Assembly: GCA_043805415.1 (NCBI GenBank)
Contig: JAZDHZ010000014.1
Coordinates: 10,393 to 74,392 of the forward strand
DNA from: Candidatus Omnitrophota bacterium
GTDB lineage: Bacteria > Omnitrophota > Gorgyraeia > B26-G9
Length of the DNA stretch: 64,000 nt
Reading direction: 5' to 3'
Positions within the stretch are counted from its first letter, which is position 1. The number at the start of each line of letters is the position of its first letter. A program made the position numbers and the translations under genes. Under the pieces are notes generated by a model that saw only the letters and a list, made by a program, of their open reading frames with translations, ran no database searches and was not told the origin of the DNA. Of the stretch, positions 1 through 64,000 are shown one piece after another.

Positions 1-9641: not shown

Positions 9642-10502
9642 TTATTCAATCTCTTCGGTCTTAGCAGTAAGACTTCCGAGTAAAAAGCTTATTATTGTTC
9701 CGCTTGCAAAAACACCAATCAAACCATTAATCACTGAGTTTAAAGTAATATTAATAATCGCGGCAATCCAACCGCCTACAGTATTGGTTAATAAAGATCC
9801 AAAAAAATTACCAATAAAAGAGAAAATTGAAAGAGTTAAAGCCAGCATTATAAATAATCCAATATTTTTCCAGAACAACTGTTTTGTAAAAGCTATGCCT
9901 TTTTTAAGTGATACAATTGGTTTGCCGTCTTCCATAACAATAAAATACTGGCCGAAAAGAAATGGGATCGCGATCAAAAATGCCGCTATTACAGTAATCG
10001 TCAACACTATGCCTCCCATAGTATTAAAGAATATATTATTGCCTCCGCCCATGGCAATGCATAAACCAGTTAAAAACGCGCCGACAAACCATAATACTAC
10101 AGTCACAATGCCGCCAATGCAATTTATTGCCAACAATCGTGTAAAGTATTTAATACAATTGCCAATAAAAACATTCATATTAATTTGCTTTGTTTTAATC
10201 TGTCCATACACAGCAGAAAAAATTCCGCCTTCCATAAAAACCCACATTAAAATTAATAACGGAAATATTACTACTAATGTACTGGTTATAGCGGTTATTT
10301 TCTCAGGAGTTGGATTCACGCCAATAACCATCAACATCCCCAAAGCGGTAATAAAATTAAAACCAAAAATTGTAATAATTAACGCTGTGGAACCTTTTAA
10401 TACTTCAAAACCTTTTTTTAAGGATTCGATCACTCCCATATTAGACTCCTTTGCATGTGGTCGAAGAAACATTGCATGTATTGTAAAAAGAAATTTTAGC
10501 AA
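9642..10502 (-). CDS. Multi-pass integral membrane protein, function unknown
   Basis: 286-aa ORF with 6-8 hydrophobic segments. The overlapping plus-strand ORF 9784-10569 has low-complexity P/I/N-rich composition and is taken as the antisense shadow. Confidence 0.5.
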   Translation of the reverse strand: MLKFLFTIHAMFLRPHAKESNMGVIESLKKGFEVLKGSTALIITIFGFNFITALGMLMVIGVNPTPEKITAITSTLVVIFPLLILMWVFMEGGIFSAVYGQIKTKQINMNVFIGNCIKYFTRLLAINCIGGIVTVVLWFVGAFLTGLCIAMGGGNNIFFNTMGGIVLTITVIAAFLIAIPFLFGQYFIVMEDGKPIVSLKKGIAFTKQLFWKNIGLFIMLALTLSIFSFIGNFFGSLLTNTVGGWIAAIINITLNSVINGLIGVFASGTIISFLLGSLTAKTEEIE

Positions 10503-10517
10503 GAATGCCTTATATTG

Positions 10518-11123
10518 TCAAGAGGTAAGTTCTCTTCTTCCTGCTAAAGCCTCTGAAATTGTCGCTTGATCAATATGCCCAAGATTACTCCCTACAGGTA
10601 TGCCTCGGGCTATTCTTGAAATCTTAATCTGTAAAGGTTTTAGGATTTGCTTGATATATTGCGCGGTTGTCTCGCCTTCGCGACTTGAGCTAGTAGCAAC
10701 AATAATCTCGCTGATATTATCCTGTTTAAGCCGATAAAAAAGTTTTTTAAACGATAAATCTTCGGGACCTGTTCCCTCTAAGGGAGAAAGTTTCCCCCCT
10801 AATACGTGATATAAGCCTTTATAATATCCAGTGCGTTCAATGGCGATTACATCCTGGGCATCTTCAACCACGCAAATAACCTTATCACGCAAATGCTTAT
10901 TCTGACAAATTAGACATAAATCCTGCTCAGAAAAATAATTACAAAGATTACATTTCTTAGTATGCTCTTTAGCATTTATAATCGCGTCCGCTAATGCCTT
11001 ACCGCGCTCAGCCGGAGCTCGGAGCAATGATAAAGCCATTCTTTCTGCTGATTTAGGCCCTATTGTGGGAAGCTTCGCCAATTCTTTTATAAGGGTCTCT
11101 AAAAACTTTGGGTATCCTGCCAT
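10518..11123 (-). CDS. recR: Recombination protein RecR
   Basis: HhH N-terminus (LPTIGPKSAERMA), C4 zinc finger (CNLCNYFSEQDLCLIC), Toprim-like domain. Confidence 0.9.
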   Translation of the reverse strand: MAGYPKFLETLIKELAKLPTIGPKSAERMALSLLRAPAERGKALADAIINAKEHTKKCNLCNYFSEQDLCLICQNKHLRDKVICVVEDAQDVIAIERTGYYKGLYHVLGGKLSPLEGTGPEDLSFKKLFYRLKQDNISEIIVATSSSREGETTAQYIKQILKPLQIKISRIARGIPVGSNLGHIDQATISEALAGRRELTS

Positions 11124-11242
11124 AATAATTAGTTATTGGTTATTAGTTATAAATTATAAAGCACAAAGCAATTAATAGTTTTACAAAGCTATGTTTTTGA
11201 TTTTTCTAAAACTTGTAACTATTCACTCGTAACTCATAATTC

Positions 11243-13030
11243 TCAATCATCAGGCGTAACAATTCTACCTTTAAAAACATCTATCGCGGATTGGATAACA
11301 TCATCCATGCTTGATTCTTCCTCTTCAGGATCCATAATGTCAAACATTTCATTAATCTCTGGCTCATCAATTATTATGTCTTTAGGTATCCTCTCGCATT
11401 TTATTAGATCAAGCCGGATGTCTTTGGCCAATAATTGACTGGCTGCGCCTTCTATTATTTTTAGGTTTTGACTTTCAATCAAATTTTCCCGATGAAACTC
11501 GCATTCATCGGGAAAGCCGACCTCTACTCTATTTTTATGAACATTCACAGGCCTGCCTTCCGCCAGGTATACGCCTAAGGTTATCTTTTGTTTTTTTACA
11601 TTTTTAACTAATTGAGGCCATGCTTTGCAAACAACATCAAGACTCAAGGCAAAAGGAGAACTCTCAAAACCGCTGTCCATATCATTAAACGGCTTATCGC
11701 TGGAATGCGGAGGAGTTGTGTCCCGCGATGCTGGGGGCGCAATACTTTGCTTTGCCTGGCTAAAAGCAGGGCCATCTGGCTTGGAAAAAGGTTTTGCCTC
11801 AGCTCCCCATCCGGATGAACTTGGCCCGGTTTTTTGGCTTGGCTGCAGCTTAATCTCAGAACTTGAAATAATGCCGCTTGTTGCTCCAGTCCCCAGCTTG
11901 ATTTCCAAATCGCTTATTTTTTTCAATAATGCAGCTATCGGCAATAACCCCTCTTGCTTGGATATTTTGATTAAGGCCATCTCGAGCAATAACCGCACCA
12001 TCCCTTGTCTCTTCATGCGTTCTTGAGCCTGCAGCAATACTGTTAAGCAATAAAGGATATTATCTATTTCAAATTTCACGCTTTGCTGTTTTAGCTTTTG
12101 CTTATCTTCTTGCGGTAAAGTCACTAATTTTTCACTATCACACTTTATCATCATCATATCCCGAAAATGATCCACAAAAGATGCTATAAGCTGCGCTGGA
12201 TCTTTTCCTGAGCTCAGCAAGTCATCAAGCAAGGAAACATTGTCGGCAATAGATTCAGAATTCAGCTGGTCAACGATTTGAAAGATCGCATCTCTGGAAA
12301 CAAGCCCTAACACAGAATTAACTGCCTCGAGCGTAATTTTTCCTGTGCTAAAACTGTTTAACTGATCAAGAATAACTTCCGCATCACGCAAACTGCCGTC
12401 CGCGCTTTTGGCAATAGCATACAAGGCCTCTTCTTCGCATTGGATATTTTCTTGCGCGATAAGTTTTTTTAATTTAACTATAATTCCCGATGTAGTGATC
12501 TTTCTAAAATCAAACCTCTGGCAACGCGACAAAATGGTTGGTAAAACTTTATGCGGCTCGGTTGTGGCAAAAATAAATTTTACATGCGCCGGCGGCTCCT
12601 CTAATGTTTTAAGCAATGCATTAAATGCTTCTGTTGTCAGCATATGCACTTCATCAATAATATAAATTTTAAATCGGCTTGATGAAGGGGCAAATTTAAC
12701 ATTCTCCCGCAATGTCCTAATTTCATCAATCCCGCGATTGGAAGCGCCATCAATTTCCAAAACATCCATGTTAATGCCTTTGGCTATTTCAGTGCAAGAG
12801 GCGCAGATATTGCAGGGATTAGCGGTCGGCCCTTTTTTGCAGTTTAAAGCTTTTGCCAAAATACGGGCTGTGGAGGTTTTGCCAATTCCCCGAGAGCCTG
12901 AGAATAAGTAAGCATGCGCTAAGTTATCCTGCTCAATCGCATTTTTTAATGTTGTCGCGATATGCTCTTGATCAATCAATTCATCAAAATCTTTTGGTCT
13001 ATATTTACGGGCATATGCTAAATGTGACAC
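11243..13030 (-). CDS. dnaX: DNA polymerase III subunit gamma/tau
   Basis: AAA+ clamp-loader motifs (YRPKDFDELIDQEHI, GSRGIGKTSTARILAKALNC, zinc module CNICASC, SRC motif TILSRCQRFDF). Confidence 0.9.
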   Translation of the reverse strand: MSHLAYARKYRPKDFDELIDQEHIATTLKNAIEQDNLAHAYLFSGSRGIGKTSTARILAKALNCKKGPTANPCNICASCTEIAKGINMDVLEIDGASNRGIDEIRTLRENVKFAPSSSRFKIYIIDEVHMLTTEAFNALLKTLEEPPAHVKFIFATTEPHKVLPTILSRCQRFDFRKITTSGIIVKLKKLIAQENIQCEEEALYAIAKSADGSLRDAEVILDQLNSFSTGKITLEAVNSVLGLVSRDAIFQIVDQLNSESIADNVSLLDDLLSSGKDPAQLIASFVDHFRDMMMIKCDSEKLVTLPQEDKQKLKQQSVKFEIDNILYCLTVLLQAQERMKRQGMVRLLLEMALIKISKQEGLLPIAALLKKISDLEIKLGTGATSGIISSSEIKLQPSQKTGPSSSGWGAEAKPFSKPDGPAFSQAKQSIAPPASRDTTPPHSSDKPFNDMDSGFESSPFALSLDVVCKAWPQLVKNVKKQKITLGVYLAEGRPVNVHKNRVEVGFPDECEFHRENLIESQNLKIIEGAASQLLAKDIRLDLIKCERIPKDIIIDEPEINEMFDIMDPEEEESSMDDVIQSAIDVFKGRIVTPDD

Positions 13031-13057
13031 AATATTTCTCCTTCAAAACCTGCGCTT

Positions 13058-14008
13058 CTATTTATAAGCAAATTTAACAATATATATAATATATCCGGCA
13101 TAAGCACTAACAAAGATTATGCCCGCATTTCTTGTGATTTCAAATTTTTTTCCGGCAAATACATAAACCATAACCGCGAATAATATTAACAGCGGCATGG
13201 TAAGCATTTTTGTCCGCGCATCAATTTCAAGCGGGTTTATCATGGAAGAACATCCTAAAACCCACAAGATATTCAAAATATTTGCCCCAATTACATTGCC
13301 CGCGGCAAGATCCCCCATTTTTTTTCTGCTTGCAACCACCGCGGTAACAAGTTCCGGCAATGATGTCCCGACTGCGATCATTGACACGCCAATAACAACC
13401 TCAGGCACGCTGAAAAACTGCGCTACCGCAACTCCGGATGGAATAATCGCATATTTTGCCGCAATCACAACCCCGGCAGAGCCGATTAGAAATTTAACAA
13501 CATCTTTTTTAATATTATGTAATGAGCCTCTTTGATTATTGTCTTGTTTTGATAACTTTAGCTGCCGCATCACAACAAAAACAAAGAACCCGATCATCAT
13601 GGTTACTAATATCGCACCATCAAGAAAGCTCAGCATTCCATCCCACATCAACACTAATAAAAAAAATGAAACTCCGCAAAGAAACCTTAGATCCTGATTA
13701 ACTGTTTGAGCCTTAAGTTTTACAGTGCTGATAATCGCCGCAATCCCTAGGATCAATCCAATATTTGCTAAACAAGAACCTGTGGCATTACCTACGGCAA
13801 TCCCGCCAACCTTCATATATGATGAAAATGCTGACACAGCAAACTCAGGCATCGTAGTCGCGATGCTAACAATTGTAAGCCCAACAATACTTCTTGGTAT
13901 TTTAAAAAAAGCAGCAATAGCTTGTGCGGCATTAGTAAATAAATCTGCGCTTTTTATAATTACTGCTATCCCAACAATGAGAATTATAAAATCTTTGTAT
14001 ATACCCAA
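13058..14008 (-). CDS. Na+/Ca2+ exchanger family (CaCA, YrbG-like) membrane transporter
   Basis: Two alpha-repeat motifs (GNATGSCLANIGL and GTSLPELVTAVVAS / GNVIGANILNIL) and about 10 TM helices. Confidence 0.8.
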   Translation of the reverse strand: MGIYKDFIILIVGIAVIIKSADLFTNAAQAIAAFFKIPRSIVGLTIVSIATTMPEFAVSAFSSYMKVGGIAVGNATGSCLANIGLILGIAAIISTVKLKAQTVNQDLRFLCGVSFFLLVLMWDGMLSFLDGAILVTMMIGFFVFVVMRQLKLSKQDNNQRGSLHNIKKDVVKFLIGSAGVVIAAKYAIIPSGVAVAQFFSVPEVVIGVSMIAVGTSLPELVTAVVASRKKMGDLAAGNVIGANILNILWVLGCSSMINPLEIDARTKMLTMPLLILFAVMVYVFAGKKFEITRNAGIIFVSAYAGYIIYIVKFAYK

Positions 14009-14227
14009 TTATTCTGCCTCAGGAGTGTAAAAATCAAAAACACCAAGGAAAGTGTTTGTATCTGCTAAATCTGTATTAATCTTATCGCAAATAGACGATA
14101 AAGTCAATCCTGTTTAAATGTTTAAGCCAGGATATTTTTAGCTTTAGTTGCTTTAGAATTTAAGTATTATAATTTTCTTTTAAAAAGCATTTTACACGAT
14201 CTTCTGAAGACATCTCTGTGAAGGTGT

Positions 14228-14296
14228 TTAATTTTGGATGATAAATATCAGCACTAAAGCAATCAACCCGGCAACAATACCCATTTTCCAATTCAT
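14228..14296 (-). CDS. Candidate small hydrophobic peptide (22 aa, MNWKMGIVAGLIALVLIFIIQN)
   Basis: Below the ORF-track size cutoff; found by manual translation. A strong SD AAGGAG lies 5 nt upstream of ATG. Single TM-like helix, located between the TamB-like gene and the CaCA exchanger gene on the same strand. Confidence 0.3.
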   Translation of the reverse strand: MNWKMGIVAGLIALVLIFIIQN

Positions 14297-14313
14297 CGAA
14301 GCTCCTTAAATTT

Positions 14314-15594
14314 TTAAAATCCTTTTTTAAACTTTAACCACAAATTAGTTTCACCATTATCACTGGGATTATTCTTCTCGCCATTATCTATTTTCTTTTC
14401 CGCCTCTAAAGAAACTGCGTCTGATATCTTTTGATCTATGCCGATCTTCTGGCTAACTCTTTCGTTTTCTTGTTTTGCGTTTTTCTGTTCAACTCCATAC
14501 TTAATCCCCGTTGAACTAGAAATCTCTTTGGTAATTTCCGCTTCTTTTGTTTTGCCGTCGTATTTAATTGATACGCTATCTACCCCAAGCAGTTTCGCGA
14601 TTTTATTACCGGCTCTGCCGAAAAGAAAATAATTAACTAAATCCGCCGACAGCTCCGAGCTAATCCGACTATTTTCAAGGCTGCCGGAAACGCCTTTCCA
14701 GCTTTGATTCGTAGCAAGCATTACCACCAGCTTATCTTTGGCTAAAACAGGTTCTGAATTTAATATTATTTCCGGTGATTGTATCTTGCCTTTTGCAATA
14801 ATATTGATCTTTGTTTTTTCCACAACAGAACTTCCGGATATATTAATAATCGGCTGCGCGGGATCTTTAATAAACACAATATTGCTGTCCTGCAATTTAA
14901 TTAAAGCTGTTTTTTTTCCTAACAGCTCTCCGGATTTAAATGACACCTTTCCTTTTATTTTTAGATCCTTCTGAATATCGCTAAACTCTAAATTTAAAGC
15001 CACCGGACAAGCACGCATTACAAACTGATTCCAGGTTAACTCTCGAATAAACAAAGTCCCTGCTATATTAGGAGCAAACACTTCGCCCGTGATCCGGAAA
15101 TCACAATCTTCAATAATGCCTCTTATGTTTTTCAATCCTTTTATTGCGGGCAAAGCGTCAAATATTGCCCGCAAACGCAGCAATTTTGCGTATACTGAAA
15201 TATCCAGAATATTATTCTCATAAGCCCCGTAGAATAATACCGGATCAATTCCCGGCAAAGACAAGCGCGCGTTTTTAACTTTTATTTTTAAGCCCGCGAG
15301 CTTAAAAGAATCAAGGCCTACATCAAGCTGCTGAATCTTAACAACGCTTCCCTTGGGAAGAAATTTAATATTATTAAGCTCCAGATTATAATAAGTAATG
15401 CCTTGGGCCAAATTGCCCTGCGTTACATTAATTTTTGATTCATCTGTCTTAGCATAATGCTTAATCCCAAAACTTGTAATCAGAACAGCCCCTTGTCTGG
15501 TAAAAATAAAAAAATAAAGCGCTGCCAAAAGCAGCGCAATGCTCGCAATAAAAATTATAATTATCTTTGTTTTTTGCCGCCTTAATCCAAACAC
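14314..15594 (-). CDS. Membrane-anchored protein, possibly AsmA/TamB-like (uncertain)
   Basis: N-terminal TM anchor followed by a long beta-rich region; C-terminal segment (LENSRISSELSADLVNYFLFGRAGN) is reminiscent of TamB C-terminal domains; the assignment is tentative. Confidence 0.35.
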   Translation of the reverse strand: MFGLRRQKTKIIIIFIASIALLLAALYFFIFTRQGAVLITSFGIKHYAKTDESKINVTQGNLAQGITYYNLELNNIKFLPKGSVVKIQQLDVGLDSFKLAGLKIKVKNARLSLPGIDPVLFYGAYENNILDISVYAKLLRLRAIFDALPAIKGLKNIRGIIEDCDFRITGEVFAPNIAGTLFIRELTWNQFVMRACPVALNLEFSDIQKDLKIKGKVSFKSGELLGKKTALIKLQDSNIVFIKDPAQPIINISGSSVVEKTKINIIAKGKIQSPEIILNSEPVLAKDKLVVMLATNQSWKGVSGSLENSRISSELSADLVNYFLFGRAGNKIAKLLGVDSVSIKYDGKTKEAEITKEISSSTGIKYGVEQKNAKQENERVSQKIGIDQKISDAVSLEAEKKIDNGEKNNPSDNGETNLWLKFKKGF

Positions 15595-15598
15595 GCTT

Positions 15599-16681
15599 CT
15601 AAAACCATTTTTTCCTCTTAAAAAAAATCAGCATTCCCGCCGCAACACTTAGCATAATCCCCCAAACTCCTAAATACCCGTATTTCCAACTCAGTTCCGG
15701 CATATTCCATGGCGACGCCTCATGATTGAAATTCATCCCATAGACTCCGGCAATAAAAGTTATCGGAATAAAGATAGTCGCGATCATTGTCAAAACTTTC
15801 ATTACTTCATTCATTTTATTGCTCAGGCTGGACATATAGATATCAACCATCCCGGAAATCATATCTCTAAACGTCTCGATAGTATCAATCACTTGAATCG
15901 TATGGTCATATAAATCTTTTAAAAATATCCGCGTTTGCTGCTTAATCAGCGCGGATTCACCGCGTTCTAATCCGCTAACCACTTCTCTTAAAGGCCAAAC
16001 TGATTTACGTAAATATATCGTATCATTTTTCAGTTTATGAATTTTATGCAGAATTTGAGGGTCAGGATTAGAAACCAAATCTTCTTCCATGACTTCTATC
16101 TTGTCTCCCATTTTCTCTAAAATTATGTAATAACCATCTACTACCGCGTCCATCAAAGCATAGGCTAAATAATCCGGTCCCATTTTTCTTAACCGCCCCT
16201 TATTAACTCTAATCCGTTCCCGGATCTGATCAAACACATCGCCCTGGGTTTCCTGGAAAGAAATTACAAAATTTTCACCGAAAATTATACTTACCTGCTC
16301 GGAAACTACTTCTTTTGCTTTTTCATCAAACATAATCATTTTCAAAACAACAAAAATATGCGCGTCAAAATCATCATATTTAGGCCGCTGCCCGGTATTA
16401 AGAATATCTTCCATCACCAGCGCGTGAAAATTAAAATGCTGGCCGAGTTTTTCAATAATTCCCTGATCTTGCAAGCCGTCAATATTTATCCAGGTAACTG
16501 TTGCCGTATCTTTAAACAAAAAACATTCTTCAATGTTTTTAATTTCTTTTTCCGTTAAACTGGTTTTATCATAATCAATAACCGTGATTTTTACCGGCTG
16601 TTCTGTTATTTTCCCCACATGGACTAATGCCCCTGGAGATAGGCCTGCGGTTTTAGATATTTTTTTAATAAATCGCGCCAT
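15599..16681 (-). CDS. corA: Magnesium/cobalt transporter CorA
   Basis: Cytoplasmic N-domain plus two C-terminal TM helices with the signature YGMNF (GMN) motif. Confidence 0.9.
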   Translation of the reverse strand: MARFIKKISKTAGLSPGALVHVGKITEQPVKITVIDYDKTSLTEKEIKNIEECFLFKDTATVTWINIDGLQDQGIIEKLGQHFNFHALVMEDILNTGQRPKYDDFDAHIFVVLKMIMFDEKAKEVVSEQVSIIFGENFVISFQETQGDVFDQIRERIRVNKGRLRKMGPDYLAYALMDAVVDGYYIILEKMGDKIEVMEEDLVSNPDPQILHKIHKLKNDTIYLRKSVWPLREVVSGLERGESALIKQQTRIFLKDLYDHTIQVIDTIETFRDMISGMVDIYMSSLSNKMNEVMKVLTMIATIFIPITFIAGVYGMNFNHEASPWNMPELSWKYGYLGVWGIMLSVAAGMLIFFKRKKWF

Positions 16682-16899
16682 TTCAGCTCCTCCAATTCAA
16701 TATTACAATGAAAAACATTTAAACCCTTGCGACCAACTTATTCAACATAATCTCCAGGCTAATGCTTGCGCAGCAATCTTGATTATTATAGTTATTTTTA
16801 TTACAGCTTACAATATTCTCTAATCCGGATTAACTCTCCGTGTTCTCTGGTTTATAATCAAAAATGCCTTTTAAACATAAAACTCTCGTCCTTGCGCTT

Positions 16900-17370
16900 T
16901 TAGATATTTTTAACTCTTATCCGCGGACCTCGCGACACAATGTCATTTACTCTGATTCGAATTATCGCAGCCTCTGAAATATCGGGAAACTCAAAAGTAC
17001 TATGTGCTTTTCCCCGGTGAATACCCGCTATAACTCTTTGGGTGGAAAAATCTAATTCGCGATTTTTTAACTGTTCAATTAATTCATGGTGCAAATCGGA
17101 CCTATCTAATACTTTCGCTACGCCAGAAAGCTGGTAATCAATTAAGTTCTCTGGATCAATTATCGGAAATGCCGCTATGGGATGCCGTTTAATATTTTCA
17201 CATGTTGTCCCTTTGGCGTAATCCGCTAAAAACACAGTGTCTTGTTCACATTTTATGAAAAATTTATTCGCGACATTAGGCCTGCCTTGAGCATCGCAGG
17301 TAGCCAAAGCAATCCAATTCGATTCTTCCAAATATTTTCTGATTGAAGAAGGAATTAGTATATGCTCCAT
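16900..17370 (-). CDS. Pyridoxamine 5'-phosphate oxidase-like FMN-binding split-barrel protein
   Basis: 156-aa protein with PNPOx-family-like N-terminal pattern (WIALATCDAQGRPNVANKFF). Confidence 0.6.
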   Translation of the reverse strand: MEHILIPSSIRKYLEESNWIALATCDAQGRPNVANKFFIKCEQDTVFLADYAKGTTCENIKRHPIAAFPIIDPENLIDYQLSGVAKVLDRSDLHHELIEQLKNRELDFSTQRVIAGIHRGKAHSTFEFPDISEAAIIRIRVNDIVSRGPRIRVKNI

Positions 17371-18064
17371 TTGAGTGTTGCCTTCCTTGGAAGTAAAATA
17401 TTTCCGGCTAAACTTCTTGACTGTGATAGACTTATTATCGCGATCTTGGCATGAATTTTTAGTATTTTATTTATGGCATGTTATGGATATATTGTAACAC
17501 AGGCGTTTTACTTTGCAATAAAATAATGGGGGGGTAAGCGCGTAAAAAACCGCGTAAACTATTCGCTTGCGAAAACAATCTCCCGATCGGCCGGAGATTA
17601 TTCTTGGTAAGTAAGTGAAACAAAAAATCATGAGGAATTAGGAAAAAGTCCAGGAAAAGTGGTTTTTATTTCCGGTTAAATTGCCCCCCTGCATAAAAGC
17701 AGGAAGTTCTTCTACTGGAATATTATCGACAAAATCCCTGATCTGCTCCATTAGTTTGATCCCGCGCAAATTGATGCTTGCGCAATATCTTAGCCTCTTG
17801 AAACAGAGCAGACAAAAATAGCGCTAAATGCATTACCCCTTAAATATCAATGGTTTATGGTTGGAGTATTTATCAATTCCCAAGACTGTTTTTTTAAAAT
17901 CAAAGATTTCTAATGTTTGGATTTTTAGCCAAGTAGTTTATGCCTTGTTATGGACAAAAACCAAATAACTGCACTGCCTATCACCAGAATAAATTGCTGG
18001 CGAATAACCGTTTGACCTTTAATTCTATGTATGATACTCTTAACATAATGTTTACTCTAAACTT

Positions 18065-19990
18065 ATGATAAAAAATACTCTCTTGTTTTATCGATATCTG
18101 GTTTTCATTATCAGTCTAGGCTGCTTTTTTCCCAGGCTATGCTTTGGACATAATTTTTTTCCGCAAGAGTATTCCACGCAGATTCGTTTAGGCTCAGCAT
18201 ATGCTAAACAGGCAAAATCAGAATGGTATTATACTGATATCTTTATTCCGATATATAGCCGTACCGGGTCAATCGCCTACGGAACACATGAATTTCTATT
18301 TTTTGCCAACCCCAAGGTTACGACTACCACCGCGTCAACTAACGAAGAAAATGTCGGGCTCGGAGTACGTTATCTTACCGATGACTTATTATTTAACGAA
18401 GAAATAATTATCGGCGCGAATGTTTTTTTTGATACAAAATACAGTACCCGCGGCATGCGTCACAATCAATTAGGCACTGGCATTGAATTCCTGTCCCGCC
18501 AGGTTGATCTGCGCTTTAATTACTATCAGCCGGTTTCAAGTAAAAAAATTTATGATACCTATTACGCGTTTGGGGAAGAAAGCCTGATGAAGCATTACGC
18601 GGAGGAAGAACCGCTTCCTGGCTTTGATTACGAATTAGGCTTCCTGGTTCCTTTCATATCAAATTTTATCGAAACAAAAATATACGGCGGAGGCTATCAA
18701 TATAATGCTACCATTAATCAGGATATTGCCGGAACCAAAGCAAGGCTTGAACTCTATCCCTCTTCTTTTCTTACTCTTTGTTTGGAAAGCAAAAATGACA
18801 GCGTGCGCGGTAATGAAATGTTTATCGGAGGACACATAACTATTCCCTTTGATCTTCGCGGCTGGTTTGAAAGAAAAAATCCCCTTCGAAAAATAGAAGA
18901 TGTCCCGGTATTTAGAAAACATGCCCGAAGCATAGCTGAACGGATGACTGAACCAATAGTCCGGGATTTAGATATTATAACTGTTGAAAAAAGCTATTCA
19001 GAAAAAACGCGGGATGTTATTTTTGTAAACAATTCCAATGACGGCGATAGCAATGAAGACGGCTCGCTTTCGCATCCGCACAATACATTAGCAGAAGCAT
19101 TAAGCAATCCCCGGTATCAGGACGGAACCTGGGTTTATATTGCTAAAGGAGACGGGAGCAAAGATGGATACACCGGAAGCTTTACGCTTGCTGATAATAC
19201 CGTACTCTGGGGCGAAGGATACCAATACTGCGGATTAGGCGGAGGAGGATACCCGATTATTGACGGGAATGCGGCAGATAAAGCCATTACTTTAGGCCAA
19301 GGCAATACAGTAATGGGCCTGCAGATTCAAAACGGGAACAATGGCATCTACGGAGAAAATATTACTTCTTTAGTAATAAACAATAATATTATTACTGATA
19401 ACGGCACCCCTTATGGTTCAGGCATTACCTTGATAAGAGATGACGGGGGTAACTGCCTTGCCTTAATTGACAGCAACACAATTTCAAGCAATGCTGGCAA
19501 TGGGGTTTCACTGCAAAGCGAAAATTTCAGCACTTTTTCCTGTACCATTTCAAGCAATACAATCAGCCTTAATTCCGGAAGCGGAATTACTCAAACCTCA
19601 GGAGGGCTTATAACCGGAGATACCAGCTCGCTTGCCACCACTTTTTCCGGCAATATAATCTCCGGCAACTCAAGTAACGGGATTAGCATGCACACCAACT
19701 GGGCGGCAACAATGCCCACAATCGTCACAAGAAATAAAATTTACAGCAATGTTTCCGATGGGATTGAGTTAGAAGACTTGGGAACCAGCGTAATTACATT
19801 AGACGTCGGAGGAGGAGAATTAAACTCCGAAGGCTATAATTCTATATACAGCAATTCAGGCTATGCGATAAATAATACTACACTTCTTACTGTTAAAGCT
19901 GAAAATAACTGGTGGGGAAGAACGCCGCCGGTTTCTAGTGATTTTAAAAAAGTAGATTATAGTCCCTGGCTCAGCTCAGATCCTTTTTAA
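18065..19990 (+). CDS. Secreted/outer-membrane protein with right-handed parallel beta-helix repeats; N-terminal region possibly beta-barrel (inverse-autotransporter-like)
   Basis: N-terminal signal-like hydrophobic stretch. Aromatic-rich alternating N-terminal third. C-terminal tandem repeats of about 22 aa (ISSNAGNGVSLQS, ISLNSGSGITQT, ISGNSSNGISMH) are typical of NosD/pectate-lyase-like beta-helices. Confidence 0.5.
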   Translation: MIKNTLLFYRYLVFIISLGCFFPRLCFGHNFFPQEYSTQIRLGSAYAKQAKSEWYYTDIFIPIYSRTGSIAYGTHEFLFFANPKVTTTTASTNEENVGLGVRYLTDDLLFNEEIIIGANVFFDTKYSTRGMRHNQLGTGIEFLSRQVDLRFNYYQPVSSKKIYDTYYAFGEESLMKHYAEEEPLPGFDYELGFLVPFISNFIETKIYGGGYQYNATINQDIAGTKARLELYPSSFLTLCLESKNDSVRGNEMFIGGHITIPFDLRGWFERKNPLRKIEDVPVFRKHARSIAERMTEPIVRDLDIITVEKSYSEKTRDVIFVNNSNDGDSNEDGSLSHPHNTLAEALSNPRYQDGTWVYIAKGDGSKDGYTGSFTLADNTVLWGEGYQYCGLGGGGYPIIDGNAADKAITLGQGNTVMGLQIQNGNNGIYGENITSLVINNNIITDNGTPYGSGITLIRDDGGNCLALIDSNTISSNAGNGVSLQSENFSTFSCTISSNTISLNSGSGITQTSGGLITGDTSSLATTFSGNIISGNSSNGISMHTNWAATMPTIVTRNKIYSNVSDGIELEDLGTSVITLDVGGGELNSEGYNSIYSNSGYAINNTTLLTVKAENNWWGRTPPVSSDFKKVDYSPWLSSDPF

Positions 19991-20482
19991 AGATTTACAG
20001 ATGTTTAGAGAATTTTTAATAAGCTGGGATTGCAAGCCGCCTTTGGCTTGCTGCCTGCGCTCCAGATCGGGCATTCATTTCTTTCAGACAACAAGACTTA
20101 GGATCAAAATAATTCTCTTTTAGGCGTCTAATAATACTTTTAAATCAAAAACCCTTGGTTTATTGTGATATAGAAAAAATCCTAGAAAATAAGATTTTAG
20201 AATGGGAGCGGGAGCATGTCTACTCATCGATTTTTGATTGAATTACTAGGGCATAAGATTGTTAAACTAGCGGCATTACACTAATAGGACCAGTAGCAAT
20301 CTGATGCATTTGCAATAGTGTTGGTTTTATGATATATTTTATCGCTCAACGTATATTAGCTAACTACTTATGCAAGAAAGCCTTCTTTAAAGAAAAGTGA
20401 TAAATATGCACAAATCAAAAAACCAGCTTTGTCATAGCAATGGATTATAAAGATGAGCTTATAGAAATTAATACCGATCCCC

Positions 20483-22291
20483 TTGCATATGTTTTTCAAT
20501 TTGAGCGAGCAACTTAGAGTTATTATAATTATGAATCTAACTAATAACATACCTCAGAAACATAAGGAACATCGCCCTTGGCAATTCGTTTGCATGATGA
20601 GCGCAGTGCTCTTAGCAGGGCTGGGGCAAATCGCCACTATTGCAGCCCCGGAATCAGGGGATTGCCTTTCTCCGGAATTGCACATCCAAGCTCCTGATTT
20701 ACGTCAAATAATGACTTCCCGGCGTTCACCGGAAAATCCTGTAATGTGGGTACAGGATGCATTGAGGAATATAATAAAGCTTTTGCAAAGCGGGACGCCA
20801 GAAAAACAGCAACAAGGGTTAGCTTTGTTATTTTTTGAGTTCCCTAAATCGCATATCCAAGAAAGCGTGTTCGCTCTTGGCAGAATCGATAATGTTTTTA
20901 ACGAAACAGAATTTAAAACAGCTGCACAGTACGGTGAAATTATCACGCTTCAATCAATATATACTGATGATGGCACATTATTGGCGCAAGGCAATCCCGA
21001 CTTGTTGCAAGCATTGGTTGAGCTTAAGATTATTGATCCAAAAATAGCGAATATCCCGGGCTTAATACTCAGCCCTATCCGCGATGCTTCGCCTTATGGT
21101 TATTCCGGAGACACACTGCACAATCGAAGTATTTTTTCCGATCCTTCAGCTGAAAGATCTCCAGCAACTGGAGCCATCGTCTGGAAGGGAACAGGAACTC
21201 CGGGGATGCACCAGACCAGCATACCATTTGGTATCGGAGTTCGCGGTGAATTAAATTGGGCATGGCTAGAAGGCGGCATGTTAGTTGAAGAAGTTTCTTT
21301 GAGTACTCGCCAAGCAAACCTATTACTAGCAGCCGTTGAACGCGCACAAGCCTTGGATCAAAATATCCCAAACAATTTATTTTATAAACCGATTATGAGC
21401 ATAGCTCCCCTATCTTTGCCTTTTAAAGCCGCTGGCAATTTTTCATACTTAAAAACATCTATGGCGAAAAATTTCCGGGAAATCCCAGCTGATACTTTTT
21501 TAGTCCCGATTGATTTTTTGCAAAATAATCTTTTAAAGGGTGAAAGCCCAGGATTAAAAAAGCTGCGCAGTGCGTTACCTGAGCTGCGTTTTTTCGCTTC
21601 CCGCGCAGTCGTTCCTTGGCGTGTACGCGAATTGTGGCATAAAGTCGAATATCTGCAACAAATAAGCCAGCAATCATCCAAGGAAGATTTATTCAATGAT
21701 ATTGTTCGGAGATACGCGATCATTGCCGCTATTATTCATGGCCCCATGGATAGCGTCGGAGCAAATGATGCAATTCTCACCGGATCATTGTTGTCTAGCA
21801 TGTTCAGTCACACAAATATGGGATACATGAGTTTTGATTATGATAATCTTAGAAGCAGGCAACGTTATCTAGAAAGAACATTAGAGCATGAGATGCCCAA
21901 TACCAGCACAGAACAAATACGTACTATGGTAACTCTATATGAACGCTATAGCGATAAAAGCCGCCTGATGGATCATATTAATGAAACCCCGTTTTCCGCT
22001 AATGAGCTACAGCGTTTCACTAATATCCTTGTTGCTGCAGAAAAAACATTTAAGCAGATTCGCGCGCAGGAACTGGAGATCCTGCAACACACAATTGAAG
22101 AAGTGGCTATAGATATTTTGGGATATGCGCCTGGTAATGAGAAATTAATTACGGAAGCAAAACAGTTTTTTAAAAATCTCTATGTCGACTATACACAATT
22201 GTTACTACAAGCTCCAACACTTCAAAGTGCGCCTGCTGTCAAAAAGAATATTCCCCTGGCTGATCTTTCGGATGTAGCCGCTTCCATTTAA
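20483..22291 (+). CDS. Hypothetical secreted protein (602 aa)
   Basis: Long ORF, signal-like segment MSAVLLAGLGQIATIAA; no recognised domain; real start may be an internal Met near 20594. Confidence 0.4.
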   Translation: MHMFFNLSEQLRVIIIMNLTNNIPQKHKEHRPWQFVCMMSAVLLAGLGQIATIAAPESGDCLSPELHIQAPDLRQIMTSRRSPENPVMWVQDALRNIIKLLQSGTPEKQQQGLALLFFEFPKSHIQESVFALGRIDNVFNETEFKTAAQYGEIITLQSIYTDDGTLLAQGNPDLLQALVELKIIDPKIANIPGLILSPIRDASPYGYSGDTLHNRSIFSDPSAERSPATGAIVWKGTGTPGMHQTSIPFGIGVRGELNWAWLEGGMLVEEVSLSTRQANLLLAAVERAQALDQNIPNNLFYKPIMSIAPLSLPFKAAGNFSYLKTSMAKNFREIPADTFLVPIDFLQNNLLKGESPGLKKLRSALPELRFFASRAVVPWRVRELWHKVEYLQQISQQSSKEDLFNDIVRRYAIIAAIIHGPMDSVGANDAILTGSLLSSMFSHTNMGYMSFDYDNLRSRQRYLERTLEHEMPNTSTEQIRTMVTLYERYSDKSRLMDHINETPFSANELQRFTNILVAAEKTFKQIRAQELEILQHTIEEVAIDILGYAPGNEKLITEAKQFFKNLYVDYTQLLLQAPTLQSAPAVKKNIPLADLSDVAASI

Positions 22292-22456
22292 TAACTGGCG
22301 GTGTTTATCAGATAAAATCCAAACACATTTTGGAGCAACCTCAGAAAAGCGCACTCAATAAATCAGGTTTTGGTCTCCTAACTACAACCTCTATGTCAGA
22401 AACTCTCTTACAGCGGGATCCGCGTTTACTTAAAAAGTACAGAAGTATACCCCATA

Positions 22457-22480
22457 CCGTTTATTTTTGCTAAATAACGG
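22457..22480. terminator. Candidate bidirectional hairpin terminator between convergent genes
   Basis: Inverted repeat CCGTTTATTT-ttgc-TAAATAACGG between the + gene ending 22291 and the - gene ending 22521. Confidence 0.3.
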
Positions 22481-22520
22481 GGAGCTTCCGGCAGGAATAT
22501 TATTGAAATGGAACAGCTTA

Positions 22521-24950
22521 TTAAATCGCCTGCTGATAAAGCAGAGAAATATTTCTTTGGTTTGCAAGATATCCTTTTTGACTTCGCTTAACATTCCTTA
22601 TTCTAATCATATTGACGGCCCGGGGATTTTCTTTTATTAAGTCTACTATCCTTTTGCCGTTAGCATTGATTCCGTTTTCATTATCAACTGCCTCCAAAGA
22701 CATCCAAAGCCAATCAAGCGCATTCTGCACAGTATCAACATCTTCTCTTACATAAACTCTGGCATTGGAACGTACTAATTTATAGAACTCTTTATTTTTG
22801 AATAAAAGCTCCAATCTGTTTGCTACTTTTCTTTCCTGGGAATCTCCTTTTATATCTCCATATTCCGGCTCATAATTATTCCCATTGGGGCCAACGATAA
22901 AAACTGAACCGATTATTTTATCCGCACCTTTCATAATAGATGTTGCCTGATCAGACGGTCCTGGCAAATCCGTAATAATCATGGGAAGCTCCAGAGCCCC
23001 AAGCTCTGAAAGTTTTATCTCATAACCTTCCGCGGTAGACAGCTGAGTTCCCACCCAGGCATTAACGGCAATAACTCCTAATATTTGGTCATTGTGTCCT
23101 ATTCTGGCCATCTTGATATCTTTGAATAAATCTTTATACTCTAAATATGCCTCCAAAAGATATTCATTGTACAAAGGCATTCCCTCGGGATCGTCGATTG
23201 CCCCATGTCCGGCAATAATCAATTGCGGTATCTCCTGTTCAGGATAATTCTGGTTTAATTTATCCCGGAAAATTTTATACGCTTTTAAAACATCAAGGAT
23301 ACCCTTGGCAGGATCAAAACGGCAAATCTGTAATATATACGGCCTGCTAGTATCCAGCGGTTTCTGCTGAAATCCCGTTAAAAAATCTTTTAGGCGCGGA
23401 TCTTCGCGGCTTTTAATTTTTACTCTTTTATCCGTTTCCAATAAATTTAATAAGTCCTTTTGCTGCGGGGACAAGTCCTCTTCAGCAATGCCGGGATCGG
23501 CTATTTCCGATACTATTCGATTGCTTACCGCCAGCACTTTATTAAACATGTCCATATAATACTGCTTGTCACTCGCGCTAAAATATTTATATTTGTTAAG
23601 ACCGTCAAAACCCCCATTTCCGTTTTTGGAAAGATCCGAAGCCGCTCCTTTTTTGACTATTATTTTTTGAAACCGCCGGATATCCGCCGGGATAAAATCA
23701 TCCACAGGGTGAGAGACAAAAGCTTCAATATTAAATTCTTTTTTTTCCGCGTCCCAAAGATTTCCTAAAATATACTCCCAATTGCTCCTTGTTGACCTGG
23801 GATCATCCGCCGGTAAATCAGTCAATTCGCTTCTTATCTGAATATGCGACCGATAAAGGATTTTTATCTGAGGATATTTTTTTCTAATCAGCGGAATCAG
23901 CCCTGACGGCTGGTAATCATCGATTATAACTACATCCGCTTTTTTTAATCTCGGCTCCATTAAATTAAAATTGTATTCCGTCCATTCGCGAAGCCTTTTT
24001 TTGTCATGCCCGGTAAGCTTAGAATTAAATCCGGGTACATTAGTATTTTGCAGCGCGTTGTGCATTTTCTTCTTGGTTATCTGCGGAATATCGCCGAATT
24101 CTTTCATGTTAAGGTCCATAACCAGCCACTCAGCATCTACCCGTAAAAGCTGATAAAGCCTGATAAGCGCATGGCGCATAAGCGCGACTCCTCCTCCTTG
24201 GGCTGTGGAATTAACAAAGACCATCTTTAATTTTTTTCCTTTTGCCTGCTGGACAAAACGGAACAATGTCAGCCATTTCTTAGGCGCGGTAATTTGCTGA
24301 TATTCATCAAGGGTTACCAGCGGATTCACTAAAACTCTTCTGTTCCCATCAACCGTAACCTTGTGCATTACAAGTCCGACATCATCTACTTCAAATCTGT
24401 TTGCGGCAAGAGTCGCGGCTTGTTGTGATATTTGTTCCGGGGTTTTGCCTTGAATCTGTTCAAAAATTTTCACCGGAACAATATCATGCTGAAGCCAAAA
24501 ACTACTGCCCAGCCTTGCTTTTTCATCAGCTGATAAGCCGTCCCCCTCAATAACCACTCCGTGCACTTTTAATGATTTTCCCTGTTCTTTCAGATAGCCC
24601 GCGCATTCCAGTATAGCTTCAGGAATTCCTGTCTCTTCTCTTAAAAAAGTTTTTGTTTGGTTGGTTGTTCCGTTAGACTTTATGGTTAAGCAGAATTCAT
24701 CTTTGGTTATACATATACCGGCAAATGCCGGCACTAATTCAGGAGATGCCGATAAACTAATACCATGTTTAAAGCTAAAAAAAGTATCTTGTTTGTTTAG
24801 AATTAATTGCGGTGATAATGTATTTTTTAGACTGCCATTGCCGGCATAAGACAAGCTAAGACACAAAAAAATCTGGACAAAAATAAGGGGAATTAATCGT
24901 ACTATTCTTCTGTTGTTTAATTTATTCAAACGGACCTCTTTTTTTATCAA
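22521..24950 (-). CDS. Glycosyltransferase family 4, TreT-like (trehalose synthase-type) with additional N-terminal domain
   Basis: VNSTAQGGGVALM motif as in TreT / GT4 enzymes; the C-terminal GT-B second half (AGHGAIDDPEG...EGYEIKLSE) is a weaker, by-eye match; about 230-aa N-terminal extension with signal-like start. Confidence 0.6.
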   Translation of the reverse strand: MIKKEVRLNKLNNRRIVRLIPLIFVQIFLCLSLSYAGNGSLKNTLSPQLILNKQDTFFSFKHGISLSASPELVPAFAGICITKDEFCLTIKSNGTTNQTKTFLREETGIPEAILECAGYLKEQGKSLKVHGVVIEGDGLSADEKARLGSSFWLQHDIVPVKIFEQIQGKTPEQISQQAATLAANRFEVDDVGLVMHKVTVDGNRRVLVNPLVTLDEYQQITAPKKWLTLFRFVQQAKGKKLKMVFVNSTAQGGGVALMRHALIRLYQLLRVDAEWLVMDLNMKEFGDIPQITKKKMHNALQNTNVPGFNSKLTGHDKKRLREWTEYNFNLMEPRLKKADVVIIDDYQPSGLIPLIRKKYPQIKILYRSHIQIRSELTDLPADDPRSTRSNWEYILGNLWDAEKKEFNIEAFVSHPVDDFIPADIRRFQKIIVKKGAASDLSKNGNGGFDGLNKYKYFSASDKQYYMDMFNKVLAVSNRIVSEIADPGIAEEDLSPQQKDLLNLLETDKRVKIKSREDPRLKDFLTGFQQKPLDTSRPYILQICRFDPAKGILDVLKAYKIFRDKLNQNYPEQEIPQLIIAGHGAIDDPEGMPLYNEYLLEAYLEYKDLFKDIKMARIGHNDQILGVIAVNAWVGTQLSTAEGYEIKLSELGALELPMIITDLPGPSDQATSIMKGADKIIGSVFIVGPNGNNYEPEYGDIKGDSQERKVANRLELLFKNKEFYKLVRSNARVYVREDVDTVQNALDWLWMSLEAVDNENGINANGKRIVDLIKENPRAVNMIRIRNVKRSQKGYLANQRNISLLYQQAI

Positions 24951-25109
24951 TATTATTTATAAGATATATAAAGTAGTGCAAAATTATACCATCTAATTTC
25001 TTATCCTGCAAGGAGAAATGGTTTATTTTTCATATTAAGCTTAAACATTGAACCGGCTAAACAAGGAAAACTCAAAACCGCGGTATCCGAATCACAAACA
25101 GATAAACTT

Positions 25110-25289
25110 TTAGCGCGCTTCTTTTAAGGTTGGAAACTGCTCTATGTGGATTACTTTATAAGGCCTGTATGGACGTGATGCTTTTACTCTGCCACTATTA
25201 TGCTGCTGAAGCCGCTTCTCAACATCTTCTGCGACTCCAGTATAAGTTCGAGTTTCTGCTTCGTTTAAAAGAATATATAAATAATTCAT
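25110..25289 (-). CDS. GIY-YIG nuclease-domain protein, short (YhbQ-like), possibly C-terminally truncated
   Basis: From internal Met: MNYLYILLNEAETRTYTGVAEDVEKRLQQHNSG matches the GIY-YIG core (YxY...YxG...R..QH). The protein ends about 20-25 aa earlier than typical family members. Confidence 0.5.
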   Translation of the reverse strand: MNYLYILLNEAETRTYTGVAEDVEKRLQQHNSGRVKASRPYRPYKVIHIEQFPTLKEAR

Positions 25290-25375
25290 GTTATTAAAGC
25301 TGGCGGATCCGCCTCGCCGCTTTACGGAGGGCGAGATCTCGACATTTTTCGTTATGCGAAAAATGGCGGACCCGC

Positions 25376-25585
25376 TTGCAACCAATTCGCACCATTTCCG
25401 AGATCCCGGTCAAAATCATTATTGAACCAACTGAAACCATCCCTCTATATCAAAAATTAGCCCCAAAAATCACAGAATTACACCTATTAGGCATGTCCTT
25501 AAGAGCAATCTCCCAAAGCCTAGAAGTAAATCGAAGAACTGTCCTCAGAGCAATTCAATATTCAAGGAAAGGAGGCAAATTGTGA
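25376..25585 (+). pseudogene. Probable remnant of an IS-transposase/resolvase-type HTH domain
   Basis: 69-aa ORF containing LGMSLRAISQSLEVNRRTVLRAIQ, a typical N-terminal HTH of IS transposases; no catalytic domain follows. Confidence 0.25.
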
Positions 25586-25959
25586 ATGCCTTCAGGCTTT
25601 TCAAGCGCAATACTCAATACGCGATACTATTTTGTCTTTGTGACTTTTCCGTAAGAAAGAATTGGAGGTAAACATGTGGTTCAGTCTGCGCAGTATATTT
25701 TATCCAAAAAACCATTATATCTGGGTACAAGTTAGGATTATCCATGAAACAAACAAGGCGATTTTAGTAGAGAATTGCAGAAAGTTTTGGATTGCTAAAT
25801 CGCAGATAGTTAAGATACGGTTAAGGAGGGGGGTTTTTGAGATTTATGTTAAGGAAGATACACTTAGATAATTAAGTATTGTGTCCCTAGATTTCTCCAC
25901 CGGCAATCAAATGTTAAATCAAGCCTTCTTCCCTATATTTCGGCATCATATACAAAATT

Positions 25960-26667
25960 TCATCTACTTTTTTTAATTTTTGGCAAATCCCAAGCCGTTA
26001 TTATGCCAAGAAGTCCTTCATCTTTCTTACCGTTCTCAGTAATAAAAACAGCGCCTAATCTTCGTCCTTTTTCGATATAATCAAAGAACATTTCTTCGAT
26101 ATCATAGACATTTAAGTTTTTGCTAACAAAGCGGTATTCATTGTCTGCATCCTGTTGAATAAGCTCCTCTAACTCTCCAACTGTATTCTGCACTATGATA
26201 AATTCTTCTTCATCTTCTGGCACAAATGAAGCCACCCAGCAGGTAACCACCCTTTCTGAAAAAAGCCCTAAAAATTTGCCTTTTTTATAAACAGGCACGT
26301 GCGTATACAACTTCTCTTTCATTACTTTAATAACCGCACTTATTTTGACTGTAACCTCACAGGTATATACATTTTTTATGGCAATTGTTAAGACGGAAGG
26401 GGGTGAAACTAATCTAAGATATATGTCTTCAATCTTTTTGATTGCTTCCTCGGTTGGCACAATAAGAGGGACCCCATGGGATAATTTATTTCTTATATCC
26501 CCTAATTCTTTTAGCTCTTCTGCTTTTGCCCTAACCACCCTATTTTTTTTGCCTGCCGCTTCAACTACTTCATAAAACTTCATTCCCTTCATATTTGTCA
26601 ATCCCTGCAAATAATCCTCTACTTTCCCAAATATCTCTTTATATTTTTCGTTTAAATTTGAACTCAC
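25960..26667 (-). CDS. HEPN-like (R-x4-H, DUF4145-type) N-terminal domain fused to a CBS-domain pair
   Basis: Motif GDIRNKLSHG at residues about 57-66 (R-N-x3-H). Residues about 110-230 show two CBS-like units (HVPVYKKGKFLGLFS and LGIITAWDL). Confidence 0.5.
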   Translation of the reverse strand: MSSNLNEKYKEIFGKVEDYLQGLTNMKGMKFYEVVEAAGKKNRVVRAKAEELKELGDIRNKLSHGVPLIVPTEEAIKKIEDIYLRLVSPPSVLTIAIKNVYTCEVTVKISAVIKVMKEKLYTHVPVYKKGKFLGLFSERVVTCWVASFVPEDEEEFIIVQNTVGELEELIQQDADNEYRFVSKNLNVYDIEEMFFDYIEKGRRLGAVFITENGKKDEGLLGIITAWDLPKIKKSR

Positions 26668-26800
26668 CCTTTCCCCCCTTACCGTTTAATATAAATGCGA
26701 AAAACTCCTCGTTAATTTTTCCGCTCTTTGACTCTACATATCAATTAAACCTGCCCCTTTTTAATACTACAGGTCAAATTTTAAGCGCCAAGCTAGCCCA

Positions 26801-26950
26801 CTAACCATTTCCAATTGGATTCCAATTCTCCAATATCCCTACCACATAACTGTATTTTCTTTTCGGATTACCTATGTTCTTTTTAGCTATAACTGCAAAT
26901 GCCTCTTTGATTTTCCTTGAGCCATATTGTTTTGTTTTTTTTGCATGATT
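26801..26950 (-). pseudogene. DnaD-like (DDBH2 YxxxIxxxW) C-terminal gene fragment, copy A
   Basis: Minus-strand reading ...KQYGSRKIKEAFAVIAKKNIGNPKRKYSYVVGILENWNPIGNG-stop. No space for a full gene upstream. About 85-90 percent identical over about 115 bp to the copy at 32895-33020. Confidence 0.45.
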
Positions 26951-27113
26951 CAAACCTAATAATCTTTTTGCATGTTTGCATCAACGTCCCGTAATTCTCT
27001 AATTATTTCCTTTTAATTAAACTTTTTTAGCGATTTGCTTTCAAATTGCATCTGTATTATTAACAATACATTATGTCATTTGAAATTAAATTGGCCCTTA
27101 GTTTTCAGACAGG

Positions 27114-28523
27114 TCACGCCCAAATAGGAACATATTTAGCATATCTCCTGGAAACGTTATCAGGATCTTCAAATTTAATCATATTACGCGATAGAGCATC
27201 CTGAATTACGCGAGAAATAGCATCTGAATTTTTCTCTGACAAATTAAACCTTTCTCTCAAGCTTTTATTTGTCATTTTTTGATTCATAACATACTTCAAA
27301 CAACAATGCTGATAACACGCTCTCACCTTATCTTCTTTTGACATATCATTGAATTTTCTATGCGAAAAAAGAATTATTGATGTTCGGAGTTGTCCTACGC
27401 GAAAATCTGGTGCCGGTAACTGTAATAATTCTGCAGAATTAACAACTCTATCAATACCACTACCAAGCTCCTCGCAAATTCCTAATCGCCTCATTACATC
27501 AGCCAATTTTTCATTTCGAGACTTATATTCGTCTATGAAACGATCTGGGGTTATAACAGGTCTCCCGGGATTAGAGATCTCTATTCTGTCGGAATAAAGT
27601 TCAATCATCACTGAAGCTCCTTTTTCTTTAAAGTCTTGATGAATCAATGCATTTGCAAGTAACTCCCTAATAGCAATTTTAGGAAACATTTTTATTGTCT
27701 TACGGATTGCCTTTTCTATTACTTCATTTGTAGGTATTTGAGCATCAATAAAATCTACTAAATTCTGAAAGCCTACAGCGTAACCTTTAGCTCCTTGTTG
27801 AAATAGTTTTGTTTTATTTTTACCAGTATCCTCATAAACAACTAACCGTACCGCTTTACGCTCTAAACCAGAAAATTCTTTTAAATTTTTAGCAAATAAT
27901 ATCGCCCCCAAATTAGTAATGTCGTATACATCGCCATGTTTAACAATAAAACCTTCTCGAGAAAATTTATCCAGCACTCCCTCTCTATTTTCAGGATAAG
28001 GACGTCCCGATAAATCAAAGTAACTTTGTGTATCAAGCAATCGAATAATTTCTGGCGAATCAACATTTTCTTTTGCAATAAGACATAAAAACTCAGGACT
28101 TCCTTCTGCAAAAATTTTCTTTAGTTGTTCTGGTGACATCGGAGCTAAAGTATCACCTGCCCGCATAAGATATTTACCTTCATATTGAATAGGTTGCCCT
28201 TGAGGTCGTGAAGGCACGAAAAACACTAACACTCGACCATTTTCATGTGTTAATTCTTTATAGTCAACCTTAAAATGCAATCTTTCATATATTCCTGCTA
28301 CTGTTTTGGATGGTGTCTGAAAAGCCGCTGTCCCAACAACAATTCTAGGAAGGCTATCTGTGACTCCTAATACTATATGTCCGCCGCATTCGTTTGCCAA
28401 GGCAACACAATATTCAATAAGTTTGTCGAATTGAAAGCTACTTTTTGCTTCTTTAAATTCTAAATGTTCAGTTTCAGAAGGGGCTATCAGCCATCCGCTC
28501 AAGTCTTTCAAAGTAATATCCAT
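27114..28523 (-). CDS. AlbA_2 (Schlafen-like divergent AAA) + HATPase_c_4 domain protein
   Basis: N-terminal pattern EFKEAKSSFQFDKLIEYCVALANECGGHIVLGV typical of AlbA_2 'putative DNA-binding' domain; C-terminal region with HATPase-like motifs (NALIHQD, ISNPG). Confidence 0.65.
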   Translation of the reverse strand: MDITLKDLSGWLIAPSETEHLEFKEAKSSFQFDKLIEYCVALANECGGHIVLGVTDSLPRIVVGTAAFQTPSKTVAGIYERLHFKVDYKELTHENGRVLVFFVPSRPQGQPIQYEGKYLMRAGDTLAPMSPEQLKKIFAEGSPEFLCLIAKENVDSPEIIRLLDTQSYFDLSGRPYPENREGVLDKFSREGFIVKHGDVYDITNLGAILFAKNLKEFSGLERKAVRLVVYEDTGKNKTKLFQQGAKGYAVGFQNLVDFIDAQIPTNEVIEKAIRKTIKMFPKIAIRELLANALIHQDFKEKGASVMIELYSDRIEISNPGRPVITPDRFIDEYKSRNEKLADVMRRLGICEELGSGIDRVVNSAELLQLPAPDFRVGQLRTSIILFSHRKFNDMSKEDKVRACYQHCCLKYVMNQKMTNKSLRERFNLSEKNSDAISRVIQDALSRNMIKFEDPDNVSRRYAKYVPIWA

Positions 28524-28872
28524 TGTAATTCCTTCCTCTTTATCTATTATATTGTATCTTGTTTTTTACGCAATCTATACGTACGTTGCTTTAAACGAAA
28601 ATACTCCCGTCCCTTTTCTGTCTTTTGCCAGTTAAGCATGCGTTCTTTTTTCCGTTGATTAATTTCTTCTTCACTAAGTTCTTTCTTAAACTGTCCAGTC
28701 TACATATATCTTTTCATCTTACTATCCTCTTATGCTATATATTGTTATAATACTGCAAAAATTGTTACTACTCAATGGGTTTAAAATCTGGGGGATATAT
28801 ATACCAGGTGAATAATATTATTGGCGGGACAAAACCTAAAGGTGCTTTTTAAGGATTAAGCGGAATAGGTTT

Positions 28873-29679
28873 TTATATAAATCCGGGGAATTTTCGCTTA
28901 AATTCTTTTTTCATTAAATGAAAGGCTATATCTAATATTTCTTTTCTCTCTTTTCTTGCTTCAGCAACTATCTTAGATCTTAACTTCCCATGGCGAACTT
29001 CAGTCGCAACTTCTGTCAATGGCTTCATAAACGCTGTATTTGTTTTTAAAGCTACATGCATCTCACTCCAATGCTTTTCCTTAGTTATTCCTTTCTCTGA
29101 ATTTATAGCTTCTCTAATATCCTCAAGAATCCTGTAGGCAAAGAAGAACGCATTATCTCCTGGATCATTGATGCAATTGTAGTAATCTTTAAGCATTATT
29201 TTATGAAAAAAGCTCGAATTTATCACCGGGAAAAACTTTGCTACTTTCCGCCAAGTTACATTTGGTAAAGCATCTTTATTGGGCGTATACATTTTTCCGG
29301 CATAATCTAGCGTCCAAATTAAATTATGCTCAGCTTTTGTATTCATTGCCTCTATGCAACGGTTTACCGTAAACGAAAGTTTATTGTAATTATTCTCATA
29401 AACAATATTCTCTCTGAAAATAAAAGATGTGATGAGTGTATGAAAAGCTTCATAAACAAAAGGAGCAACTTTTACATATCCATCCTCTAAAGAAGGATTC
29501 CAAATAGAGATCCCATTGAAAAAGATGTCTAGTCTGTATCCGCCTCCTAAATCGAGTTCACCTGGATTAAATTTGTAGCAATAATCTGGAGGATTTAATG
29601 TCGCAGTAAAATAATATGTTTTATTTCCGGATATTTCCATGTTTTTATTGTACAACTCCTTACTTAATAACAATACCAT
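28873..29679 (-). CDS. Hypothetical protein (268 aa)
   Basis: Long ORF, no recognised motif; downstream of a small membrane protein gene on same strand. Confidence 0.4.
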   Translation of the reverse strand: MVLLLSKELYNKNMEISGNKTYYFTATLNPPDYCYKFNPGELDLGGGYRLDIFFNGISIWNPSLEDGYVKVAPFVYEAFHTLITSFIFRENIVYENNYNKLSFTVNRCIEAMNTKAEHNLIWTLDYAGKMYTPNKDALPNVTWRKVAKFFPVINSSFFHKIMLKDYYNCINDPGDNAFFFAYRILEDIREAINSEKGITKEKHWSEMHVALKTNTAFMKPLTEVATEVRHGKLRSKIVAEARKERKEILDIAFHLMKKEFKRKFPGFI

Positions 29680-29775
29680 AAAAACCGTTACTAAACAACG
29701 GATTCAAAAATCGGACTGGTTATAGAGGTAAGGTGGTTACCTTGCCGGGCAAGCGGTTATTTCTGTCCCCACACC

Positions 29776-30168
29776 CTATCCACATAAATTCATCATGAAG
29801 ATTGCAAATGCTATAATGTACGCAAGTAAGGTGACTGAATCAGCAACAACATCAATCCAAAACTTCTGTATTATTTCATTTGACCAAATATAACAACTTG
29901 TTGGCTGTAATTGTTCATCTGCTCTTCCAGCATAGACATTCCAGTGAACAATTTTATTTAAAAATGTCAATAGCACCTGAGTACTTATCGCAATCGCAAT
30001 TGCTCCAACAAATAATTGCTTATCTACTAAGCTGTTGAAAAACTCTTTCCCCCCTACAACTAACGCAAGGGCACCTATACCATAAGCAACAAACCAGTTT
30101 CTCAGTACTGAAGCATGTTTCCAATATTGATCAAAATACTCTTGAGCCGAACTATTATGATTCCCCAT
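29776..30168 (-). CDS. Hypothetical small membrane protein (130 aa, 3 TM)
   Basis: Hydrophobic segments VAYGIGALALVVGG, VGAIAIAISTQVLLTFL, LLAYIIAFAIFMM. Confidence 0.4.
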   Translation of the reverse strand: MGNHNSSAQEYFDQYWKHASVLRNWFVAYGIGALALVVGGKEFFNSLVDKQLFVGAIAIAISTQVLLTFLNKIVHWNVYAGRADEQLQPTSCYIWSNEIIQKFWIDVVADSVTLLAYIIAFAIFMMNLCG

Positions 30169-30418
30169 GATCTTGCTCCTTCTTAGATTGTGTGCGATTA
30201 AAGAACTAAAAAGCTAACGGCAGAGCTCGGCTTCGTCGTGCCCGCATCCTCGCTTTATATAGCTCGCGTGCTAACGCACTCAGAAAGCCAGAACAGCCGC
30301 AATGCCCAAAGACATTCGCCTTTGGCGAAAGACTTTCGTCCGCTTTCGCGGATTCGTATTGCTTGATAAACAGTAAAAGGTTATTAGAAACCAAACGGAA
30401 TAACCTCAAATTAATGGA

Positions 30419-31309
30419 TTACATAGTTCTATATACATCTTCTTCACACAACTTAAATTTCCCAAAGTAATCCAATAATCTTAAAAAATATTCCCTGAAT
30501 AAATTTTGACAAGAAACATATTTTTGAAATCTATCATCAAAGCTTAAACGAGATACCCCGGAGTGAATTATTTCGTTTCTTAAATCTATAATATCTGTTA
30601 ATGATGGATTCATCCCCACATTTCCAAACATTTCGGTAAGTAAGGTTTTAAAGCCTTTGTGCTGTGGCCTGCCACTTCGCCTTCTCATCATCGCCAACGT
30701 CGTTCCTGAAGGATAAAAATTATTATTAAAAATAGGATATCCGATATGACATGCATATGTATGCTTTAAATTTTCCAATAAAACAAACATAAACACAAGG
30801 CGAGCCTCTATAGGAAGATTTGGTTTTTGACTCAAAACATAATAATCTAAAATTACGTTCAATTGCCTGGATTGCCGCAACTTTCTATAATTAGGCCAAG
30901 CTTTTTCAAGATATAGCTTAGTTGCTTTTCCATGTATTTCTATAATTTTCCAAGATGTTTGGACAATTCCATTTCCAGATAGCCATTTTTCCTTTTCCCC
31001 ATAGATCTCTTTGTGACAATATACTTCTGAACAAGTAATAAACGATAAAAGCTCTGCGATATCACGAATTAAATCTCTTACAGTATCAACTTGAGACCTC
31101 GGAACATCTTTAATTGTAAGATCTGTTGTGAAATGTGTTTCTCCTTCAAAAATTTTTCCACGAGATGTACTATATCCTTCTTTTTGTCGCAATTCGACAA
31201 CAAAACCATCCAAATTAGCGGAAATAAAATTCTGAAAGTGCCAGCCCGGCCCTATTTTCTCAGTGCCAATTAAAAGACAATTCGCAAGAGTTCCAATGAA
31301 ATCTGTCAT
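30419..31309 (-). CDS. Hypothetical protein with C-terminal HEPN-like R-x4-H motif (DUF4145-type)
   Basis: Motif IIDLRNEIIHSG near the C-terminus; 43 bp downstream of the PD-(D/E)xK-like gene, probably co-transcribed. Confidence 0.45.
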   Translation of the reverse strand: MTDFIGTLANCLLIGTEKIGPGWHFQNFISANLDGFVVELRQKEGYSTSRGKIFEGETHFTTDLTIKDVPRSQVDTVRDLIRDIAELLSFITCSEVYCHKEIYGEKEKWLSGNGIVQTSWKIIEIHGKATKLYLEKAWPNYRKLRQSRQLNVILDYYVLSQKPNLPIEARLVFMFVLLENLKHTYACHIGYPIFNNNFYPSGTTLAMMRRRSGRPQHKGFKTLLTEMFGNVGMNPSLTDIIDLRNEIIHSGVSRLSFDDRFQKYVSCQNLFREYFLRLLDYFGKFKLCEEDVYRTM

Positions 31310-31352
31310 AACAACCCAATATTATATGCGTTGTAAAACCTAAAATTAGTAA

Positions 31353-32894
31353 TCAAAAATCCTCTGACAATGCTTTTCTTTCCATATCAAAACAGCGATA
31401 AACCACAGGGATTGAAAAATTCTCCCTAATATATTTCATGTAACTTTTTGTATCATCGTCAGGGAAAGAATCTCCAATAATAATTAGCTTTTTAGCCCTC
31501 TCAATATCTGGCCAATAAGCATACTCCATGATTTGTCCCAACGCTTGTCTTATGCAAAGTTTTGGCATCTCAGTTTTTATCTCGAAATAATGCCATTCGT
31601 TTTCAAGTGTCCTAGCCTTTATATCGATTCTCCCCTTTTCTTCTTGGACATTAACATACTCATGCTTATATTGTTCTCTTAGAAGCAAAGTAAGGGCATT
31701 TTGCATCTTGCTGTGATATGGATCGTATTCAACTTCTTTTTTAAATACAACTATTCTTTTTTTTTCACTTCTCTTCTTTCCCTCGTCTTCATCGTCAAAA
31801 CCTTCTTTCAGAAGAAAATTTGTCTTTTTAGGAATCAGCTTGAACCTGCTTGTTGTTATATTAATATCCTCATCTGAAATCTCAATCAACTCGTCAAATT
31901 GTTTCACGTTATCAAATCTAAATTTTATATTAAAAATTAATTCTGGAGAATTAAAATTTTCTTGAAAAAGAACGGGATTACCGCCAACATTTTTTATATC
32001 AGCAATTAGCTCTTCTATCCAGCCTTTTGTTTTATACATTTTATAGACTATAGTTGCTTCTTCGGAGGAAAGGCAACTAATTTCCTTTATGTCTCCAACA
32101 TAAAATCTCTTCTTTGCGCCGCTGATTGTATACAACGCAACATTATAAATATTACCCACATGTTTTCCTGATTCTACCCTGAAAGGCTCGAGAAATGCAT
32201 AATGAAATCCATCAAGAATACGAGACTTGTCTAAAAGCCATTCCTCATGCCCATATCCATATTGTGCCTCGTAAGAGTTTGAATCAGAACTCTTCCCTTT
32301 TGCTCCTGAAGGAAATTTCCACCCCTCTGTATTCCAGCAAATCCTTGCTACTTTATTAGTAGTCCCAAATTCCTGCTGCTCTTTTCTTAGTTGTATGATT
32401 TTTTCAACATATTTTTTATAAAAATGAGAATCAAGGAAAGCGATGCCTTTAGGTTTATATTCCTCAATCATAGAATCAATAACAGGCTTTACATTGTTTA
32501 AAAAATCTTTAAGGTTTGCTAAATAATGATTGCCGTCATAATTTCTATGCCACTTATTTTTATTACCCTGTTTTTGAAATCCACCAAGCCTTTCTGCAAC
32601 CTTACGCAAAAACTTTGCCTTCTCTTGAGAATCTTGACCTGATATTTCAATATAAGAATTACCTTTTTCATCAACTACAAATCCTATATTATGTATCTTC
32701 TCCTTCCAGTCTCCGCCATCCCAAAACGATACTTGCAAATATTTATCATTACCAATAAACCAATATCTTTCTTCGAATCGTTTCTTATTATTAATTTTTC
32801 TTGGAACAAAGAAAAAATTATTATCTTTTTCATGCAACTCGACTAGGAAGTCAAATATTTTTTCATGTTTTAAAACCGTGCTTCTACTGCCCAT
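31353..32894 (-). CDS. Hypothetical protein with C-terminal PD-(D/E)xK nuclease-like motif
   Basis: C-terminal GRIDIKART...WHYFEIKT fits the D...(D/E)xK restriction-endonuclease-fold pattern; N-terminal 350 aa unassigned. Confidence 0.45.
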   Translation of the reverse strand: MGSRSTVLKHEKIFDFLVELHEKDNNFFFVPRKINNKKRFEERYWFIGNDKYLQVSFWDGGDWKEKIHNIGFVVDEKGNSYIEISGQDSQEKAKFLRKVAERLGGFQKQGNKNKWHRNYDGNHYLANLKDFLNNVKPVIDSMIEEYKPKGIAFLDSHFYKKYVEKIIQLRKEQQEFGTTNKVARICWNTEGWKFPSGAKGKSSDSNSYEAQYGYGHEEWLLDKSRILDGFHYAFLEPFRVESGKHVGNIYNVALYTISGAKKRFYVGDIKEISCLSSEEATIVYKMYKTKGWIEELIADIKNVGGNPVLFQENFNSPELIFNIKFRFDNVKQFDELIEISDEDINITTSRFKLIPKKTNFLLKEGFDDEDEGKKRSEKKRIVVFKKEVEYDPYHSKMQNALTLLLREQYKHEYVNVQEEKGRIDIKARTLENEWHYFEIKTEMPKLCIRQALGQIMEYAYWPDIERAKKLIIIGDSFPDDDTKSYMKYIRENFSIPVVYRCFDMERKALSEDF

Positions 32895-33020
32895 ACAGGC
32901 CTACTTTCTCCAATATCCCCACCACATAACTATATTTCCGCTTCGGATTGTCTATGTTCTTTTTGGCTACGATCGCAAACGCGTCTTTGATTTTCTTTGG
33001 GCCGTATTGCTTAGACTTTT
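32895..33020 (-). pseudogene. DnaD-like C-terminal gene fragment, copy B
   Basis: Minus-strand reading ...KQYGPKKIKDAFAIVAKKNIDNPKRKYSYVVGILE...; a direct repeat of copy A about 6.1 kb away. Confidence 0.45.
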
Positions 33021-33236
33021 AAATAATATCCTCTATTATTTGCGGATTGTATTCTTCAAATACTATTTAAGCGTATTTTCTTGCTGTTTTATATTCCTTT
33101 TCTCCATATTGCTCCGCTATCATCGCAAGTTCAAGATCTAATTTTTCAGGATCATATGTTTTTAGTACCTTGTACATCTTCGGACTTCTTTTGCTGTAAT
33201 CCTTTTTTGTTTCTTTTCGCAAAAACATTTATATTT

Positions 33237-33566
33237 TTAAACCTTGAAACAGTGATATCCTTTTAAGGCGTCCAAAGCTGCGTAAGCCCAGGAACGATGT
33301 AGTTGCGAAGAATGTCCGTTTCCATCATTTAATCCGGCAATAGCCTCTACCGACCAAATCAGATTACCAAACTTTTCAGACATATAAGCATTCCCCATAT
33401 CTTCTTGTTTAGCTTTTTGCTTTAGATCTTCAGACAATGTTTTAATTTCAGTACAAATTCTATAATTATCACAAGAAGAATCATGCAACATACTACCAAC
33501 TAGGCACCTCATATGTTCCAGCGTGCTTTTTATATCCATACTATCCTCCTTATAGGATGTCTCCAT
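33237..33566 (-). CDS. Hypothetical protein (109 aa)
   Basis: ORF only. Confidence 0.3.
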   Translation of the reverse strand: METSYKEDSMDIKSTLEHMRCLVGSMLHDSSCDNYRICTEIKTLSEDLKQKAKQEDMGNAYMSEKFGNLIWSVEAIAGLNDGNGHSSQLHRSWAYAALDALKGYHCFKV

Positions 33567-33670
33567 TCTATATCCCGATTGTGATTATCTTTTTGATTAC
33601 CCCTAAATTTCTAATATTCCTACATCTTTAAACGTGTCGATCGTGCTTTCCAATCAGTGTAATCATTCTT

Positions 33671-34720
33671 TCACCAACGAAAACCAGCACCCACAGTAAC
33701 AACTGCTTCATCTTTAGTCTTTAAAAACCTCAAAAACGATAATCCTTCTCCGTCTAATATCTTTCGGGAGAGTTGTAGCTGAGCGCTGATGTTTTTATTC
33801 TGATCGTTTTTTAATTCAAAACTTATACTATCTTTATCAGTCAGCTTTGCTTCCGCTCCAAACGTAATTGCCCGAATATTTCCATTTTCATATTCCACTT
33901 CAAATACCAAGCCGATATCTTTTTTAATTTTCCATTTACCGCAAAGCGTGATTATCTGCTCTTCCGGACTCTTAGCCAAACCAATGCCTAATTCATATTT
34001 AATGTATTTATCTTTAAACACAGCCGCGCTGGTTTTAAAACTAAACACAGAATCAGACTGCAAATCCAAAACATAAGACAATCTGCCTTTATCTTTAATA
34101 TCCCAATAACCTTGAAATGTTAGAATATGAATATTTTTCTCTTTACGGATAAGCTGAGCTTTTTCGTATTGATAAATAATCTGATGCTGTTTGTTTATTT
34201 CCCAAGTTCCTTTAAAAGTAAGAATATCATAGCTGCCTTTTTCTTTTTGAACTCTAAATGTCAGACGATTGGCTTTATCTGCCTGCCATGCGCCTTTAAG
34301 CTGGAGAATATAGATTGATTGCATATTGTCTTTAGTATGAGTAGTAAGGCTAAAAGCTAAGGAATTTTTGGAAGTATCGATAATTTCTCCCTGAAGCGTT
34401 AATTTATCGCCAAGGGTTTCCCTGCCCCATTTATTAAGCTCTAGACAGAGATTATGGTCCTTATCTAAAGTCCAAACGCCTTCGAGTTTTACTTGATGCG
34501 GGATTTCTGTTCCTTCCGGAGTGGGTGCTTTAATAAGGTAAGTGAGTGTATTATCTTCGTCGATTTTGAAGCGGCCATCAAGAACCTGTCTGAATCTGGA
34601 CAGTTCGCTTTTCTTACCGGATTTATCGATAATCAATCGATTATACGGATCAATTTCATAAGTAACTTTTGGGTTATCCTGGCGTTTTGCCATAACCATC
34701 CTGTTTTTTAAAATTGTCAA
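33671..34720 (-). CDS. Hypothetical protein with about five tandem 45-50-aa internal repeats (G-x-W-x-[LI]-[DN]-K-x-x-x-L pattern)
   Basis: Repeat units visible by eye: EGVWTLDKDHNLCLEL, KGAWQADKANRLTFRV, KGTWEINKQHQIIYQY, QGYWDIKDKGRLSYVL, CGKWKIKKDIGLVFEV. Confidence 0.45.
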   Translation of the reverse strand: MTILKNRMVMAKRQDNPKVTYEIDPYNRLIIDKSGKKSELSRFRQVLDGRFKIDEDNTLTYLIKAPTPEGTEIPHQVKLEGVWTLDKDHNLCLELNKWGRETLGDKLTLQGEIIDTSKNSLAFSLTTHTKDNMQSIYILQLKGAWQADKANRLTFRVQKEKGSYDILTFKGTWEINKQHQIIYQYEKAQLIRKEKNIHILTFQGYWDIKDKGRLSYVLDLQSDSVFSFKTSAAVFKDKYIKYELGIGLAKSPEEQIITLCGKWKIKKDIGLVFEVEYENGNIRAITFGAEAKLTDKDSISFELKNDQNKNISAQLQLSRKILDGEGLSFLRFLKTKDEAVVTVGAGFRW

Positions 34721-34839
34721 TTTTCTAAACGCTTAACGCTATGCGCTATTTTTAATGATCAACTTCGTAAAAAACTTTAAATCTTTAAGCTATGCCCCCC
34801 CTTACTTATATGCTCATAGGAATATTAGGTATTTTGTGA

Positions 34840-35802
34840 TTAATTTTTAACCAACGATACTGTGTCACCTTCAATAAGAATCATGTCCTGTCCAGTAGAG
34901 TCTTTACTATATAAAGATACACTACCAACTATTTCTTGGGAATCTGTTGTAAAAGTTATGTCCTCACCTATCACATAAGCATATCTTGTTAATCCAGAGT
35001 TATATAATCCATCTTTTCCCTTAGGATACTGAGAAAACTTTACATCGTTATATTTTGACTTTAAGATATTAACAAACGCTTTTTCAGCATCTGCTACAAT
35101 TTTCTCTTTAGGTAAAGCTGGTTCAGCTAAAATATCATTAAAATCATCATTATAATCAAAAATAGAAATATTTAACTGTTCAATCTTAAAAAAGAACAAT
35201 ATCATTTCATCTGTAATGCGAGACCGTTCCATTTTTGGATATTCGTTTGATAATATTCGAATTCTTTTGTCGTGTGGCTTTATAACTAAGCGTGTCAAAC
35301 TATCTTCTTTTTTTGAAATTCCAACATAATGCAAATGATACTTTGTTAAATCCCGGAAATTATCGAAGCCTTTAATCCCAGGATGCCCCCTCCATTTGTC
35401 AAATAAGAATTTTTCAGTAGTAAACCAATCGACTACTTTAGTTCTTTCTTGTGTCTCCGTATCATTTTCCCATACCCTGATAAGCTTTTCACCAAATTCA
35501 AATTCAAGATCTGTATTTTTAATCGAAACTCCGTGACATTTAAGGATCTCATTAAAATCTATTTCACCTATTGATTTAACATTCTGCGCATAAAAAGTAA
35601 AAGGTGCTTTTAATTTTGATTGAAAATTAGTGCAAATAATATCCTCGTCAATCTCATACTTTCCTTCTTGACGCTGAGCCACCATATATAGGTTACTCTC
35701 TTTCAGAAGTTTTTGCACTTCAGGATCATCTTTTATCCACTCTGCCTCTTGGTTAGATATTGGAGGATAAACAAGTTTTAAAATATTTAGTTGTGATTTC
35801 AT
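34840..35802 (-). CDS. Hypothetical protein (320 aa)
   Basis: ORF only; same strand and close spacing with the flanking genes. Confidence 0.4.
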   Translation of the reverse strand: MKSQLNILKLVYPPISNQEAEWIKDDPEVQKLLKESNLYMVAQRQEGKYEIDEDIICTNFQSKLKAPFTFYAQNVKSIGEIDFNEILKCHGVSIKNTDLEFEFGEKLIRVWENDTETQERTKVVDWFTTEKFLFDKWRGHPGIKGFDNFRDLTKYHLHYVGISKKEDSLTRLVIKPHDKRIRILSNEYPKMERSRITDEMILFFFKIEQLNISIFDYNDDFNDILAEPALPKEKIVADAEKAFVNILKSKYNDVKFSQYPKGKDGLYNSGLTRYAYVIGEDITFTTDSQEIVGSVSLYSKDSTGQDMILIEGDTVSLVKN

Positions 35803-35884
35803 ATTATTTTCCTCTTATAACATTTGAGCTCAGGCAGAGCAAACGCGTAGCGTTTGCGATTGCCTGTAGCGAATCGTTATGCTT

Positions 35885-37039
35885 TTATAATTTTCCAGAG
35901 CTAGCTTTATCTGCTAATATTATAAATGCTAATGCGTCCATTAGAATTAAAAACTTCAAGGCTAATTCACGACATTCAAAATTAGTGAAAATTCCATGAA
36001 GTATTCCATGTCTATTTACTTCGCTTCTAGGGTCAGTAATTTTACTTATGTTACTCCAAAAAGATCCATCTTTTAATTCTGATACAATTACATCTAATAT
36101 TTTTTTGGGATAAAGCAAAAGCTTTCGAGAAATCACTAACTCTTGTAATTTATCAATTTTCTTTTTATATTCCCATCCATCAATTGCATTACCGTATTTA
36201 GCATATAAATAATCTCTAATGATGCCTTCAAATTGTGGACAAATAATGTAAATCGAAGCAACATAATCTTCTTTTAAATAAGCTTGGATTGATTTTTCTA
36301 TATATGAAATTCGATTATTGAAAAAACTTGCCTCTTTCCAGAATGTAATTTTATTATTCCAATAGGTCTCATTGAACTTTTTTTGAATAGTGTCTGCGGG
36401 AGAATCTGTATTAGAATTGTGCATCTCAATAAAAACTTCTGGATAATAATCTGGAGAAGGGGGCCAATTACATTCTTTAAGCTTTTGCATTTTTTCAAAA
36501 GGTTTAATGTTTTTAACAAAATTTCTTTCATAAAGTAATTGTACAATTGGGTATTTGAATTTTAAATCTGCTGGTTTTTTTTCTGAAAAATCAGGGGCAT
36601 TAGGTGAAAAATCAAAAACGAGATGGGGAGTCAAAAAAACTCTATTTAAAAATGCATAAGCACAAGGAATACCATTACTATCAGGTGGAATAATGAATGA
36701 CACATCTGGATTGGGATCAAGCTCGCTTAATTTTAATGTGGTGCCTACCATGTCCTCTGTGAATTCTCCTTCTTTTAGCTTTAATCTATATTGAATATTT
36801 ACCTCTTCATTTAGTTCAACGATATTTTCAATGCTACCGTTTTCTTTTTTAACTTGGTATGCTCTAAAAGAGTTGATTTCTATTGGCAAGTCAGTTTTAG
36901 AAATTTTTTTTAATTCTATTCTCTTTTCAATCTCGGGAATAACGAAAAGGCGTATCATATCAGAAATCGGACGATATTCCATAATTAATGATCGTTGATA
37001 AATAGTAATATTTTCTTTATTTTGGGTATTATTATTCAT
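35885..37039 (-). CDS. Hypothetical protein with C-terminal HEPN-like R-x4-H motif
   Basis: Motif SEVNRHGILHGIF about 45 aa from the C-terminus, in a predicted helical region; N-terminal 250 aa unassigned. Confidence 0.45.
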   Translation of the reverse strand: MNNNTQNKENITIYQRSLIMEYRPISDMIRLFVIPEIEKRIELKKISKTDLPIEINSFRAYQVKKENGSIENIVELNEEVNIQYRLKLKEGEFTEDMVGTTLKLSELDPNPDVSFIIPPDSNGIPCAYAFLNRVFLTPHLVFDFSPNAPDFSEKKPADLKFKYPIVQLLYERNFVKNIKPFEKMQKLKECNWPPSPDYYPEVFIEMHNSNTDSPADTIQKKFNETYWNNKITFWKEASFFNNRISYIEKSIQAYLKEDYVASIYIICPQFEGIIRDYLYAKYGNAIDGWEYKKKIDKLQELVISRKLLLYPKKILDVIVSELKDGSFWSNISKITDPRSEVNRHGILHGIFTNFECRELALKFLILMDALAFIILADKASSGKL

Positions 37040-37513
37040 ATTTTATTAGCATAACATTTAATATAATACCAGTCTGTTTTTCAGTAATTCCCTATTGTTT
37101 TTCTCTTCAACTAACAAGTCTTTGCCTGGAAACATGTCGTATTTTCTGCTTAATATCATGATATTAGCCTAGTCATTAAAATCGGATTTTTCAATTTTAA
37201 GCTTTAAAATCATCTCTTTTTCAAACATATTCTCTTTAAAACGCAGGCACAGAAAGCTGATTGTCATTAATCTTGTCGATTATTTGTCTGATATTCATAA
37301 TGTCCTCTTCCTTTCACAAAAACACTCTATTCCTATAATGCATTGCCTCCTGTTCCAACTAATCAATACTTCAAACAACGTCCCTTTCATCCATTATAGC
37401 TAAGTAATCCATGATAGGAGTTAAAAAATATTCACTATCTATCTTTCCAAAACTTTTATGTATGTCCCCAATATTCCTCTCTAGGTTAAAAATACACTTT
37501 AGGGCTTTGTAAC

Positions 37514-40500
37514 TCAGTCTTTTCTCCCTTGCAGGAACTGTTTCTTAGCCTCATTCAGCGCCTTATCTCTAAGTTTCTGTAGGTCAATTGGGTTGATACG
37601 ACCATAATACAGTTGCCTCCGATCAAAAGCGCAATTGAATGCTGAAATTAACGAGGCAGGTAGTGTATTGCCTTCGTATCGCACTAGAAGTTCATATATC
37701 TTTACATAGCCCATTTCGAGAATAGAAATTCGATCAGTCTCGGTTATAAAAGCCTGCAGCAGACCAGCATAACCAGGAAGTCGCAGATCGGCATAGATAC
37801 AAAGTAAGAGTAGCTTTTTAAGGTCATTTGTCGTAGTTTCTAGAATGCTTTCTATCGTTTTCTGTAAAGAAGCTGAACCAACATTTTGAGATAGGAATAC
37901 TTCACCTCCAATCGTAACCATGTATGCACACAAAGACGTGAATTGATCATCCTTCATCCCTTCGGAAAAAAGAGTGATCAGTTCCATATTACATTGCAAA
38001 TGAAAATCTAGAATTCGATCCAGTAACGTCTTTTTAATTTCAGCTGATATATGCTCGAGATTTCGAAACACATTATAGAAGGTCTTAAGCGCCATTATAT
38101 TCCATGCGACCTTTTCAATCTTATTTTTGGGAGGAGTTATCTTCATCATCCCTCGTCCAAGAGTACGATGATTTTTTTGATCCTCTTCAAACCCCTCATC
38201 TGCCTTTTCATAATCTAATTTCGAATCGATAGCATCTTTCGTCATTTTGTCTTTTTGTGTGCTTTCATGTTTCGGAGACAACAAATGATGTATATACTTC
38301 TCAAGATCTAAAGACGTCACTTGATTTGCAGGGGCATATTCTTCCTCAAGACATCGCATCAGCTCTTTCACTAGACTTTCTTCATCTCGATGTCGACCTG
38401 CATAATAAGCAAGTGAATCCCCTAACCGTAAAGCCGTATGAAGTCCTTGTAGATGTTCTTTAAGATTTATTTCGCTTGCCTCAACAGCTTGAGCTAAGTA
38501 GTAATTAAAAAAAACAATGCATGAAAAAAACACTACGCCCTGCGAATCAGTAATAATAATTCCCGATTTCTCAAGATGCTGAACAAACTTAGTTGCATCC
38601 ACATCCAGCGCCTTGTCTGAAAAATAGGCCAAGATTTGTTGTTCATAATCTATACGCAATATTCCCAAACTCCCTAGTCGATAACAAGCAGCGGCTAATT
38701 TCATAAGCATAAGACGAAGATTATAAATTGAGTAGTTGCTCGCCGGATCTGATTTGTCTAAACTATTCTCCTCAAGTCGTTCAAGAAGTCGAACAAAAGA
38801 TATACTCGTAATTTTTCCTCCAAATTCTAAAAAAACACGCAAATATAGCGACACCAAAAATGGGGTAACTGGGAGATCGGATAACGAAAGGCTATCCCAA
38901 ATGAATTTAACAGCTACATCGGTGTCTATTGCCAAACCAGTTGCCTCAAGGTAGCGAGTTGCAAATTCCCGAAGCCTACTGGGTCCCCAATAACGAAGAC
39001 GCAAAAACTTTATGTCTCTTTTATCTTGCGCTGCGGCAAGCATATCAAAAAGAACTTCATTCTTGAGGCAAATAACAATGTGCGGAATTACCTCAATGCC
39101 TGCTAATATTTTAGACACAATATTTATATCTGTTACTGATATATGATCAACAATCAAAGTCAAATCAACTGATGCAATGTCTGATTCGTCTATGTTGCTT
39201 TTCTTAATGATTTTTCTCAGTAGATTTTCCGGAGACTCAGCATCTTTAATATCCTCATAATTCACATAAACCGCGAGCCGTTTAGAACCAATTTTGTTAA
39301 TTCTCTGTGCAAGTTCTTCCAAAAAAAGCGTCGATCCAGCATCGGGAGGCGCATAAATTATACAAGTATGATCCATGGCAAAGCTGTAGGGATCTCTTAT
39401 TGTATCACCCTTCTTACCTTTCTTCTCCCATAATATCTCTTGAATAGACGGAATAAGTAGAATGGGAGGGTCAATTTGCTGTGCATTCTTAAGACTCGCC
39501 CCCATCTTCAAGCTTAGCGCAGAGTTAGTCTCCGTAACCTTTCTTGACAATGCAAGGCTCGCTTGATCTGCAAATGCTGAACTAGGCAAAGTGTACTTAA
39601 ATTCACCTTCAGGGGCATGATTAACATTGTGATCATATCTTAATCCTCCTCGTATAAATACACGAAACTTCGCATGTAATATCCCTTTTAAAGGATCCTC
39701 TATAGAATAAATGTTATATCCATCATTTCGCCCCCCCGGCACACCAGCAAAAAATGATGGAGCCATTAACTCAAGACAACCTCCTGAAGGGGTTGTGCTA
39801 GAAAGTGAATTTGTTTCATGATTATGTCCAGTTAAAATAATATCAAATTTTGATCTTAGGTCTTGTTGTACAATTTCTTGTTCAGAAGGATGAAACCAAG
39901 TCAATGGATGATGTATCAAAGCTATCTTAAAATCACAACCCTTGATTTTTTCTGCGAGCTCGTTAACTTGAATTCGCGTAAGAAATATTCTATTTTTTGT
40001 ATTATCATCAAAACAAGCCCAAGCTGAATCAAAAGCTGCAACCCCAACTTTTATTTTGTCTATCTGTATAATATGAGCTCTATAGGAATTACCTCTGGAT
40101 TTGCTGTACAAAGAATGTAAAAACTCAATATATTGCGTTTGCTGCGGAAGAATCAAGTCTCTATCTTCAAAAAGAGTTTGAGCTGTTTCCGTGTTGCTAA
40201 GCCGTGTGGATGCCCCATCACAAACCAAACTTTTAATTAGACCTCTCGTAATGTCATGATTGCCAGGACATACCACAATATCGCATGGTTTTATTCCGAG
40301 TTCTTTAACAACCGGACTAAAAAACTCATTCTGTGCTATACCATACTCTTCTGCAAGGCCTGAAAATGCTATATCGCCAGAGATAAAGATTATATGTGGT
40401 TTAACCTGAAGCTTTCGCAAGTCCTTCAGTAAAGCATCGCGTCGAATCCTAAACTCCGTTATTTCCTCATTGCGACAATGAAGATCAGAAAGATGCAATA

Positions 40501-40516
40501 ATGTTAAATCCCTCAT
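37514..40516 (-). CDS. Large (1000 aa) protein: N-terminal calcineurin-like metallophosphoesterase domain + degenerate P-loop NTPase-like region + helical C-terminal domain
   Basis: MPE motifs in order: LHLSDLH (D-x-H), GDIAFSG (GD), GNHD, HHP, GHNH. The downstream segment IIYAPPDAGSTLF...LTLIVDH resembles a degraded Walker A/B pair, followed by about 500 aa of helical sequence. Confidence 0.55.
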   Translation of the reverse strand: MRDLTLLHLSDLHCRNEEITEFRIRRDALLKDLRKLQVKPHIIFISGDIAFSGLAEEYGIAQNEFFSPVVKELGIKPCDIVVCPGNHDITRGLIKSLVCDGASTRLSNTETAQTLFEDRDLILPQQTQYIEFLHSLYSKSRGNSYRAHIIQIDKIKVGVAAFDSAWACFDDNTKNRIFLTRIQVNELAEKIKGCDFKIALIHHPLTWFHPSEQEIVQQDLRSKFDIILTGHNHETNSLSSTTPSGGCLELMAPSFFAGVPGGRNDGYNIYSIEDPLKGILHAKFRVFIRGGLRYDHNVNHAPEGEFKYTLPSSAFADQASLALSRKVTETNSALSLKMGASLKNAQQIDPPILLIPSIQEILWEKKGKKGDTIRDPYSFAMDHTCIIYAPPDAGSTLFLEELAQRINKIGSKRLAVYVNYEDIKDAESPENLLRKIIKKSNIDESDIASVDLTLIVDHISVTDINIVSKILAGIEVIPHIVICLKNEVLFDMLAAAQDKRDIKFLRLRYWGPSRLREFATRYLEATGLAIDTDVAVKFIWDSLSLSDLPVTPFLVSLYLRVFLEFGGKITSISFVRLLERLEENSLDKSDPASNYSIYNLRLMLMKLAAACYRLGSLGILRIDYEQQILAYFSDKALDVDATKFVQHLEKSGIIITDSQGVVFFSCIVFFNYYLAQAVEASEINLKEHLQGLHTALRLGDSLAYYAGRHRDEESLVKELMRCLEEEYAPANQVTSLDLEKYIHHLLSPKHESTQKDKMTKDAIDSKLDYEKADEGFEEDQKNHRTLGRGMMKITPPKNKIEKVAWNIMALKTFYNVFRNLEHISAEIKKTLLDRILDFHLQCNMELITLFSEGMKDDQFTSLCAYMVTIGGEVFLSQNVGSASLQKTIESILETTTNDLKKLLLLCIYADLRLPGYAGLLQAFITETDRISILEMGYVKIYELLVRYEGNTLPASLISAFNCAFDRRQLYYGRINPIDLQKLRDKALNEAKKQFLQGRKD

Positions 40517-40532
40517 ATTTTCCCTCCCAGTT

Positions 40533-40744
40533 ATTTACGCAGGTGAACGCTAGTTAATCCTTTCAAAAAATATCCTCCTGGTTTTTTAAGAACTTTAAAA
40601 AATTTCATGAGAGTTTCTCCCGAAGGCATTGTTATTCCTGTTTCATAACGAGAAATGCTCTTTTGTTTGGCTTTATTTTTTTTGCAAGCTAGGCAAGTTA
40701 TATGCAGGCTAGTTTATTTTTTTACCTAATTTCTTAGCATCCAT
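40533..40744 (-). pseudogene. Decayed XRE-family HTH regulator gene (paralog of 47529-47747) with internal deletion/frameshift
   Basis: Minus strand reads MDAKKLGKKIN-stop, then in another frame ...KQKSISRYETGITMPSGETLMKFFKVLKKPGGYFL. This matches the intact neighbour MDAKKLGKKIKLAR...KQKSISRYESGITMPSIETLMKIAKVLNKPAGNFL. About 14 nt of the HTH-coding part are missing. Confidence 0.5.
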
Positions 40745-40877
40745 ATTTTTCCTCTTTTAAAATGCGAGATAAGGAAGCGTTGCTTGATTAAACGATATTT
40801 ATTAATTTTTTCATAATACGTTTCTCTTTTCAATCAACGTCATTTTTTTCTCTCATTTAAATATCCCCCTCTTTAGC

Positions 40878-41390
40878 TTATGCAAGCAAAAGCTTGATTT
40901 GTTCAGCATTAAGATGTTTGGGCTCTTTATCTGAGATAGCTTTCCATGCTAACAACATTTCCTTATAGCGATTTAGTTTAGGAGCGTGAGAATTCATATC
41001 TGCTGACCGCTTAGGTAAAAATTTATTAGTTTCCCTTGCTTTACTTAGAAGGAATTCGGCATAACAATATTGTTCTGCTTCAAAGCTAAAGTCAAAGCCT
41101 TTAAATACTATTGCATCCTCATTAATATCAGCCTTATCTTCCAAATTCTCACATGACCATTGAATATCATTAAACATTGTTAAAATATCTTGAATTTCCT
41201 GATATTCTTCCACTGTCATTTGATTCTCTTCTATTGACATAAATAATTCTTCAAACTCTCTAAGATATCCCTTCTCTACTATTTTCTTTTTCTCAAGACA
41301 CAATTCTTTTTTTGAATCGCTAGAGTTTAAATATGCTAAAATTTCAAACTGGTTGGCAAGAATTAGTCTCTCACTTTTTGTTAATTCCAT
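40878..41390 (-). CDS. yfbU: YfbU-family protein (UPF0304/DUF1323)
   Basis: From internal Met: MELTKSERLILANQFEILAYL..., FKGFDFSFEAEQY, MLLAWKA align with E. coli YfbU (MEMTNAQRLILSNQY..., FLGFDAATEARY, MLNVWHA). Track ORF starts 13 codons upstream. Confidence 0.65.
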   Translation of the reverse strand: MELTKSERLILANQFEILAYLNSSDSKKELCLEKKKIVEKGYLREFEELFMSIEENQMTVEEYQEIQDILTMFNDIQWSCENLEDKADINEDAIVFKGFDFSFEAEQYCYAEFLLSKARETNKFLPKRSADMNSHAPKLNRYKEMLLAWKAISDKEPKHLNAEQIKLLLA

Positions 41391-41684
41391 TCCCCCCCCT
41401 TGTTTTATATTATGCTTGAATTTTATCACAAAAACTTCCTTTTAATCCACTCTTTTGGATCAGGCCACCATCCCGAGAAATCAAAAAATCTATATACATC
41501 ATTCATTTTAAAATCTCCTTTATTTTCTCCAAACCACAACATTTATAATATCTTCAATTACACACAACATTCAATCCCACCTACTCCAGTTTCCATTTTT
41601 AAAAATATATTTTCCCTCTATCGAAGCAGACAGGCTGTCTATGCCTTCAAGGCTTTTATTCTTCTCAATAATCTTTAAATCTCA

Positions 41685-43949
41685 TCAGAGAATCCCTACA
41701 AATTCAGCTACAAAATGCAGCTTTAATGAAATGTCACCATCCTTCTGATCAAAAACTAATGGTGAGTATGATTTATTTTTGGGAAGAAGCTCAACTCGAA
41801 TGTTAAAACCATCTTCTCCCTTATGACTTTGATATCCCTTAATTGTATACGATCCCCCCGTATGTGGATCTGGTTCTCCCTGATATTGAAAAAGATAAAT
41901 TCCTCCTCTTTGTGAATATGGTCCTGCAGGATTAGCTTTAAAAATACAATAGTCACCATTTTTTATTCTTGGTTCCATAGAATCTCCAACTGCGCGGACA
42001 ACAAACATCGTCTCATCTAATCCCTTTCGATCGACAAAAACCCATCTATCTTCTTTTACTTCCATCCCATCAGCAAATTTACCGCAGGCAGCAGCTAAGG
42101 AATAAACTGGTAGATATTTACTAGAATCTTCACCCTCTGGAATAACATCACTGAAAAACAAATCAGAAACCAGTCTATTGCCATTAACTGGAGTATCTCG
42201 AATATTTGAAAGCCACTCGTTAGCAAGGCTATCAATTCTATTCTTCCACCTGGGTCCTCTCTCATGCCGATATTCCAAACATGAAATAATTAACTTTAAG
42301 AGTTCCTCTGGATGAAACGGGTTTTTTAAAAATTCCCTTAAAACATCACGAAGTTGCCCTATTGTGAGCGGAACGATATTAATTTCGACCTCTTCATCAT
42401 TTGAGGTGTACCAACAATCTCTTCGAAAAGTTTCCGCAGTATTACTATTAATATCAGGTGCAAGAAAAAGACCATAAACTTCTTTATCTGACTCTTTAAC
42501 TATATCTGCTACATGCCTTCTTACTGTCTCACCTTCAGCTGCTTCTTGTCGTGATGAACTTGTTAGAGTAACTTCAATTACTAAAACAAAATTATCAAAT
42601 TCAAAAATCATATCAGGACCACCTCCAGGAGCTGGATGACGAGGCAGCATATCTTCATCAATAAGAAACCGTCTTGTGTTATGTGCTGGCACAGCAATAT
42701 GGTCAATGGCTAAAAACGCCCTCCACACAATCCACTCCAAATAAGTTGGAGGGTCAACAATATGCTTCATGGCTTGTCGTCTCCCCGTAGCAAAAGCATC
42801 CAAATATTCTAAAATATCAGTAACCGAGTCCTCATGCGCTTGTTCTATTGCAAATTTTTCCTCTTCACTTTGAGCAAATAATTCAATTAACTTATACCTC
42901 TCTTTTTCTAATATTCTAACATCAGTCTCAACTGATAAATTCTCTGCACTTTTCGGAACAGCTTTTCCATCATCTGTTAATTGTGATGCCAACTTTCCAA
43001 TTTCATGCAAAGCAAAAGAAGGATTATCCATTGGCAAAGATGAACCTCGATAAAATTCTTTTAAATATTCCACCTTTCCTTCTTCATGTAAAATCCGCGG
43101 TTCTTCTTCGAGAATAGCTTTTATAATATCAAGTTTGTTTTCCCTTAAAACAATGGCGCCACCTCTAAAAGATAACAATCCGGTCATCCTACTATAACGA
43201 ACTGTAGTATCGGCATAATCACCTAAAGTCCCGAATTGCACCCCGCCCTCAAGCCCTTTAGCTTCTAATATAGCCCTATCAAATGCTTTTAAGTTATTCC
43301 TGCCACTCACTTCACTTCGCCTTTGTCTATATTCAAGAATCTCTTTAACTGTCCTCTCCACCTCAGCAACATCATGTTTTCTAAACAATTGCAAAAAAGC
43401 CGCCATCTCAATTTTTTTTAAACCGCTTTGTTCCCGCTCTCTTAATACAAACAATACTTGCAGCAAGAAAATAAATGGCTTCATTATTTCACCCTGAAAA
43501 CTTGATTCAATCTGTGACGGAATCTCAAGACACCGCAATTGTCTTAAAAAAACATCTGAAATTGCACCACTAGAATCGGCATTCACCAATAGCTTTCCTG
43601 CTGGGGTCAACTCATAAAGCTTCCCCGATAATCCTAGATCCTGACAAAGTTCCTTAAATGAATCCTGAAATCCTTTATTAAATTTATCGGTAACAAAACC
43701 CAGCTTCACAAAAACATTTCTCCATTTCCTTCCAAACCAGGACGGCTCACTTCCTGCAGTGCTTATGATGCCCTCATCATGCAATTTTCTTGTAAACGCC
43801 GCCTCTTGTTCTGCGCCATATACATTTCCCTGAAAATGTTTAGCGAACACAATAAGACCTTCTTGAATCCTATTTGGATTTCGAACAGTTGTATTTCCTA
43901 AATCCCAAACTCTTCTCGGCATAAAACTCCTAGTATGCAACAAATACAT
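41685..43949 (-). CDS. Candidate type IIS restriction endonuclease partner of the adjacent two-domain MTase, with C-terminal LexA/S24-like (GDSMEP) beta-barrel domain
   Basis: 754-aa ORF overlapping the MTase stop by 20 nt (operon). C-terminal about 110 aa contains VGDSMEPRIKNGDYCIF, the S24 peptidase-fold signature. The N-terminal 600 aa is unassigned; calling it an endonuclease is an inference from context. Confidence 0.4.
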   Translation of the reverse strand: MYLLHTRSFMPRRVWDLGNTTVRNPNRIQEGLIVFAKHFQGNVYGAEQEAAFTRKLHDEGIISTAGSEPSWFGRKWRNVFVKLGFVTDKFNKGFQDSFKELCQDLGLSGKLYELTPAGKLLVNADSSGAISDVFLRQLRCLEIPSQIESSFQGEIMKPFIFLLQVLFVLREREQSGLKKIEMAAFLQLFRKHDVAEVERTVKEILEYRQRRSEVSGRNNLKAFDRAILEAKGLEGGVQFGTLGDYADTTVRYSRMTGLLSFRGGAIVLRENKLDIIKAILEEEPRILHEEGKVEYLKEFYRGSSLPMDNPSFALHEIGKLASQLTDDGKAVPKSAENLSVETDVRILEKERYKLIELFAQSEEEKFAIEQAHEDSVTDILEYLDAFATGRRQAMKHIVDPPTYLEWIVWRAFLAIDHIAVPAHNTRRFLIDEDMLPRHPAPGGGPDMIFEFDNFVLVIEVTLTSSSRQEAAEGETVRRHVADIVKESDKEVYGLFLAPDINSNTAETFRRDCWYTSNDEEVEINIVPLTIGQLRDVLREFLKNPFHPEELLKLIISCLEYRHERGPRWKNRIDSLANEWLSNIRDTPVNGNRLVSDLFFSDVIPEGEDSSKYLPVYSLAAACGKFADGMEVKEDRWVFVDRKGLDETMFVVRAVGDSMEPRIKNGDYCIFKANPAGPYSQRGGIYLFQYQGEPDPHTGGSYTIKGYQSHKGEDGFNIRVELLPKNKSYSPLVFDQKDGDISLKLHFVAEFVGIL

Positions 43950-45875
43950 ATTCTAGAACTCTATTAGCATTATCTCCCACTTTATGCCCATGAGTTCCAA
44001 ATGAGTATAGATGTTCTACTTGATGAACAATAACTTCATCTTTATATTTTTTAAGCAAATTAATCATCTGACTCTTCGAGGGTATAGAATTTGATGAATA
44101 CGAAACAACTAAAATGCTATCTTGAAATTTTTGAAACAATGAATCAAAAGCTGAAAAAATAGTATCTTTTGAAGAAAATGGCGTATTGTATTTTTCAAAC
44201 TTTTTTGTCTTTGTATGAAGCTGTATTTTTAAACCTTCCCATTGTCGAGTTAGTCCCTCAATAAAATGATAGCGCCGAGTATAATCATTATCTGAACTCT
44301 TAGAGCAATATGGAGGGTCTATATATACCAAATCAGCCTTAACATCTAATTTGAATATATCACCAGTAAATGATTCATTTTTAAACCCATTATTAAATAC
44401 CGCGTGATTAAAGGCTTCGACATTTTCCAAAAAATGTTGCCTCAAATCAATCTTCATATCTCTTCTTCCATCATCATATTTATGACCAACATAAGTAAAA
44501 ATTCCGCGTGCTCTACGCTTCAAACAGGCTCTATTTAAAGCGGAAAGGGCTAATGCCCTCTTGTATTCATTACCAAGCTGCTCAATTCTACTTCTCATTG
44601 AATCTAAAAATTGATTTTCCTCATCACTAAAATATAACCCCTTAAATGTTGTTGATATAAACTTATTATTTTTGAGATTATATGACAACAATATCTCTAC
44701 ATCTTTTTTATCCAACACGACTTTAGAATTTTGAATTAAAGCTTTGGAAAGTTGACCACAAAAAGACATAAAATCATTACTAATAACTTTTTTCTTTTGC
44801 TGTTTAAACATATACGACACACAAGCGCTACCAGAAAAAGCATCAATAACTGTGTCAAAAGGAAGGTCTTTTACGCAATCCCAAATAAATGGTAAAACCC
44901 TATATTTGCTACCCATAAAACGTGTACCTGGAAATTTCTCTAATATTTGTTTTCCTTGCAAAGAAAAATAAGAAGGCGTCTTTTTCTGCGGCTTAGTTGC
45001 TATAACTATAAGATCTTGCCCTGTTCTCGTTGCTGCATTACAACTAATATTTCGTCGAGTTTTAACTGCCTTATATTGAAAATTATCATACAGCTTACGA
45101 ACAAACTCAGCATTTGAATTGGTCAAAAGAACATAAACGCCTCTACCGACTAATTCAGAAACTAAATCCCTTAATTCAATATGGTCTTCCTCATAAAATA
45201 ATTCTTTTGTGTACCGCTTAAAATCTGAAAAACCTCCAACGGGATAATAAGGTGGGTCAAAAAAGACAAAATCTCCTTCCTCTGCATGTTTTTTTACAAC
45301 ACTAACATAATTATCACAAATCAAATTTACACCCTGCAATGCACGGTGCGCATTAAGCAATTTAACTTCTTCGCAAATTGTTGGATTCTTACGACTTCCA
45401 AAAGGAACATTAAATTTACCTTCTTTATTAACCCGATACAAACCATTATAACAAGTCTTGTTTAAAAAAATAAATCTGGCAGCTCTTTTTACAACACTTA
45501 ATTTATTAGGATTTTGTTGTCGTACCTTATAATAGACCTCTTCGTCGTTCTTATATTTTTTCAATGCCCCTATAAGATTATCAAGATCATCCCTCAAAAC
45601 CTTATAGCAGTTAACCAACTCTTCATTGCTATCAGATAAAATAGCTTTGGCAGGTAACAAACTAAAAAACAAAGCCCCTCCCCCAGAAATGGCTCGAAAT
45701 ATCTCTTATAAGAAGCTGGAACATATTTTTCCAACTCAGGAATAAGCTGTGTTTTTCCTCCAGCCCATTTCAAAAAAGGCTGACCTTTAAACTTTCCTAA
45801 TTTTTTTACTATGTTGTCTTGAGAATTATTCTTCATATACAAATTATCTGCTTTCGTTAATTCCTCTAAACTCAA
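43930..45875 (-). CDS. DNA adenine N6-methyltransferase with two Dam-like (D12 class) domains; reading frame interrupted in a G-run (frameshift or sequencing error)
   Basis: Two DPPY motifs (YFFDPPYYP and YIDPPYCS). The N-terminal [11 protein letters not shown]...YFEPFLGEG lies in ORF 45594-45875 and continues in another frame as (GGGA)[25 protein letters not shown] in ORF 43930-45672. The break is at gggggagggg, 45676-45685. Confidence 0.7.
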
Positions 45876-46159
45876 TATGAAACTCGAAAAACATTACCCA
45901 AAATAATTTATTCTTAAGCTTTATAGTCAGAAAAGAACAACGTTGTTTAATTAATATTGCCCTAATCCATTTTTCTTTTTCAATCAACAGCCATCTTATC
46001 ACTTACTTAAACATCTCTCTTACGCATTTTCTCTGCTTCTTTATAAAATATCTTTAGTCCGTCAATTCCTCGACCCATTACATGGTGTGACAACATCCGG
46101 AATAATCTAATCGCGCTTGCATTGTTATTCTTTATTTCTACCATGTATTGTTTGCTCTA

Positions 46160-46465
46160 TTAACTAATCAATTTATCAAACAACGTCCCACTCTTCCGTC
46201 CTCGAGCGTCAGTTTGAGTCATATTACGAAATGTGCTAAATTTATCGAGGATGTTACGAGCAAGGTCAATCGCGCTAGTACCCTTGGTCCCAGTGCGCAG
46301 AAGAATGGCCAAAAGCTCTGACTTACTCAAAGTTCTTGCCCCATTCTTGAGCAATTTCTCTCTGGGCCGATCATCTACTGGCCAATTCTTTATAGCTTGC
46401 TTATTAACTTTACTAATCTTTTTTTCTTTTTTCATTTTTATTTCCATAGCGAAGATTCTTTCCAA
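46160..46465 (-). pseudogene. RadC N-terminal (HhH) fragment; JAB/MPN domain missing
   Basis: WPVDDRPREKLLKNGARTLSKSELLAILLRTGTKGTSAIDLARNIL matches the RadC N-terminus; the ORF stops after 101 aa. Confidence 0.6.
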
Positions 46466-47328
46466 TTATCCGAAAATCCCATACTCCAGCGAGAAATCTC
46501 TGGATATTCATCAAGCAAGCTGCAAAGCCGCGCTTTCCAATTGCTTTGCGGTGCAATAATTTTTAACAAATAATGAAAAATTGTCAAAACTCCAAAGATT
46601 CTATTTTGACTTATAGCAACAGGTTCATGCCACTGCGGATATTTTTTCTTTCTCGGGATATATGGTTTAACTCCCATCTCTCTATTCCAAAGACGGCTAT
46701 GGTGCGCACATATATTGCGAATAACATTTATCGTCTTAAGCCATGATGTCAAAATCTCGTCAGGAATACCATAATGATTTGCTATCTTTTGTTTAATCTG
46801 ATCAGAAACCCCTCTATACATTGTCAACGCACAGCCAAACGACATAATCTCACCAGCCATCCAAAGCGGTAAATACTCATGACAATCTCCATATTTAACT
46901 TTAAAATGATCAACAAATTTTTCTTTACTTCGAGCCACCTCATCGGTAATAGTTTTTATTAAGCGCTCATGTTCTTCGGAAGTTAGTTTTGGAAAATTAG
47001 CTTGATTGGTGTAACCAGATGCTCCGATAGTATGGGCAAGAGTATAAATTAATTGAGTTTTAATGGAGACTTCAAATCTCTCGATAGCATCCATAACAAT
47101 TAAACGCAGCCTACGGTCAAATGTATAATGACGCCACACCTTTTGAAATGTAATACCTGATTTAAAATTATCGTTGGACTTGCGATAGGGATAAAGATAA
47201 CCGCTTAATCTGTAATAATTGACATTCTTTAAGCAATCAATCAGTAAAGCCTTGTCAACAATAAGACCGCGTTTAATTAATAGATCTGCCTGCGCTTCTA
47301 AAGTTAATGGGGGCTTAGTGTATTTCAC
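46438..47328 (-). CDS. Abi_2-family abortive infection protein (AbiD/AbiF type)
   Basis: Family hallmarks: N-terminal LIKRGL, NYYRLSGY; C-terminal VIRNICAHHSRLWNRE (RNxxAHH). Confidence 0.8.
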   Translation of the reverse strand: MKYTKPPLTLEAQADLLIKRGLIVDKALLIDCLKNVNYYRLSGYLYPYRKSNDNFKSGITFQKVWRHYTFDRRLRLIVMDAIERFEVSIKTQLIYTLAHTIGASGYTNQANFPKLTSEEHERLIKTITDEVARSKEKFVDHFKVKYGDCHEYLPLWMAGEIMSFGCALTMYRGVSDQIKQKIANHYGIPDEILTSWLKTINVIRNICAHHSRLWNREMGVKPYIPRKKKYPQWHEPVAISQNRIFGVLTIFHYLLKIIAPQSNWKARLCSLLDEYPEISRWSMGFSDNWKESSLWK

Positions 47329-47528
47329 AGCAAAGCCCCCTATAAAAGCAAAAACCCACCGGATTTCGCATGCTTTTCAGCAGAGGCGCGGCAGGTATGC
47401 TATTAATAATATACCTGATCTTGTTTAAAAAATCAAGTTTTTTAGTTTTGCTTGGCATTTACATTCCCTCAAGAATTTCGGCAAAATTTTATAAATTTTT
47501 TAAACTTTACAAAGCACTCTTAAAATCT

Positions 47529-47747
47529 TTACTCCTCTAAAAAATTCCCCGCTGGTTTATTAAGAACCTTGGCGATCTTCATTAGTGTTTCAATTGACGG
47601 CATGGTTATTCCGGATTCATAGCGTGAAATGCTTTTTTGCTTAGCATCGATTTTTTCTGCCAGCTCGGTTTGAGTTAAATCTGATTCCACGCGAGCCAAT
47701 TTAATTTTCTTGCCCAATTTTTTCGCGTCCATTTTCCTCCTTGACAA
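47529..47747 (-). CDS. XRE-family helix-turn-helix transcriptional regulator
   Basis: LTQTELAEKIDAKQKSISRYESG classic HTH_3 pattern; sits directly upstream of the Abi_2 gene. Confidence 0.8.
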   Translation of the reverse strand: MSRRKMDAKKLGKKIKLARVESDLTQTELAEKIDAKQKSISRYESGITMPSIETLMKIAKVLNKPAGNFLEE

Positions 47748-47921
47748 AGTATACCTAGAGAGTATACTTTAATTGTATCACGATAAGAGGTTATCCAAAG
47801 GGTTTCGTCCCGAGGTAATGCCTCTTTTTTTTATCTCTTTTAATATTCCAATTTTATATTTTAACCCATTCATAAATAACATCTGCGAAGCAAATTTTCT
47901 TAAAAAAAATTAAAATAACAC

Positions 47922-47950
47922 TTGACATTATATACCTTTAAAGGTATAAT
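47922..47950 (+). promoter_or_regulatory. Consensus sigma70-type promoter (TTGACA-17-TATAAT)
   Basis: Exact TTGACA at 47922-47927, 17-nt spacer, exact TATAAT at 47945-47950; about 230 nt upstream of the serine recombinase start. Confidence 0.4.
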
Positions 47951-48184
47951 TTAGTCATAAATAGAATATATAGTTTTTAGCTTATAGTGACTAATATATA
48001 CCTGTTTGAGGATAAAATCAAGGGCTATGAATAAGACCTGCACACAATCAGCTTTAATCAGAGAACCTCTTGATGCTTGTTCTGTGCAAAAGCTGTTAGA
48101 TGTAATTGTCGCAATCTTAGCTGAAGAATACATTACGACTGTCCGCCAGAATCCGAAAATTTTTCTTTTAAAGGGGGAGGTAAA

Positions 48185-49909
48185 ATGAAAGCAGCAATAT
48201 ATACCCGATATTCCTCGGAAAATCAAAGCGAGAAAAGTATTGATGATCAGGTCAGAGTTTGCAAAAACTATTGCCAAGATCATGATATTATTGTTTGCGA
48301 TGAACATATTTATATTGATGAGGCTGTATCCGGCTCTTTGATCAACCGCCCGGGATTGCAGGCTTTGGAAAGAGCCGCGGAGAGCAAGGAATTTGGCGCG
48401 GTGATTGTCGATGATTTATCCCGATTATCGCGCAGTAATCATCAAATGCTGACCTTGGTTTTAAAATTTAATTATTATCAGGTTACTTTGATCTCAGTTT
48501 CCGACGGTATTGTTACCGACGATGAAAACTCCAAGCTGGGCATTCAGATGCGCGGACTGATTAATGAATTATATTTAGATGATCTGCGCAAAAGAACCTT
48601 GCGCGGTTTGGAAGGTCAGAAATTGCGCGGATTCAGCGGCGGTGAAAATGTTTATGGCTATCTCTCTCAGCCTGTAGGCGAACTAAGACTTAATAAACGC
48701 GGACAAGCAAAATATGAAGGCAGAGTTCATAAAATCAATCCTGATGAAGCGGAAATTGTGCGCAGAATATTTAAAGAATTTATTGCCGGCGATAGTATTC
48801 ATCGCATTGTCCATAGGCTGAATGAGGATAAAATCCCAACCAAAAAACGGCTGATCGGCGGCTGGAATATATCCACTGTGTCGAGAATTCTTAAACATGA
48901 GAAATATATTGGTATTTGGGACTGGAGAAAATATAAGAACGTTAGAGATCCGATGACCGGTAAGAAAAAGGTTATCCGCCGGCCGGATAAAGACCGCTTG
49001 CCGCTATTTCGCGAAGATTTGATGATTATTGATAAAGACTCTTGGGAAAAAGTTCAAGACAGACAAAGCAAACTTAAAGGCACCTGGCCGGTAAGCAAGG
49101 AAAGAAAAACTGCTTGCCAGCAAAAAAGCTATGTACACACCAGCCCCACGCATTTATTCTCAGGATTTATGCACTGCAAACTCTGCAACAGCGCGATTGT
49201 CCTGATCAGCGGCAAAGGTTCAGGGTATTATGGCTGTTATAATGCCAAACGTAAGACCTGCACGAATACCCTGCTGATTTCCCGCAATAAAATCGAAGCA
49301 AAAATCATTCTAGCACTTAAAGAAGAAATCCTGACTTCAGAAAAAATTGATTATGTCTATCAGCAAGTGGAAAAAGCTGCTGCCGCAGGGCTTAATCAAG
49401 TCCCAGAATTAGTTAAGAAAAAGAAAGCCCTGCAATCAAAGCTTGAGCAGGAAATCCAAAATTATCTTAATTTTATTAAACTGGGGAATATGTCTAAAAC
49501 AATATCTGAGGCATTAAACCAAGCGGAAAAACAAAGCGAAGAGTTAAATAAGGAAGTTAATTCCCTGGAATTTCAAAAAGCAAACAGTTTTAAAGCTCCG
49601 CCTAAGGAGTGGATTGATCATCGCTTGGATACTTTAAGAGATACGCTGAATAAGAATGCAGTTGCTTCCGGACTGGCAATTAAGGAATTGCTGGGACCAA
49701 TCAAGCTTGAGCCGATTTTAAGCAAAGACGCTGACTTTTACCAGCTTTTAAGCGATAGCGAAAAAGCATTTAAGCCATATTATGTAGTGCATACAAAAAT
49801 TCAAACCCTTGCGCTATTAGATGATGAGCACAAGGGTTCGAATTGGTTTCAATGGCGGAGAGGCTGGGATTCGAACCCAGGGACCCAGTTGCCCAGGTCA
49901 ACTGCTTAG
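48185..49909 (+). CDS. Large serine recombinase (resolvase N-terminal domain + recombinase + zinc ribbon); ORF tail overlaps tRNA-Ser
   Basis: AIYTRYSSENQ (catalytic Ser region), LSRLSR, recombinase-domain and Cys-rich zinc-ribbon (CKLC...CYNAKRKTC) regions. The last about 19 codons (WRRGWDSNPGTQLPRSTA) are the antisense reading of the tRNA. Confidence 0.85.
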   Translation: MKAAIYTRYSSENQSEKSIDDQVRVCKNYCQDHDIIVCDEHIYIDEAVSGSLINRPGLQALERAAESKEFGAVIVDDLSRLSRSNHQMLTLVLKFNYYQVTLISVSDGIVTDDENSKLGIQMRGLINELYLDDLRKRTLRGLEGQKLRGFSGGENVYGYLSQPVGELRLNKRGQAKYEGRVHKINPDEAEIVRRIFKEFIAGDSIHRIVHRLNEDKIPTKKRLIGGWNISTVSRILKHEKYIGIWDWRKYKNVRDPMTGKKKVIRRPDKDRLPLFREDLMIIDKDSWEKVQDRQSKLKGTWPVSKERKTACQQKSYVHTSPTHLFSGFMHCKLCNSAIVLISGKGSGYYGCYNAKRKTCTNTLLISRNKIEAKIILALKEEILTSEKIDYVYQQVEKAAAAGLNQVPELVKKKKALQSKLEQEIQNYLNFIKLGNMSKTISEALNQAEKQSEELNKEVNSLEFQKANSFKAPPKEWIDHRLDTLRDTLNKNAVASGLAIKELLGPIKLEPILSKDADFYQLLSDSEKAFKPYYVVHTKIQTLALLDDEHKGSNWFQWRRGWDSNPGTQLPRSTA

Positions 49910-49944
49910 CAGGCAGCTCCGTTCGGCCACTCTGGCACCTCTCC
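49853..49944 (-). tRNA. tRNA-Ser (anticodon GCT), long variable arm
   Basis: Minus strand GGAGAGG...anticodon loop CTGCTAA...long extra arm...T arm GGGTTCGAATCCCAG...CCTCTCC-G-CCA. Confidence 0.85.
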
Positions 49945-50077
49945 TAAATGAGTAAATTATTTATGGTGCTTTAACAACATAAATAATATTAACGAATTTA
50001 TCCCGAAGCTTAGAGGTAAATTTTCTTTGATAATTTACCGATGCTTAAGCAAGGGGACTTTCCTTTATAAAATTTTG

Positions 50078-50115
50078 GATCTCGAACCCCGCATTTTGGG
50101 GTGAGAGATCTTTTT
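50078..50115. terminator. Stem-loop with flanking T-runs between tRNA-Ser and tadA (probable intrinsic terminator, likely serving tadA on the minus strand)
   Basis: GATCTC-gaa-CCCC-gcatttt-GGGG-tga-GAGATC followed by TTTTT on the plus strand and by AAAATTTT on the minus strand. Confidence 0.4.
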
Positions 50116-50608
50116 ACTTTCTTAAATTTTTACCTTGCGCTCTTTTTTTCTGAAAGAAGTCAGATAATAAAAAAGCGCAATCATTGGCTAAAATTCCCTT
50201 AGTAATCTCAATGCAATGATTAAGCTTTTTATTATCAGCAATGTTCAGGATTGATCCGCAGGCACCGGTTTTCGGATCATCAGCTCCATAGATAATTTCT
50301 TTGATTCTTGCTAAAACCAGAGCTCCGGCACACATTGAACACGGCTCAATTGTAACATAAATACTGCATTCCGACAACCACTTATTCGCTAAAAAATTTG
50401 TTGCCTGAGTAATCGCGATCATCTCCGCGTGCGCTGTGGGATCTTTAAGCCGCTCGATCTGATTATATGCTCTGGCAATAATATTGCCCTTATGCACAAT
50501 AACCGCGCCAACCGGTACTTCATCGTCTGCGGCAGCTATTTCAGCTTGCTTAATAGCAGCTGCCATATAAAATTCATGCGGATTATTCTCAAACATATAT
50601 TCACTCAA
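50114..50608 (-). CDS. tadA: tRNA-specific adenosine(34) deaminase
   Basis: CDA-fold zinc motifs HAEMIAI and EPCSMCAGAL. Confidence 0.85.
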   Translation of the reverse strand: MSEYMFENNPHEFYMAAAIKQAEIAAADDEVPVGAVIVHKGNIIARAYNQIERLKDPTAHAEMIAITQATNFLANKWLSECSIYVTIEPCSMCAGALVLARIKEIIYGADDPKTGACGSILNIADNKKLNHCIEITKGILANDCAFLLSDFFQKKRAQGKNLRK

Positions 50609-50656
50609 TGCAAAATAATAAAACTCCCCAATTGTTTCTTGTGGAGTTTAAATTAA

Positions 50657-50733
50657 TGGTGCGCCTGGCAGGAGTCGGACCTGCAACAACTTGCTCCGTA
50701 GGCAAGTGCTCTATCCAATTGAGCTACAGGCGC
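50657..50733 (-). tRNA. tRNA-Arg (anticodon ACG), atypical T-loop
   Basis: Minus strand GCGCCTG-TA-GCTC-AATTGGATA-GAGC-A-CTTGC-CTACGGA-GCAAG-TTGTT-GCAGG-TCCGACT-CCTGC-CAGGCGC-A-CCA. Confidence 0.8.
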
Positions 50734-50813
50734 ATAGATATTATCAATTTTTATTTGGAAAACAACTCTTTACTAGTGCAAACTCTTTTCTGTCCTTTGG
50801 ACAGATCCTGCTG

Positions 50814-50945
50814 ATACAACCTTTATAGTTTATGCTTTTAGCTTGCAACCTTATGTCTTCTGTTTTTCTGTATTCTGCTTTTTCTATAAGCTATAGACCA
50901 TTAGCCATCAACTATCAGCCAAGCGCTTTTTGCTTTTTTTGTCCA
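50814..50945. repeat. Intergenic repeat family, copy 1 (uninterrupted)
   Basis: ATACAACCTTTATAGTTTATGCTTTTAGCTTGCAACCTTATG... shares about 75-80 percent identity with 54003-54017 plus 54149-54262. Confidence 0.5.
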
Positions 50946-50950
50946 GTATT

Positions 50951-51253
50951 TTATTTCTCGTCTATATCTATTTCAATGCCGCCAAAGATCATCGCGAAAA
51001 CATTGTATAAAACCGCCTGCAGACAAACCACTAGCCCGCTAACCACAGCGCTAAACACACCAAACAATATTGCCCCAATAAAACCAGTAAGCATTGTCCC
51101 AACAAACGGAACATTCTTTAACTGATGCTGCAGCTGTTCTCCGCCAAACCCGCCGCTAAATAAACCCACGATAAAGCCCACGACAAAACTCATGCCTGCA
51201 AACAACTTAAAAACTGAGACCAGATCAATGTTCTTAAACTCTATTTTCTTCAT
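50951..51253 (-). CDS. Small membrane protein (100 aa, Gly-rich TM segments)
   Basis: Hydrophobic Gly-rich segments; ORF only. Confidence 0.4.
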   Translation of the reverse strand: MKKIEFKNIDLVSVFKLFAGMSFVVGFIVGLFSGGFGGEQLQHQLKNVPFVGTMLTGFIGAILFGVFSAVVSGLVVCLQAVLYNVFAMIFGGIEIDIDEK

Positions 51254-51363
51254 GCTTACCCCCCCTGCTTATTGCACATCAAATATCCTGTCTTAAATAT
51301 CCCTTGTAAGATAGCATAAAACTTGCCAAAAAGCAAGGAAAGCCGGCAGCTCTCAGCTAAAGC

Positions 51364-52146
51364 TTAAATCTTCTCCACTGCCGAGGCTGGCACCCAGCCG
51401 ATCTTGCCATCAGGAGTTTTTATTCTTATCCAGGCATTATTGCGGTCAATGATCTCAATCTTCGCGCCCTCATATGCTTTAAAATGCACAACCGCGTCAT
51501 CTGAAGGAGCAAAGCGTGAATCTATTTCCGCGACAATAACAATCGCATTATTGATTAACCTGGTTTGCTCAAACTTTACAAACCAGATGCAACTAATCAC
51601 GCCAAGACCTACGGCTAAGCAAACAGCTGTTTTTTTAAATACGCTTATTTTAGTGAGAATAAACCCAGCGCTAAACAGCAAAACCAGAAAATACAGTACT
51701 GATAAAACCCTGGTCCAGGCATCTAAAGTAAAATGCACCGCGATATTTTTTAAAACCCCGATAAACCAATTCTGCTTTAAAGGCACAACTGAGTTATTGC
51801 ATAAAGATAAAGCGTATTGCAGGTTTGCCTGCACATCACTATCCTGAGGCAATAAAAGCTTGGCACGTTCATAATTGACTATTGCCTTGCCAACCTGGCC
51901 AAGCTTGAAAAACGTATTACCCAGATTATAATAAATATTACCGGATTGCGCTCCAGAGTCAAGAATTTCCTGATAAGCCTTTTCTGCCTGTTCATACTTG
52001 CCTTGCTGAAAAAACTCATTAGCCTTATAAAACAAGCTGGGGATTAAAGGCTTGGTTCGCGCTTCGGCATAAAACACTATTGCCGGTAATATCACCGCGC
52101 AGAAAAGCAGAATCTTCGTATATTTTAATATTGATCTGGCTTTCAT
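51364..52146 (-). CDS. batE: BatE-like protein (TPR repeats + C-terminal SH3b)
   Basis: TPR motifs (YEQAEKAYQEIL, GNIYYNLGNTFFKLGQVGKAIVNYERA) and C-terminal SH3-like WIRIKTPDGKIGWVPASAV; last gene of the Bat operon. Confidence 0.6.
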   Translation of the reverse strand: MKARSILKYTKILLFCAVILPAIVFYAEARTKPLIPSLFYKANEFFQQGKYEQAEKAYQEILDSGAQSGNIYYNLGNTFFKLGQVGKAIVNYERAKLLLPQDSDVQANLQYALSLCNNSVVPLKQNWFIGVLKNIAVHFTLDAWTRVLSVLYFLVLLFSAGFILTKISVFKKTAVCLAVGLGVISCIWFVKFEQTRLINNAIVIVAEIDSRFAPSDDAVVHFKAYEGAKIEIIDRNNAWIRIKTPDGKIGWVPASAVEKI

Positions 52147-53996
52147 TTTTTATGTGTCTCCAAATAATCAATGGCTTGGGCTAAAACTTTAAGCGTTGTC
52201 CGCATTGTTTCCTGATCTAAAGAAGCGGCAGCATAACGCGCCATATCGCATTGACTAAAACAGCTTTTTAATTTTTCTCCCATCCGCGGATCAAGGGCCT
52301 GCGATAAAATCAGCTCTTCGACAACATCTGCTGTCATCCCGGCAGAAGGCCGGTTAAACCGATGCCCCAAGTATTCCTGCAGGGTTTTAAAAATCTGCTC
52401 ATAAAATAATTCTTTTTTATTTTGTTCTAAATACAGTTTTGCTTTTTCTAATTTAGCCCTGGCTATCTTAGGCGCGCGTAATTTACGCGCATAGCTGATA
52501 TCCTGAGTTAAGCGCTCTTTTCTGGCTTGAAATAAAACTATTCCGATAAAACATAAAAGTAAAAACAGATTAAAGCCGAGAAACCCTTTATTATTATAAA
52601 CAAACTTTCCGGCAACGCGAATCTTGCCGATGTCTTCCTTGATATAGACAATATCCTGACCTAAAACCTGGGTTGAGGAAAGCGCTGGAGCCTTCTTGGA
52701 AGTATCAATAATAACTCCGACTTTTTCATCCGCGGGTAATACCTTCAGGGCAATTGGCTGATTCTGCTCAGTAAAATAAGCTTGTTTTTGCGGGTCAAAA
52801 TAAGCGAATTTTACAGCCGGGATATTTTTAATCTCAGTGTTTTGCGGAATAATAACCTGCTCAAATACCTTACTATCATCAACTGTTTTTTGCGCTTCCG
52901 CGTTATAAACCTTAAACCCCTGTAAAGAACTTAGCACCGGACTTTGCACGCTATCAAAATTACCAGTGCCTCTGATTTTCATATTAAGCGTAATCGGGTC
53001 CCCGGCTTTTAACTCCAAGGGTGCCGCGTTTACTTCCATTTTGAACGCACCCACAGCTCCGGTAAATTCCTTAGGCTTATTCTCCTCGGGAAAAGGTAAA
53101 ATATTCAATGCGGTCTCAGGAGAAGTAACATCAACCGGCATAATGCTTGCGCGGCCGAAAAGATCACCAAAAAAAGAATCATCTAACAAATCACTGCCGA
53201 AAAAGCTGCTTCTCTGGCTTGCCTTCGTCTGCCTGGTTACTACTTTTGCCTTAATTTTAACCGGCCCGATAGTCAAAGCTCCCTGCACCGAAGCATAAGC
53301 CTTGGTTTTAAACTCAACTACATCATAGATTTTTCCAGATAATTGCTCTCTGTATTGCAGCGGCTGGGTGAACGGTTCAACAACTAAGCCTTGCGTGCCT
53401 AAAACCGGATATTCAATTCCGCGGACAGTTAATTGGTTAACATAAAGCTTTATTTTTATCTCCAGTGGTTCATTAAGATATGCTTTATTTTTTTCACAGC
53501 TAAGCAAAATAAATATTCTGCCGTCAATGTCATCTTTTCTGTCTACAGACTGGACATCCGCGCTAGTCTGCAGCGGCGCTTGTCCGCGGTCAACAACAGT
53601 CAGCGTAGCAGACGGCGAAGTATAATTATCGCCATTGTAGGCAAATGAAAATGGGCCGATAGTAAATGTCCCTGTTTTCATCACAACAATCCGATAACGA
53701 TGCGTTACCGAGCTGGACATCATACCGTTCAGGCTAGTCATCTGGGTTGAAGGCCCGGCATATTGAGTTCTTAACCCCTCAATTTCAGGCAGCTGCGGCG
53801 CGGGCATTGATTGCGTATTTTCAAACACCAGCCCAAGCTGCACCATATCGCCCACCTCAACCTGATCCCGGTCTAAGTCTAATCTAAAACTAATATCCTT
53901 GGCAAAAGCCTGCGCGTTTAATATATAAACAAATGCCGCTATAAATACAAATATATTTGTTAAATATTTTTTAATTTTTCTATCTCTCATCATCAT
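52143..53996 (-). CDS. batD: BatD-like protein
   Basis: 617 aa, N-terminal signal, beta-rich periplasmic region, C-terminal TM (FLGFNLFLLLCFIGIVLF); position after BatC. Confidence 0.6.
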   Translation of the reverse strand: MMMRDRKIKKYLTNIFVFIAAFVYILNAQAFAKDISFRLDLDRDQVEVGDMVQLGLVFENTQSMPAPQLPEIEGLRTQYAGPSTQMTSLNGMMSSSVTHRYRIVVMKTGTFTIGPFSFAYNGDNYTSPSATLTVVDRGQAPLQTSADVQSVDRKDDIDGRIFILLSCEKNKAYLNEPLEIKIKLYVNQLTVRGIEYPVLGTQGLVVEPFTQPLQYREQLSGKIYDVVEFKTKAYASVQGALTIGPVKIKAKVVTRQTKASQRSSFFGSDLLDDSFFGDLFGRASIMPVDVTSPETALNILPFPEENKPKEFTGAVGAFKMEVNAAPLELKAGDPITLNMKIRGTGNFDSVQSPVLSSLQGFKVYNAEAQKTVDDSKVFEQVIIPQNTEIKNIPAVKFAYFDPQKQAYFTEQNQPIALKVLPADEKVGVIIDTSKKAPALSSTQVLGQDIVYIKEDIGKIRVAGKFVYNNKGFLGFNLFLLLCFIGIVLFQARKERLTQDISYARKLRAPKIARAKLEKAKLYLEQNKKELFYEQIFKTLQEYLGHRFNRPSAGMTADVVEELILSQALDPRMGEKLKSCFSQCDMARYAAASLDQETMRTTLKVLAQAIDYLETHKK

Positions 53997-54017
53997 GCTC
54001 GCCTATACAACCTTTAT

Positions 54018-54148
54018 TAAAGGCGGTCCGGAATCAATCATTTTGGCTCATTCTCGTCCCGCATCGTGCGGGACTCCGAGGATGAATCTCTGATTTTGCC
54101 AGTCCTATCAAAATCAGGCTTCAAACCCGCCTAAATAATTATTCCTGC
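54018..54148. mobile_element. MITE-like 131-bp insertion flanked by 7-bp direct repeat CCTTTAT
   Basis: Present in repeat copy 2 but absent from copy 1 at exactly the CCTTTAT site (54011-54017 and 54149-54155). GC-rich with perfect hairpins GTCCCGCA-tcg-TGCGGGAC and CTGATTTTG...CAAAATCAG, and terminal AGGCGG...CCGCCT. Confidence 0.4.
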
Positions 54149-54262
54149 CCTTTATAGTTTATCGCTTTTAACTTGCAACCTTATGCCTTTGTATTCAGAT
54201 TTTATTCTTTGCTTTTGACCATGAGCTATCAGCTATTAGCCAAGCATGCTTTTTATGCTTAA
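54149..54262. repeat. Intergenic repeat family, copy 2 (interrupted by the MITE-like insertion)
   Basis: CCTTTATAGTTTATCGCTTTTAACTTGCAACCTTATGCC... homologous to 50820-50945. Confidence 0.5.
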
Positions 54263-54328
54263 GCTTTTTCTGTTTTGTGTCTTCTCTTATTTGTCATTTG
54301 TAATTCGGCATTTGTCATTGTTTATCTG

Positions 54329-55045
54329 CTACCAGCCCTTTACTCCCGGAGCAGGCTGCTGCTGTTGCGCTTTATATAAATTAATCTCTTTTTGCTTATC
54401 TTCTGACTGCTGGAAGTTTTCCAACAGCATTTTAGCTTCTTGTTTTGTCATTTGCCTTCGCTGCTCATTTTGCGGCGCAGACTGCTGATCTTTTTGCTGC
54501 GGCTGCTTATCCTGCTGGCTTTGCTGATTCTGCTGACTTTGCTGGTCCTGTTTGTCTTGTTTATCCGGCTGTTTATCCTGCTGAGTTTGCTGATTCTGAT
54601 TATCCTTTTTATCTTGTTTATCTTTTTGGTCCTGCTTATCCTGCTTAGATTTTTGCTCTTGCTCGACTATTTTTTTTGTAGTTAGCTCATAATTATATTT
54701 AGCGTCTCTATCCGCGGGGTCTATGTCTATTGCCCGCTTGAAAAAATTAAGCGCTTTTTTATATATCGGGTTTGCTGAAGCCGGGTCTTTTTTTTCCGCT
54801 GCCAGGCCTTGTCCAAAAAGAGCATTGCCCAGATTATACGCCGACCATTGCTCCAGATATTTTTCCTGAGTATTCATGGATTCCAAGAAATTATCCGCAG
54901 CCTTATTATAATCAAGCTTATTATAAAAATCCACACCTTGATTATACGCATGCTCCGCGCTCAGCGGCTTATCTGCCGCGTAAACACTAGCGCATAGTCC
55001 AAACAGCAAAATATAAACCATAAAAACCCGCGATTTTCGAAACAT
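54329..55045 (-). CDS. batC: BatC-like protein (TPR + Gln/Lys/Asp-rich low-complexity region)
   Basis: N-terminal signal, TPR-like segments, long KQDKQDQ/QQSQQ low-complexity stretch. Confidence 0.6.
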   Translation of the reverse strand: MFRKSRVFMVYILLFGLCASVYAADKPLSAEHAYNQGVDFYNKLDYNKAADNFLESMNTQEKYLEQWSAYNLGNALFGQGLAAEKKDPASANPIYKKALNFFKRAIDIDPADRDAKYNYELTTKKIVEQEQKSKQDKQDQKDKQDKKDNQNQQTQQDKQPDKQDKQDQQSQQNQQSQQDKQPQQKDQQSAPQNEQRRQMTKQEAKMLLENFQQSEDKQKEINLYKAQQQQPAPGVKGW

Positions 55046-56046
55046 TATTTATCCCTCTTACTTAAAAACGGTTCTAAGCAAAGCAATAATAGCGCTAGCA
55101 CCAGCGGAATTTGAAACCGCTCCAGCAATTTTTTTTCGCGGCTGCTTTTAAGTTCTTTCTTATCCATTGCCGCGATTTTATTTTTATACAAAAACTCCAG
55201 GCCAAACTGTATGGGAGTAGATTTAATATAAGTCCCGCCGCTTTTTAAAGCAATCTCCTGTAAAAGCGCTTCATTGATTCTGGATTTCACCACTCTGCCT
55301 TGGTCATCTTTTAAAAAAGAAGTATTGTTGTTTTCATCGGTAATACTGATTAACTCGCCCTCAGTTGTGCCCACGCCGATAGTATGAATCGTTATTTTAT
55401 CTTCCGCGGCGCGCGCTGCCGCGGCAATCGGATCGCCTTCGTGGCTTTCCCCGTCGGTAATAATAATCAAAGCCCGGCTTGTGCCTTCTGAGCCGGCAGA
55501 AAAACTATCAATTGCCTGGTTGATTGCCGTGGCAATATTCGTACCCTGCCGCGGAATAATCCCGGCATTTAAATCATTGGCAGTTAGTAAAAACCCATTA
55601 TAATCTATTGTCAGCGGACACTGGACAAAAGCGCTGCCGCTAAACGCGATCAGCCCGATTCTATCACCCTGCAGCTGGCTGGCTAAATCCTCGATTGCCA
55701 GCTTAACCCTGCCTAAACGGCTGGGCAAAACATCCTTAGTCAGCATGCTTTTGGAAACATCCACTGCCACGAAAATATCCACTCCGCGGTGTTTAACCTC
55801 TTGCCAGACAAACCCCCATTGCGGCCGCAATAAGGCTAAGATCATCAGCAATAAAGCGGTAAGCAAAACCATGATTCGGGTATTTTCTTTTTTCTGATTA
55901 TAAGATCCGGCAATGCTTTTAAGTAAATGCGGATTAGCAAAATTGTTCAGCAAAAACTTTTTCTTTTTTTTGGCATAATAATACAATCCTGCTGCCGCGG
56001 CCAAAACAATAAAGAAATAATTAAAATGTAAATTCGCGAAGTTCAT
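55045..56046 (-). CDS. batB: BatB-like von Willebrand factor A domain membrane protein
   Basis: N-terminal TMs then vWA domain with MIDAS-like VDVSKSM. Confidence 0.8.
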   Translation of the reverse strand: MNFANLHFNYFFIVLAAAAGLYYYAKKKKKFLLNNFANPHLLKSIAGSYNQKKENTRIMVLLTALLLMILALLRPQWGFVWQEVKHRGVDIFVAVDVSKSMLTKDVLPSRLGRVKLAIEDLASQLQGDRIGLIAFSGSAFVQCPLTIDYNGFLLTANDLNAGIIPRQGTNIATAINQAIDSFSAGSEGTSRALIIITDGESHEGDPIAAAARAAEDKITIHTIGVGTTEGELISITDENNNTSFLKDDQGRVVKSRINEALLQEIALKSGGTYIKSTPIQFGLEFLYKNKIAAMDKKELKSSREKKLLERFQIPLVLALLLLCLEPFLSKRDK

Positions 56047-56061
56047 GATTTTCCAGTCCGC

Positions 56062-57054
56062 TTAAGGAATTTTTAATAATATAGTATTTGCCAAAAGCTG
56101 TTCTAAAACAAAAATAATTATCCCCCAGAGCAAAAACGCGGCAAACAGCTCGTCATATTGAGTGTATGCCGGCTGTTTAAACGGGGTTGTTTCTAATTTA
56201 TTTATCTGCTTATAAATCTCTTTAAGCGATGCGGTATCTGTGGCCCGAAAATATTTACCCTCCGTGATTTTGGCAATCTGAGCCAAAGACGATTCATCAA
56301 TATCAATTTCCACATATTGCAATACTTCCCGGCCGAAAGCGTCCTGCCCAGGATAAGGCACCTCGCCAATACTGCCGGCACCAATGGTATATATCTTAAC
56401 CCCTAGCGCCTTGGCTGCTTCTGCCGCTGTTTGCGGAGAAATTTTTCCGGCATTATTTCTGCCGTCAGTTAATAAGATTATAATCTTGGTTTTAGCGTCT
56501 GATGTTTTCAGCCGGCTCAAAGCCGCCATAATGCTTGAACCAATGGCTGTGCCGTCTTCGACCATGCCAATACGCACTCTTTCTAAATTAGTTAACAGCC
56601 AATTATGATCCAGCGACAAAGGACAAACCACATAAGAAGCTCCGGCAAAAGCAATCATGCCAATGCGGTCATTGACTCTTTGGCTGATAAAATCCTCCAC
56701 AACCTGCTTAACTACATATAACCGATTATAGCGCTTACCTTTTATCTGAAAATCAAGCGCGTTCATACTGGTAGAAGTATCCAGTGCCAAGACAATATCA
56801 ATTCCTTTTTTATACACTCGCTGATGAGCAATCGGCAGCTGCGGTCTGGCTAAGGCAATAATAATAAACCCGATCGCTAATATCCGCAGCAATATCAAGC
56901 GCTCTAATAAGCGGATTTTAAGCGTCGGCTTTGTCTTAATTAAATCAATTGACGAAAAACGCAAACTTGGCGTATTGCCGCTTTTCCGGCTAAAAAACCA
57001 AAGCATTGGCAGTAAAAATAAAAGGATTAAAAATAAAGGACTGCGGAAAATCAT
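56062..57054 (-). CDS. batA: BatA-like von Willebrand factor A domain membrane protein
   Basis: N-terminal TMs, vWA domain (LDTSTSM MIDAS motif), C-terminal TM. Confidence 0.8.
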   Translation of the reverse strand: MIFRSPLFLILLFLLPMLWFFSRKSGNTPSLRFSSIDLIKTKPTLKIRLLERLILLRILAIGFIIIALARPQLPIAHQRVYKKGIDIVLALDTSTSMNALDFQIKGKRYNRLYVVKQVVEDFISQRVNDRIGMIAFAGASYVVCPLSLDHNWLLTNLERVRIGMVEDGTAIGSSIMAALSRLKTSDAKTKIIILLTDGRNNAGKISPQTAAEAAKALGVKIYTIGAGSIGEVPYPGQDAFGREVLQYVEIDIDESSLAQIAKITEGKYFRATDTASLKEIYKQINKLETTPFKQPAYTQYDELFAAFLLWGIIIFVLEQLLANTILLKIP

Positions 57055-58040
57055 TTTATTGCCTCTTGCTTATTGTCAGCTTCTACTTGCTTTGTTTGTT
57101 CAATAAAATTTCTTACGCTGCGAAACGAATCTTGCGCTTCAGCGGCTGTTGATCCATATCGGGCAAATTTCACCAGATCAGATAAAATAAGAAAAGCCTG
57201 GAGTAAATGTTTTTGCTCTGTTGTCAGCACCGGCGATGTCTTGGCTTTTATCAAAAACTCTTCGGTTGACAGCCAAGGCGCTCTTAGCTGAAAGCGGTTT
57301 TCTAAATAACGCCGCATACATCCGGATAATTGCTCAAAATACTGCTCCATCAATCCCTTAACAACCAAATCCTGCTCTTGCAGTTTTTCTAACTCAGCTA
57401 AGGCAATCACATGCGCCGGGATTATAACCACTGGTTTTGTTTTTAATTTTGTCATCTGTTTTTTAACAAAAAATATTATTAGGGCAATCACAGCCAAAAC
57501 AATCAAGCCAATAACCCATCCCCAAAAATCCCGCCAAATAATAAGTTTCGGCTTAAGCGGTTTAGGACTTAAATCCTTGGCTTCTTTTTCTAATACGCTT
57601 GCCACTGTAACATTTATGCTCTGGGCAGTTATTTTCTGCCAATTAGTATCATTGTTCAGGCGATATTCCAAAGAGTACTCGGGAATAACCTGCTCTCCGG
57701 TTTGAAAAATAGTAAGCTCATAATTACGGATTATCTGATCTGCCTTATCTTGGGTTATTGCTTTTTTTTCCTTTAAGTTTCTGATGTCAAAAGCTCCGAG
57801 GGTTTGATTGTCTTTTGCTTCCAAAAACTTTAACTCAGCCTCAGCCGGGACTTTAAAGGAAACCGTATAATGGATAATCTCTCCGATATTAACCGTGGTT
57901 TTATCAACCTCGGCCTTAATCTCTGGAATAAAAACTGTCCGCGCTTTTTCGGCAAAAGCGCAGAGCAGAGATATATTGCTGAAAATGAACAGGCTGATCA
58001 GCAGTTTATTTATCCGTGAAAAAATTTTTTTCTTGTTCAT
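57051..58040 (-). CDS. Membrane protein of the MoxR/Bat operon (DUF4381-like position and topology)
   Basis: Signal sequence, periplasmic N-domain, central TM (WGWVIGLIVLAVIALIIFFV), cytoplasmic helical C-domain; overlaps the BatA start by 4 nt. Confidence 0.5.
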   Translation of the reverse strand: MNKKKIFSRINKLLISLFIFSNISLLCAFAEKARTVFIPEIKAEVDKTTVNIGEIIHYTVSFKVPAEAELKFLEAKDNQTLGAFDIRNLKEKKAITQDKADQIIRNYELTIFQTGEQVIPEYSLEYRLNNDTNWQKITAQSINVTVASVLEKEAKDLSPKPLKPKLIIWRDFWGWVIGLIVLAVIALIIFFVKKQMTKLKTKPVVIIPAHVIALAELEKLQEQDLVVKGLMEQYFEQLSGCMRRYLENRFQLRAPWLSTEEFLIKAKTSPVLTTEQKHLLQAFLILSDLVKFARYGSTAAEAQDSFRSVRNFIEQTKQVEADNKQEAIK

Positions 58041-58042
58041 AA

Positions 58043-58924
58043 TTAAGTTCGCAATCGTTTTCCTCTTGTGCGGAAAAATCGATAAACCGCCTCGCTATAA
58101 GGCACATTAGTTTTAATATCCACAATATCCACGCCTGCCTGGCGCAGCAAGCGCGCCCGTTCTGAAAGCTTCTCGCCGCTTCTGCGCGCGAACTCCTCGC
58201 GCGCGTTTTTATCCGAAGAATCAATATAAAACTCCTGCTTGGTTTCATTATCCTGCAGCTTGACAATTCCAGCTTGCGGCAAATTTTGCTCCGCGGGATC
58301 AGTAATCGTCATGGCCACTAAATCATGTCTTTTATTTGTGATTTTAATTTGCTGCTTAAATTCACAGCCAAAGAAATCCGAGATTAAAAAACAAATCGCT
58401 TTTTTCCGAATAACCTTATTTAAATATTCCAGCGCCAGCCCAATATCCGTGCCCGTTCCTTTGGGTTTATGATATAAAACCTCACGGATAACCCGCAGCA
58501 CATGCCGCAAGCCTTTGCGCGGCGGAATAAACTGTTCGATTTGGTCTGAGAAAATTATCAGACCAACGCGGTCATTATTTTTTATCGCTGAAAAAGCCAG
58601 CACTGAACACAGCTCCGCGGCTTGCTCGCTTTTCAGTTTGTTTTGCGTGCCAAAATAACTCGACCCCGAAGCATCCATAATCAGCATCACTGTCAGCTGG
58701 CGTTCTTCGACAAATTTCTTGATATAAGGATGCCCCATGCGCGCCGTAACATTCCAATCAATGGACCGAATATCATCGCCCGGCTGATATTCGCGCACCT
58801 CATCAAATTCCATGCCCTTGCCTTTAAATACGCTGTGATACTGGCCGGCAAAAACATCATTAACCATACGCGATGTTTTGATTTGAATCCGTCTGATTTT
58901 ATCTAAAACTTCTTTGGGTAACAT
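58043..58924 (-). CDS. DUF58-domain protein (vWA-like, MoxR partner)
   Basis: Conserved DUF58 core: YQPGDDIRSIDWNVTARMGHPYIKKF...LTVMLIMDASGS. Confidence 0.75.
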   Translation of the reverse strand: MLPKEVLDKIRRIQIKTSRMVNDVFAGQYHSVFKGKGMEFDEVREYQPGDDIRSIDWNVTARMGHPYIKKFVEERQLTVMLIMDASGSSYFGTQNKLKSEQAAELCSVLAFSAIKNNDRVGLIIFSDQIEQFIPPRKGLRHVLRVIREVLYHKPKGTGTDIGLALEYLNKVIRKKAICFLISDFFGCEFKQQIKITNKRHDLVAMTITDPAEQNLPQAGIVKLQDNETKQEFYIDSSDKNAREEFARRSGEKLSERARLLRQAGVDIVDIKTNVPYSEAVYRFFRTRGKRLRT

Positions 58925-59007
58925 GGCTTCTTTCCGAAGAATGTCAAATTACAAATTTCAAAACATTAATCTTTTTATCTATTTGTTATTTTTTATTTAT
59001 TTCTTTT

Positions 59008-59040
59008 CATTTGTCATTTGCCATTTGGCATTTGTCATTT
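59008..59040. repeat. Tandem heptamer repeats (CATTTGN)x5
   Basis: catttgt catttgc catttgg catttgt cattt between the MoxR and DUF58 genes; a related array TATTTGTCATTTGTAATTCGGCATTTGTCATTG lies at 54288-54320 between batC and batD. Confidence 0.5.
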
Positions 59041-59042
59041 TT

Positions 59043-60035
59043 TTACGGTACTTCTATTTCATCAAAAATAGTTTTAATAATATCTTCGCTTGTTTTACCT
59101 TGCGCCTCAGCCTCATAAGACACAATCAATCGATGCCTAAGCACATCCATGCCGATTGATTTAATATCCTGCGGCGTAACATAACCTCTGCCTTGAATAA
59201 AAGCATATGCCTTGGCCGCGGTGATTAAATATATGCTTGCGCGAGGAGACACGCCATAATGAATCATATCTTTTAAACTTTCCAACCCATAATCCTGGGG
59301 ATTACGGGTAGCAAAAACAAGATCAATAACATATTTTTCGATTTTTTCATCAACATATATTTGGTCAACAACTGTCCGCGCTCTTAATATCGCGTCCGGA
59401 TGAACAACTGGTTTGATTGATATTTTTTTATCAGTTTGCGCCATGCTGCGCATGATCTGCAATTCCTCAGCTTGTGTGGGATAAGTAACTTTTACTTTGA
59501 GCATAAAACGATCAATCTGCGCCTCAGGTAAAGGATATGTGCCTTCCTGCTCAATCGGGTTCTGGGTTGCCATAACCATAAACGGACTATCTAATAAAAA
59601 TGTTTCCTGGCCGATGGTAACCTGTCTTTCCTGCATTGCTTCCAGCAACGCGCTTTGGACTTTTGCCGGAGCGCGGTTGATTTCATCAGCTAAAATTATA
59701 TTGGCAAAAATCGGACCTTTTTTAGTAGTAAACTTACCGTCTTTCGGATTATAGACCAGTGTGCCCAGCAAATCAGCCGGCAATAAATCCGGAGTAAACT
59801 GAATTCTTTGAAACTTAGTATCAATCGCCTGGGCAAGAACATTAACTGAAAGCGTTTTCGCCAGACCCGGCACACCTTCAAGTAATATATGTCCATTGGC
59901 CAAAATCCCCACCAGAAGTCTTTCAATAAGATATTTTTGGCCAACAATAATATTTCCGATCTCACTGGTCAAATCTTTGATAAACACACTTTCTTGTTTT
60001 ACTTTTTCATTAATTGCTGTAATTCCAGCGCTCAT
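59043..60035 (-). CDS. MoxR-family AAA+ ATPase
   Basis: Walker A GVPGLAKT, Walker B ILADEINRA, conserved MoxR segment FMVMATQNP. Confidence 0.9.
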   Translation of the reverse strand: MSAGITAINEKVKQESVFIKDLTSEIGNIIVGQKYLIERLLVGILANGHILLEGVPGLAKTLSVNVLAQAIDTKFQRIQFTPDLLPADLLGTLVYNPKDGKFTTKKGPIFANIILADEINRAPAKVQSALLEAMQERQVTIGQETFLLDSPFMVMATQNPIEQEGTYPLPEAQIDRFMLKVKVTYPTQAEELQIMRSMAQTDKKISIKPVVHPDAILRARTVVDQIYVDEKIEKYVIDLVFATRNPQDYGLESLKDMIHYGVSPRASIYLITAAKAYAFIQGRGYVTPQDIKSIGMDVLRHRLIVSYEAEAQGKTSEDIIKTIFDEIEVP

Positions 60036-60258
60036 GACTACCTCCTTTTAATTGCCGAATAAGCTAACTGATCCTGATTGATCATGGTTGCTTAATTTAT
60101 TGCTGAAAAGTTTTAGAGCAGGAGTAGGAAAAATTAGCGCGTGAAATATCCCCTGAATCCCAGGCCAAGAGCTTCCCCTACTCTATTTATAATATTTTAT
60201 AATTATCAAAAAATATTTTTTTTGTCAAGCCCTGGCGCTATGCCAGCCGCGGTTTATT

Positions 60259-63200
60259 TTAAATCTTTTCTATTTGCTTTGCGCAAATATTATCCCCATT
60301 TTTCCGCAATTTTCTTACTGTGGGATGACAAGCAATTTTCATGGTCCAATCATCAATAATCGCGTAAAGACAAGGCATAACCACCAAGGTAAGTCCCGTA
60401 GCAAAAGCCAGTCCCCAGGCAATGGCCAAGGCCATGGGCTGCAAAAACGGATCAAAGCCGCCAATGCCATAAGCCACAGTGCTTAAACCAGCCACTGTAG
60501 TTAAGGTTGTCAGCATTACCGGACGAAAGCGCAATACCCCGGAATTAATAATTGAATCGCGCCTGGTCATGCCCTCCTGTCGGAGTTTATTGATAAAATC
60601 AACTAAAACAATCGAATCATTTACCACAACTCCGGACAAACCGACTATACCGATAAATGCCAGTAAACCCAGAGATTCCTGATGCAGCCATAAAGCCACA
60701 ACCACACCGATTAAGGAATAAGGAATAGCCATCATGACAATAAACGGCTGAACAAGCGATTTAAATAAAGTGGCTAAAATCATAAAAATCGCCAAAATCG
60801 CGATTAGAAACGCGATCATCAGATCCCGGAAAGATTCCTGATTTTCCTTTTCTTCGCCGCCTAAACTCAGCGAGTATCCCGGATATGCTTGAGCTAAAGT
60901 TTCAAATTTTTCCATCACATTTGCTGTCAAAACCAAGGACTTGATAACTTTTTGATCAACACTGGCAGCTAACTGAATATAGCGGCTGCCATCCATATGC
61001 GAGATACTGCGCAAGCCCTGAGACTGTTCAATCACGGCAACCTTATTTAAAGGAATTAAATCCCCGCGGCTATTAGCAATCCGCAATTTGTTGAAAATTT
61101 CCTGGCTGGTTCTTTGCTGCTGGGGCACGCGCACCCTTACTTTGATTTCTTCTTCCGCCTTGGTTTTTTTAATTGCTGTGGCAATCCCGCCTTCAAAAGC
61201 ATTGCGCAGACTAGCGGCAATCGAACCCACGCTTAATCCGGTAACTGCTGCTTGTTCGCGATTAACCGCGATCCGCAGTTCGCGATTACCCAAAGTATAA
61301 CTATCCGAAGCATCTGACACTCCGGGAAAAGTTTCCATATATGTTTTTAATTCCTGAGCCAGCTTACGTAAAACAATCAGATCATCACCTTTAATATTAA
61401 ACTCCACATCCCGGCCGACTGGCGGGCCTTCTTTTAATTCATAGAAATAGAGTTTTTCAAATCCCTTTATTTTTTCCAATTCCGGACGCAAATCATTGAC
61501 AATTTCTTTTGGTCCTTTATCCCGCTGCTGCAGCGGCGTTAAATAAATATGGATTTGCGCTACATTTGAACCAGACTGCGCGGTAGGATCACCCATACCA
61601 CGTCCCGAATCAATTGCCCCGATCGTAGTAACAAAAGAACTTAAATACTGCTTGGGCAGAGAATTGACCAAGGCTTCTACCGGCGCCATTAATTCATTGG
61701 TGACTTCCAAAGGAGTTCCTACCTTTGCTTCAGCGCGAATCAGCAGTTCTTCAATGCCCTTGCCGCCAAACATCTCTCTGGGCAAAACCAGAACAATAAC
61801 CATAATCGCGCCAATCAAAACAAGCGTAGACAAAGCAACTACGAGATATCGCGCCTGCAAGGCTTTTTCTAAAATCTGTTTATAGGCTTTAATCATCTTA
61901 TCCAATACAGGATATTTTTTTACCAGCATTGAGCATCCGCCAACCGCGGCAATCACCAGCACAGTACTTAAAGGACTGCTATGGGTCACAATTGACAGCC
62001 ATGCGCCGATAACAGCGGATAAAATAGTAATCACCAGCATTGTATAAAAATCCCGGTTTGTTTGCTGTTTTTCCGCTTTCAAACCATGGATTGGTTTTAA
62101 AAAATCCGCCAGATGTGAAGGCAAAATAAAAAAAGCTTCTAAAACCGAGGCGCACAAAGCTACAATCACCATCAGGGGAATATAACGCAAGAATTTACCC
62201 AGGATACCGCCCATATACATCAACGGGAAAAACGCGGCAATCGTTGTAATGATCGTAGCCGCGACCGGAGCAATAACTTCATTTGTGCCTTTTATCGCTG
62301 CTTGCTGCGGGGACATGCCTTGCTCAACATAGCGATAGACGTTCTCCGAGATAATAATGCCATCATCAACAATCATTCCAATAACAATGATCAAACCAAA
62401 CATGGTCAACAGATTAACCGTAATCCCCATCCAGAGCATAACCGCCAGAGTCACGCACATGGCAATCGGAATGCCCAGGGCAGTAAAAAAAGCCGGCCGG
62501 GAATGCAAAAAAGCAAATAAGATCAGCACTACAAACACAAAACCAATAAAACCATTGGAGCGCAAGACATTCAGCCTGCGATTAATATAATAAGACATAT
62601 CATCAAAAGTTGTTATTTCAACCTCTTTTGGTATTGTGAGTTTAAATTTCTCCAGAGTTTTATAAGTAGCGTCAACAACATTAATCGCGTCGCCTTTTTC
62701 CTTTTTATATACTTCCAAAGTAATTGCCGGCTTGCCCATGTTTTTATTAATAATTGTCTGCTCTTCAAAAGTAAGCTTTACCCGCGCGACATCCGCGATT
62801 TTCAGCCAATTTCCAGTATCATTGGCGCGGATAATAACATTTTCGATTTCCTCTTTTGTCGTAAACTCGCCGGTGGTCTTAATCGCGAATTCCTCAGCCG
62901 GCGTATTCAGCTTACCCGCCGGCACTGTCACATTGCGCGCTTTTAATGCCTGCATAATCTCATCAATCGAAACATGCAGATTCTCTAATTTAGTTAAATC
63001 CGGCTCGATCCAAAATTCCTGATCGCGGTATCCGCTGCGCGTGACTTTCGCTACCCCGGGAATATCTTCCAGCTGATCTTTTAAATTATCCGCAATTTCC
63101 TGAAGTTTAAATTCATCGGCCTGCCCGCCCACGCCAATATTAATAACCGGAAAGATCTTACTGTTAATCTCAAGAACCAGCGGACGGTCTTCCACTGCTT

Positions 63201-63567
63201 CCGGCAGATCCACAACCCGGTCCACTGCTTTTTGAATATCATTAACGATTTTTCTCCGGTCATTTTCATCAATATCCGGATTCATTTTTAAAGAAATAAT
63301 TGACGTGCCGTCGCGGGAGATTGAGAGCATTTCATCAATATCATCTACTTCCCGCAATTCTTTTTCTAATAGCGTGGTTACTAGTTTTTCCACATCTTCG
63401 GCCGGCGCTCCGGGGTAAACCGTCTGCACTGAAACTTCGTCAAAATCAATTACCGGAAAAGCTTCCCGCCGCAAAGTAAACATGGAAATCGTGCCGACAA
63501 TCAGGATCAAGGCTGAGATGAGATTAATAAATAATGAGTTTTTAACTGAAAATTCAGCGATCTTCAT
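60259..63567 (-). CDS. RND-family efflux transporter permease (AcrB/HAE1-like)
   Basis: 1102 aa, 12 TM with two large periplasmic loops, typical N-terminus MKIAEFSVKNSLFINLISALILIVG. Confidence 0.9.
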   Translation of the reverse strand: MKIAEFSVKNSLFINLISALILIVGTISMFTLRREAFPVIDFDEVSVQTVYPGAPAEDVEKLVTTLLEKELREVDDIDEMLSISRDGTSIISLKMNPDIDENDRRKIVNDIQKAVDRVVDLPEAVEDRPLVLEINSKIFPVINIGVGGQADEFKLQEIADNLKDQLEDIPGVAKVTRSGYRDQEFWIEPDLTKLENLHVSIDEIMQALKARNVTVPAGKLNTPAEEFAIKTTGEFTTKEEIENVIIRANDTGNWLKIADVARVKLTFEEQTIINKNMGKPAITLEVYKKEKGDAINVVDATYKTLEKFKLTIPKEVEITTFDDMSYYINRRLNVLRSNGFIGFVFVVLILFAFLHSRPAFFTALGIPIAMCVTLAVMLWMGITVNLLTMFGLIIVIGMIVDDGIIISENVYRYVEQGMSPQQAAIKGTNEVIAPVAATIITTIAAFFPLMYMGGILGKFLRYIPLMVIVALCASVLEAFFILPSHLADFLKPIHGLKAEKQQTNRDFYTMLVITILSAVIGAWLSIVTHSSPLSTVLVIAAVGGCSMLVKKYPVLDKMIKAYKQILEKALQARYLVVALSTLVLIGAIMVIVLVLPREMFGGKGIEELLIRAEAKVGTPLEVTNELMAPVEALVNSLPKQYLSSFVTTIGAIDSGRGMGDPTAQSGSNVAQIHIYLTPLQQRDKGPKEIVNDLRPELEKIKGFEKLYFYELKEGPPVGRDVEFNIKGDDLIVLRKLAQELKTYMETFPGVSDASDSYTLGNRELRIAVNREQAAVTGLSVGSIAASLRNAFEGGIATAIKKTKAEEEIKVRVRVPQQQRTSQEIFNKLRIANSRGDLIPLNKVAVIEQSQGLRSISHMDGSRYIQLAASVDQKVIKSLVLTANVMEKFETLAQAYPGYSLSLGGEEKENQESFRDLMIAFLIAILAIFMILATLFKSLVQPFIVMMAIPYSLIGVVVALWLHQESLGLLAFIGIVGLSGVVVNDSIVLVDFINKLRQEGMTRRDSIINSGVLRFRPVMLTTLTTVAGLSTVAYGIGGFDPFLQPMALAIAWGLAFATGLTLVVMPCLYAIIDDWTMKIACHPTVRKLRKNGDNICAKQIEKI

Positions 63568-63600
63568 AAAATATAATTCCTTTGTTTAACTGCTAAAACT

Positions 63601-64000
63601 TTAGAGCTTATCCGTCCAATAAGCATTAAGTAATGAATTTTCCGCTTGCTGCAAATCAATCCGCGCTGCCTTATAGGCAAACAATGTCTGCGCCAGATTG
63701 CGCTGAGCAGTTAATAAATCCTGCTGAAAGCGAACTAAAGTATCAGTATTTGATCGTCCGTTGCGAAACCGTTTTTCTTCAAACAATAATTTTTTCTCCT
63801 GGAGAGTAATAATCTTTTGGCGCGATTTAATATTTTCAATGTGCACATTTACCGTATCCACCGCGTTATTAATCTCCACAATAATCGCGTGTTCTATTCT
63901 TTTTAATCCCAACAAGGCTTTGGCTTTTTCATTTTCCGCTTTCTGCTTTTTCGAACGCGCGGCGCGATTTTCCAAGGGCAGAGACAAGCTTAGGCCCAGA
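63601..64000 (-). CDS. Outer-membrane efflux factor (TolC-family), C-terminal part only; gene continues beyond window end
   Basis: Coiled-coil region (TLFAYKAARIDLQQAEN) and C-terminal NAYWTDKL-stop, typical of OMF proteins; stop at 63601, 33 nt upstream of the RND start. Confidence 0.65.
   Translation of the reverse strand, partial: LGLSLSLPLENRAARSKKQKAENEKAKALLGLKRIEHAIIVEINNAVDTVNVHIENIKSRQKIITLQEKKLLFEEKRFRNGRSNTDTLVRFQQDLLTAQRNLAQTLFAYKAARIDLQQAENSLLNAYWTDKL

Follow-up and report, generated by a model that had tools for sequence, protein, structure and literature searches.

The window, a 64,000-nucleotide stretch of a Candidatus Omnitrophota genome, carries an intact tRNA-Ser(GCT) gene on its minus strand (49853-49944; ARAGORN; Rfam, 48.5 bits) whose CCA is encoded. 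Facing this gene, a plus-strand ORF (48185-49909) encodes a large serine recombinase (LSR) of 574 aa in its present form, and behind the LSR extends a DNA segment rich in predicted defence genes. This segment spans about 25,371-49,859 (24,489 bp), or 25,364-49,877 when its att sites are included. Its composition is distinct, as an accessory island would lead one to expect: the GC content is 0.354 vs 0.403 and 0.416 in the flanks, and tetranucleotide usage lies 0.26-0.32 away from the core profile within 25-47.5 kb and 0.13-0.17 away elsewhere. The preliminary description of an accessory island anchored at the tRNA-Ser gene is upheld, and so is its placement on the 3' side of the minus-strand tRNA, with attR at the tRNA 3' end.

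Both ends of the element can be located. They are marked by inverted repeats of 18 nt, at 49835-49852 on the tRNA side and 25376-25393 on the far side, which agree at 16 of 18 positions; with as many as 3 mismatches allowed, a search with the 18-mer gave two matches where 0.07 would be expected. Beside each inverted repeat lies a copy of the tRNA 3' end (TCCGCCA, 7-9 nt), and the direct repeat TCCGCCATT (9 nt; TCCGCCA(TT)) is present at both junctions. At the far junction, attL (25364-25393) reads TGGCG-GA-CCCGC on the plus strand, followed by the inverted repeat TTGCAACCAATTCGCACC as P' arm; its core TGGCGGA, read on the opposite strand, gives TCCGCCA, the 3' end of the tRNA. At the tRNA-side junction, attR (49835-49877) consists of a P arm (GGTTCGAAT-TGGTTTCAA, 49835-49852), the core TGGCG-GA (49853-49859), and a B' arm (GAGGCTGGG-ATTCGAACC, 49860-49877) that corresponds to the acceptor stem and T-loop of the tRNA. 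The left boundary, earlier described as not visible as a clean direct repeat, is therefore present at 25364-25393 as inverted repeat plus core, and the suggested search for a degenerate copy of the tRNA-Ser 3' end yielded the 7-9-nt copy beside the far repeat. Beyond attL lies the native tRNA-Ser trailer with a small, C-terminally truncated GIY-YIG gene (25110-25363, minus strand). The GIY-YIG ORF (25110-25385) had been counted as a remnant within the island, whose extent of about 25 kb up to the tRNA otherwise stands; it is instead a conserved host neighbour of tRNA-Ser in relatives, with homologues after tRNA-Ser or TadA in L008, L012, L017, L019, L035, L055, L071, and L079.

Comparison with related sequences points in the same direction. 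At least 80 relatives (60-84% identity) are placed against tRNA-Ser genes in like manner, and the recombinase family adjoins tRNA-Ser genes in dozens of contigs. For the near-end repeat, 44 instances directly beside a tRNA 3' end were counted, of which 25 are at Ser-gct, 7 each at Ser-tga and Ser-cga, 4 at Ser-gga, and 1 at Asp. At five other far ends (L114, L118, L121, L131, and L163), the repeat is followed by 5 nt and then, in all except L118, which has TCCCCGA, by the exact TCCGCCA core and host flank. The empty sites that had been proposed as a check also exist: many relatives have kept the order tRNA-Arg, TadA, tRNA-Ser, (GIY-YIG), dnaX, recR with no element inserted in it. The far flank in the window can be aligned with the tRNA-Ser trailers of L079, L055, and L006, where the site is unoccupied. 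For L131, the far flank and the empty site of L035 agree at 70 of 84 positions, and the match sets in exactly at TCCGCCA. For the closest relative, represented by a 3.7-kb contig, TadA identity is no higher than 84%. Taken together, unoccupied relatives, both att sites, a recombinase family that adjoins tRNA-Ser, and distinct composition support the reading of the region as an element integrated at tRNA-Ser with the serine recombinase as its integrase; a tRNA 3'-end direct repeat at its bounds and an LSR next to the tRNA are what mark it as an island.

The recombinase has the domain organization of its class, namely a resolvase catalytic domain with the serine motif (PF00239, E 4e-29, residues 3-149), followed by Recombinase (PF07508, E 2e-23) and zinc ribbon (PF13408, Zn_ribbon_recom, E 5e-7) domains with a coiled-coil insertion. 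The motif R-Y-S-S-E-N-Q at residues 8-14 is invariant in 34 relatives, and long helices are found at residues 386-467 in an AF2 model of the relative P0032. Upstream, a consensus sigma-70-like promoter is predicted from a pattern match (TTGACA-17-TATAAT, 12 of 12 positions, 47922-47950, plus strand). As previously noted, the ORF reads into the 3' half of the tRNA on the opposite strand: codons 1-556 are encoded by the element, codons 557-574 and the stop are antisense to tRNA-Ser, and the last 57 nt of the ORF cover the tRNA 3' half, with the TAG stop in the anticodon loop. The first ~5 nt of this antisense stretch are supplied by the element. ORFs that read into a tRNA gene are a hallmark of tyrosine integrases. 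The overlap had been presented as a classical integrase signature, which is not the case for LSRs; a 2020 paper called tRNA targets of these enzymes previously unreported (PMC7192596). It is, rather, a consequence of the position of attP inside the recombinase ORF.

Since tRNA 3' ends are classic targets of tyrosine integrases (PMC7192596), the island could also have been built by such an enzyme, or be a prophage or conjugative element, with the serine recombinase as incidental cargo. This is highly improbable. Pfam scans of the ORFs revealed no tyrosine integrase, no capsid, terminase, or tail genes, and no relaxase or type IV secretion genes, and thus nothing that would define a prophage or conjugative element; a search of the IMG/VR viral collection gave no relatives of the LSR; and the delimiting repeats lie inside, and in frame with, the LSR gene itself.

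In serine integrases, exchange occurs through a 2-bp staggered crossover at the centre of the site, and excision requires a separate directionality factor. When the ends of the element in the window are joined, they form a quasi-palindromic attP with two repeats 12 nt apart, and exactly the same layout is found in the intact attP of metagenome contig L123. The reconstructed attP reads GGTKCGAAT, 14 nt, TC, 14 nt, ATTCGAACC. The spacer between the 9-nt motif GGTTCGAAT and the centre thus measures 14 nt in attP and 9 nt in the tRNA; in the latter, the motif is the T-loop, and TC occupies acceptor-stem positions 70-71. In the reconstructed attB, only the tRNA half carries the motif, the B arm agreeing with it at just 3 of 9 positions. 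These spacings equal those of the A118 model, in which the 9-bp zinc-ribbon-domain (ZD) motif occupies positions 16-24 in attP and 11-19 in attB (PMC3783163). A quasi-palindromic attP of ~50 bp, a shorter attB, and a distal motif ~5 bp nearer the centre are all as found for serine integrases. By symmetry, crossover would occur at or near TC, the symmetry centre within the shared TCCGCCA. Exchange there would swap the last 5-7 nt of the tRNA for element sequence, and the tRNA would survive because these nucleotides are identical in the element; with only about 5-7 nt replaced, the element carries no copy of the tRNA 3' half. It would also provide a terminator-like structure behind the tRNA: 8 nt past the gene lies an 18-bp hairpin followed by a U-run (49798-49844, minus strand; dG -25.7 kcal/mol, z -6.8), which contains the P-arm motif and a third motif copy and whose sequence is kept in L001, L009, L029, L050, and L070.

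At the far end, 24.5 kb away, the plus-strand ORF 25376-25585 (69 codons) is in frame with the LSR across attP and appears to be the detached 3' exon of the recombinase gene; it had earlier been taken for an insertion-sequence HTH remnant. The extension is in frame and conserved in 8 elements, with dN/dS of 0.14-0.40, and it is contiguous with the LSR in L123 (625-aa ORF) and in P0109, the contiguous ORFs measuring 625 and 671 aa (P0032 and P0109). In other homologues inspected, the tails are largely antisense-tRNA, and 118 of the 120 homologues listed span only ~89-94% of the reconstituted protein. The exon probably encodes a three-helix, HTH-like extension: three helices appear in an AF2 model (pLDDT 61-77), while a single-sequence model is uninformative. 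The HTH matches are weak, with E 1e-4 in Pfam, which is below threshold, and E 0.013 against a PDB profile. A stop codon lies inside the exon in one family member, L121.

Could this ORF instead be an independent small gene, such as a regulator or directionality factor, whose frame continuity with the LSR has no functional meaning? It opens with a conserved TTG inside the repeat and could in principle be translated alone; LSR cores without the extension retain all catalytic and DNA-binding domains, and most database proteins lack it. The TTG, however, belongs to the conserved repeat, the DNA upstream of it is unrelated host DNA at each locus, and no other start codon precedes the helices. Moreover, the frame-keeping 12-nt spacing is held at every far end shown, and two independent contiguous ORFs of LSR plus extension exist. 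An independent gene is therefore unlikely, and the ORF is best regarded as the 3' part of the recombinase gene. With attP inside that gene, integration would part the ~70-codon extension from the LSR and leave it at the other junction, while the integrated gene would read ~18-19 codons antisense into the tRNA and stop in the anticodon loop.

Two further components recur with the LSR. A divergent XRE-family regulator (47529-47747, minus strand; Pfam HTH_3, E 5e-17) has counterparts of 71-88% identity next to the LSR at genome loci and at 58 of the 80 metagenome loci. A conserved ORF of 69 aa without Pfam match (25662-25871, plus strand) is found at 6 loci by tblastn and follows the exon directly in each of the cases listed. 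No gene of the element could be recognized as a recombination directionality factor; speculatively, this small ORF is a candidate for such a factor or for an accessory one. From sequence comparison, LSR, XRE, exon, and small ORF form the family backbone, with defence cargo differing between elements.

All cargo genes lie on the minus strand. PADLOC recognized AbiD/Abi_2 (46438-47328; E 5e-78), a type II restriction-modification pair, and a 1000-aa Metallophos and STAND NTPase protein (37514-40516; candidate system PDC-S60, E 4e-62), a clustering that defines a defence island. The pair comprises an AlwI-like REase that carries a fused S24 peptidase-like domain (41685-43949; E 4e-91) and a double D12 MTase (43930-45875; E 4e-215), which is broken by a 1-nt loss at a G5 run (45680-45684). 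A YfbU-domain protein lies nearby (40878-41429; Pfam E 4.5e-35). A homologue of the 1000-aa protein is cargo of family element L148, and smaller family elements also carry defence-type cargo. The distal cargo block (25960-37039) includes a CBS and Rx4H protein (25960-26667), an AlbA_2/HATPase_c_4 protein (27114-28523), an Rx4H protein (30419-31309), a 513-aa protein with a PtuA-N-like N-terminus (31353-32894), and another Rx4H protein (35885-37039); further ORFs without assignment are interspersed in the block. Matches of these other cargo ORFs are motif-level or partial, and the defence role of the cargo is predicted from sequence. The preliminary description was accurate for Abi_2 with its XRE regulator, the restriction-modification pair, YfbU, the 1000-aa metallophosphoesterase/NTPase, and AlbA_2/HATPase. 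For its three HEPN-motif proteins, the Rx4H motifs are present and Pfam HEPN matches are sub-threshold only; what it listed as two DnaD-like remnants is a genuine repeat pair (26804-26953 and 32908-33018) with 81% aa identity, but without a match to any Pfam family, DnaD included.

Other remnants agree with what had been reported. The XRE pseudogene (40561-40753) aligns by tblastn with the intact XRE at 71% (residues 30-71) and 85% (residues 3-15); the RadC N-terminal fragment (46160-46465) is confirmed, and a second short RadC-like remnant of ~70 nt lies at 37295-37390 (repeat D2: 74% identity over 68 nt with 46130-46197). Judging from such remnants, two or more family elements have probably fused to give the present island, and the XRE pseudogene would represent the backbone of the second one. 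No internal att or LSR relic was found within the island, nor were transfer or replication genes. The pseudogenes and remnants of the interior, a size 2-4 times that of other complete family members (6-11 kb), and the fact that neither attP nor empty site was seen in the source strain would suit a fixed, immobile relic in which recombinase and att sites remain recognizable and excision has been lost. Against such a fate, which we consider a less probable though serious alternative, stand the intact LSR ORF, exon, and both att sites, and a far repeat variant, GGTGCGAATTGGTTGCAA, that also occurs, without any difference, as the functional-looking near repeat in L091 and L092. Throughout the family, moreover, the exon is under purifying selection, which implies that members cycle through the excised form. 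The region is thus very probably a 24.5-kb integrative island with anti-phage defence cargo, inserted by an LSR into the 3' end of tRNA-Ser(GCT), with attP in the LSR gene and the C-terminal extension split off.

A number of known systems resemble this island in part. The phage LSRs of A118/LI, Bxb1, and phiC31 share the Resolvase, Recombinase, and zinc ribbon domains with coiled-coil insertion, and a quasi-palindromic attP. By contrast, the target here is a tRNA gene and not one that encodes a protein, the T-loop sequence makes up the distal motif, and attP lies inside an integrase ORF with an additional three-helix C-terminal extension, so that integration changes the C-terminus of the protein. 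The filamentous phages phiRSM of Ralstonia integrate in reverse orientation at the tRNA-Ser 3' end, and TGGCGGA also forms the beginning of their att core, TGGCGGAGAGGGT (PMC3816273). Their Int is resolvase/invertase-sized and lacks Recombinase and zinc-ribbon domains, whereas the enzyme here, of 574 or 629 aa, has both, which rules out a phiRSM-type small serine integrase. In addition, phiRSM is a phage and not a defence island, with its attP between ORFs and not within the integrase.

Tycheposons, too, are cargo elements at tRNA genes; they usually carry replication modules, unlike this island, where none was seen. In these small elements, repeated integration and decay build islands (bioRxiv 10.1101/2020.12.28.424599); they use tyrosine recombinases and leave partial tRNA copies, whereas an LSR acts here and only 7-9 nt are duplicated. 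As for splitting of the integrase gene, Mx8 IntP/IntX reportedly provides the closest bacterial parallel, integration changing the integrase C-terminus. The usual targets of SSV-type integrases are tRNA genes. These 'suicidal' tyrosine integrases, known only in archaea, carry attP in their ORF, and the gene is partitioned on integration (PMC8371274). The att site within the integrase ORF is shared, but in place of a tyrosine fold and a split of essential catalytic parts there is a bacterial serine enzyme in which exchange falls only after residue ~556, detaching the C-terminal extension and leaving catalytic and core DNA-binding domains intact.

Neither a T-loop docking motif nor a split of its own gene is described for large serine integrases in the literature searched. 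Full-length protein of 629 aa would come only from the excised form, so that recombinase composition would depend on the integration state and could serve as a built-in bias or lock on directionality. We propose tentatively, as an idea with somewhat less than even support, that this LSR family recognizes universally conserved tRNA T-loop DNA as its zinc-ribbon-domain motif and keeps attP in its own gene, the C-terminal DNA-binding extension being restricted to the excised state and integrase structure acting as the directionality switch. If true, these enzymes would be the bacterial equivalent, among serine recombinases, of the 'suicidal' integrases of archaea, and would explain how defence systems are spread across Omnitrophota by minimal elements of 6-11 kb.

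The large serine recombinase (LSR) gene of the window (48185-49909, plus strand) encodes Resolvase, Recombinase and Zn_ribbon_recom domains. The gene overlaps the 3' half of tRNA-Ser(GCT) in antisense over its final 57 nt, and its TAG stop codon falls within the anticodon loop. The tRNA lies on the minus strand at 49853-49944 with its CCA encoded (ARAGORN and Rfam agree). An Rfam scan of the window gave three tRNAs and no other match. Wherever a close LSR relative occurs, TTGAWACCAATTCGAACC directly follows the tRNA. The near-end 18-nt repeat of the window (49835-49852, the P arm) has an inverted copy, identical at 16 of 18 positions, at 25376-25393 (the P' arm); at up to three mismatches the 18-mer matches twice in the window, against 0.07 matches expected. 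Read on the tRNA strand, the far 18-mer is followed by GCGGG, then by TCCGCCATT, which repeats the tRNA end over 9 nt, and then by the trailer TTTTCG...CGAAAAATG-TCGAGATCTCGCC. Because this far-end trailer can be aligned with the tRNA-Ser trailers of unoccupied sites in three relatives (L079, L055 and L006), the element extends from about 25,371 to 49,859, a length of 24,489 bp. A left boundary, described as not visible in the preliminary description, is therefore present at 25364-25393, where the inverted repeat and TCCGCCA, the 3' end of the tRNA, mark the far junction. The search for a copy of the tRNA-Ser 3' end advised there had a divided outcome: a 30-nt copy is absent from the window (up to three mismatches; also by short-word BLAST), but the far junction carries a repeat of the tRNA end, only 7-9 nt long and located via the inverted repeat.

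By its TadA relatives, the window belongs to Candidatus Omnitrophota; neither TadA nor the LSR, as called here, has an identical counterpart in the assembly collection. The order tRNA-Arg(ACG), TadA, tRNA-Ser(GCT) is kept in nearly all of the 80 genomes examined, the nearest TadA relative in the collections (84% identity) being encoded on a 3.7-kb contig. After tRNA-Ser, relatives carry at least one of the following: a small GIY-YIG gene, a gene for a Na/Ca exchanger, dnaX, recR and tRNA-Asn. In the window the GIY-YIG gene lies at 25.1-25.4 kb and the others at 9.5-14 kb. The GIY-YIG gene, earlier counted among the island remnants, thus belongs to the host flank. A second filled and empty pair is provided by the far flank of another element, L131, which is identical at 70 of 84 positions to the unoccupied tRNA-Ser trailer of L035, the match starting exactly at TCCGCCA. 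Several contigs stop precisely at the tRNA-Ser 3' end, which fits a strain-variable hot spot. The GC content is 0.354 inside 25,371-49,859 and 0.403 and 0.416 in the flanks, and the tetranucleotide distance to the core profile is 0.26-0.32 in 25-47.5 kb versus 0.13-0.17 elsewhere, including 14-25 kb; a comparison of 25-50 kb with its flanks, as had been proposed, hence sets the island apart. The unoccupied sites, both att sites and the occurrence of the family at tRNAs all uphold the original view of an accessory island integrated at tRNA-Ser with the serine recombinase as its integrase. We consider it highly probable that this structural description holds as a whole, with exact limits and both att sites present.

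Extension of the island over 14-25 kb was considered, since L002 and L004 lack this region between tRNA-Ser and the Na/Ca exchanger-dnaX-recR block. It was rejected, because the region resembles the host in composition and because the att site, like the GIY-YIG flank, is found at 25.1-25.4 kb. The six genes found there between GIY-YIG and that block (14031-25100) encode a TamB-like protein, CorA, PNPOx, an inverse-autotransporter-like protein, a 602-aa protein of unknown type and a TreT-like glycosyltransferase; their presence may be due either to rearrangement or to an ancient insertion. On the side facing them, the GIY-YIG ORF is truncated. Between tRNA-Ser and the small GIY-YIG gene, short conserved palindromes, GCGAGAYCTCGCC and GGCGGRTCCGCC, occur at 25300-25375 and in the homologous trailers of L079, L055 and L006, across distant Omnitrophota.

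A metagenome scan recovered at least 80 loci with LSRs 60-84% identical to that of the window. The 18-nt repeat, which also codes for residues G-S-N-W-x-x, adjoins the 3' end of an opposite-strand tRNA in 44 cases: Ser(gct) in 25, Ser(tga) and Ser(cga) in 7 each, Ser(gga) in 4 and Asp(gtc) in 1. Both repeats are found on one contig in four elements, L114, L121, L131 and L118, with sizes of 6.1, 7.8, 9.1 and 11 kb. The far-end core is exactly TCCGCCA in the first three and TCCCCGA in L118; L163, with a partial recombinase and no near end, also has a far end with the exact core. The far-end layout in all of these is repeat, 5 nt, core and host DNA. A fifth complete element, L148 (about 7.8 kb), has a far repeat with more than three mismatches. 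One locus, L123, carries an intact attP, GGTTCGAATTGGTTGCAC-TGGCGGACGCAG-TTGCAATCAATTCGAACC, and joining the ends of the window element yields the same architecture of two repeats 12 nt apart. For this large and well-sampled family, the sequences alone thus reveal attP, attB, attL and attR. No LSR relatives were found in the viral collection; the P-arm 18-mer has nine perfect matches there, which lie inside phage genes and were set aside as chance.

In attP, the 9-nt motif GGTTCGAAT is placed 14 nt from the centre of symmetry on both sides, and TC within TCCGCCA forms this centre. The tRNA contains the motif as its T-loop, 9 nt from the same TC, which there occupies acceptor-stem positions 70-71. 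Counted along a half-site, the motif covers positions 16-24 in attP and 11-19 in attB. At these positions an A118-family integrase has its zinc-ribbon-domain motif, an arrangement proposed to be general for LSRs (PMC3783163). This exact match of predicted att geometry to the A118 structural model implicates the T-loop as the recognition motif. The symmetry suggests that crossover would occur at or near TC, with replacement limited to the last 5-7 nt of the tRNA, for which the element supplies an identical sequence. Within attB, the downstream half would be weakly specified; in the reconstructed attB it shares 3 of 9 motif positions. The excised circle junction would read ...GGTTCGAATTGGTTTCAA-TGGCGGACCCGC-TTGCAACCAATTCGCACC..., and the restored chromosomal site tRNA...CCTCTCCGCCATTTTTCGCATAACG. 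An initial model with crossover at the boundary of CCA and P arm entailed inconsistent central dinucleotides and was abandoned when the shared TCCGCCA was recognised. An 18-bp hairpin with a U-run, supplied by the element, lies 8 nt behind the tRNA (dG -25.7 kcal/mol, z -6.8).

Other loci display variants of this arrangement. Beside tRNA-Ser in L025 (10532-10620) and L028 (10547-10635), P arm, about 25 nt, P' arm and TCCGCCA occur without a recombinase, which is a 'solo att' mini-element of roughly 80 bp or a deletion scar; CCA is missing from the tRNA-side core and kept in the distal one, which fits a crossover 5' of CCA. L024 has a P arm only. The repeat adjoins tRNA-Asp(gtc) in L169 (418-514), and in L151 the LSR match ends at 1190 within the span of tRNA-Glu(ttc) (1157-1232), a case based on position, with no repeat found there; both suggest occasional retargeting via the shared T-loop and CCA end. 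A distant serine-recombinase clade of 21-26% identity (L033, 1268-1965; L054, 3275-4799; a similar junction in L066) also enters the 3' half of tRNA-Ser(gct), at a junction whose sequence is different, so that running into tRNA-Ser may predate the LSR family of the window. L002 has a serine recombinase-like gene (16283-17722, 24% identity) beside tRNA-Asn(gtt). At the tRNA-Asn of the window (region 9487-9617), an inverted copy of the T-loop motif, GGTTCGAGT, lies 62 nt away at 9487-9495 and may be the scar of a similar element. Finally, L003 (1001-3440) carries an XRE gene (88% identical) and an Abi_2 gene after tRNA-Ser, without a recombinase, and the tRNA 3' end recurs there over 19 nt at 1330-1348; L003 may represent a relative that has decayed or was built differently.

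Since attP lies inside the LSR ORF, the reading frame stays open across it and runs on into the ORF at 25376-25585 (plus strand). This ORF, originally labelled an IS HTH remnant, is thus a detached 3' part (exon) of the recombinase gene, and in L123 extension and LSR form a single ORF of 625 aa. The extension, of about 65-70 aa, is conserved in eight elements; its only start codon is a TTG that is itself part of the repeat. With the repeat codons excluded, its dN/dS is 0.14-0.40, indicative of purifying selection. Among the 120 best matches to the reconstituted 629-aa protein, P0032 (625 aa) and P0109 (671 aa) alone include the extension, and the remaining 118 cover about 89-94% of the query. 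Nine of these 118 were inspected and have variable C-terminal tails, largely antisense-tRNA, such as WRRGWDSNP. The extension weakly matches transposase-type HTH domains (Pfam E 1e-4, PDB profile E 0.013), and an alignment-based AF2 model of P0032 places three helices in it (pLDDT 61-77); a single-sequence AF2 model of the exon, one long helix, was set aside as uninformative. At residues ~570-610 of P0109 the att-encoded peptide occurs twice in tandem (GSNWYHWRT ... DSNWYQWRTR), implying that the att site has been duplicated inside the ORF. The integrated LSR gene encodes 574 aa with a tRNA-antisense tail; excision would yield a gene for 629 aa, extension included. The composition of the recombinase would then depend on the integration state, as probably would its activity or direction. 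That the gene split serves as a functional switch is a tentative proposal.

The backbone of the family consists of the LSR gene, a divergently transcribed XRE gene (in 58 of the 80 listed loci), the exon and a 69-aa ORF adjoining it (in 6 loci); a pattern match to the sigma-70 consensus (12/12 positions) lies upstream of the LSR gene. Cargo varies by element and is defence-like: an AAA_16-TPR protein in L114; a NACHT-like ATPase, a D12 methyltransferase and a DndB/DpdB-like protein in L121; PDC-S60 in L148; HerA and a PglX-like methyltransferase in L118. Pfam scans of the ORFs found no phage structural, conjugation or replication genes. In the window, domain and profile searches agree with the preliminary description on AbiD/Abi_2, the XRE regulator and YfbU, and specify its restriction-modification pair as an AlwI-type restriction enzyme with a double D12 methyltransferase, its 1000-aa protein as Metallophos plus STAND (PADLOC PDC-S60) and its AlbA_2/HATPase protein as AlbA_2/HATPase_c_4. 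Its three HEPN-motif proteins do have Rx4H motifs, but their Pfam HEPN matches are sub-threshold, and the 'DnaD-like' label of a repeated remnant lacks Pfam support. The AlwI-type endonuclease (41685-43949, minus strand) has a C-terminal S24 (LexA-like) peptidase domain (residues 620-735, Pfam E 9e-8), an unusual fusion that could link restriction activity to self-cleavage. The double D12 methyltransferase (43930-45875, minus strand) is split by a 1-nt loss in a G5 run (45680-45684) that falls in its FxGxG motif. With a G6 run, FEPFLGGGALFF would be restored; the partner endonuclease ORF is intact. Assembly error, pseudogene formation or phase variation could explain the break.

The window element is the largest of the set. 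A further XRE gene in it (40561-40753) is a pseudogene, and it also contains a second short RadC-like remnant and a remnant present twice that matches no Pfam family. These features are explained most simply if two or more family elements fused and the internal integrase was lost, a history resembling the accretion model for tRNA-anchored islands (bioRxiv 10.1101/2020.12.28.424599). As neither a second LSR relic nor an internal att site was found within the island, we only infer this fusion.

Integrative elements with LSRs are well known, and their usual targets are protein-coding genes. In a systematic survey of 2020, t(m)RNA sites accounted for 4.9% of serine integrases versus 44.5% of tyrosine integrases; tRNA use by the former was stated to be previously unreported and to need proof (PMC7192596). 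A large LSR atlas of 2022 nowhere mentions tRNA (PMC10083194). The small serine recombinase of phiRSM phages likewise inserts at a tRNA-Ser 3' end, with a core starting with the same TGGCGGA (PMC3816273), but is without the Recombinase and zinc-ribbon domains of the window LSR. Self-splitting integrases with attP in their own gene have been reviewed as exclusive to archaeal tyrosine recombinases (PMC8371274); unlike in these, only the C-terminal extension is detached in the LSR. Serine integrases are major genome-engineering tools whose natural targets have been catalogued almost wholly as protein-coding genes, and with the T-loop as recognition motif, target sites are predicted in essentially every genome. 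A C-terminal domain present only in the excised state would be a testable natural mechanism of directionality control, and the LSR family shows the movement of defence systems in a poorly known, uncultivated phylum.

What the first reader, a model, noticed from the sequence alone, without database searches (positions are those of the whole stretch)
25960..26667. HEPN-type (R-N-x3-H) domain fused to a CBS-domain pair: candidate ligand-gated RNase
The 235-aa protein has GDIRNKLSHG in a helical N-terminal segment, an R-x4-6-H motif of HEPN/DUF4145-type domains. It is followed by two CBS-like units (HVPVYKKGKFLGLFS, LGIITAWDL). CBS pairs are adenosyl-ligand sensors (AMP/ATP, SAM, c-di-AMP), so the architecture suggests a nucleotide-regulated HEPN RNase sitting in a defense island. 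This is conceptually parallel to CARF/SAVED-HEPN effectors but with a different sensor. I do not recognise it as a named system. The motif call is by eye and HEPN motifs are short.
Basis: inference. Interest (0 to 1): 0.6.

Follow-up and report, generated by a model that had tools for sequence, protein, structure and literature searches.

The report
HEPN RNase fused to CBS sensor
This gene encodes a small protein that joins a predicted RNA-cutting (HEPN) domain to a nucleotide-sensing CBS pair and sits in a mobile defence island; a protein with the same two domains in the opposite order was recently shown to protect E. coli from phage, so this is a new variant of a known kind.

Summary
Window 25960-26667 (minus strand) encodes a 235-aa protein with two domains.

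The gene lies at the edge of a low-GC island that carries a serine recombinase and several defence systems. No nucleotide cyclase or any other partner gene is conserved, so it is a stand-alone gene.

The idea is not new. HEPN-CBS fusions were predicted to be nucleotide-gated RNases in 2013. DS-11, an E. coli CBS-HEPN protein, was validated as anti-phage defence in 2026.

This protein is not a DS-11 homolog. Its domain order is reversed, and the HEPN domains align only over the catalytic motif. The adenine-stacking tyrosine of DS-11 (Y157) does align with Y121 here.

The family has at least 882 clusters and no specific annotation. Its members behave in two ways. Copies near the window protein travel with restriction-modification systems. 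Others are stable chromosomal genes in Enterococcus (EF1724), Bacillaceae, Collinsella and Saccharibacteria.

Verdict: a real, predicted ligand-gated RNase and a new variant of a known kind. A defence role for this copy is likely but unproven.

The parts
25960..26667 (-). Complete CDS of the 235-aa HEPN-CBS protein (GTG start; stop codon at 25960-25962)
   Evidence: ORF list and sequence. Identical to a deposited Omnitrophota MAG protein. The start position agrees with the N-termini of homologs.
26668..26679 (-). Shine-Dalgarno-like purine run AGGGGGGAAAGG immediately 5' of the GTG start
   Evidence: Read directly from the sequence. Promoter-like hexamers lie at 26744-26715 and 26715-26688 on the minus strand, but they are not enriched over shuffles.
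26398..26667 (-). HEPN domain (aa 1-90), a helical bundle with helices at aa 2-24, 31-47, 49-63 and 73-87
26476..26493 (-). Predicted catalytic motif R59-N60-K-L-S-H64 (R-N-x3-H, an Rx4H HEPN motif)
   Evidence: Invariant in 35 of 35 homologs. The only invariant columns among 107 diverse members. Present in 146 of 147 representatives. Aligns with VRNAFSH of Cas13b HEPN2 and with R330/H335 of DS-11.
26224..26385 (-). CBS motif 1 (aa 95-148), including the Y121-T-H-V-P-V strand
   Evidence: Pfam CBS E 4.4e-9 over aa 95-139. Structure match to CBS pairs.
26305..26307 (-). Codon of Y121, the predicted adenine-stacking residue
   Evidence: Aromatic in 34 of 35 homologs. Aligned by hhalign with DS-11 Y157, whose alanine substitution abolished defence.
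25972..26190 (-). CBS motif 2 (aa 160-232), which completes the Bateman module
25987..26007 (-). G221-I-I-T224-A-W-D227, the canonical G-h-h-T-x-x-D ribose/phosphate-binding motif of a CBS ligand site
   Evidence: G221, T224, A225 and D227 are invariant in 35 homologs. D227 is conserved in at least 90% of 107 diverse members. It aligns with GIITTTD of DS-11. Assigning the motif to ligand binding rests on established CBS structural knowledge, so it is an inference.
25960..49944 (.). Context: a low-GC mobile defence island of about 24 kb, with the gene at its left edge
   Evidence: GC is 0.349 in the island and 0.357 in the gene, against 0.40 and 0.415 in the flanks. Cargo: Schlafen-AlbA_2/HATPase_c_4 (27114-28523), a PtuA-like ATPase (31353-32894), PDC-S60 (37514-40516), an AlwI REase with a D12 MTase (41685-45672) and Abi_2 (46438-47328). 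A large serine recombinase (48185-49909) abuts tRNA-Ser at 49853-49944.

Best explanation
The gene encodes a stand-alone, two-module enzyme: an N-terminal HEPN ribonuclease domain and a C-terminal Bateman module (CBS pair) that senses an adenosine-containing ligand.

Proposed mechanism (inferred):
1. The protein forms a homodimer, as both HEPN RNases and Bateman modules typically do.
2. The two R59-N60-x3-H64 motifs meet at the HEPN dimer interface and form one composite, metal-independent RNase site.
3. Each Bateman module holds a single canonical ligand pocket, built from Y121 of CBS1 and T224/D227 of CBS2.
4. Occupancy of that pocket shifts how the protomers sit against each other, and this switches the HEPN site between an off state and an on state.
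5. No dedicated cyclase accompanies the gene, so the ligand is most likely a general cellular nucleotide whose level changes on infection or stress, such as AMP/ADP/ATP, Ap4A or a SAM-type compound.
6. Once active, the RNase cuts cellular or phage RNA and stops growth or phage replication.

In this genome the gene is cargo of a recombinase-bearing defence island. Its most likely role here is a single-gene abortive-infection type defence, working like E. coli DS-11.

Shown here: the two folds, the invariance of the catalytic motif, the ligand-site motif, the lack of a partner gene, and the island context.
Inferred: dimerisation, RNase activity, ligand identity, the direction of the switch, and the defence role.
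For: - **Catalytic motif:** R-N-x3-H supplies the only invariant columns across 107 diverse members and is present in 146 of 147 representatives. This points to selection on catalysis.
- **Ligand site:** G221-h-h-T224-x-x-D227 is invariant in the close family, and Y121 is aromatic in 34 of 35. Y121 aligns with DS-11 Y157.
- **Functional precedent:** in DS-11, R330A, H335A and Y157A each abolish phage defence (PMC13092281).
- **Stand-alone gene:** no neighbour is conserved across clades, and no cyclase recurs.
- **Defence context of this copy:** a low-GC island with a serine recombinase, Abi_2, an AlwI R-M system, PDC-S60, a PtuA-like ATPase and a Schlafen-like gene.
- **Closest clade:** its members sit inside or beside Type I, Type III and SNF2/Eco57I R-M systems and GmrSD/PDDEXK genes. 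The clade is taxonomically mixed, which suggests horizontal transfer.
Against: - No biochemical or genetic data exist for any member of this family.
- No Pfam HEPN hit reaches its gathering threshold, so the HEPN call rests on fold plus motif.
- Dimerisation and ligand binding could not be modelled, because no multimer or ligand prediction was available and model coordinates are not exposed.
- PADLOC has no model that matches the protein.
- Many members are stably inherited core genes in housekeeping surroundings: Enterococcus EF1724 upstream of lspA-rluD-pyrR; Neobacillus, Cytobacillus, Collinsella and Saccharibacteria synteny. This is atypical of defence genes.
- EF1724 insertions lower fitness in broth, which is not expected for a silent abortive-infection toxin. 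Polarity on essential lspA could explain it.
- Only about a third of 15 diverse loci have R-M neighbours.
Confidence: 0.55

Rival explanations
1. It is a housekeeping or stress-response RNase rather than an immune gene. The CBS pair reads cellular energy charge or an alarmone-like nucleotide. The HEPN domain then trims or degrades specific cellular RNAs (tRNA, rRNA or mRNA) to adjust translation during starvation or stress. Its presence in a defence island would be incidental, or a secondary recruitment.
For: - EF1724 of E. faecalis is a family member. It is genus-core, present in 100% of strains and scored 'fitness important', and its stop codon overlaps the start of lspA, followed by rluD and pyrR.
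- Lineage-coherent clades with conserved synteny exist in Neobacillus/Priestia/Cytobacillus, Collinsella and Saccharibacteria, the last of which have very small genomes.
- Neighbours in many loci are EF-Tu/EF-G, ribosomal protein S7, tRNA synthetases and QueC.
- Anantharaman et al. 2013 proposed exactly this kind of signalling role for HEPN-CBS proteins.
Against: - This copy lies in a recombinase-bearing, low-GC, multi-system defence island.
- Its nearest relatives are embedded in R-M operons in unrelated phyla.
- The only tested protein with this domain pair, DS-11, is an anti-phage system.
- The EF1724 Tn-seq phenotype may be a polar effect on essential lspA.
Confidence: 0.27
2. It is an addiction (toxin-antitoxin-like) module that stabilises the mobile island. 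The HEPN domain is the toxin and the fused CBS pair acts as a cis-acting inhibitor, replacing the separate MNT antitoxin of HepT-type systems.
For: - Structurally, the nearest solved relatives of the N-terminal domain include HepT/HEPN toxins: 5yep, 8xdj and 7ae2, and 6m6w.
- The gene lies at the extreme edge of a mobile island.
- Members occur on a conjugative Rhodococcus plasmid and on Chlorohelix and Corynebacterium plasmids.
Against: - No MNT gene or other antitoxin is adjacent in any locus examined.
- The tyrosine of the HepT Rx4HxY motif, which MNT AMPylates, is absent: the sequence after H64 is G-V, and that position varies among homologs.
- Most members are chromosomal and syntenic rather than on mobile elements.
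Confidence: 0.08
3. The HEPN domain is non-catalytic. The protein would then be a nucleotide-binding regulator or adaptor, in line with the 'predicted transcriptional regulator' label some sources give it. Alternatively it works only as one subunit of a multi-gene system with the adjacent Schlafen-AlbA_2/HATPase_c_4 gene.
For: - Some JGI records name homologs 'predicted transcriptional regulator'.
- A few members carry N-terminal wHTH/HTH-like extensions.
- The founding HEPN structures (HI0074, TTHA0636) are among the top fold hits, and they are not known RNases.
- A Schlafen-like gene lies 446 bp upstream on the same strand.
Against: - Strict invariance of R, N and H, the only invariant columns in 107 diverse sequences, is the signature of catalytically active HEPN families.
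- The Schlafen-like neighbour and every other neighbour are not conserved among homologs.
- The 446-bp gap suggests a separate transcription unit.
Confidence: 0.07

Closest known systems
DS-11 (E. coli WP_000257686.1; DefensePredictor, Science 2026, PMC13092281)
   Same: A one-protein system built from a CBS pair and a HEPN domain with an R-N-x3-H motif. Neither needs a partner gene. The adenine-stacking tyrosine (Y157) aligns with Y121 here, and the second CBS carries the same G-I-I-T-x-x-D motif. The proposed logic is the same: an adenine-derivative ligand on the CBS pair gates the HEPN nuclease.
   Different: - The domain order is reversed. DS-11 has a ~130-aa N-terminal extension, then the CBS pair, then HEPN (365 aa). 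This protein is HEPN then CBS pair (235 aa).
- There is no full-length homology: BLASTP finds nothing.
- Profile-profile comparison aligns only the CBS pair (E 6e-4, probability 29%).
- The HEPN domains align over only 24 columns around the motif (E 0.19).
- DS-11's HEPN is SAV2148-like according to the authors' HHpred table. This one weakly matches RiboL-PSP and HepT-like models.
- No member of this family has been tested.
HEPN-CBS(-HD) fusions noted by Anantharaman et al. 2013 (alr3009; gi 118580987 of Pelobacter propionicus; PMC3710099)
   Same: [quoted passage not shown]
   Different: Those examples are listed with the SAV_2148-type assemblage, and some carry an HD domain. They are probably the DS-11-type lineage.
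CARF-HEPN and SAVED-type effectors (Csm6/Csx1 of type III CRISPR; CBASS effectors)
   Same: A ligand-sensing domain fused to a dimeric HEPN RNase, giving a ligand-activated, non-specific RNase. Csm6 and Csx1 appear among the fold hits of the N-terminal domain.
   Different: The sensor is a Bateman module, not a CARF or SAVED domain. No cyclase (Cas10 or CD-NTase) or CRISPR locus is associated in any locus examined. The ligand is therefore unlikely to be a dedicated cyclic oligonucleotide.
HepT-MNT (HEPN/MNT) toxin-antitoxin systems
   Same: A small HEPN RNase of about 90-130 aa with an Rx4H motif. HepT toxins are among the closest solved structures.
   Different: There is no MNT partner and no AMPylated tyrosine (Rx4HxY). 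Control is presumably in cis, by the fused CBS pair.
PrrC/RloC and RNase L/Ire1 (nucleotide-regulated HEPN/KEN RNases)
   Same: The concept of a HEPN-superfamily RNase held inactive and switched on by nucleotide binding to a fused regulatory domain (established knowledge; summarised in PMC3710099).
   Different: The regulatory domains differ: an ABC ATPase, or a pseudokinase with ankyrin repeats. Sizes and partners also differ (PrrC works with a Type Ic R-M system). No sequence relationship beyond the superfamily was detected.

Membership tests
HEPN superfamily | All-alpha up-and-down helical bundle of the HEPN fold | tested here: met
HEPN superfamily | Conserved Rx4-6H motif | tested here: met
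   R59-N-x3-H64 is invariant in 35 of 35 homologs and present in 146 of 147 representatives. These are the only invariant columns in 107 diverse members.
HEPN superfamily | Significant match to a curated HEPN sequence profile | tested here: inconclusive
   The best hit is HEPN_RiboL-PSP at 21.8 bits, E 2e-4, below the gathering score of 28.4. Scattered weak hits to six HEPN Pfam families occur across members. PDB profile hits have E 0.015-2.
HEPN superfamily | Metal-independent endoribonuclease activity from a dimeric composite site | not testable with these tools
   This needs biochemistry or a multimer model. No multimer prediction was available and coordinates are not exposed.
CBS pair (Bateman module) | Two tandem CBS motifs forming one module | tested here: met
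CBS pair (Bateman module) | Ribose/phosphate-binding motif G-h-h-(T/S)-x-x-(D/N) in the ligand cleft | tested here: met
   It is present and invariant in CBS2 as G221-I-I-T224-A-W-D227. CBS1 has G134-L-F-S137-E-R-V without the acidic residue, so probably one functional site per module (inference).
CBS pair (Bateman module) | Actual binding of an adenosine-containing ligand | not testable with these tools
   No ligand docking or binding assay is available.
DS-11 family (CBS-HEPN anti-phage protein) | Full-length sequence homology to WP_000257686.1 | tested here: not met
   BLASTP gives no significant alignment. hhalign of the two family profiles aligns only the CBS pair (E 6e-4, probability 29%).
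DS-11 family (CBS-HEPN anti-phage protein) | Architecture: N-terminal extension, then CBS pair, then C-terminal HEPN | tested here: not met
   Here HEPN is N-terminal (aa 1-90) and the CBS pair is C-terminal (aa 95-232), with no extension. In DS-11 the CBS pair is at 134-241 and HEPN at 287-362.
DS-11 family (CBS-HEPN anti-phage protein) | Same HEPN subfamily (SAV2148-like) | tested here: not met
   The HEPN profile compared with the DS-11 family profile aligns 24 columns at E 0.19. This protein's weak Pfam hits are RiboL-PSP and MAE_28990, not SAV2148.
DS-11 family (CBS-HEPN anti-phage protein) | Aromatic residue at the position of Y157 and catalytic R/H, all required for defence | tested here: met
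   Y121 aligns with Y157 and is aromatic in 34 of 35 homologs. R59/H64 correspond to R330/H335. Whether they are required for function was not tested.
DS-11 family (CBS-HEPN anti-phage protein) | Protection against phage | not testable with these tools
   This needs an experiment.
CARF/SAVED-HEPN second-messenger effectors | CARF or SAVED sensor domain and an associated nucleotide cyclase | tested here: not met
   The sensor is a CBS pair. The PADLOC CARF hit is noise (E 0.088). No cyclase recurs among neighbours in about 90 loci.
HepT-MNT toxin-antitoxin | Adjacent MNT nucleotidyltransferase antitoxin and an Rx4HxY motif | tested here: not met
   No conserved neighbour exists. The residue two positions after H64 is V here and varies among homologs.

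The most novel reading that the evidence does not exclude
HEPN(N)-CBS(C) proteins form a large, unnamed family of at least 882 clusters at 50% identity. The family arose independently of the DS-11 lineage, so the two would be convergent fusions of the same two domains.

Its ancestral role would be a general nucleotide-pool-gated RNA-decay switch. It is fixed as a core gene in Enterococcus (EF1724), Bacillaceae, Collinsella and the minimal-genome Saccharibacteria. One branch has been repeatedly captured by restriction-modification and defence islands, and moves between phyla as a single-gene immune effector.

If true, this links housekeeping metabolite sensing to abortive infection. It would also provide a tractable model, EF1724, for the signalling pathway proposed in 2013.
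Probability: 0.3. Interest if true: 0.65.

Novelty: new variant of a known kind. Interest (0 to 1): 0.5.

Why it matters
DS-11 showed that a CBS pair can gate a HEPN nuclease in phage defence, but its ligand and mechanism are unknown. This second family is unrelated at the sequence level and has the inverted domain order, yet it keeps the same catalytic and ligand-stacking residues. That suggests the design was invented, or rearranged, more than once. It also gives a smaller protein (235 aa) for structural and ligand-identification work.

The family is large and carries only the label 'CBS domain-containing protein'. It includes a core gene of Enterococcus faecalis, and there is one full-length tblastn hit in a Listeria-labelled record. 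Working out its ligand and RNA targets would therefore bear on immunity and on RNA turnover in clinically relevant Firmicutes. The split between island-borne and core-genome copies offers a natural test of how housekeeping sensors are recruited into defence.

Tried and rejected
- **Whole-protein fold search.** It returned only CBS pairs and said nothing about the N-terminal domain. I modelled a domain-only construct and searched it separately.
- **The search for related loci with the 35-sequence alignment.** It failed because no conserved stretch was found. I repeated it with a tighter 12-sequence alignment.
- **Conserved partner gene** (cyclase, antitoxin or R-M subunit). Neighbour clustering over about 88 loci gave only lineage-specific clusters. 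ORFs of similar size immediately upstream in R-M-linked loci are unrelated to each other and to the window's 268-aa ORF.
- **Homology to DS-11.** Rejected at full length and at the HEPN domain.
- **Phage-encoded origin.** The three 'phage' hits are UNVERIFIED_ORG records. The Enterococcus one is plainly host chromosome. There was no PHROG hit and no BFVD structure with this architecture.
- **Family-level models.** PADLOC and NCBIfam have none for this protein.
- **att-like repeat of tRNA-Ser or tRNA-Arg** to define the island ends. None was found at k=13.
- **afdb50 fold library.** It was not available.
- **Model coordinates.** They are not exposed, so the position of R59/H64 relative to the CBS module could not be examined.
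- **E. coli WP_001532511.1.** This is a 263-aa 'CBS domain-containing protein' that DefensePredictor also predicts as defensive. I could not determine whether it belongs to this family, because its sequence is not in the held supplements.
Full report
**1. The observation**

Window 25960-26667 on the minus strand holds a 235-aa ORF. It starts with GTG, directly preceded by the purine run AGGGGGGAAAGG. An identical protein is deposited as 'MAG: CBS domain-containing protein [Candidatus Omnitrophota bacterium]', which also identifies the source organism.

**2. The C-terminal half is a complete CBS pair**

Within CBS2, G221-I-I-T224-A-W-D227 fits the canonical G-h-h-T-x-x-D ribose/phosphate-binding motif of CBS ligand sites. 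It is invariant in 35 homologs. CBS1 has G-L-F-S-E-R-V, which lacks the acidic residue. I therefore infer one functional site per module.

**3. The N-terminal 90 residues are a HEPN domain**

Sequence profiles alone are suggestive but sub-threshold:
- HEPN_RiboL-PSP scores 19-22 bits against a cutoff of 28.4.
- A profile of the domain finds Cas13b HEPN2, HepT toxins and Csm6 in the PDB at E 0.015-2. The alignments run over the R-N-x3-H motif.

Two tests settled the question.

Second, the motif is conserved to an unusual degree:
- R59, N60 and H64 are invariant in 35 homologs.
- They are the only invariant columns in an alignment of 107 members that share 20-36% identity with the query.
- R-N-x3-H occurs in 146 of 147 representatives.
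- It occurs in 82 of 86 genomic copies, and the four exceptions are truncated fragments.

**4. The family**

A profile of the HEPN domain alone was searched against 1.84 billion cluster representatives. It finds 882 proteins at E<=1e-10 and 1673 at E<=1e-3. Nearly all of the top 150 are 230-250 aa with the domain at residues 1-95. CBS is detected in 105 of 107 full-length members. A few members carry N-terminal wHTH/HTH-like or coiled-coil extensions.

Sources call these proteins only 'CBS domain-containing protein' or 'predicted transcriptional regulator'. NCBIfam, PADLOC and PHROGs have no model for the family.

In named genomes the family occurs in many Patescibacteria/Saccharibacteria, Neobacillus, Cytobacillus, Priestia, Bacillus, Collinsella, Zixibacteria and Caldisericales, among others. 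It is also found on Rhodococcus, Corynebacterium and Chlorohelix plasmids.

**5. Context in the window**

GC falls from about 0.40 to 0.32-0.35 between roughly 26 and 48 kb. The gene (0.357) matches the island (0.349), not the flanks. The island carries:
- a Schlafen-AlbA_2/HATPase_c_4 gene;
- a 296-aa protein with a HEPN-like LRNEIIH motif next to a PtuA-like ATPase;
- PDC-S60 (metallophosphatase plus STAND);
- YfbU;
- an AlwI-type restriction enzyme with a D12 methylase;
- an Abi_2 gene;
- a large serine recombinase at the far end, abutting tRNA-Ser.

The HEPN-CBS gene sits at the opposite edge. It is separated by 446 bp from the upstream gene and by more than 500 bp from the next downstream gene on the same strand, so it is probably its own transcription unit. 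I found no att repeat.

**6. Context elsewhere**

Clustering the neighbours of about 88 loci gave only lineage-specific clusters. No gene accompanies the family across clades, and no cyclase recurs. Two patterns emerged.

*Travelling with restriction-modification systems.* The copies closest to the window protein lie inside or next to R-M and other defence genes:
- a Type I system (L092);
- GmrSD/Schlafen, RmuC, PDDEXK and HsdM (L093);
- SNF2 plus an Eco57I-type methylase (L094);
- a Type III system followed by a Hypoth_Ymh protein (L005-7);
- a methylase, PDDEXK, Mrr and NYN (L008/9).

The ORFs immediately upstream in these loci are unrelated to each other. In a rough neighbour-joining tree without support values, these copies and the window protein fall in one clade that mixes Omnitrophota, Zixibacteria, several CPR phyla and a Pseudomonadales MAG. 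That pattern fits horizontal transfer.

*Stable chromosomal genes.* Bacillaceae, Collinsella and Saccharibacteria form lineage-coherent clades with conserved synteny among ordinary genes: DD-carboxypeptidase, QueC, nitroreductase, acetate kinase/FUR/glutaredoxin.

The clearest case came from a mislabelled 'phage' record that is really E. faecalis chromosome. There the family member (234 aa, LRNAIVH) lies between fhs and lspA-rluD-pyrR-pyrP-pyrB, and its stop codon overlaps the lspA start. Gene lengths and products in the Tn-seq supplement identify it as EF1724: EF1723 is lspA at 485 bp, EF1724 is a 'CBS domain-containing protein' at 704 bp, and EF1725 is fhs at 1670 bp. EF1724 is a genus-core gene scored 'fitness important' (PMC7701990). 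Because lspA is essential and directly downstream, polarity is a serious caveat.

**7. Comparison with what is known**

HEPN domains fused to CBS domains, sometimes with an added HD domain, were reported by Anantharaman et al. 2013. They predicted that nucleotide sensing by the CBS domains regulates RNA stability (PMC3710099). Those fusions are tabulated alongside the SAV_2148 type.

DefensePredictor (PMC13092281) validated DS-11, a 365-aa E. coli protein with a CBS pair at residues 134-241 and a C-terminal SAV2148-like HEPN at 287-362. R330A, H335A and Y157A each abolished defence, and Y157 was predicted to contact the adenine of ATP.

I took the DS-11 sequence from the supplement and built a profile from 22 of its more than 3600 homolog clusters. 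The comparison showed:
- BLASTP finds nothing between the two proteins.
- Profile-profile comparison aligns only the CBS pair: 106 columns, E 6e-4, probability 29%.
- The HEPN domains align over just 24 columns around the motif, at E 0.19.
- The domain order is reversed.

So this protein is not a member of the DS-11 family. Within the CBS alignment, however, Y121 (aromatic in 34 of 35 homologs) sits at the position of DS-11 Y157, and GIITAWD matches GIITTTD. The two families appear to work alike without being the same family.

It is not a CARF/SAVED effector, because the sensor differs and no cyclase is associated. It is not a HepT-MNT toxin either, because there is no MNT partner and no Rx4HxY tyrosine.

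**8. Mechanism**

Shown here:
- a HEPN fold with a catalytic-type motif under the strongest constraint in the protein;
- a Bateman module with one canonical ligand site;
- no partner gene;
- island context for this copy.

Inferred from established knowledge of HEPN RNases and Bateman modules, and from DS-11:
- the protein dimerises;
- the two R-N-x3-H motifs form a composite RNase site;
- ligand occupancy of the Y121/T224/D227 pocket sets the geometry of the dimer and therefore its activity;
- the ligand is a general adenosine-containing metabolite whose level shifts on infection or stress, rather than a dedicated second messenger;
- RNA cleavage arrests growth or phage replication.

I put this at about 0.55 overall. 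Confidence is much higher, above 0.9, for the architecture alone. It is about 0.5 for a defence role of this particular copy.

The main rival, at about 0.27, is a housekeeping or stress RNase. The core-genome clades and EF1724 support it. The two explanations are not exclusive across the family.

**9. Verdict**

The concept, however, was predicted in 2013 and validated in 2026 in another family. What is new here:
- a distinct, large and unnamed family with the inverted domain order and a different HEPN subtype;
- a conserved ligand-stacking residue shared with DS-11;
- a clear split between R-M-associated mobile copies and core-genome copies, including EF1724.

I rate it a new variant of a known kind, with interest 0.5.

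Noticed in passing
L091:4968-5672 (+), from OR846607.1: E. faecalis EF1724, annotated only as 'CBS domain-containing protein', is a member of this HEPN-CBS family. It carries LRNAIVH, and its stop codon overlaps the start of essential lspA, followed by rluD and the pyr operon. A Tn-seq study scored it genus-core and 'fitness important', though polarity on lspA is possible.
   Followed up: yes
OR846607.1, OR849199.1, OR847038.1 (phage collection hits H1-H3): These three 'phage' records are flagged UNVERIFIED_ORG. The Enterococcus one is clearly host chromosome (aroD, fhs, lspA, rluD, pyrR, pyrP, pyrB), so it should not be counted as evidence of phage carriage.
   Followed up: partly
window 30419-31309 (-) and 31353-32894 (-): A 296-aa protein has a C-terminal HEPN-like motif (DLRNEIIHSG) and a weak HEPN_RiboL-PSP hit (E 0.004). 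It lies directly downstream of a PtuA-like AAA ATPase (PADLOC PtuA, E 7e-34). This could be a Septu-like pair with a HEPN effector in place of the usual HNH protein PtuB.
   Followed up: no
window 27114-28523 (-): A 469-aa Schlafen AlbA_2 + HATPase_c_4 protein lies immediately upstream of the target gene. It matches pAgo-associated PADLOC models and a PHROG 'DNA helicase' family. A GmrSD_N + SLFN_AlbA_2 protein also lies near a homolog in L093, but the pairing is not conserved in general.
   Followed up: partly
window 37514-40516 (-): A 1000-aa calcineurin-like metallophosphatase plus STAND NTPase matches the PADLOC candidate system PDC-S60 (E 4e-62).
   Followed up: no
window 41685-43949 (-) and 43930-45672 (-): An AlwI-type restriction endonuclease is fused to a C-terminal S24 (LexA-like) peptidase domain and is paired with a double D12-class methyltransferase. 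The S24 fusion is unusual for a restriction enzyme.
   Followed up: no
window 46438-47328 (-), 46160-46465 (-), 48185-49909 (+), 49853-49944 (-): The right end of the island holds an Abi_2 (AbiD/F-type HEPN) gene, a RadC N-terminal fragment, and a large serine recombinase whose 3' end overlaps tRNA-Ser. The low-GC stretch of about 26-48 kb is probably an integrated mobile defence island. No att repeat was found.
   Followed up: partly
window 25110-25385 (-) and 25376-25585 (+): A short GIY-YIG domain ORF and a 69-aa HTH (transposase-like) ORF lie just outside the island's left edge. They may be remnants of mobile-element activity.
   Followed up: no
L002, L018-L020, L023-L026, L028-L031, L033, L040, L043, L047, L086: In 17 loci, most of them Saccharibacteria and related Patescibacteria, the family gene is convergent with an unannotated gene of about 530-630 aa, and the two often overlap at their 3' ends. 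A gene in the same position in L003, which was not in the cluster, hits DUF3152. This may be simple synteny or a functional link.
   Followed up: partly
P0015, P0161, P0296, P0274 (family members): A few family members carry N-terminal extensions of 70-130 aa that look like winged-helix/HTH or coiled-coil domains. This is reminiscent of the N-terminal extension of DS-11.
   Followed up: no
PDB hits 9znf_4/9znf_5, 9zni_6/9zni_7, 9e7f_3: Several of the closer solved CBS-pair relatives are archaeal ribosome-bound CBS proteins (SriA-D complexes on 70S ribosomes). This raises the untested idea that the CBS module could also target the RNase to ribosomes.
   Followed up: no
DefensePredictor Table S10: A second E. 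coli 'CBS domain-containing protein', WP_001532511.1 (263 aa), is predicted as a novel defence gene.
   Followed up: partly

Follow-up and report, generated by a model that had tools for sequence, protein, structure and literature searches.

Type IV restriction enzymes combine a reader domain with a nuclease (PMC11090510), and the same modular layout is found in single-chain enzymes such as MspJI/AspBHI, the EVE-HNH enzyme VcaM4I and the PUA/DUF3427-nuclease fusions (PMC6765204, PMC7897488). A further variant is provided by the END nucleases, in which an inactive EndoIII serves as the reader (PMC12191111). HEPN ribonucleases, for their part, are recognized by a hallmark Rx4-6H motif, in which a polar residue follows the arginine, and by a conserved acidic residue upstream; defense-type members have been described in prophage, toxin–antitoxin and restriction–modification (R-M) contexts, and PrrC-EcoprrI and other HEPN–R-M linkages have been interpreted as "multi-pronged defence" (PMC3710099). 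Here, we analyzed a 64,000-nucleotide stretch of Candidatus Omnitrophota DNA (the window) in which a restriction-fold DNase gene (A) and an HEPN RNase gene (B) lie side by side. We favor, with a probability of roughly 60%, the reading that A and B constitute separate defense genes, each self-contained, that are neighbors in a tRNA-Ser-linked Omnitrophota defense island.

The locus and its genomic island

The ORF list contains both reading frames with the coordinates, strand and 43-bp gap that the initial annotation had assigned to them. The features discussed below are as follows.

31353..32894, minus strand: gene A, 513 aa (V1747_03560, annotated as "hypothetical protein"; ORF list)
32361..32894, minus strand: N-terminal domain of A, aa 1-178; accessory and swappable
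31779..32357, minus strand: middle domain of A, aa ~180-372; Trp-rich, undescribed, putative DNA or modified-base reader
31353..31727, minus strand: C-terminal PD-(D/E)xK nuclease domain of A, aa ~390-513 plus the stop codon
31575..31640, minus strand: catalytic block of A, E419...D424...E438-I-K440 (translation and conservation)
31310..31352, minus strand: A-B spacer, 43 nt
30419..31309, minus strand: gene B, 296-aa HEPN protein (V1747_03555; ORF list)
30980..31309, minus strand: N-terminal beta-sheet/helix domain of B, aa 1-110 (secondary structure of the model)
30476..30931, minus strand: HEPN domain of B, aa ~127-278
30563..30580, minus strand: HEPN Rx4H motif of B, R244-N-E-I-I-H249 (translation)
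30279..30418, minus strand: hairpin-bearing 3' non-coding element, conserved in L089; probably where transcription of the A-B unit terminates
30190..30278, minus strand: non-conserved rest of the GC-rich stretch

Both genes reside in a low-GC island occupying ~27-50 kb of the window, which also encodes AbiD, an AlwI-like type IIS R-M system, PDC-S60 and a Schlafen/AlbA_2 protein, and which ends in a serine recombinase adjoining a tRNA-Ser gene. No methyltransferase adjoins A in the window; the nearest (43930..45672) lies 11 kb off and belongs to the AlwI-like system. Neither A nor B significantly matched Pfam, NCBIfam or PHROGs, and PHROGs likewise returned nothing for four neighboring genes. 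The earlier statement that the two genes correspond to no named system holds for PADLOC, which matches none here, with a single exception: the N-terminal domain of A matches the front of the PtuA1 model.

Domain architecture and distribution of A

A is 100% identical to a protein from a Candidatus Omnitrophota MAG (P0001), and more than 500 homologs were found. Its AlphaFold2 model is of high confidence (pLDDT 92.7). The motif previously quoted for this protein, EKGRIDIKARTLENEWHYFEIK, corresponds in the translation to residues 419-440. When 84 sequences of A relatives were aligned, D424, E438, K440, Q454, E457 and Y458 proved invariant, and at least 90% of the sequences retained E419; the catalytic residues lie on the model strands E413-418, E425-429 and E434-439. 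The C-terminal domain has the alpha-beta-beta-beta-alpha-beta restriction-endonuclease fold, and the model matches nucleases of that fold; residues and fold together thus establish membership of the PD-(D/E)xK superfamily, confirming the DNase-fold assignment made from the motif. Among the best fold matches of this domain are Cap4, Can2, Card1, NucC, LmuA and the Avs4 nuclease domain. It is also close to Mrr-like PD-(D/E)xK domains (the type ISP LlaBIII nuclease domain and AF1548), albeit at 12-14% identity and in a protein that, unlike these, carries no ATPase, methyltransferase or winged-helix module.

A is a modular protein. The part ahead of its nuclease domain, initially described as one large unassigned N-terminal region, consists of two domains (residues 1-178 and ~180-372). 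Residues 9-181 match positions 7-188 only of the 584 in the PADLOC PtuA1 model PDLC00287 (E 7e-34), a match that stops before the ATPase, so that only this accessory domain is common to A and Septu PtuA. Pfam and NCBIfam detect no ABC/AAA ATPase domain in A, and no PtuB HNH gene lies nearby, the downstream gene being B; an identification of A as PtuA was rejected, as only the N-terminal accessory domain matches. The domain has no sequence or fold match in the PDB; deposited PtuA structures thus seem to lack it. Elsewhere in the family it is exchanged for unrelated N-termini (P0118 and P0111) or is missing, as in homologs of ~334 aa that consist of the core alone. The same domain forms the N-terminus of a 709-aa ATPase of the AAA family that is encoded on a Fulvitalea plasmid; this ATPase is not a PADLOC PtuA either. 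As a free-standing protein, the core is present in numerous bacteria, in some archaea and in viral contigs; core homologs are also inserted in hsdR-hsdS-[A]-hsdM operons, and most loci with an A homolog have no adjacent methyltransferase.

The middle domain is marked by the invariant residues W187, W192, P195, G197, E217, E218, W219 and Y232. It has no Pfam match and no PDB sequence match, and the fold search with A produced no match beyond the nuclease domain, and so none for the middle domain. The domain is nonetheless matched by 945 clusters at 50% identity, and the family is spread over at least 241 species genomes, including bacteria, archaea and viral contigs. Outside PD-(D/E)xK proteins, it is fused to HNH domains in P0232 and in the Vibrio plasmid protein WP_102392639, and to a McrB-like AAA_5 ATPase with an NxxD-type motif in P0180. 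Two features of type IV enzymes are found in A, namely a separate, putative specificity domain that is coupled to a nuclease and recurs alongside other nuclease or translocase modules, and the lack of a cognate methyltransferase encoded alongside.

A differs from the type IV enzymes named above in that its middle domain shows no recognizable similarity, in sequence or in fold, to PUA, EVE, SRA, DUF3427 or any PDB entry, and fits none of the known modified-base-binding folds (PUA/EVE/SRA/YTH, DUF3578, winged helix and others). It also carries the additional exchangeable N-terminal domain, and its modification dependence is proposed by analogy. END nucleases were considered as relatives and set aside, since their reader is built on EndoIII; they are analogous rather than homologous.

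On these grounds, A would be a single-chain restriction-like DNA endonuclease whose conserved functional unit comprises the middle and C-terminal domains. By analogy with type IV enzymes, the middle domain would recognize target DNA, most likely a modified base or otherwise modified DNA, whereupon the PD-(D/E)xK domain (E419, D424, E438, K440) would cut the recognized DNA. The exchangeable N-terminal domain, common to some defense ATPases, may add a second specificity or a regulatory input. A more ambitious composite, which we offer tentatively and at somewhat less than even odds, is that the ~190-residue middle domain represents a new fold of DNA or modified-base reader, defining a large and phylogenetically wide type IV-like family of single-chain restriction enzymes, recruited also by HNH and McrB-type proteins and placed in tandem with an HEPN gene in Omnitrophota. 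Were the domain indeed a new modified-DNA reader, it would add a widespread class to the modification-dependent nucleases, which are useful epigenetic tools and relevant to phage host range. The A family is missing from the copies of Pfam, PADLOC 2.0, NCBIfam and PHROGs that were searched, and its named members are listed as "hypothetical protein"; hundreds of genomes would therefore carry an unrecognized defense gene. The middle domain is the part of the locus most worth following up.

B, an HEPN protein with an additional N-terminal domain

B is 100% identical to P0121, and its AlphaFold2 model is also of high confidence (pLDDT 90.6). The motif first noted near its C-terminus is RNEIIH, residues 244-249 of the translation. 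Among 25 B relatives, R244, N245 and H249 are invariant, as is E179-N-L-K182; B thus displays the polar residue after the arginine (R244-N245-x3-H249) and the upstream acidic residue (E179) of the HEPN hallmark. The model matches HEPN domains and shows their four-helix up-down fold, so that motif conservation and fold agree with the RNase-fold assignment given to the downstream protein at the outset.

In its Rx4H motif, upstream glutamate, helical fold and genomic contexts, B resembles stand-alone defense HEPN RNases (Abi2/AbiD/AbiF, AbiJ, RiboL-PSP-HEPN and YopA_C; PMC3710099). It departs from them in three respects: its score against Pfam HEPN_RiboL-PSP (PF18735) is 17.4 bits, below the gathering threshold of 28.4 (P0138, at 20.9 bits, likewise falls short); it matches no PADLOC Abi family (AbiD, AbiJ and others) at E <= 0.1; and its N-terminal domain yielded no family or fold match in profile and structure searches. 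B is twice the length of HEPN-MNT toxins because of this extra domain, and no MNT nucleotidyltransferase adjoins it, either in the window or at the loci of its homologs. In a P2-like prophage, one B relative stands alone, inserted between tail genes and baseplate genes; others lie beside an integrase, beside AbiJ_NTD4, beside HicAB or within R-M-like SNF2-DUF4391-[B]-methylase operons. A tblastn search of deposited phage genomes returned no match to B.

We infer from these features that B is an Abi-like HEPN endoribonuclease, in which the Rx4H site (R244, N245, H249, with E179) would cleave RNA without a metal ion, as in other HEPN enzymes. Its N-terminal domain is possibly a sensor or an autoinhibitor, and probably holds B inactive until infection. 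The earlier remark that the pair has no recognizable sensor is accordingly not quite right: A has two non-catalytic domains and B has one, and each could act as its own protein's sensor.

Co-occurrence of the two families and alternative readings

Approximately 165 loci were surveyed for joint occurrence; those other than the window comprise ~92 with an A relative and ~72 with a B relative. A B-family HMM found no match at the ~92 other A loci, whether in the 6 kb on either side of the A relatives of 80 species genomes, at L001-L004, near the closest other A homologs (54-59% identity; L009, L160, L161, L163) or in eight viral contigs with an A relative. Reciprocally, an A-family HMM found no match at the ~72 B loci (64 metagenomic, 3 viral, 5 other), an absence that is informative for only the ~33 with at least 1.6 kb upstream of B, because many B-bearing contigs are short. 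A and B occur together at just 2 of ~165 loci, namely the window and a 4-kb metagenome contig (L089). No partner family is common to the A loci, nor to the B loci. Conserved pairing of A and B was rejected on the basis of these searches, and the two-gene system initially proposed comes close to the outcome named at the time as counting against it, that homologs never co-occur, L089 being the sole other co-occurrence. Given that their relatives are almost never found together, A and B are most likely independent single-gene defenses; a neat DNase–RNase pair in a defense island need not constitute a system, and a co-occurrence test is required.

L089 also informs the region 3' of B, which the initial annotation had described as a GC-rich hairpin cluster. 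Its first 140 nt are 86% identical to L089 2480-2619 and terminator-like, with one terminator-like hairpin (30329-30315, minus strand) and a compensatory hairpin change (CCGCGAAAGCGG in the window, CCGATAAATCGG in L089), whereas the remainder is not conserved, homology stopping at ~30279. GC content is 0.52-0.53 over 30200-30350 against 0.26-0.37 on the flanks. A known RNA or repeat was rejected as an explanation: Rfam has no match, folding energy is ordinary (z = -1.35), and no second copy of the element was found in the window. A 67-aa TTG ORF (30206..30409) overlapping the GC-rich stretch is unlikely to be a gene; homology with L089 ends at ~30279 and thus covers this ORF only in part. Three exact 19-mer matches in viral contigs were treated as chance, since they amount to ~25 nt in common with a single virus.

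The conservation between the window and L089 is an argument for a lineage-restricted, two-pronged system in which A would target DNA entering the cell and B would act as a suicide back-up, set free upon inhibition or activation of A, in the manner of PrrC and EcoprrI. The two contigs have diverged substantially, with identities of 64% (A) and 71% (B) at the protein level and 71% and 77% in the coding DNA, and with 40-50% of identical-residue codons differing in the middle of A, yet L089 retains the A-B order, the 3' element and the spacing (a 42-nt spacer, 65% identical to that of the window, with CATATAATA in common). This could reflect selection for linkage in the lineage. The genes share a strand, and no terminator-like site was found in their spacer, from which co-transcription is probable; moreover, HEPN domains have repeatedly and independently been linked or fused to restriction-fold DNases and R-M systems (PMC3710099). 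Those linkages, however, are conserved neighborhoods, whereas that of A and B is confined to two related contigs, and with n = 2 the conservation is explained by common descent or by the transfer of both genes as a single cassette. Beyond these, the next-closest homologs of A, as above, and of B (46% identity) have unrelated neighbors, and each family is clearly viable alone. We consider such a two-pronged system unlikely.

Another alternative is that A does not depend on DNA modification and is an infection-triggered, Abi-type or otherwise gated nuclease, whose middle and N-terminal domains would respond to a protein of the phage, to a nucleotide signal or to DNA structure instead of a modified base. 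The dissimilarity of the middle domain to known base readers, the signal-activated effectors among the fold matches of the nuclease domain (Cap4 to Avs4, above) and the N-terminal domain shared with defense ATPases all point this way; combinatorial fusion of one domain to PD-(D/E)xK, HNH and McrB-type modules is, however, most typical of type IV specificity domains (PMC6765204, PMC11090510), and core homologs sit inside type I R-M operons. We consider this alternative somewhat unlikely. Housekeeping roles, such as DNA repair or recombination and RNA processing, are highly improbable: the genes are distributed patchily across phyla, they reside in low-GC islands, on plasmids and conjugative elements, in prophages or within R-M operons, and they have no conserved housekeeping neighborhood. 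Equally remote is a type III-like arrangement in which B is a toxin and the structured RNA at 30279-30418 its antitoxin. The excess of 3' identity over that of the genes, the compensatory change and the lack of an adjoining protein antitoxin such as MNT would fit it; the element, however, has no tandem repeats, contains a terminator-like hairpin in a region of ordinary folding energy, and had no counterpart next to further B homologs at the loci retrieved. The high identity also extends over the last 180 nt of B, and a recent recombination patch therefore explains the 3' conservation equally well.

The gene pair and the modular architecture of gene A

The window is part of a contig from the metagenome-assembled genome of a Candidatus Omnitrophota bacterium, and the two adjoining minus-strand genes described in the initial annotation are both present as ORFs, identical at 100% protein identity to V1747_03560 (gene A) and V1747_03555 (gene B), both of which are labelled 'hypothetical protein':

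31353..32894, minus: gene A, ORF of 513 aa
30419..31309, minus: gene B, ORF of 296 aa, 43 nt from gene A

The peptides on which their assignments had been based were likewise recovered, with EKGRIDIKARTLENEWHYFEIK corresponding to A residues 419-440 and RNEIIH to B residues 244-249. Because the genes share a strand with a gap of 43 nt, and a terminator-like site is absent between them and present after B, they are probably carried on one transcript, which does not make them interdependent.

A search of a 5.8-billion-protein collection recovered more than 500 homologs of A, mostly ~510 aa long and from Bacteroidota and Omnitrophota, while A itself had no family match in Pfam, NCBIfam or PHROGs. 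A confident AlphaFold2 model predicted with 84 relatives as input (pLDDT 92.7, pTM 0.85), taken together with the alignments, shows three modules:

aa 1-178: N-terminal domain, exchangeable
aa ~180-372: middle domain, the second constant part of the family
aa ~390-513: C-terminal domain, PD-(D/E)xK nuclease

The C-terminal domain bears out the nuclease fold originally claimed for the upstream protein: D424, E438, K440, Q454, E457 and Y458 are invariant among relatives, E419 is nearly so, and 22 of the 84 relatives give weak PDDEXK_9 matches. The N-terminal domain is replaced in relatives of the P0118 (633 aa) and P0111 (467 aa) types, which align with A at 57-62% identity from residue ~160-180 on and carry unrelated N-termini tagged PF28530 and PF26348. 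The A version of the domain matches positions 7-188 of the 584-position PADLOC PtuA1 model (E 7e-34), and its type also fronts a 709-aa AAA-family ATPase on a Fulvitalea plasmid, which adjoins a type I R-M system and is not recognised as PtuA by PADLOC.

In the middle domain, W187, W192, P195, G197, G215, E217, E218, W219 and Y232 are invariant in the alignment of relatives. Used as the sole query against 1.84 billion cluster representatives, it matched 945 clusters (E <= 1e-3); almost all of the best 150 matches continue for ~150 residues after the domain, the length of the nuclease domain. The two-domain core (~334 aa) stands alone in about half of the A genome loci. Other proteins join the middle domain to different effectors: in P0232 it is accompanied by one more domain and by HNH (Pfam HNH 2e-7; PADLOC 'type IV methyl-directed restriction enzyme', 8e-9); a plasmid protein of Vibrio gigantis labelled 'HNH endonuclease' pairs it with HNH (PADLOC HNH 6.5e-22); and P0180 links it to an AAA_5 ATPase whose sequence includes NMDD, resembling the NxxD signature given for McrB (PMC11090510). 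The homolog P0012 lies in an apparent conjugative element (L001 1-13533, BFBZ01000014.1) with a relaxase upstream and NYN, FRG and GmrSD_N (type IV restriction) genes nearby, an arrangement that recurs on 24 or more contigs drawn from different samples.

Gene B and its association with gene A

Relatives of B are far fewer, with only 26 in the first search and 64 loci in a metagenome scan. R244, N245, H249 and E179-N-L-K182 are invariant in 25 relatives. A catalytic HEPN domain is defined by an Rx4-6H motif with a polar residue after the R and an upstream acidic residue (PMC3710099); since R244, N245, H249 and E179 are invariant, B fits this definition, in agreement with the HEPN assignment of the initial annotation, and constitutes a new small family inside the HEPN superfamily of defence RNases.

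The genomic settings of B are diverse. One subclade (L158 2013-8833, L123, L132, L138, L143 and L146) is embedded in a conserved operon of a SNF2 helicase (~1064 aa), DUF4391, the B homolog and an N6_N4 DNA methylase, with a 4-nt overlap between the B homolog and its upstream gene. The homolog P0138 is a lone insert in a P2-like prophage of Undibacterium sp. TC9W (L005 6001-6900, JBMPPJ010000020.1), flanked by tail-completion (Phage_tail_S) and baseplate (Phage_base_V) genes and adjoining a divergent 178-aa gene; this moron-type site is consistent with prophage-encoded defence. Other relatives adjoin an integrase or an AbiJ_NTD4 protein, overlap HicAB, or lie downstream of a PIN_2 gene and one of 396 aa. 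The 396-aa product of L091 (1727-2917), encoded directly upstream of the B homolog P0124, is distantly related (BLASTP E 1e-10; 251 aa aligned at 24% identity) to a 384-aa protein in the window (35885-37039, minus) whose C-terminus reads ...VNRHGILHG and resembles an Rx4H motif; another family, possibly HEPN-like, thus occurs near B in two unrelated contexts.

The proposal that A and B form a conserved two-gene system found little support in the co-occurrence analysis, the key check named in the initial annotation. With one genome per species, 241 stretches carried A relatives, and the B-family HMM had no match in the best 80 of these, fetched with +/-6 kb. Nor did it match the conjugative-element locus of P0012, the eight viral contigs with A relatives, or the loci of the three next-closest full-length A homologs (L160, L161 and L163; 54-59% identity), where a transposase, an unrelated 349-aa protein and a TerB_N protein lie downstream. 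The gene downstream in the closest genome match to A (L009) encodes an unrelated 1257-aa protein. Conversely, the A HMM matched none of the 64 metagenome B loci (of which 26 extend 1.6 kb or more upstream of B), the three viral B loci or the individually fetched B settings. The single exception among the surveyed loci is L089, a 4,025-bp metagenome contig with relatives of both A (64% identity) and B (71%) separated by 42 nt. Neighbour clustering yielded subclade contexts and no universal partner for either family. From the surveys on both sides and this clustering, we conclude that A and B are autonomous, mobile and usually apart. DNase/RNase neighbourhoods are a known theme (PMC3710099), to which the pair is similar in kind, but its adjacency is not conserved.

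The region downstream of gene B

A GC-rich stretch, noted earlier as a hairpin cluster and possible terminator or RNA, does follow B, with GC of 0.52-0.53 at 30200-30350 versus 0.26-0.37 in the flanks. The first 140 nt past the B stop (30279-30418) are 86% identical to L089, above the coding-DNA identities of A (71%) and B (77%), and hold an AT-rich hairpin with a T-run after it; also in this stretch are the terminator-like TTCGCCAAAGGCGAA+TGTCTTTGGG and the hairpin CCGCGAAAGCGG, for which L089 has the compensatory variant CCGATAAATCGG. In our reading, these 140 nt form the terminator region of the A-B cassette. Homology ends at ~30279, beyond which L089 is unrelated DNA. An RNA antitoxin within the conserved part is an alternative of low probability; the GC-rich region has no Rfam match and no significant folding excess, and no further copies of the element occur in the window or the fetched B-homolog loci.

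Over the final ~180 nt of B plus the adjoining 140 nt (30279-30600), identity to L089 2300-2619 is 85-98%, against 55-80% for the rest of the cassette, and in those ~180 nt 5 of 45 identical-residue codons differ (~11%), compared with 40-50% in mid-A. By sequence comparison, this patch points to recombination or to a nucleotide-level constraint. Downstream of the cassette, L089 3280-4025 appears by eye to be a group II intron, with GC-rich structured DNA and then an ORF starting ...LLAKILDIVNMNLAYKRVKANKGSHGVDGM, typical of intron reverse transcriptases.

Proposed action and the surrounding defence island

Alongside the folds, catalytic residues, modularity, settings and lack of co-occurrence observed here, a scheme of action may be proposed. 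The core of A would be a self-sufficient restriction-like enzyme whose PD-(D/E)xK domain cuts the modified or otherwise foreign DNA that its middle domain has recognised, with the N-terminal domain adding further input. B would be a metal-independent HEPN RNase and Abi-like effector, probably restrained by its own N-terminal domain. That A is a defence DNA endonuclease is our main reading (probability about 0.75); its dependence on modification is suggested tentatively, at slightly under even odds. A type IV-style enzyme is the most economical reading, because the middle domain turns up joined to PD-(D/E)xK, HNH and McrB-like modules alike, the core appears self-sufficient, and the gene has no methyltransferase of its own and is often lodged in R-M operons. 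A would work like the reader-plus-nuclease type IV enzymes (PMC11090510, PMC6765204, PMC7897488), but its reader fold has no assignment and its modification dependence is putative; the match to Septu is confined to the accessory N-terminal domain. For these reasons A cannot be placed in any named family. The finding is solid, with use in annotation and perhaps in enzyme discovery, but the pair does not amount to a new kind of system; the one element of real interest is the widespread, undescribed middle domain.

Both genes lie inside a low-GC stretch of ~27 to 47 kb (0.30-0.38 versus 0.40-0.44 elsewhere in the window). The low-GC island (window 26700-50000) ends at a large serine recombinase, and the region is a typical integrated defence island:

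27114..28523, minus: Schlafen AlbA_2 / HATPase_c_4 protein
28873..29679: 268-aa protein without family assignment
29776..30168: 130-aa hydrophobic, probably membrane protein without family assignment
33237..37039: four genes without family assignment
37514..40516: PDC-S60-like metallophosphoesterase-STAND protein
40878..41429: YfbU
41685..45672: AlwI-like type IIS R-M system (endonuclease-S24 peptidase fusion; double D12 methylase)
46438..47328: AbiD/Abi_2
48185..49909, plus: large serine recombinase, ORF overlapping tRNA-Ser
49853..49944, minus: tRNA-Ser
50657..50733: tRNA-Arg, beyond tRNA-Ser

The AlwI-family endonuclease (41685-43949, minus) carries a C-terminal, LexA-like Peptidase_S24 domain (residues 620-735, Pfam E 9e-8), a fusion that looked unusual and could tie restriction to self-cleavage or SOS-type control. 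Relatives of the Schlafen AlbA_2 / HATPase_c_4 protein (BLASTP E 1e-7 to 3e-13) lie within a few genes of A-core or B homologs at the unrelated loci L038, L070, L077 and L123, a recurrence that probably reflects common residency in defence islands.

Follow-up and report, generated by a model that had tools for sequence, protein, structure and literature searches.

Four co-oriented genes in an Omnitrophota defence island are probably independent cargo, two of them candidate single-gene defence nucleases

Do four closely spaced minus-strand genes on a contig of a Candidatus Omnitrophota MAG, set in a defence island, make up a single system? The 64,000-nucleotide stretch of DNA analysed here (the window) carries the four open reading frames exactly at the coordinates and on the strand given by the initial annotation: gene A at 35885-37039 (384 aa), gene B at 34840-35802 (320 aa), gene C at 33671-34720 (349 aa, with a TTG start) and gene D at 33237-33566 (109 aa). 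Comparison of the sequences points to shorter forms of C and D than these frames. The start of gene C falls at the ATG at 34693, as in its homologs (MAKRQ..., 340 aa, 33671-34693), and that of gene D at the ATG at 33539 (MDIKS..., 100 aa, 33237-33539), which is M10 of the 109-aa frame and is preceded by AAGGAGG. Gene A may begin at M20, giving 365 aa, as this is where most of its homologs begin; residues 1-14 of the structural model have pLDDT values below 50. The gaps, described earlier as 83-120 bp, are 82, 119 and 104 nt on the coordinates first listed. With the shorter starts of C and D, which rest on homologs and ribosome-binding sites, the real gaps would be 82, 146 and 131 nt.

Genes A-D are housed in a low-GC island of ∼21 kb, which occupies 26 to 47.5 kb of the window and has a GC content of 0.35, versus 0.40 outside it. 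A large serine recombinase gene in the window abuts tRNA-Ser. The restriction-modification content of the window consists of an AlwI-type restriction endonuclease with an S24 peptidase and a Dam-type methyltransferase, and its other defence genes encode Abi_2, a PDC-S60/DS8-like metallophosphoesterase-STAND protein, an SLFN/AlbA_2 protein and a RiboL-PSP-like HEPN protein. The island resembles defence islands on integrative elements in its low GC, in its serine recombinase at tRNA-Ser and in the packing of its defence genes in one orientation, and shows nothing unusual when set against them. A search for an att site, in the form of a duplicated tRNA-Ser end, found none, so the far border of the island is left undefined.

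To examine linkage, 115 loci were fetched, of which 84 carry homologs of gene A, 24 of gene B and seven of gene C. A tblastn search of these 115 loci (E ≤ 1e-3) found A, B and C homologs always apart, each locus having only one of the three, and detected neither gene D nor any of six other genes of the window. Two further gene C loci, taken from gene tables, and one phage contig with a gene D homolog, taken from its ORF list, likewise lack a partner from the A-D families. Clustering of neighbouring genes yielded no conserved neighbour of A (first 83 loci) or of B. The nearest relative of gene A, at 78% identity, lacks B; the genes that come after it, of 72 and 395 aa, are on the opposite strand. 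Because many of the fetched loci are short metagenome contigs, a missing neighbour carries information in only some of them: 35 A loci out of the first 83, which have at least 1.5 kb downstream, and most of the 23 B genome loci. The families also differ in size: 32 clusters for A, at least 518 for B and at least 550 for C, and 58 cluster representatives for D.

The four families are thus independently distributed. Conservation of the gene order in other genomes, which the initial annotation had proposed as a check on its four-gene cluster, was found in none of the 115 loci; the homologs are scattered without conserved linkage, the outcome that the initial annotation had itself named as refuting, and the cluster reading is not supported. 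With a probability of about 0.7, genes A-D are neither a system nor a conserved operon, and represent independently acquired or independently evolving island cargo that came to lie side by side by chance. The absence of conserved linkage is compatible with the genes being transcribed together or interacting functionally in this one genome. That genes of a defence island are co-oriented and tightly spaced does not make them a system, and the four-gene cluster is in itself no discovery.

The 82-nt spacer between A and B contains a strong stem-loop of ∼17 bp (35828-35870, minus strand), with a predicted energy of -27.2 kcal/mol and a z-score of -4.08; none of 200 shuffled sequences folds as well. 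Its 8-bp core, the inverted repeat GCAAACGC/GCGTTTGC with a loop of 3 nt, is unique in the window, and in the predicted fold this stem is nested in a further 6+3 bp. Two adjacent hairpins had been described here: the 8-bp one is real, with a loop of 3 rather than 4 nt, and the second, imperfect one gives way to a single nested structure. No U tract follows the stem-loop and no terminator-like site was called at it; the region as a whole contains no intrinsic terminators or above-chance promoters. The third-position GC content of A and B (0.21 and 0.24) also differs from that of C and D (0.32 and 0.31). Together, this difference and the strong A-B hairpin favour the earlier suspicion that the genes belong to more than one transcript.

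None of the four proteins was assigned to a characterised family by the initial annotation, and hmmscan searches against Pfam, NCBIfam, PADLOC and PHROGs gave no usable match for any of them. Of the four, only A matched an HMM of PADLOC-DB 2.0, and that weakly (PDC-S39). Gene A carries a HEPN fold and motif, as had been proposed. Its product combines an N-terminal region of ∼230 aa of unknown fold with a C-terminal HEPN domain (residues ∼244-381; 35897-36310, minus strand) that adopts the all-alpha helical-bundle fold. The hallmarks of HEPN proteins are an Rx4-6H motif with a polar residue (N, D or H) after the arginine, and an upstream acidic residue, typically within E-x3-[KR] (PMC3710099). 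Gene A has both. The R-x4-H within EVNRHGILHG, already noted earlier, is present as the predicted RNase active-site motif R343-H-G-I-L-H348 (35996-36013, minus strand); neither R343 nor H348 varies among the 30 family members compared, and at least 90% of these 30 sequences retain H344, the polar residue after R343. Upstream, E271 lies in the invariant stretch P268-Q-F-E271-G and forms the E271-x3-R/K275 element, in which most members, though not all, have R or K at position 275.

Within the HEPN superfamily, the RNases nearest to gene A are HEPN/MNT toxins such as 7ae2 and the RiboL-PSP-HEPN, Abi2/AbiD-F and AbiJ families; PDC-S39, a PADLOC candidate, also counts among the closest known by its C-terminal region. 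Matches to part of the domain were obtained for PDC-S39 (E 0.002 over 33 residues) and phrog_31613 (E 0.02). No HEPN family of Pfam or NCBIfam (RiboL-PSP, Abi2, AbiJ, AbiU2, AbiV, Swt1, MAE_28990 and others) was matched by gene A at E ≤ 0.1 or by any of the 30 members scanned at E ≤ 1, and the gene A profile has no match among PDB sequences. Compared with the known HEPN families, the N-terminal ∼230 aa, which include an invariant WPPSPxYYP stretch, are new. Three N-terminally extended homologs carry DUF2934, the member-by-member Pfam scan otherwise giving only noise.

Unlike HEPN/MNT modules, gene A has no MNT, antitoxin or other conserved partner. Across the first 83 A loci, no minimal nucleotidyltransferase, the antitoxin of HEPN-MNT pairs, recurs beside A. 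In the window, A is flanked by gene B on one side and on the other by a 474-bp spacer without an ORF of 60 aa or more, and a search for an RNA antitoxin near A found no Rfam family and no tandem-repeat RNA. The family is rare and its members occur solo; neighbours sampled elsewhere encode HEPN/RES-NTD1-RES, PLD nuclease, HerA-like, Fic and transposase proteins. Some homologs sit amid housekeeping genes: one (L083) lies between SH3-domain genes and dnaB with ribosomal protein genes nearby, and another (L032) lies beside NAD kinase. By analogy with other Rx4-6H HEPN proteins, the gene A product would be a stand-alone, metal-independent RNase, kept inactive by its ∼230-aa N-terminal region until a trigger such as infection. 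Once triggered, it would cut RNA of the cell or of the virus, much as toxins or abortive-infection proteins do. For gene A, the fold and motif are shown, and the RNase activity and any defence role are inferred.

The reading of gene B as an endonuclease is weaker than the HEPN reading of A. The model of the protein is confident (pLDDT 89.3), and the best structural neighbours of its central domain are GIY-YIG nucleases (T4 EndoII, R.Eco29kI, I-TevI, the UvrC N-terminal domain and PD-T4-3/9u75), the Foldseek comparison of the model with the PDB being not significant. One of these, PD-T4-3, is a stand-alone GIY-YIG protein and a known defence gene (PMC9519451). The putative GIY-YIG-like core spans residues ∼140-255 (35038-35385, minus strand). 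Y159 is conserved in at least 90% of members, and G161, R171, H177, N186, E187, E240 and N252 are invariant. The order and spacing of these residues would be plausible for a GIY-YIG active site, with Y-x-G, an arginine 12 residues on, a histidine, and a distal glutamate and asparagine; there is no clear first-strand tyrosine. Alignment of the gene B profile by hhalign with I-TevI and the UvrC N-terminal sequence, both used as approximate sequences, was not significant, and the sole I-TevI segment pairs E240 with E75. No Pfam GIY-YIG family was found for any of 33 gene B members at E ≤ 10, the member-by-member Pfam scan of the B alignment, like that of D, gave only noise, and the profile has no match among PDB sequences, GIY-YIG chains included.

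The gene B family is widespread and uncharacterised, extends across many phyla and occurs solo in variable, defence-rich contexts. Sampled neighbours encode a dCTP-deaminase-like protein, a CAP12/Pycsar-type TIR protein, nSTAND3, DUF4238 and a serine recombinase. Furthermore, AlbA_2-like ATPase genes, so named for their sequence resemblance to the SLFN/AlbA_2 gene of the window, lie upstream of B in 6 of 23 loci. A search of 2.9 million viral contigs gave no homolog of B. Rad52 and PDDEXK genes accompany one homolog in a prophage-like region. The gene B product could act on its own as a DNA endonuclease around a divergent GIY-YIG-like core, with R171, H177, E240 and N252 as its catalytic set and with its beta-rich N- and C-terminal parts serving in target recognition.

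Genes A and B are accordingly best described as candidate single-gene defence nucleases. That each founds a new single-gene anti-phage family, A as a HEPN RNase with an undescribed N-terminal sensor and B as a highly divergent GIY-YIG-type endonuclease, is a tentative proposal. The useful product of the analysis is these two uncharacterised families. The first, which occurs solo, joins a HEPN domain to a new N-terminal region; the second is widespread, numbers more than 500 clusters and has a GIY-YIG-like core. Both come with confident models, clear candidate catalytic residues and defence-type neighbourhoods. As single-gene defence candidates, both are cheap to test.

Gene C encodes a beta-hairpin repeat protein whose paralogs, mainly from Omnitrophota, form a multi-copy family. 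Single MAGs hold several of them, as shown by five KJ915 tags, two KKD05 tags and a second V1747 copy; P0154, a paralog of the same MAG, could not be located. The protein had been described as five repeats of 45-50 aa. Its repeat nature is evident from five G-x-W cores at residues 71, 133, 161, 194 and 251, with a G-x-F variant at residue 39, and from segment-against-segment hhalign probabilities of up to 84%; the regular period does not hold, the cores being spaced 28-62 aa apart. The gene C profile has no match among PDB sequences. DNA homology to a paralog locus (L109) is limited to 34792-33651, starting 100 nt before the gene and ending 20 nt after it. An 18-nt inverted repeat that flanks the gene (33605-33622 and 34817-34834) was considered as the terminal repeats of a mobile element and was rejected, because the homology to L109 lies inside it and excludes the repeat. 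In nine other gene C loci, the gene downstream encodes a Peptidase_C1 protein, an unrelated protein of 103 or 203 aa, a desulfoferrodoxin-like protein of 41 aa or PMT_2, and is never gene D. The gene C product is probably a lineage-specific, multi-copy, cytoplasmic repeat protein whose gene is elsewhere followed, sometimes to often, by that of a papain-like peptidase. It is tentatively suggested that this diversifying family, often paired with the peptidase and often near defence genes, could serve Omnitrophota as a lineage-specific module for immunity or predation. The amplification of a repeat-protein family in these poorly known, possibly host-dependent bacteria may bear on their biology.

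Several other readings of the locus were weighed against independent cargo. Genes A-D could be a novel four-component anti-phage operon, comprising a HEPN RNase, a nuclease, a repeat-protein sensor and a small regulator. This would agree with their common strand, their short gaps, their place in a defence island and the lack of characterisation of all four. It is already largely refuted by the absence of any co-occurrence in 115 loci, the unequal sizes and phyletic spread of the families, the different composition of A/B and C/D, the strong hairpin that parts A from B, and the limits of the L109 homology around gene C, and is now very improbable. Even less credit can be given to C and D as a repeat protein with a small partner. 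The two genes are adjacent and alike in third-position GC, but D is never found downstream in nine other C loci and the phage contig with a D homolog has no C-sized ORF.

A narrower proposal is that A and B are a local RNase and DNase module, co-acquired from a low-GC donor and cooperating in this genome only. Both are predicted nucleases, only 82 nt separates them, and their unusually low third-position GC sets them apart from their neighbours. This proposal is nevertheless improbable, since the two are never adjacent elsewhere (84 A and 24 B loci), the nearest relative of A lacks B, a hairpin with a z-score of -4.1 stands between them and each family is clearly viable alone. Unlikely, though deserving somewhat more weight, is a role of A, B or both outside defence, in housekeeping or mobile-element maintenance, for example as an RNA-processing HEPN protein, a homing or repair GIY-YIG endonuclease or an addiction toxin. 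The gene A homologs amid core genes (ribosomal proteins and dnaB in L083), the typical occurrence of GIY-YIG domains in homing endonucleases and UvrC, and the gene B homolog near Rad52 and PDDEXK genes speak for it. The patchy distribution and variable, island-like contexts of the two families, the lack of B homologs in the viral contigs and the lack of a conserved antitoxin-like neighbour of A or B speak against it.

Gene D, taken like the other three as separate cargo of the island, belongs to a small family, most members of which are ∼100 aa long and share the motif GLDDGNGHxxxQHxxWA. It shows a near full-length but weak match to phrog_32542, a phage family of unknown function (residues 2-98 against profile positions 4-99 of 103); with an E-value of 0.009, this match falls short of any reliable threshold. 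The product of gene D may be a small protein with links to phages or mobile elements. In viral contigs, one homolog locus was found, on an IMG/VR phage contig, where the gene lies just upstream of the terminase genes.

The four minus-strand genes at 33237-37039, termed A, B, C and D in order of transcription, belong to a Candidatus Omnitrophota MAG, where they lie on a contig of 75 kb. Their positions and strand in the initial annotation were exact, and database entries V1747_03580 and V1747_03575 are identical to proteins A and B, respectively. The extents of C and D had been drawn too long: homolog N-termini and Shine-Dalgarno sequences place their starts at ATG 34693 (340 aa) and ATG 33539 (100 aa). 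Because C and D start further in, the A-B, B-C and C-D gaps are 82, 146 and 131 nt; upstream of A is a gene-free spacer of 474 bp. As had been noted, none of the four belongs to a characterized family: no Pfam, NCBIfam, PADLOC or PHROGs profile matched A, B, C or D at a meaningful level.

To analyze linkage, 84 homolog loci for A, 24 for B and 7 for C were fetched. The tblastn queries run against all of them were proteins A-D and six further proteins of the window. Homologs of A, B and C were never found at the same locus in any pairing, and neither D nor the six further proteins had a homolog at any of these loci. The gene tables of two additional C loci and the ORF list of a phage contig carrying a D homolog likewise showed no partner. 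Among the first 83 A loci, 35 had at least 1.5 kb of downstream sequence. Clustering of all neighboring ORFs at the A and B loci revealed no conserved partner for either gene, and the nearest relative of A (78% identity) is followed by two genes on the opposite strand (72 and 395 aa). The four families also differ in size and spread: A comprises 32 clusters exclusively from metagenomes and MAGs; B at least 518, from Bacteroidota, Proteobacteria, Actinobacteria, Zixibacteria and others; C at least 550, mostly Omnitrophota; and D 58 cluster representatives. Composition divides the genes as well, with GC3 values of 0.21 (A) and 0.24 (B) versus 0.32 (C) and 0.31 (D). At the locus of the most similar C paralog (L109, 90% nucleotide identity), DNA homology to the window is confined to 34792-33651, a stretch covering C, about 100 nt before it and 20 nt after it. 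The initial annotation had described the four genes as a cluster; the homologs are scattered without conserved linkage, the outcome that the annotation itself had named as speaking against it. A-D are coincidental neighbors, not a unit.

The earlier identification of A as a HEPN protein was correct, as both the fold and the Rx4H motif are present. In a 30-sequence alignment, R343 and H348 are invariant and H344, directly after R343, is kept in at least 90% of members. Upstream, PQFE271G is invariant and position 275 is R/K in most members, giving E-x3-[KR]. An Rx4H-type motif, a polar residue after its R and an upstream E-x3-[KR] are hallmarks of catalytically active HEPN domains (PMC3710099), and A shares them. 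Two profiles of 615 positions each, PADLOC candidate PDC-S39 (E 0.002) and phrog_31613 (E 0.02), give weak hits through their C-terminal ends to residues 241-359. The N-terminal region of ∼230 residues, for which no recognized relative was found, consists of a long helix, a small beta-sheet and helices, with an invariant WPPSPxYYP stretch. Sampled A homologs have mixed neighbors, including a HEPN/RES-NTD1-RES toxin, PLD nuclease, HerA-like ATPase, Fic, transposase and HD hydrolase genes, and in some cases housekeeping genes (NAD kinase, dnaB). We infer that A is a stand-alone HEPN RNase comparable to abortive-infection proteins or toxins, and that its N-terminal region would regulate it.

In the B family alignment, the conserved positions are HYVG161IS, R171, H177, N186-E187, E240 and Y251-N252, all invariant save Y159 (at least 90%). 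GIY-YIG enzymes such as I-TevI and UvrC carry a Y-x-G, Arg, His/Tyr, Glu and Asn set, which the B residues resemble in order and spacing. An hhalign comparison with I-TevI returned a single, non-significant segment pairing DAE240KAFVNILKSKYN with ERE75NFWIKELNSKIN. Because Foldseek, Pfam and PDB sequence profiles gave no support for a GIY-YIG assignment, we regard B as a putative nuclease at somewhat better than even odds. B homologs are solo; their neighbors include a dCTP-deaminase-like gene, a CAP12/Pycsar-type TIR gene, nSTAND3-pentapeptide, DUF4238, serine recombinase and AlbA_2-like ATPase genes, the last label denoting resemblance to the SLFN/AlbA_2 gene of the window and not a profile scan. 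One homolog lies in a prophage-like region, and none was found in IMG/VR. As predicted nuclease-domain proteins, A and B are each plausible single-gene defense candidates.

C had been described as five repeats of 45-50 aa. Five G-x-W cores are present, together with one G-x-F core, but their spacing of 28-62 aa is not a regular period. Because of this spacing and of segment-versus-segment hhalign probabilities of up to 84%, C is predicted to be a run of beta-hairpin units. Aligned homologs are 57-95% identical, a strongly conserved family whose copies have multiplied in individual Omnitrophota MAGs (five KJ915, two KKD05 and two V1747 locus tags). A Peptidase_C1 paralog is the next gene after C in five loci (four distinct contexts) and lies two genes further on in one more; these copies are co-amplified and 81-86% identical to one another. 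The loci considered were the window copy (33671-34693), which lacks the peptidase, as does the whole window, and homolog loci L107, L109, L110, L111-L113, L117 and L118. Lipase_3 sometimes lies beyond the peptidase gene. Just upstream of C homologs there are often defense genes (HsdR, RT, SduA_C nuclease), and the remaining contexts are unrelated.

The C-terminus of C (33671-33710) is an invariant ...V-x-V-G-A-G-F-R-W-COOH, with alternating hydrophobics and a terminal Trp. In these features it resembles the beta-signal of outer-membrane barrels, yet a signal peptide is absent from every C homolog examined. An 18-nt inverted repeat (33605-33622 and 34817-34834, 89% complementary) exactly flanks C; it is probably due to chance in AT-rich DNA, since the homology with L109 falls inside it and excludes the repeat.

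Proteins of the D family are ∼100 aa long and share the motif GLDDGNGHxxxQHxxWA. On an IMG/VR phage contig (L116, 3848-6578 region), a 105-aa homolog is preceded by a sigma/regulator-like ORF and followed immediately by the small and large terminase genes.

Of the two adjacent hairpins reported in the A-B gap, the 8-bp inverted repeat is real and occurs once in the window; RNA folding predicts a single extended stem-loop (35828-35870, -27.2 kcal/mol, z = -4.1). It has no U tract, and terminator calling there gave none; the predicted stem-loop may end or stabilize the A transcript. In the spacer upstream of A, the minus strand at 37240-37298 translates as MNIRQIIDKINDNQLSVPAF*REYV*, which we take to resemble a degraded DUF262/GmrSD-type N-terminus interrupted by two nonsense changes; hmmscan of this fragment gave no match. 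The same spacer (37325-37392) and the 3' end of the RadC-N/UPF0758_N fragment gene (46130-46197) share a 68-nt direct repeat (74% identity), which suggests repeated insertions beside copies of one remnant.

The surrounding island has a GC content of 0.35 (26 to 47.5 kb) versus 0.40 outside it. A-D are preceded by Abi_2, a RadC-N fragment, a double Dam-type methyltransferase, an AlwI-type endonuclease fused to an S24 peptidase, YfbU and a PDC-S60/DS8-like metallophosphoesterase-STAND protein. Within 41685-45672, the methyltransferase gene (580 aa, two D12-class adenine methyltransferase stretches) overlaps by 20 nt the gene for the 754-aa AlwI fusion, whose S24 (LexA-like) domain is C-terminal. 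Downstream of A-D are a 513-aa PtuA-N-like-domain protein, a RiboL-PSP-like HEPN protein, an SLFN/AlbA_2 ATPase and a CBS/HEPN fragment. Residues 9-181 of the 513-aa protein (31353-32894) align with the N-terminal part of PtuA1 from PADLOC (E 7e-34); the remainder of the protein yielded neither an ATPase nor a Pfam domain. Weak RiboL-PSP-type HEPN matches lie at 25960-26667 and 30419-31309 (E 0.0013 and 0.0044), one of them fused to a CBS domain and truncated in appearance; A and Abi_2 bring the number of HEPN-like genes in the island to four. The island ends at a plus-strand large serine recombinase gene (48185-49944 region), whose 3' end overlaps the minus-strand tRNA-Ser(GCT) by 57 nt; integration probably took place on this side, and a search for a duplicated tRNA-Ser fragment marking the other end found none. 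A 115-nt direct repeat (82% identity; 26826-26940 and 32906-33020) brackets a 6.1-kb block of five genes, encoding the 513-aa PtuA-N-like, a 296-aa HEPN-like, 130-aa and 268-aa proteins and SLFN/AlbA_2. This repeat may be the island breakpoint noted earlier beside A-D, and on the minus strand it resembles the end of a protein (...YGPKKIKDAFAIVAKKNIDNPKRKYSYVVGILE).

Follow-up and report, generated by a model that had tools for sequence, protein, structure and literature searches.

The AlwI restriction–modification system recognizes GGATC, which R.AlwI cuts at 4/5, and its two m6A methyltransferases are joined in one chain, M.AlwI (PMC4081073). AlwI is a homodimer that gives a nickase when its C terminus is altered (PMC3017599), and endonucleases of this family have been reported always to be paired with a fused adenine-Dam methyltransferase (PMC12898733). 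In LexA, cleavage parts the DNA-binding domain from the dimerization domain and uncovers ClpX signals that had been latent (bioRxiv 10.1101/2022.09.18.507959). After DNA damage, restriction is alleviated through ClpXP, with HsdR as the target (PMC3874165).

The minus strand of a Candidatus Omnitrophota MAG carries a two-gene locus that is an AlwI-type type IIS restriction–modification system, composed of a fused double D12 methyltransferase and an AlwI-family endonuclease. The pair belongs to a defence island of low GC content that has integrated at a tRNA-Ser gene; the stretch of DNA analysed (the window) is 64,000 nucleotides long. Taken alone, the gene pair and a frameshift within it are ordinary. 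The nuclease consists of a complete AlwI-like enzyme followed by a flexible linker and a complete LexA/UmuD/cI-type S24 module.

The gene pair and the nuclease core

The endonuclease is encoded within a 754-aa ORF (41685–43949), on which residues are numbered here. Its likeliest start is ATG 43922 (MPRRVW...), which gives 745 aa and is also the start in the NCBI record and in all homologues; a GGAG lies 5 nt ahead, overlapping the methyltransferase stop TAG 43932–43930. With this start the two genes abut without overlap. The preliminary description, which had the 754-aa ORF overlapping the methyltransferase stop and took it for the nuclease by position, was right about the nuclease, given the RE_AlwI match, and wrong about the overlap.

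43923..43932, minus strand: methyltransferase stop TAG fused to the ribosome-binding site GGAG, which precedes the nuclease ATG by 5 nt
42201..43922, minus strand: AlwI-family type IIS endonuclease core, residues 10–583, defined by profile, fold and catalytic residues
42735–42737, minus strand: E405, equivalent to N.BspD6I E418
42612–42614, minus strand: D446, equivalent to N.BspD6I D456
42573–42575, minus strand: E459, equivalent to N.BspD6I E469
42534–42536, minus strand: E472, equivalent to N.BspD6I E482

The core matches RE_AlwI (PF09491) over residues 82–534 (2.8e-92; 310 bits against a cut-off of 23.1; profile positions 2–439 of 441) and the PADLOC profile REase_II (PDLC03463) over residues 14–583 (4e-91; positions 3–567 of 570). 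A nuclease-family match had been set beforehand as a check, and the AlwI family and N.BspD6I were found both by sequence (1.9e-29 against N.BspD6I in the PDB) and by structure, the AlphaFold model (pLDDT 80) aligning in Foldseek with N.BspD6I entries 2ewf/6qnz at E ~1e-25 and a target TM of 0.73 over ~630 columns. E405, D446, E459 and E472 are invariant across 12 homologues, and a single active site of the PD-(D/E)XK type is present. The Pfam, NCBIfam and PADLOC matches to an AlwI-type pair thus bear out the earlier assignment to a type IIS-like module.

The recognition site is most probably GGATC/GATCC, and cleavage would fall outside it at 4/5, judging from the family and the Dam-family methyltransferase partner. 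GGATC is not avoided in the window (95 observed versus 107 expected). At four homologous loci an intact double-D12 methyltransferase of 628–637 aa is followed directly by an S24-fused AlwI gene; beyond these two genes, no further common neighbour was found among the four.

A LexA-type S24 module at the nuclease C terminus

The additional C-terminal part, ~170 aa in total, is made up of a disordered linker of ~30 aa and the S24 module.

42117..42200, minus strand: linker, residues 584–611, predicted disordered at 586–603, with the motif SDLFFSDVIPE
41688..42116, minus strand: LexA-type S24 self-cleavage module, residues 612–754, defined by profile, structure and dyad conservation
42081–42086, minus strand: putative cleavage site C622–G623 in the strand LPVYSLAAAC|GKF, LPVYSLAAACGKF
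41979–41981, minus strand: Ser657, putative nucleophile, aligning with LexA S119 (G-x-SM)
41838–41840, minus strand: Lys704, putative general base, aligning with LexA K156 (T-V-K)

Residues 620–735 match Peptidase_S24 (PF00717) at 9e-8 (32.3 bits, cut-off 23.3), and a profile of the module finds LexA (2e-5) and UmuD (4e-4) in the PDB. The AlphaFold model of the module (pLDDT 83) has LexA, lambda cI or UmuD as all 35 of its 35 best Foldseek PDB matches, with target TM values of 0.6–0.73. Across 149 diverse modules G655, M658 and K704 are present in all 149 and S657 in 148; around the predicted scissile bond, [A/C]622 is found in 144, G623 in 130 and F625 in 142. Profile, structure and conservation of the catalytic dyad therefore uphold the earlier recognition of an S24 (LexA/UmuD/cI)-like C terminus. 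In 13 of the 149 modules, including those of the AlwI homologues P0004–P0006 (AVAT), the P1′ residue is Thr and not Gly. Changes at the P1′ Gly of LexA block cleavage, so some modules may not cleave, or may cleave differently.

Among the 120 best nuclease homologues 8 bear the S24 tail and 112 lack it, and the non-fused AlwI homologues have the same length as the core. The appendage had been called unusual for a restriction enzyme; this holds among AlwI enzymes and fails across restriction enzymes at large, where it recurs.

The module on other enzymes

Many defence enzymes that target DNA and are otherwise unrelated end C-terminally in this same module, whose key residues hardly vary. A search with it matched 2452 representative clusters at E<=1e-3; a distinct S24 subfamily, drawn at E<=1e-30, comprises at least 474 clusters. 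Fusion partners include ResIII/HsdR, Type_ISP_C, MmeI-type, SLFN-g3 helicase, UvrD and Mrr_cat, as well as HNH, GIY-YIG, PLD, TnsA-like, RE_LlaJI, DpnI_C, DUF2075-helicase and IIG; the commonest are whole subunits of classical restriction systems (type I HsdR, type ISP/IIG and AlwI). Among 80 species genomes, 76 have the module ending no more than 15 aa from the stop, and in 39 of the 47 untruncated cases at least 500 aa precede it. Of eight scanned genome proteins with the module, four are complete HsdR subunits of type I systems. The linker motif SDLFFSDVIPE is common to HsdR- and TnsA-like-fused modules. The (A/C)-G site and its flanking LP.Y.L.AA..F strand are conserved over modules that share only 30–50% identity, and two restriction enzymes that are 90% identical bear S24 modules only 38% identical.

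The module occurs mostly in uncultured lineages (Omnitrophota, Planctomycetota, Paludibacteraceae and picocyanobacteria). In tblastn searches of a phage and a plasmid collection, it was absent from the former and matched once in the latter. Its mainly uncultured hosts and its rarity in these collections may be why it escaped study; a full-text literature search found no description of such S24-tailed restriction enzymes.

The methyltransferase and its frameshift

The methyltransferase is a single chain with two Dam-class m6A domains, one per strand of the asymmetric site, and is encoded by two minus-strand ORFs in different frames, 45594–45875 (93 aa) and 43930–45672 (580 aa), which jointly form one gene as first described.

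45681..45836, minus strand: methyltransferase 5′ piece, codons 1–52 (MKNNSQ...KWAGGK...EPFLG), in the upstream frame, aligning with the N termini of intact homologues
45675..45684, minus strand: frameshift site GGGGGAGGGG, with G5 at 45680–45684; the three successive Gly codons of AdoMet-binding motif I lack one G
43930..45680, minus strand: methyltransferase 3′ piece to stop TAG 43930–43932, comprising the complete C-terminal D12 domain and what remains of the N-terminal Dam-family domain
45247–45258, minus strand: DPPY motif of the N-terminal Dam-family domain
About 43933–44940, minus strand: C-terminal D12 domain, with DPPY at 44308–44319

Addition of one G to the G5 run rejoins the frames, restoring GGGALFF as had been predicted, and yields a 635-aa protein with ATG 45836 as its likely start. 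The run had been correctly singled out as the point of the switch, with coordinates (45676–45685) one base off. The repaired protein aligns with intact homologues over its whole length at 71% identity (618 aa aligned); it matches PF02086 in two stretches (5.5e-84) and TIGR00571 (6e-89; 298 bits, cut-off 114.85), with DPPY motif IV at residues 194 and 507, one per D12-class domain. The 580-aa ORF matches the 643-position PADLOC MTase_II profile from position 62 on. These matches and the documented AlwI arrangement (PMC4081073) confirm the two-domain, Dam-like, type IIS organization with two DPPY motifs proposed at the outset, although the first motif had been misread as YFFDPPYYP; the actual letters differ.

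As written, the frame is interrupted in motif I (EPFxGGG) by the one G missing at 45680–45684, and the N-terminal methyltransferase domain cannot be made. The frameshift is the sole lesion in the gene and is unique to this MAG among top homologues, the other 119 of 119 being full length (586–705 aa). The same glycines are encoded in three homologues by GGA GGA GGG, GGT GGT GGT or GGT GGT GGG, so that a conserved G tract is absent from the three compared. Because the lesion is single, unique to the MAG and outside a conserved repeat tract, it points to a recent mutation or a consensus error and not to a phase switch.

The leading cause, itself held a little short of even odds, is a real, recent inactivating mutation, tolerated thanks to protection of GGATC by another Dam-type methyltransferase or to poor expression of the nuclease. 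The window holds ~660 homopolymer runs of at least 5, some of them longer G/C runs, inside long intact ORFs, which indicates an assembly without a general indel problem; the NCBI record has the identical sequence, with the methyltransferase called as the 580-aa piece, and AlwI sites can be protected by a single GATC methyltransferase (PMC4081073). An intact nuclease beside a broken cognate methyltransferase would, however, be an unstable state, and the remainder of the gene is without decay. No near-identical second copy of the methyltransferase was found in the protein collection.

An error in the MAG, made in sequencing or in the consensus, with the true gene having G6 and being intact, is a substantial possibility that we place second. 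It would account for a lone lesion in an otherwise fully open gene with 71% identity to an intact homologue and for a downstream nuclease that keeps every catalytic residue; the site is a homopolymer, and strains can be mixed in MAG consensus sequences. Against it, no further homopolymer frameshift is evident across the 64 kb, and a run of G5/G6 is short for a systematic error.

A phase-variable or slippage-prone on/off switch, acting in DNA or through ribosomes slipping by −1 on CUG GGG G, is very improbable and the least supported of the three causes first offered: slippage by −1 past the GGG codon would yield exactly ...EPFLGGGALFF and phase-variable methyltransferases are known (for example, the TA repeat in M.MhoVII; PMC12898733), but a long simple-sequence tract kept among relatives was not found, the tract being G5 (G6 if intact) and lacking from the homologues above, all other top homologues are full length, and a methyltransferase off with the nuclease on would be lethal, not regulatory.

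A proposed built-in switch of restriction

We put at roughly 55% the probability of the explanation as a whole, in which an AlwI-type pair has suffered an incidental frameshift, by very recent mutation or consensus error, and the S24 tail of its nuclease works by LexA logic. The tail would keep the nuclease in a particular state, most probably as a tethered dimer able to cut both strands, because each chain of an AlwI-type enzyme has a single active site and dimerization is required. A signal, most likely RecA–ssDNA filaments in DNA damage or recombination, would trigger self-cleavage at C622|G623 and detach the dimerizing tail, with loss of double-strand cleavage as the most likely outcome; the newly exposed ...LAAAC C terminus (consensus ...LKAAA) may also lead to degradation. 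The net effect would be a built-in restriction alleviation, probably turning restriction off during DNA damage, though the switch may run the other way.

Some points count against this scheme. S24/S26 peptidases require small residues at P1 and P3 in any case, so the Ala-rich new C terminus need not be a degron, and a link of the module to Clp proteases on that ground is a guess. Non-fused AlwI enzymes work without the module, which is thus unnecessary for basic dimerization. The divergence of the modules on two 90%-identical enzymes is fitted better by a variable, possibly phage-encoded, partner than by conserved RecA.

The module could instead be a pro-enzyme latch, which we regard as unlikely: the full-length nuclease would be held inactive or less active until self-cleavage, induced by a phage protein or by RecA filaments formed on intermediates of phage replication or degradation, freed it as a second line of defence. 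Such a latch would agree with the conserved dyad and cleavage site, with partners outside classical restriction–modification whose constant activity could be toxic (SLFN-g3 helicases, HNH, GIY-YIG, PLD and Mrr), and with module swaps between near-identical restriction enzymes, which suggest an arms-race interface. Protease-activated nucleases are reported from other defence systems (PMC12799240). The commonest partners nevertheless argue against a latch, as classical subunits are already methylation-controlled and need no activation; non-fused, core-length AlwI homologues are active enzymes, and the documented need after DNA damage is for switching restriction off (PMC3874165).

Less probable still is a non-catalytic structural add-on serving, for example, constitutive dimerization or partner binding without self-cleavage: the C-terminal domains of LexA and UmuD are dimerization domains, double-strand cuts by AlwI-type enzymes need dimerization and a minority of modules have Thr at P1′, but nucleophile, base and substrate strand would then be dispensable, contrary to their conservation (Ser657 in 148 of 149, Lys704 in 149 of 149) and that of the cleavage-site strand in such divergent modules.

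Returning to self-cleavage by LexA logic, the presence of a complete LexA-like self-cleaving domain on many unrelated restriction enzymes suggests an undescribed built-in off/on switch for restriction. More tentatively, the distinct module may be a portable self-cleaving control element that couples restriction to a DNA-damage or infection signal, and that bacteria and some archaea have fused C-terminally to the cutting or translocating subunits of at least eight unrelated enzyme kinds, including type I HsdR. In the off direction this would amount to cis-acting, ClpXP-independent restriction alleviation, and in the on direction to damage-triggered activation of restriction; the module swaps point to an arms race over the trigger. 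To our knowledge, only in some type I systems (ClpXP on HsdR) is it understood how cells escape being killed by their own restriction at unmodified sites made by repair or recombination; for type II, III, ISP and IIG enzymes this is essentially an open question. A fused LexA-like module on DNA-cutting subunits would, if the reading is right, be a simple, testable answer, and the SOS signal would reach beyond transcription factors to enzymes. Being apparently portable, the module could serve as a damage-responsive protein switch.

Comparison with known systems

The locus resembles phasevarions and the TA repeat of M.MhoVII, among type II/III methyltransferases, in having a homopolymer where the methyltransferase frame breaks. 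It differs from phase-variable methyltransferases in that the G5/G6 tract is too short, is not conserved and lies in an essential motif of a methyltransferase paired with a predicted active nuclease.

With the AlwI system and its structural relatives N.BspD6I/N.BstNBI, MlyI and PleI it shares the full-length RE_AlwI profile match, the N.BspD6I fold and catalytic residues, and a fused double Dam-class methyltransferase directly upstream, in methyltransferase-then-nuclease order; the specificity assigned here derives from that family. Unlike them, its nuclease has the C-terminal linker and S24 module and its methyltransferase is frameshifted.

The module has the fold of LexA, lambda cI and UmuD (family S24, RecA-stimulated self-cleavage), with a Ser–Lys dyad aligning with S119/K156 of LexA and a predicted (A/C)-G scissile site ~35 residues ahead of the Ser; the strand leading up to this site is similar to PVFS..V.AGMF of cI. 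In contrast to these proteins, its N-terminal partner is a nuclease, translocase or restriction–modification enzyme and not a repressor DNA-binding domain or a polymerase accessory peptide, and it forms a distinct subfamily with insertions of its own (a DPETGG hairpin and a W..H segment).

Type I restriction alleviation in E. coli has the purpose proposed here, less restriction when repair creates unmodified sites, and controls the same subunit, as complete HsdR proteins bear the module. There, control is exerted in trans by ClpXP on translocating complexes, whereas here it would be exerted in cis by a fused self-cleaving domain.

An AlwI-type nuclease with an S24 tail

The 754-residue ORF at 41685–43949 (minus strand) is a full-length match to RE_AlwI (2.8e-92) that also matches Peptidase_S24 (9e-8, above the curated cut-off). 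The nuclease it encodes is identical to the NCBI protein 'MAG: AlwI family type II restriction endonuclease [Candidatus Omnitrophota bacterium]', which lies on a 75-kb contig. Its nuclease core, residues 10–583, spans the whole of the 570-position PADLOC REase profile. The protein aligns with the nickase N.BspD6I (1.9e-29), retaining the equivalents of residues E418, D456, E469 and E482, which are invariant in 12 homologues, and its AlphaFold model (pLDDT 80) matches N.BspD6I structures with an E-value of ~1e-25 and a TM score of 0.73.

Translation most likely begins at the ATG at 43922 (MPRRVW...), which agrees with the start in all homologues and in the NCBI protein and is preceded by a GGAG that overlaps the stop codon of the methyltransferase (MTase) gene. 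With this start the two genes abut, and the overlap of the nuclease ORF with the MTase stop proposed in the preliminary description disappears. The nuclease is then 745 residues long, and Gly623, Ser657 and Lys704 of the 754-residue numbering become residues 614, 648 and 695. An intact double-D12 MTase of 628–637 residues lies directly upstream of the S24-fused AlwI homologue in four loci, which share no other neighbour. In the AlwI system itself the nuclease has the specificity GGATC 4/5 and is accompanied by a single chain that unites two MTases, each acting on one strand; a plain GATC MTase also protects (PMC4081073). Every AlwI-family nuclease is reported to have a fused adenine-Dam MTase as its partner (PMC12898733). 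The nuclease and MTase form a standard AlwI-type restriction–modification (R-M) system, for which family membership suggests GGATC specificity. Avoidance was not seen in the window for either GGATC (95 observed versus 107 expected) or GAGTC (36 versus 46), counts that carry no information on specificity.

The methyltransferase frameshift

The MTase is encoded on the minus strand by ORFs at 45594–45875 (93 residues) and 43930–45672 (580 residues), and NCBI annotates the 580-residue piece only. Around 45675–45684 the sequence reads ...GAG CCA TTT CTG GGG GAG GGG CTT..., and adding one G to the G5 run (45680–45684) fuses the two ORFs into a 635-residue MTase that starts at ATG 45836 and reads ...KWAGGK...EPFLGGGALFF.... 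The repaired protein matches the D12-class N6-adenine methyltransferases twice (PF02086, 5.5e-84), and its score of 298 bits with the Dam-subfamily profile TIGR00571 is above the cut-off of 114.85; the 580-residue piece covers positions 62–643 of the 643-position PADLOC type II MTase profile (3.6e-215). DPPY motifs lie at 45247–45258 and 44308–44319. ORFs and profile matches agree with the preliminary description of an MTase in two frames with two DPPY motifs, a partner nuclease and an S24-like tail; the G run is present one base away from where it had been placed, and the first DPPY motif had been read with one residue wrong.

The lesion is single: aligned with the intact enzyme of the homologous locus L001, the repaired MTase shows 71% identity over 618 residues and no second lesion. 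The other best MTase homologues are 586–705 residues long in 119 of 119 cases; a near-identical intact MTase was not found in the protein collection, in which the nearest are 70–73% identical. The N-terminal MTase domain as written has neither motif X nor motif I and cannot function.

For the break, a genuine deletion of very recent origin and a one-off error in the consensus are about equally likely. A single consensus error at the G5 run is possible, and a generally error-prone assembly is unsupported as the cause, because the ~660 homopolymer runs of at least five bases in the window, including G/C runs of 6–8, sit within long uninterrupted ORFs. A phase switch at the run is unlikely and was rejected as the main reading: the tract is short, with only G6 in an intact allele, and no repeat tract is conserved at this position, the Gly-Gly-Gly codons of three MTase homologues being GGA GGA GGG, GGT GGT GGT or GGT GGT GGG. 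The frameshift is an ordinary one.

The S24 tail carries a predicted self-cleavage module

Behind the nuclease core, a linker predicted to be disordered (residues 586–603) leads to residues 612–753, which form a confidently folded β-barrel in the AlphaFold model. When the last 170 residues were modelled separately (pLDDT 83), the 35 best PDB matches were all LexA, lambda cI or UmuD, and a profile of the module likewise matches LexA and UmuD in the PDB. In the profile alignment GxSM corresponds to LexA Ser119, TVK to Lys156 and LPxNxxFxPI to the LexA sequence LPENSEFKPI. Upstream of the barrel lies the strand LPVYSLAAAC/GKF (slash, putative scissile bond), which resembles the published cleavage-site strands of cI (PVFS..VQA/GMF), LexA (VAA/G) and UmuD (C/G). 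The candidate bond lies 34 residues from the Ser of the module. Conservation was counted in an alignment of 149 modules.

Conservation of residues among 149 aligned S24 modules (numbering of the 754-residue nuclease)
Gly655: 149/149 modules
Ser657: 148/149 modules
Met658: 149/149 modules
Lys704: 149/149 modules
Asp694: 149/149 modules
Trp636: 147/149 modules
P1 Ala or Cys: 144/149 modules
P1' Gly: 130/149 modules; Thr in 13
Phe625: 142/149 modules

The nucleophile, the base and the module's own substrate strand are all preserved, which argues that the module is not kept for structure alone. Alignment and modelled fold together predict that the tail holds every element of a LexA-type self-cleavage module; modules with Thr at P1' may be non-cleaving.

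Residues 593–603 of the linker (42141–42173) read SDLFFSDVIPE, a motif also present in the homologous proteins P0128–P0130. It recurs in S24 modules whose fusion partner is an AlwI, HsdR or TnsA-like nuclease and is missing from most other modules. SDLFF was considered as a β-clamp-binding motif and rejected, being found in a subset only and fitting the QL[SD]LF consensus poorly.

Recurrence and exchange of the module

The module is found in 8 of the 120 best AlwI homologues. Two of these homologous proteins, P0002 and P0006, share 90% identity over the nuclease but only 38% over the S24 module; for the window protein and P0102 the corresponding values are 35% and 48%. These incongruent identities indicate that the module has been exchanged, and the S24 tail is swapped as a cassette between closely related AlwI enzymes (loci L001–L004 versus L005; P0006).

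A search with the tail alone recovered the same module, together with SDLFFSDVIPE, behind a type I HsdR C-terminal domain and a TnsA-like endonuclease. A profile search of 1.84 billion representatives yielded 2452 clusters with E-values of 1e-3 or lower, 474 of them at E ≤ 1e-30; the proteins matched are as long as 1878 residues and have the module at their C-terminal end. Pfam scans of the matches identified as partners SLFN-g3 (DUF2075) helicases; Type ISP specificity domains with Eco57I/MmeI-type methylase modules; ResIII/SWI2-SNF2 motors, one UvrD-type helicase and one DEAD-MZB-REase protein; and Mrr_cat, HNH, GIY-YIG, PLD, RE_LlaJI and DpnI_C domains. HTH proteins made up 7 of 96.

With one genome scanned per species, the module was present in 246 genomes, mostly MAGs, from Omnitrophota, Planctomycetota, Paludibacteraceae/Prevotella, picocyanobacteria, Chloroflexi, Acidobacteria, Myxococcota and Patescibacteria, and from two archaea. 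Among the 80 loci retained, 76 have the module ending no more than 15 residues from the stop codon, and 39 of the 47 that are untruncated have 500 residues or more ahead of it. Eight large proteins scanned from these genomes comprised four complete type I HsdR subunits, two type ISP/IIG enzymes, one Res-like motor and one HIT-PLD-helicase; S24-fused HsdR proteins include those of loci L018 (Candidatus Omnitrophus magneticus) and L031 (Paludibacteraceae). The shared architecture is a module with conserved catalytic and substrate elements, placed almost always at the C-terminus of a DNA-cutting or DNA-translocating subunit. Searching with the module by tblastn gave one match in the plasmid collection, on a 1.8-Mb Halomonas replicon, and no match in the phage collection.

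Two other fusions look broken. At locus L008 (5166–8858) a 921-residue HsdR is followed by a separate 296-residue ORF consisting of a repeated HsdR C-terminal domain and the S24 module; at L009, from Halomonas (4968–7438), a DUF2075-like helicase ORF, assigned by sequence, is overlapped by an S24 ORF that lies in another frame.

The surrounding defence island

The R-M genes lie in a low-GC stretch at ~26–48 kb (GC 0.32–0.38 versus 0.40–0.43), which is a defence island containing the following genes.

27114–28523, minus strand: SLFN_AlbA_2+HATPase_c_4 (Schlafen-type)
31353–32894, minus strand: PtuA-like ATPase (PADLOC)
37514–40516, minus strand: 1000-residue Metallophos+STAND protein (PADLOC PDC-S60; NCBIfam DS8-like, far below cut-off)
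40878–41429, minus strand: YfbU (Pfam)
46438–47328, minus strand: AbiD/Abi_2
47529–47747, minus strand: XRE HTH

Seven neighbouring ORFs (28873–37039) had no Pfam match, and among those at 30419–31309, 31353–32894, 33671–34720, 34840–35802 and 35885–37039 PADLOC matched only the PtuA-like ATPase (31353–32894). The island ends at tRNA-Ser(gct) (49853–49944), into which a 574-residue large serine recombinase ORF (48185–49909) reads from the opposite strand; no direct repeat of the tRNA marking an island end was found in 24–51 kb.

Adjoining the MTase promoter region is a RadC-like gene (46160–46465, minus strand) that retains the N-terminal domain only (UPF0758_N, 101 residues), and a 68-nt stretch overlapping it (46130–46197) recurs at 37325–37392 with 74% identity. 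Two intergenic regions of the island share a 115-nt direct repeat (26826–26940 and 32906–33020, 82% identity), and a 44-nt repeat (40827–40870 and 45977–46020, 73% identity) lies just upstream of the DS8-like and MTase gene starts on the minus strand; the 44-nt repeat may be a shared regulatory sequence or mark the edge of a cassette. Immediately 5' of the Pfam-supported YfbU start is a C8 run (41392–41399), which is G8 in the coding sense and exceeds in length the run where the MTase frame breaks.

Possible function and relation to known systems

An AlwI-type enzyme carries a single active site in each chain and works as a homodimer, and an altered AlwI C-terminus produces a nickase (PMC3017599). 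In LexA and cI the S24 domain is the dimerisation domain, and RecA filaments induce self-cleavage; the cut parts this domain from the functional one, and latent signals for ClpX become exposed (bioRxiv 10.1101/2022.09.18.507959). On the likeliest reading, the S24 tail would tether two nuclease chains, or set their activity otherwise, and on a signal, most likely RecA–ssDNA filaments, would remove itself at Cys622–Gly623. Restriction would then drop while repair creates unmodified sites, which would amount to restriction alleviation acting in cis. Clp proteases might in addition degrade the cleaved enzyme from its new C-terminus, which would end in ...SLAAAC in this protein and in ...SLKAAA in the module consensus; the small residues there are also required by the peptidase itself.

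The main rival to cleavage lowering restriction is a pro-enzyme, in which cleavage would activate the nuclease. As to the trigger, the exchange of modules among nearly identical nucleases may point to a partner that varies, and not to RecA.

A search of the full-text literature, whose coverage leaves out most subscription journals, found no description of S24 domains fused to restriction enzymes, and an earlier mention in a comparative-genomics survey is possible. Public annotation presents the nuclease as an AlwI-family endonuclease only. Type I restriction is known to be switched off after DNA damage by the action of ClpXP on HsdR (PMC3874165); the S24-tail pattern, which includes HsdR, extends to numerous families of enzymes and lends itself to direct testing.
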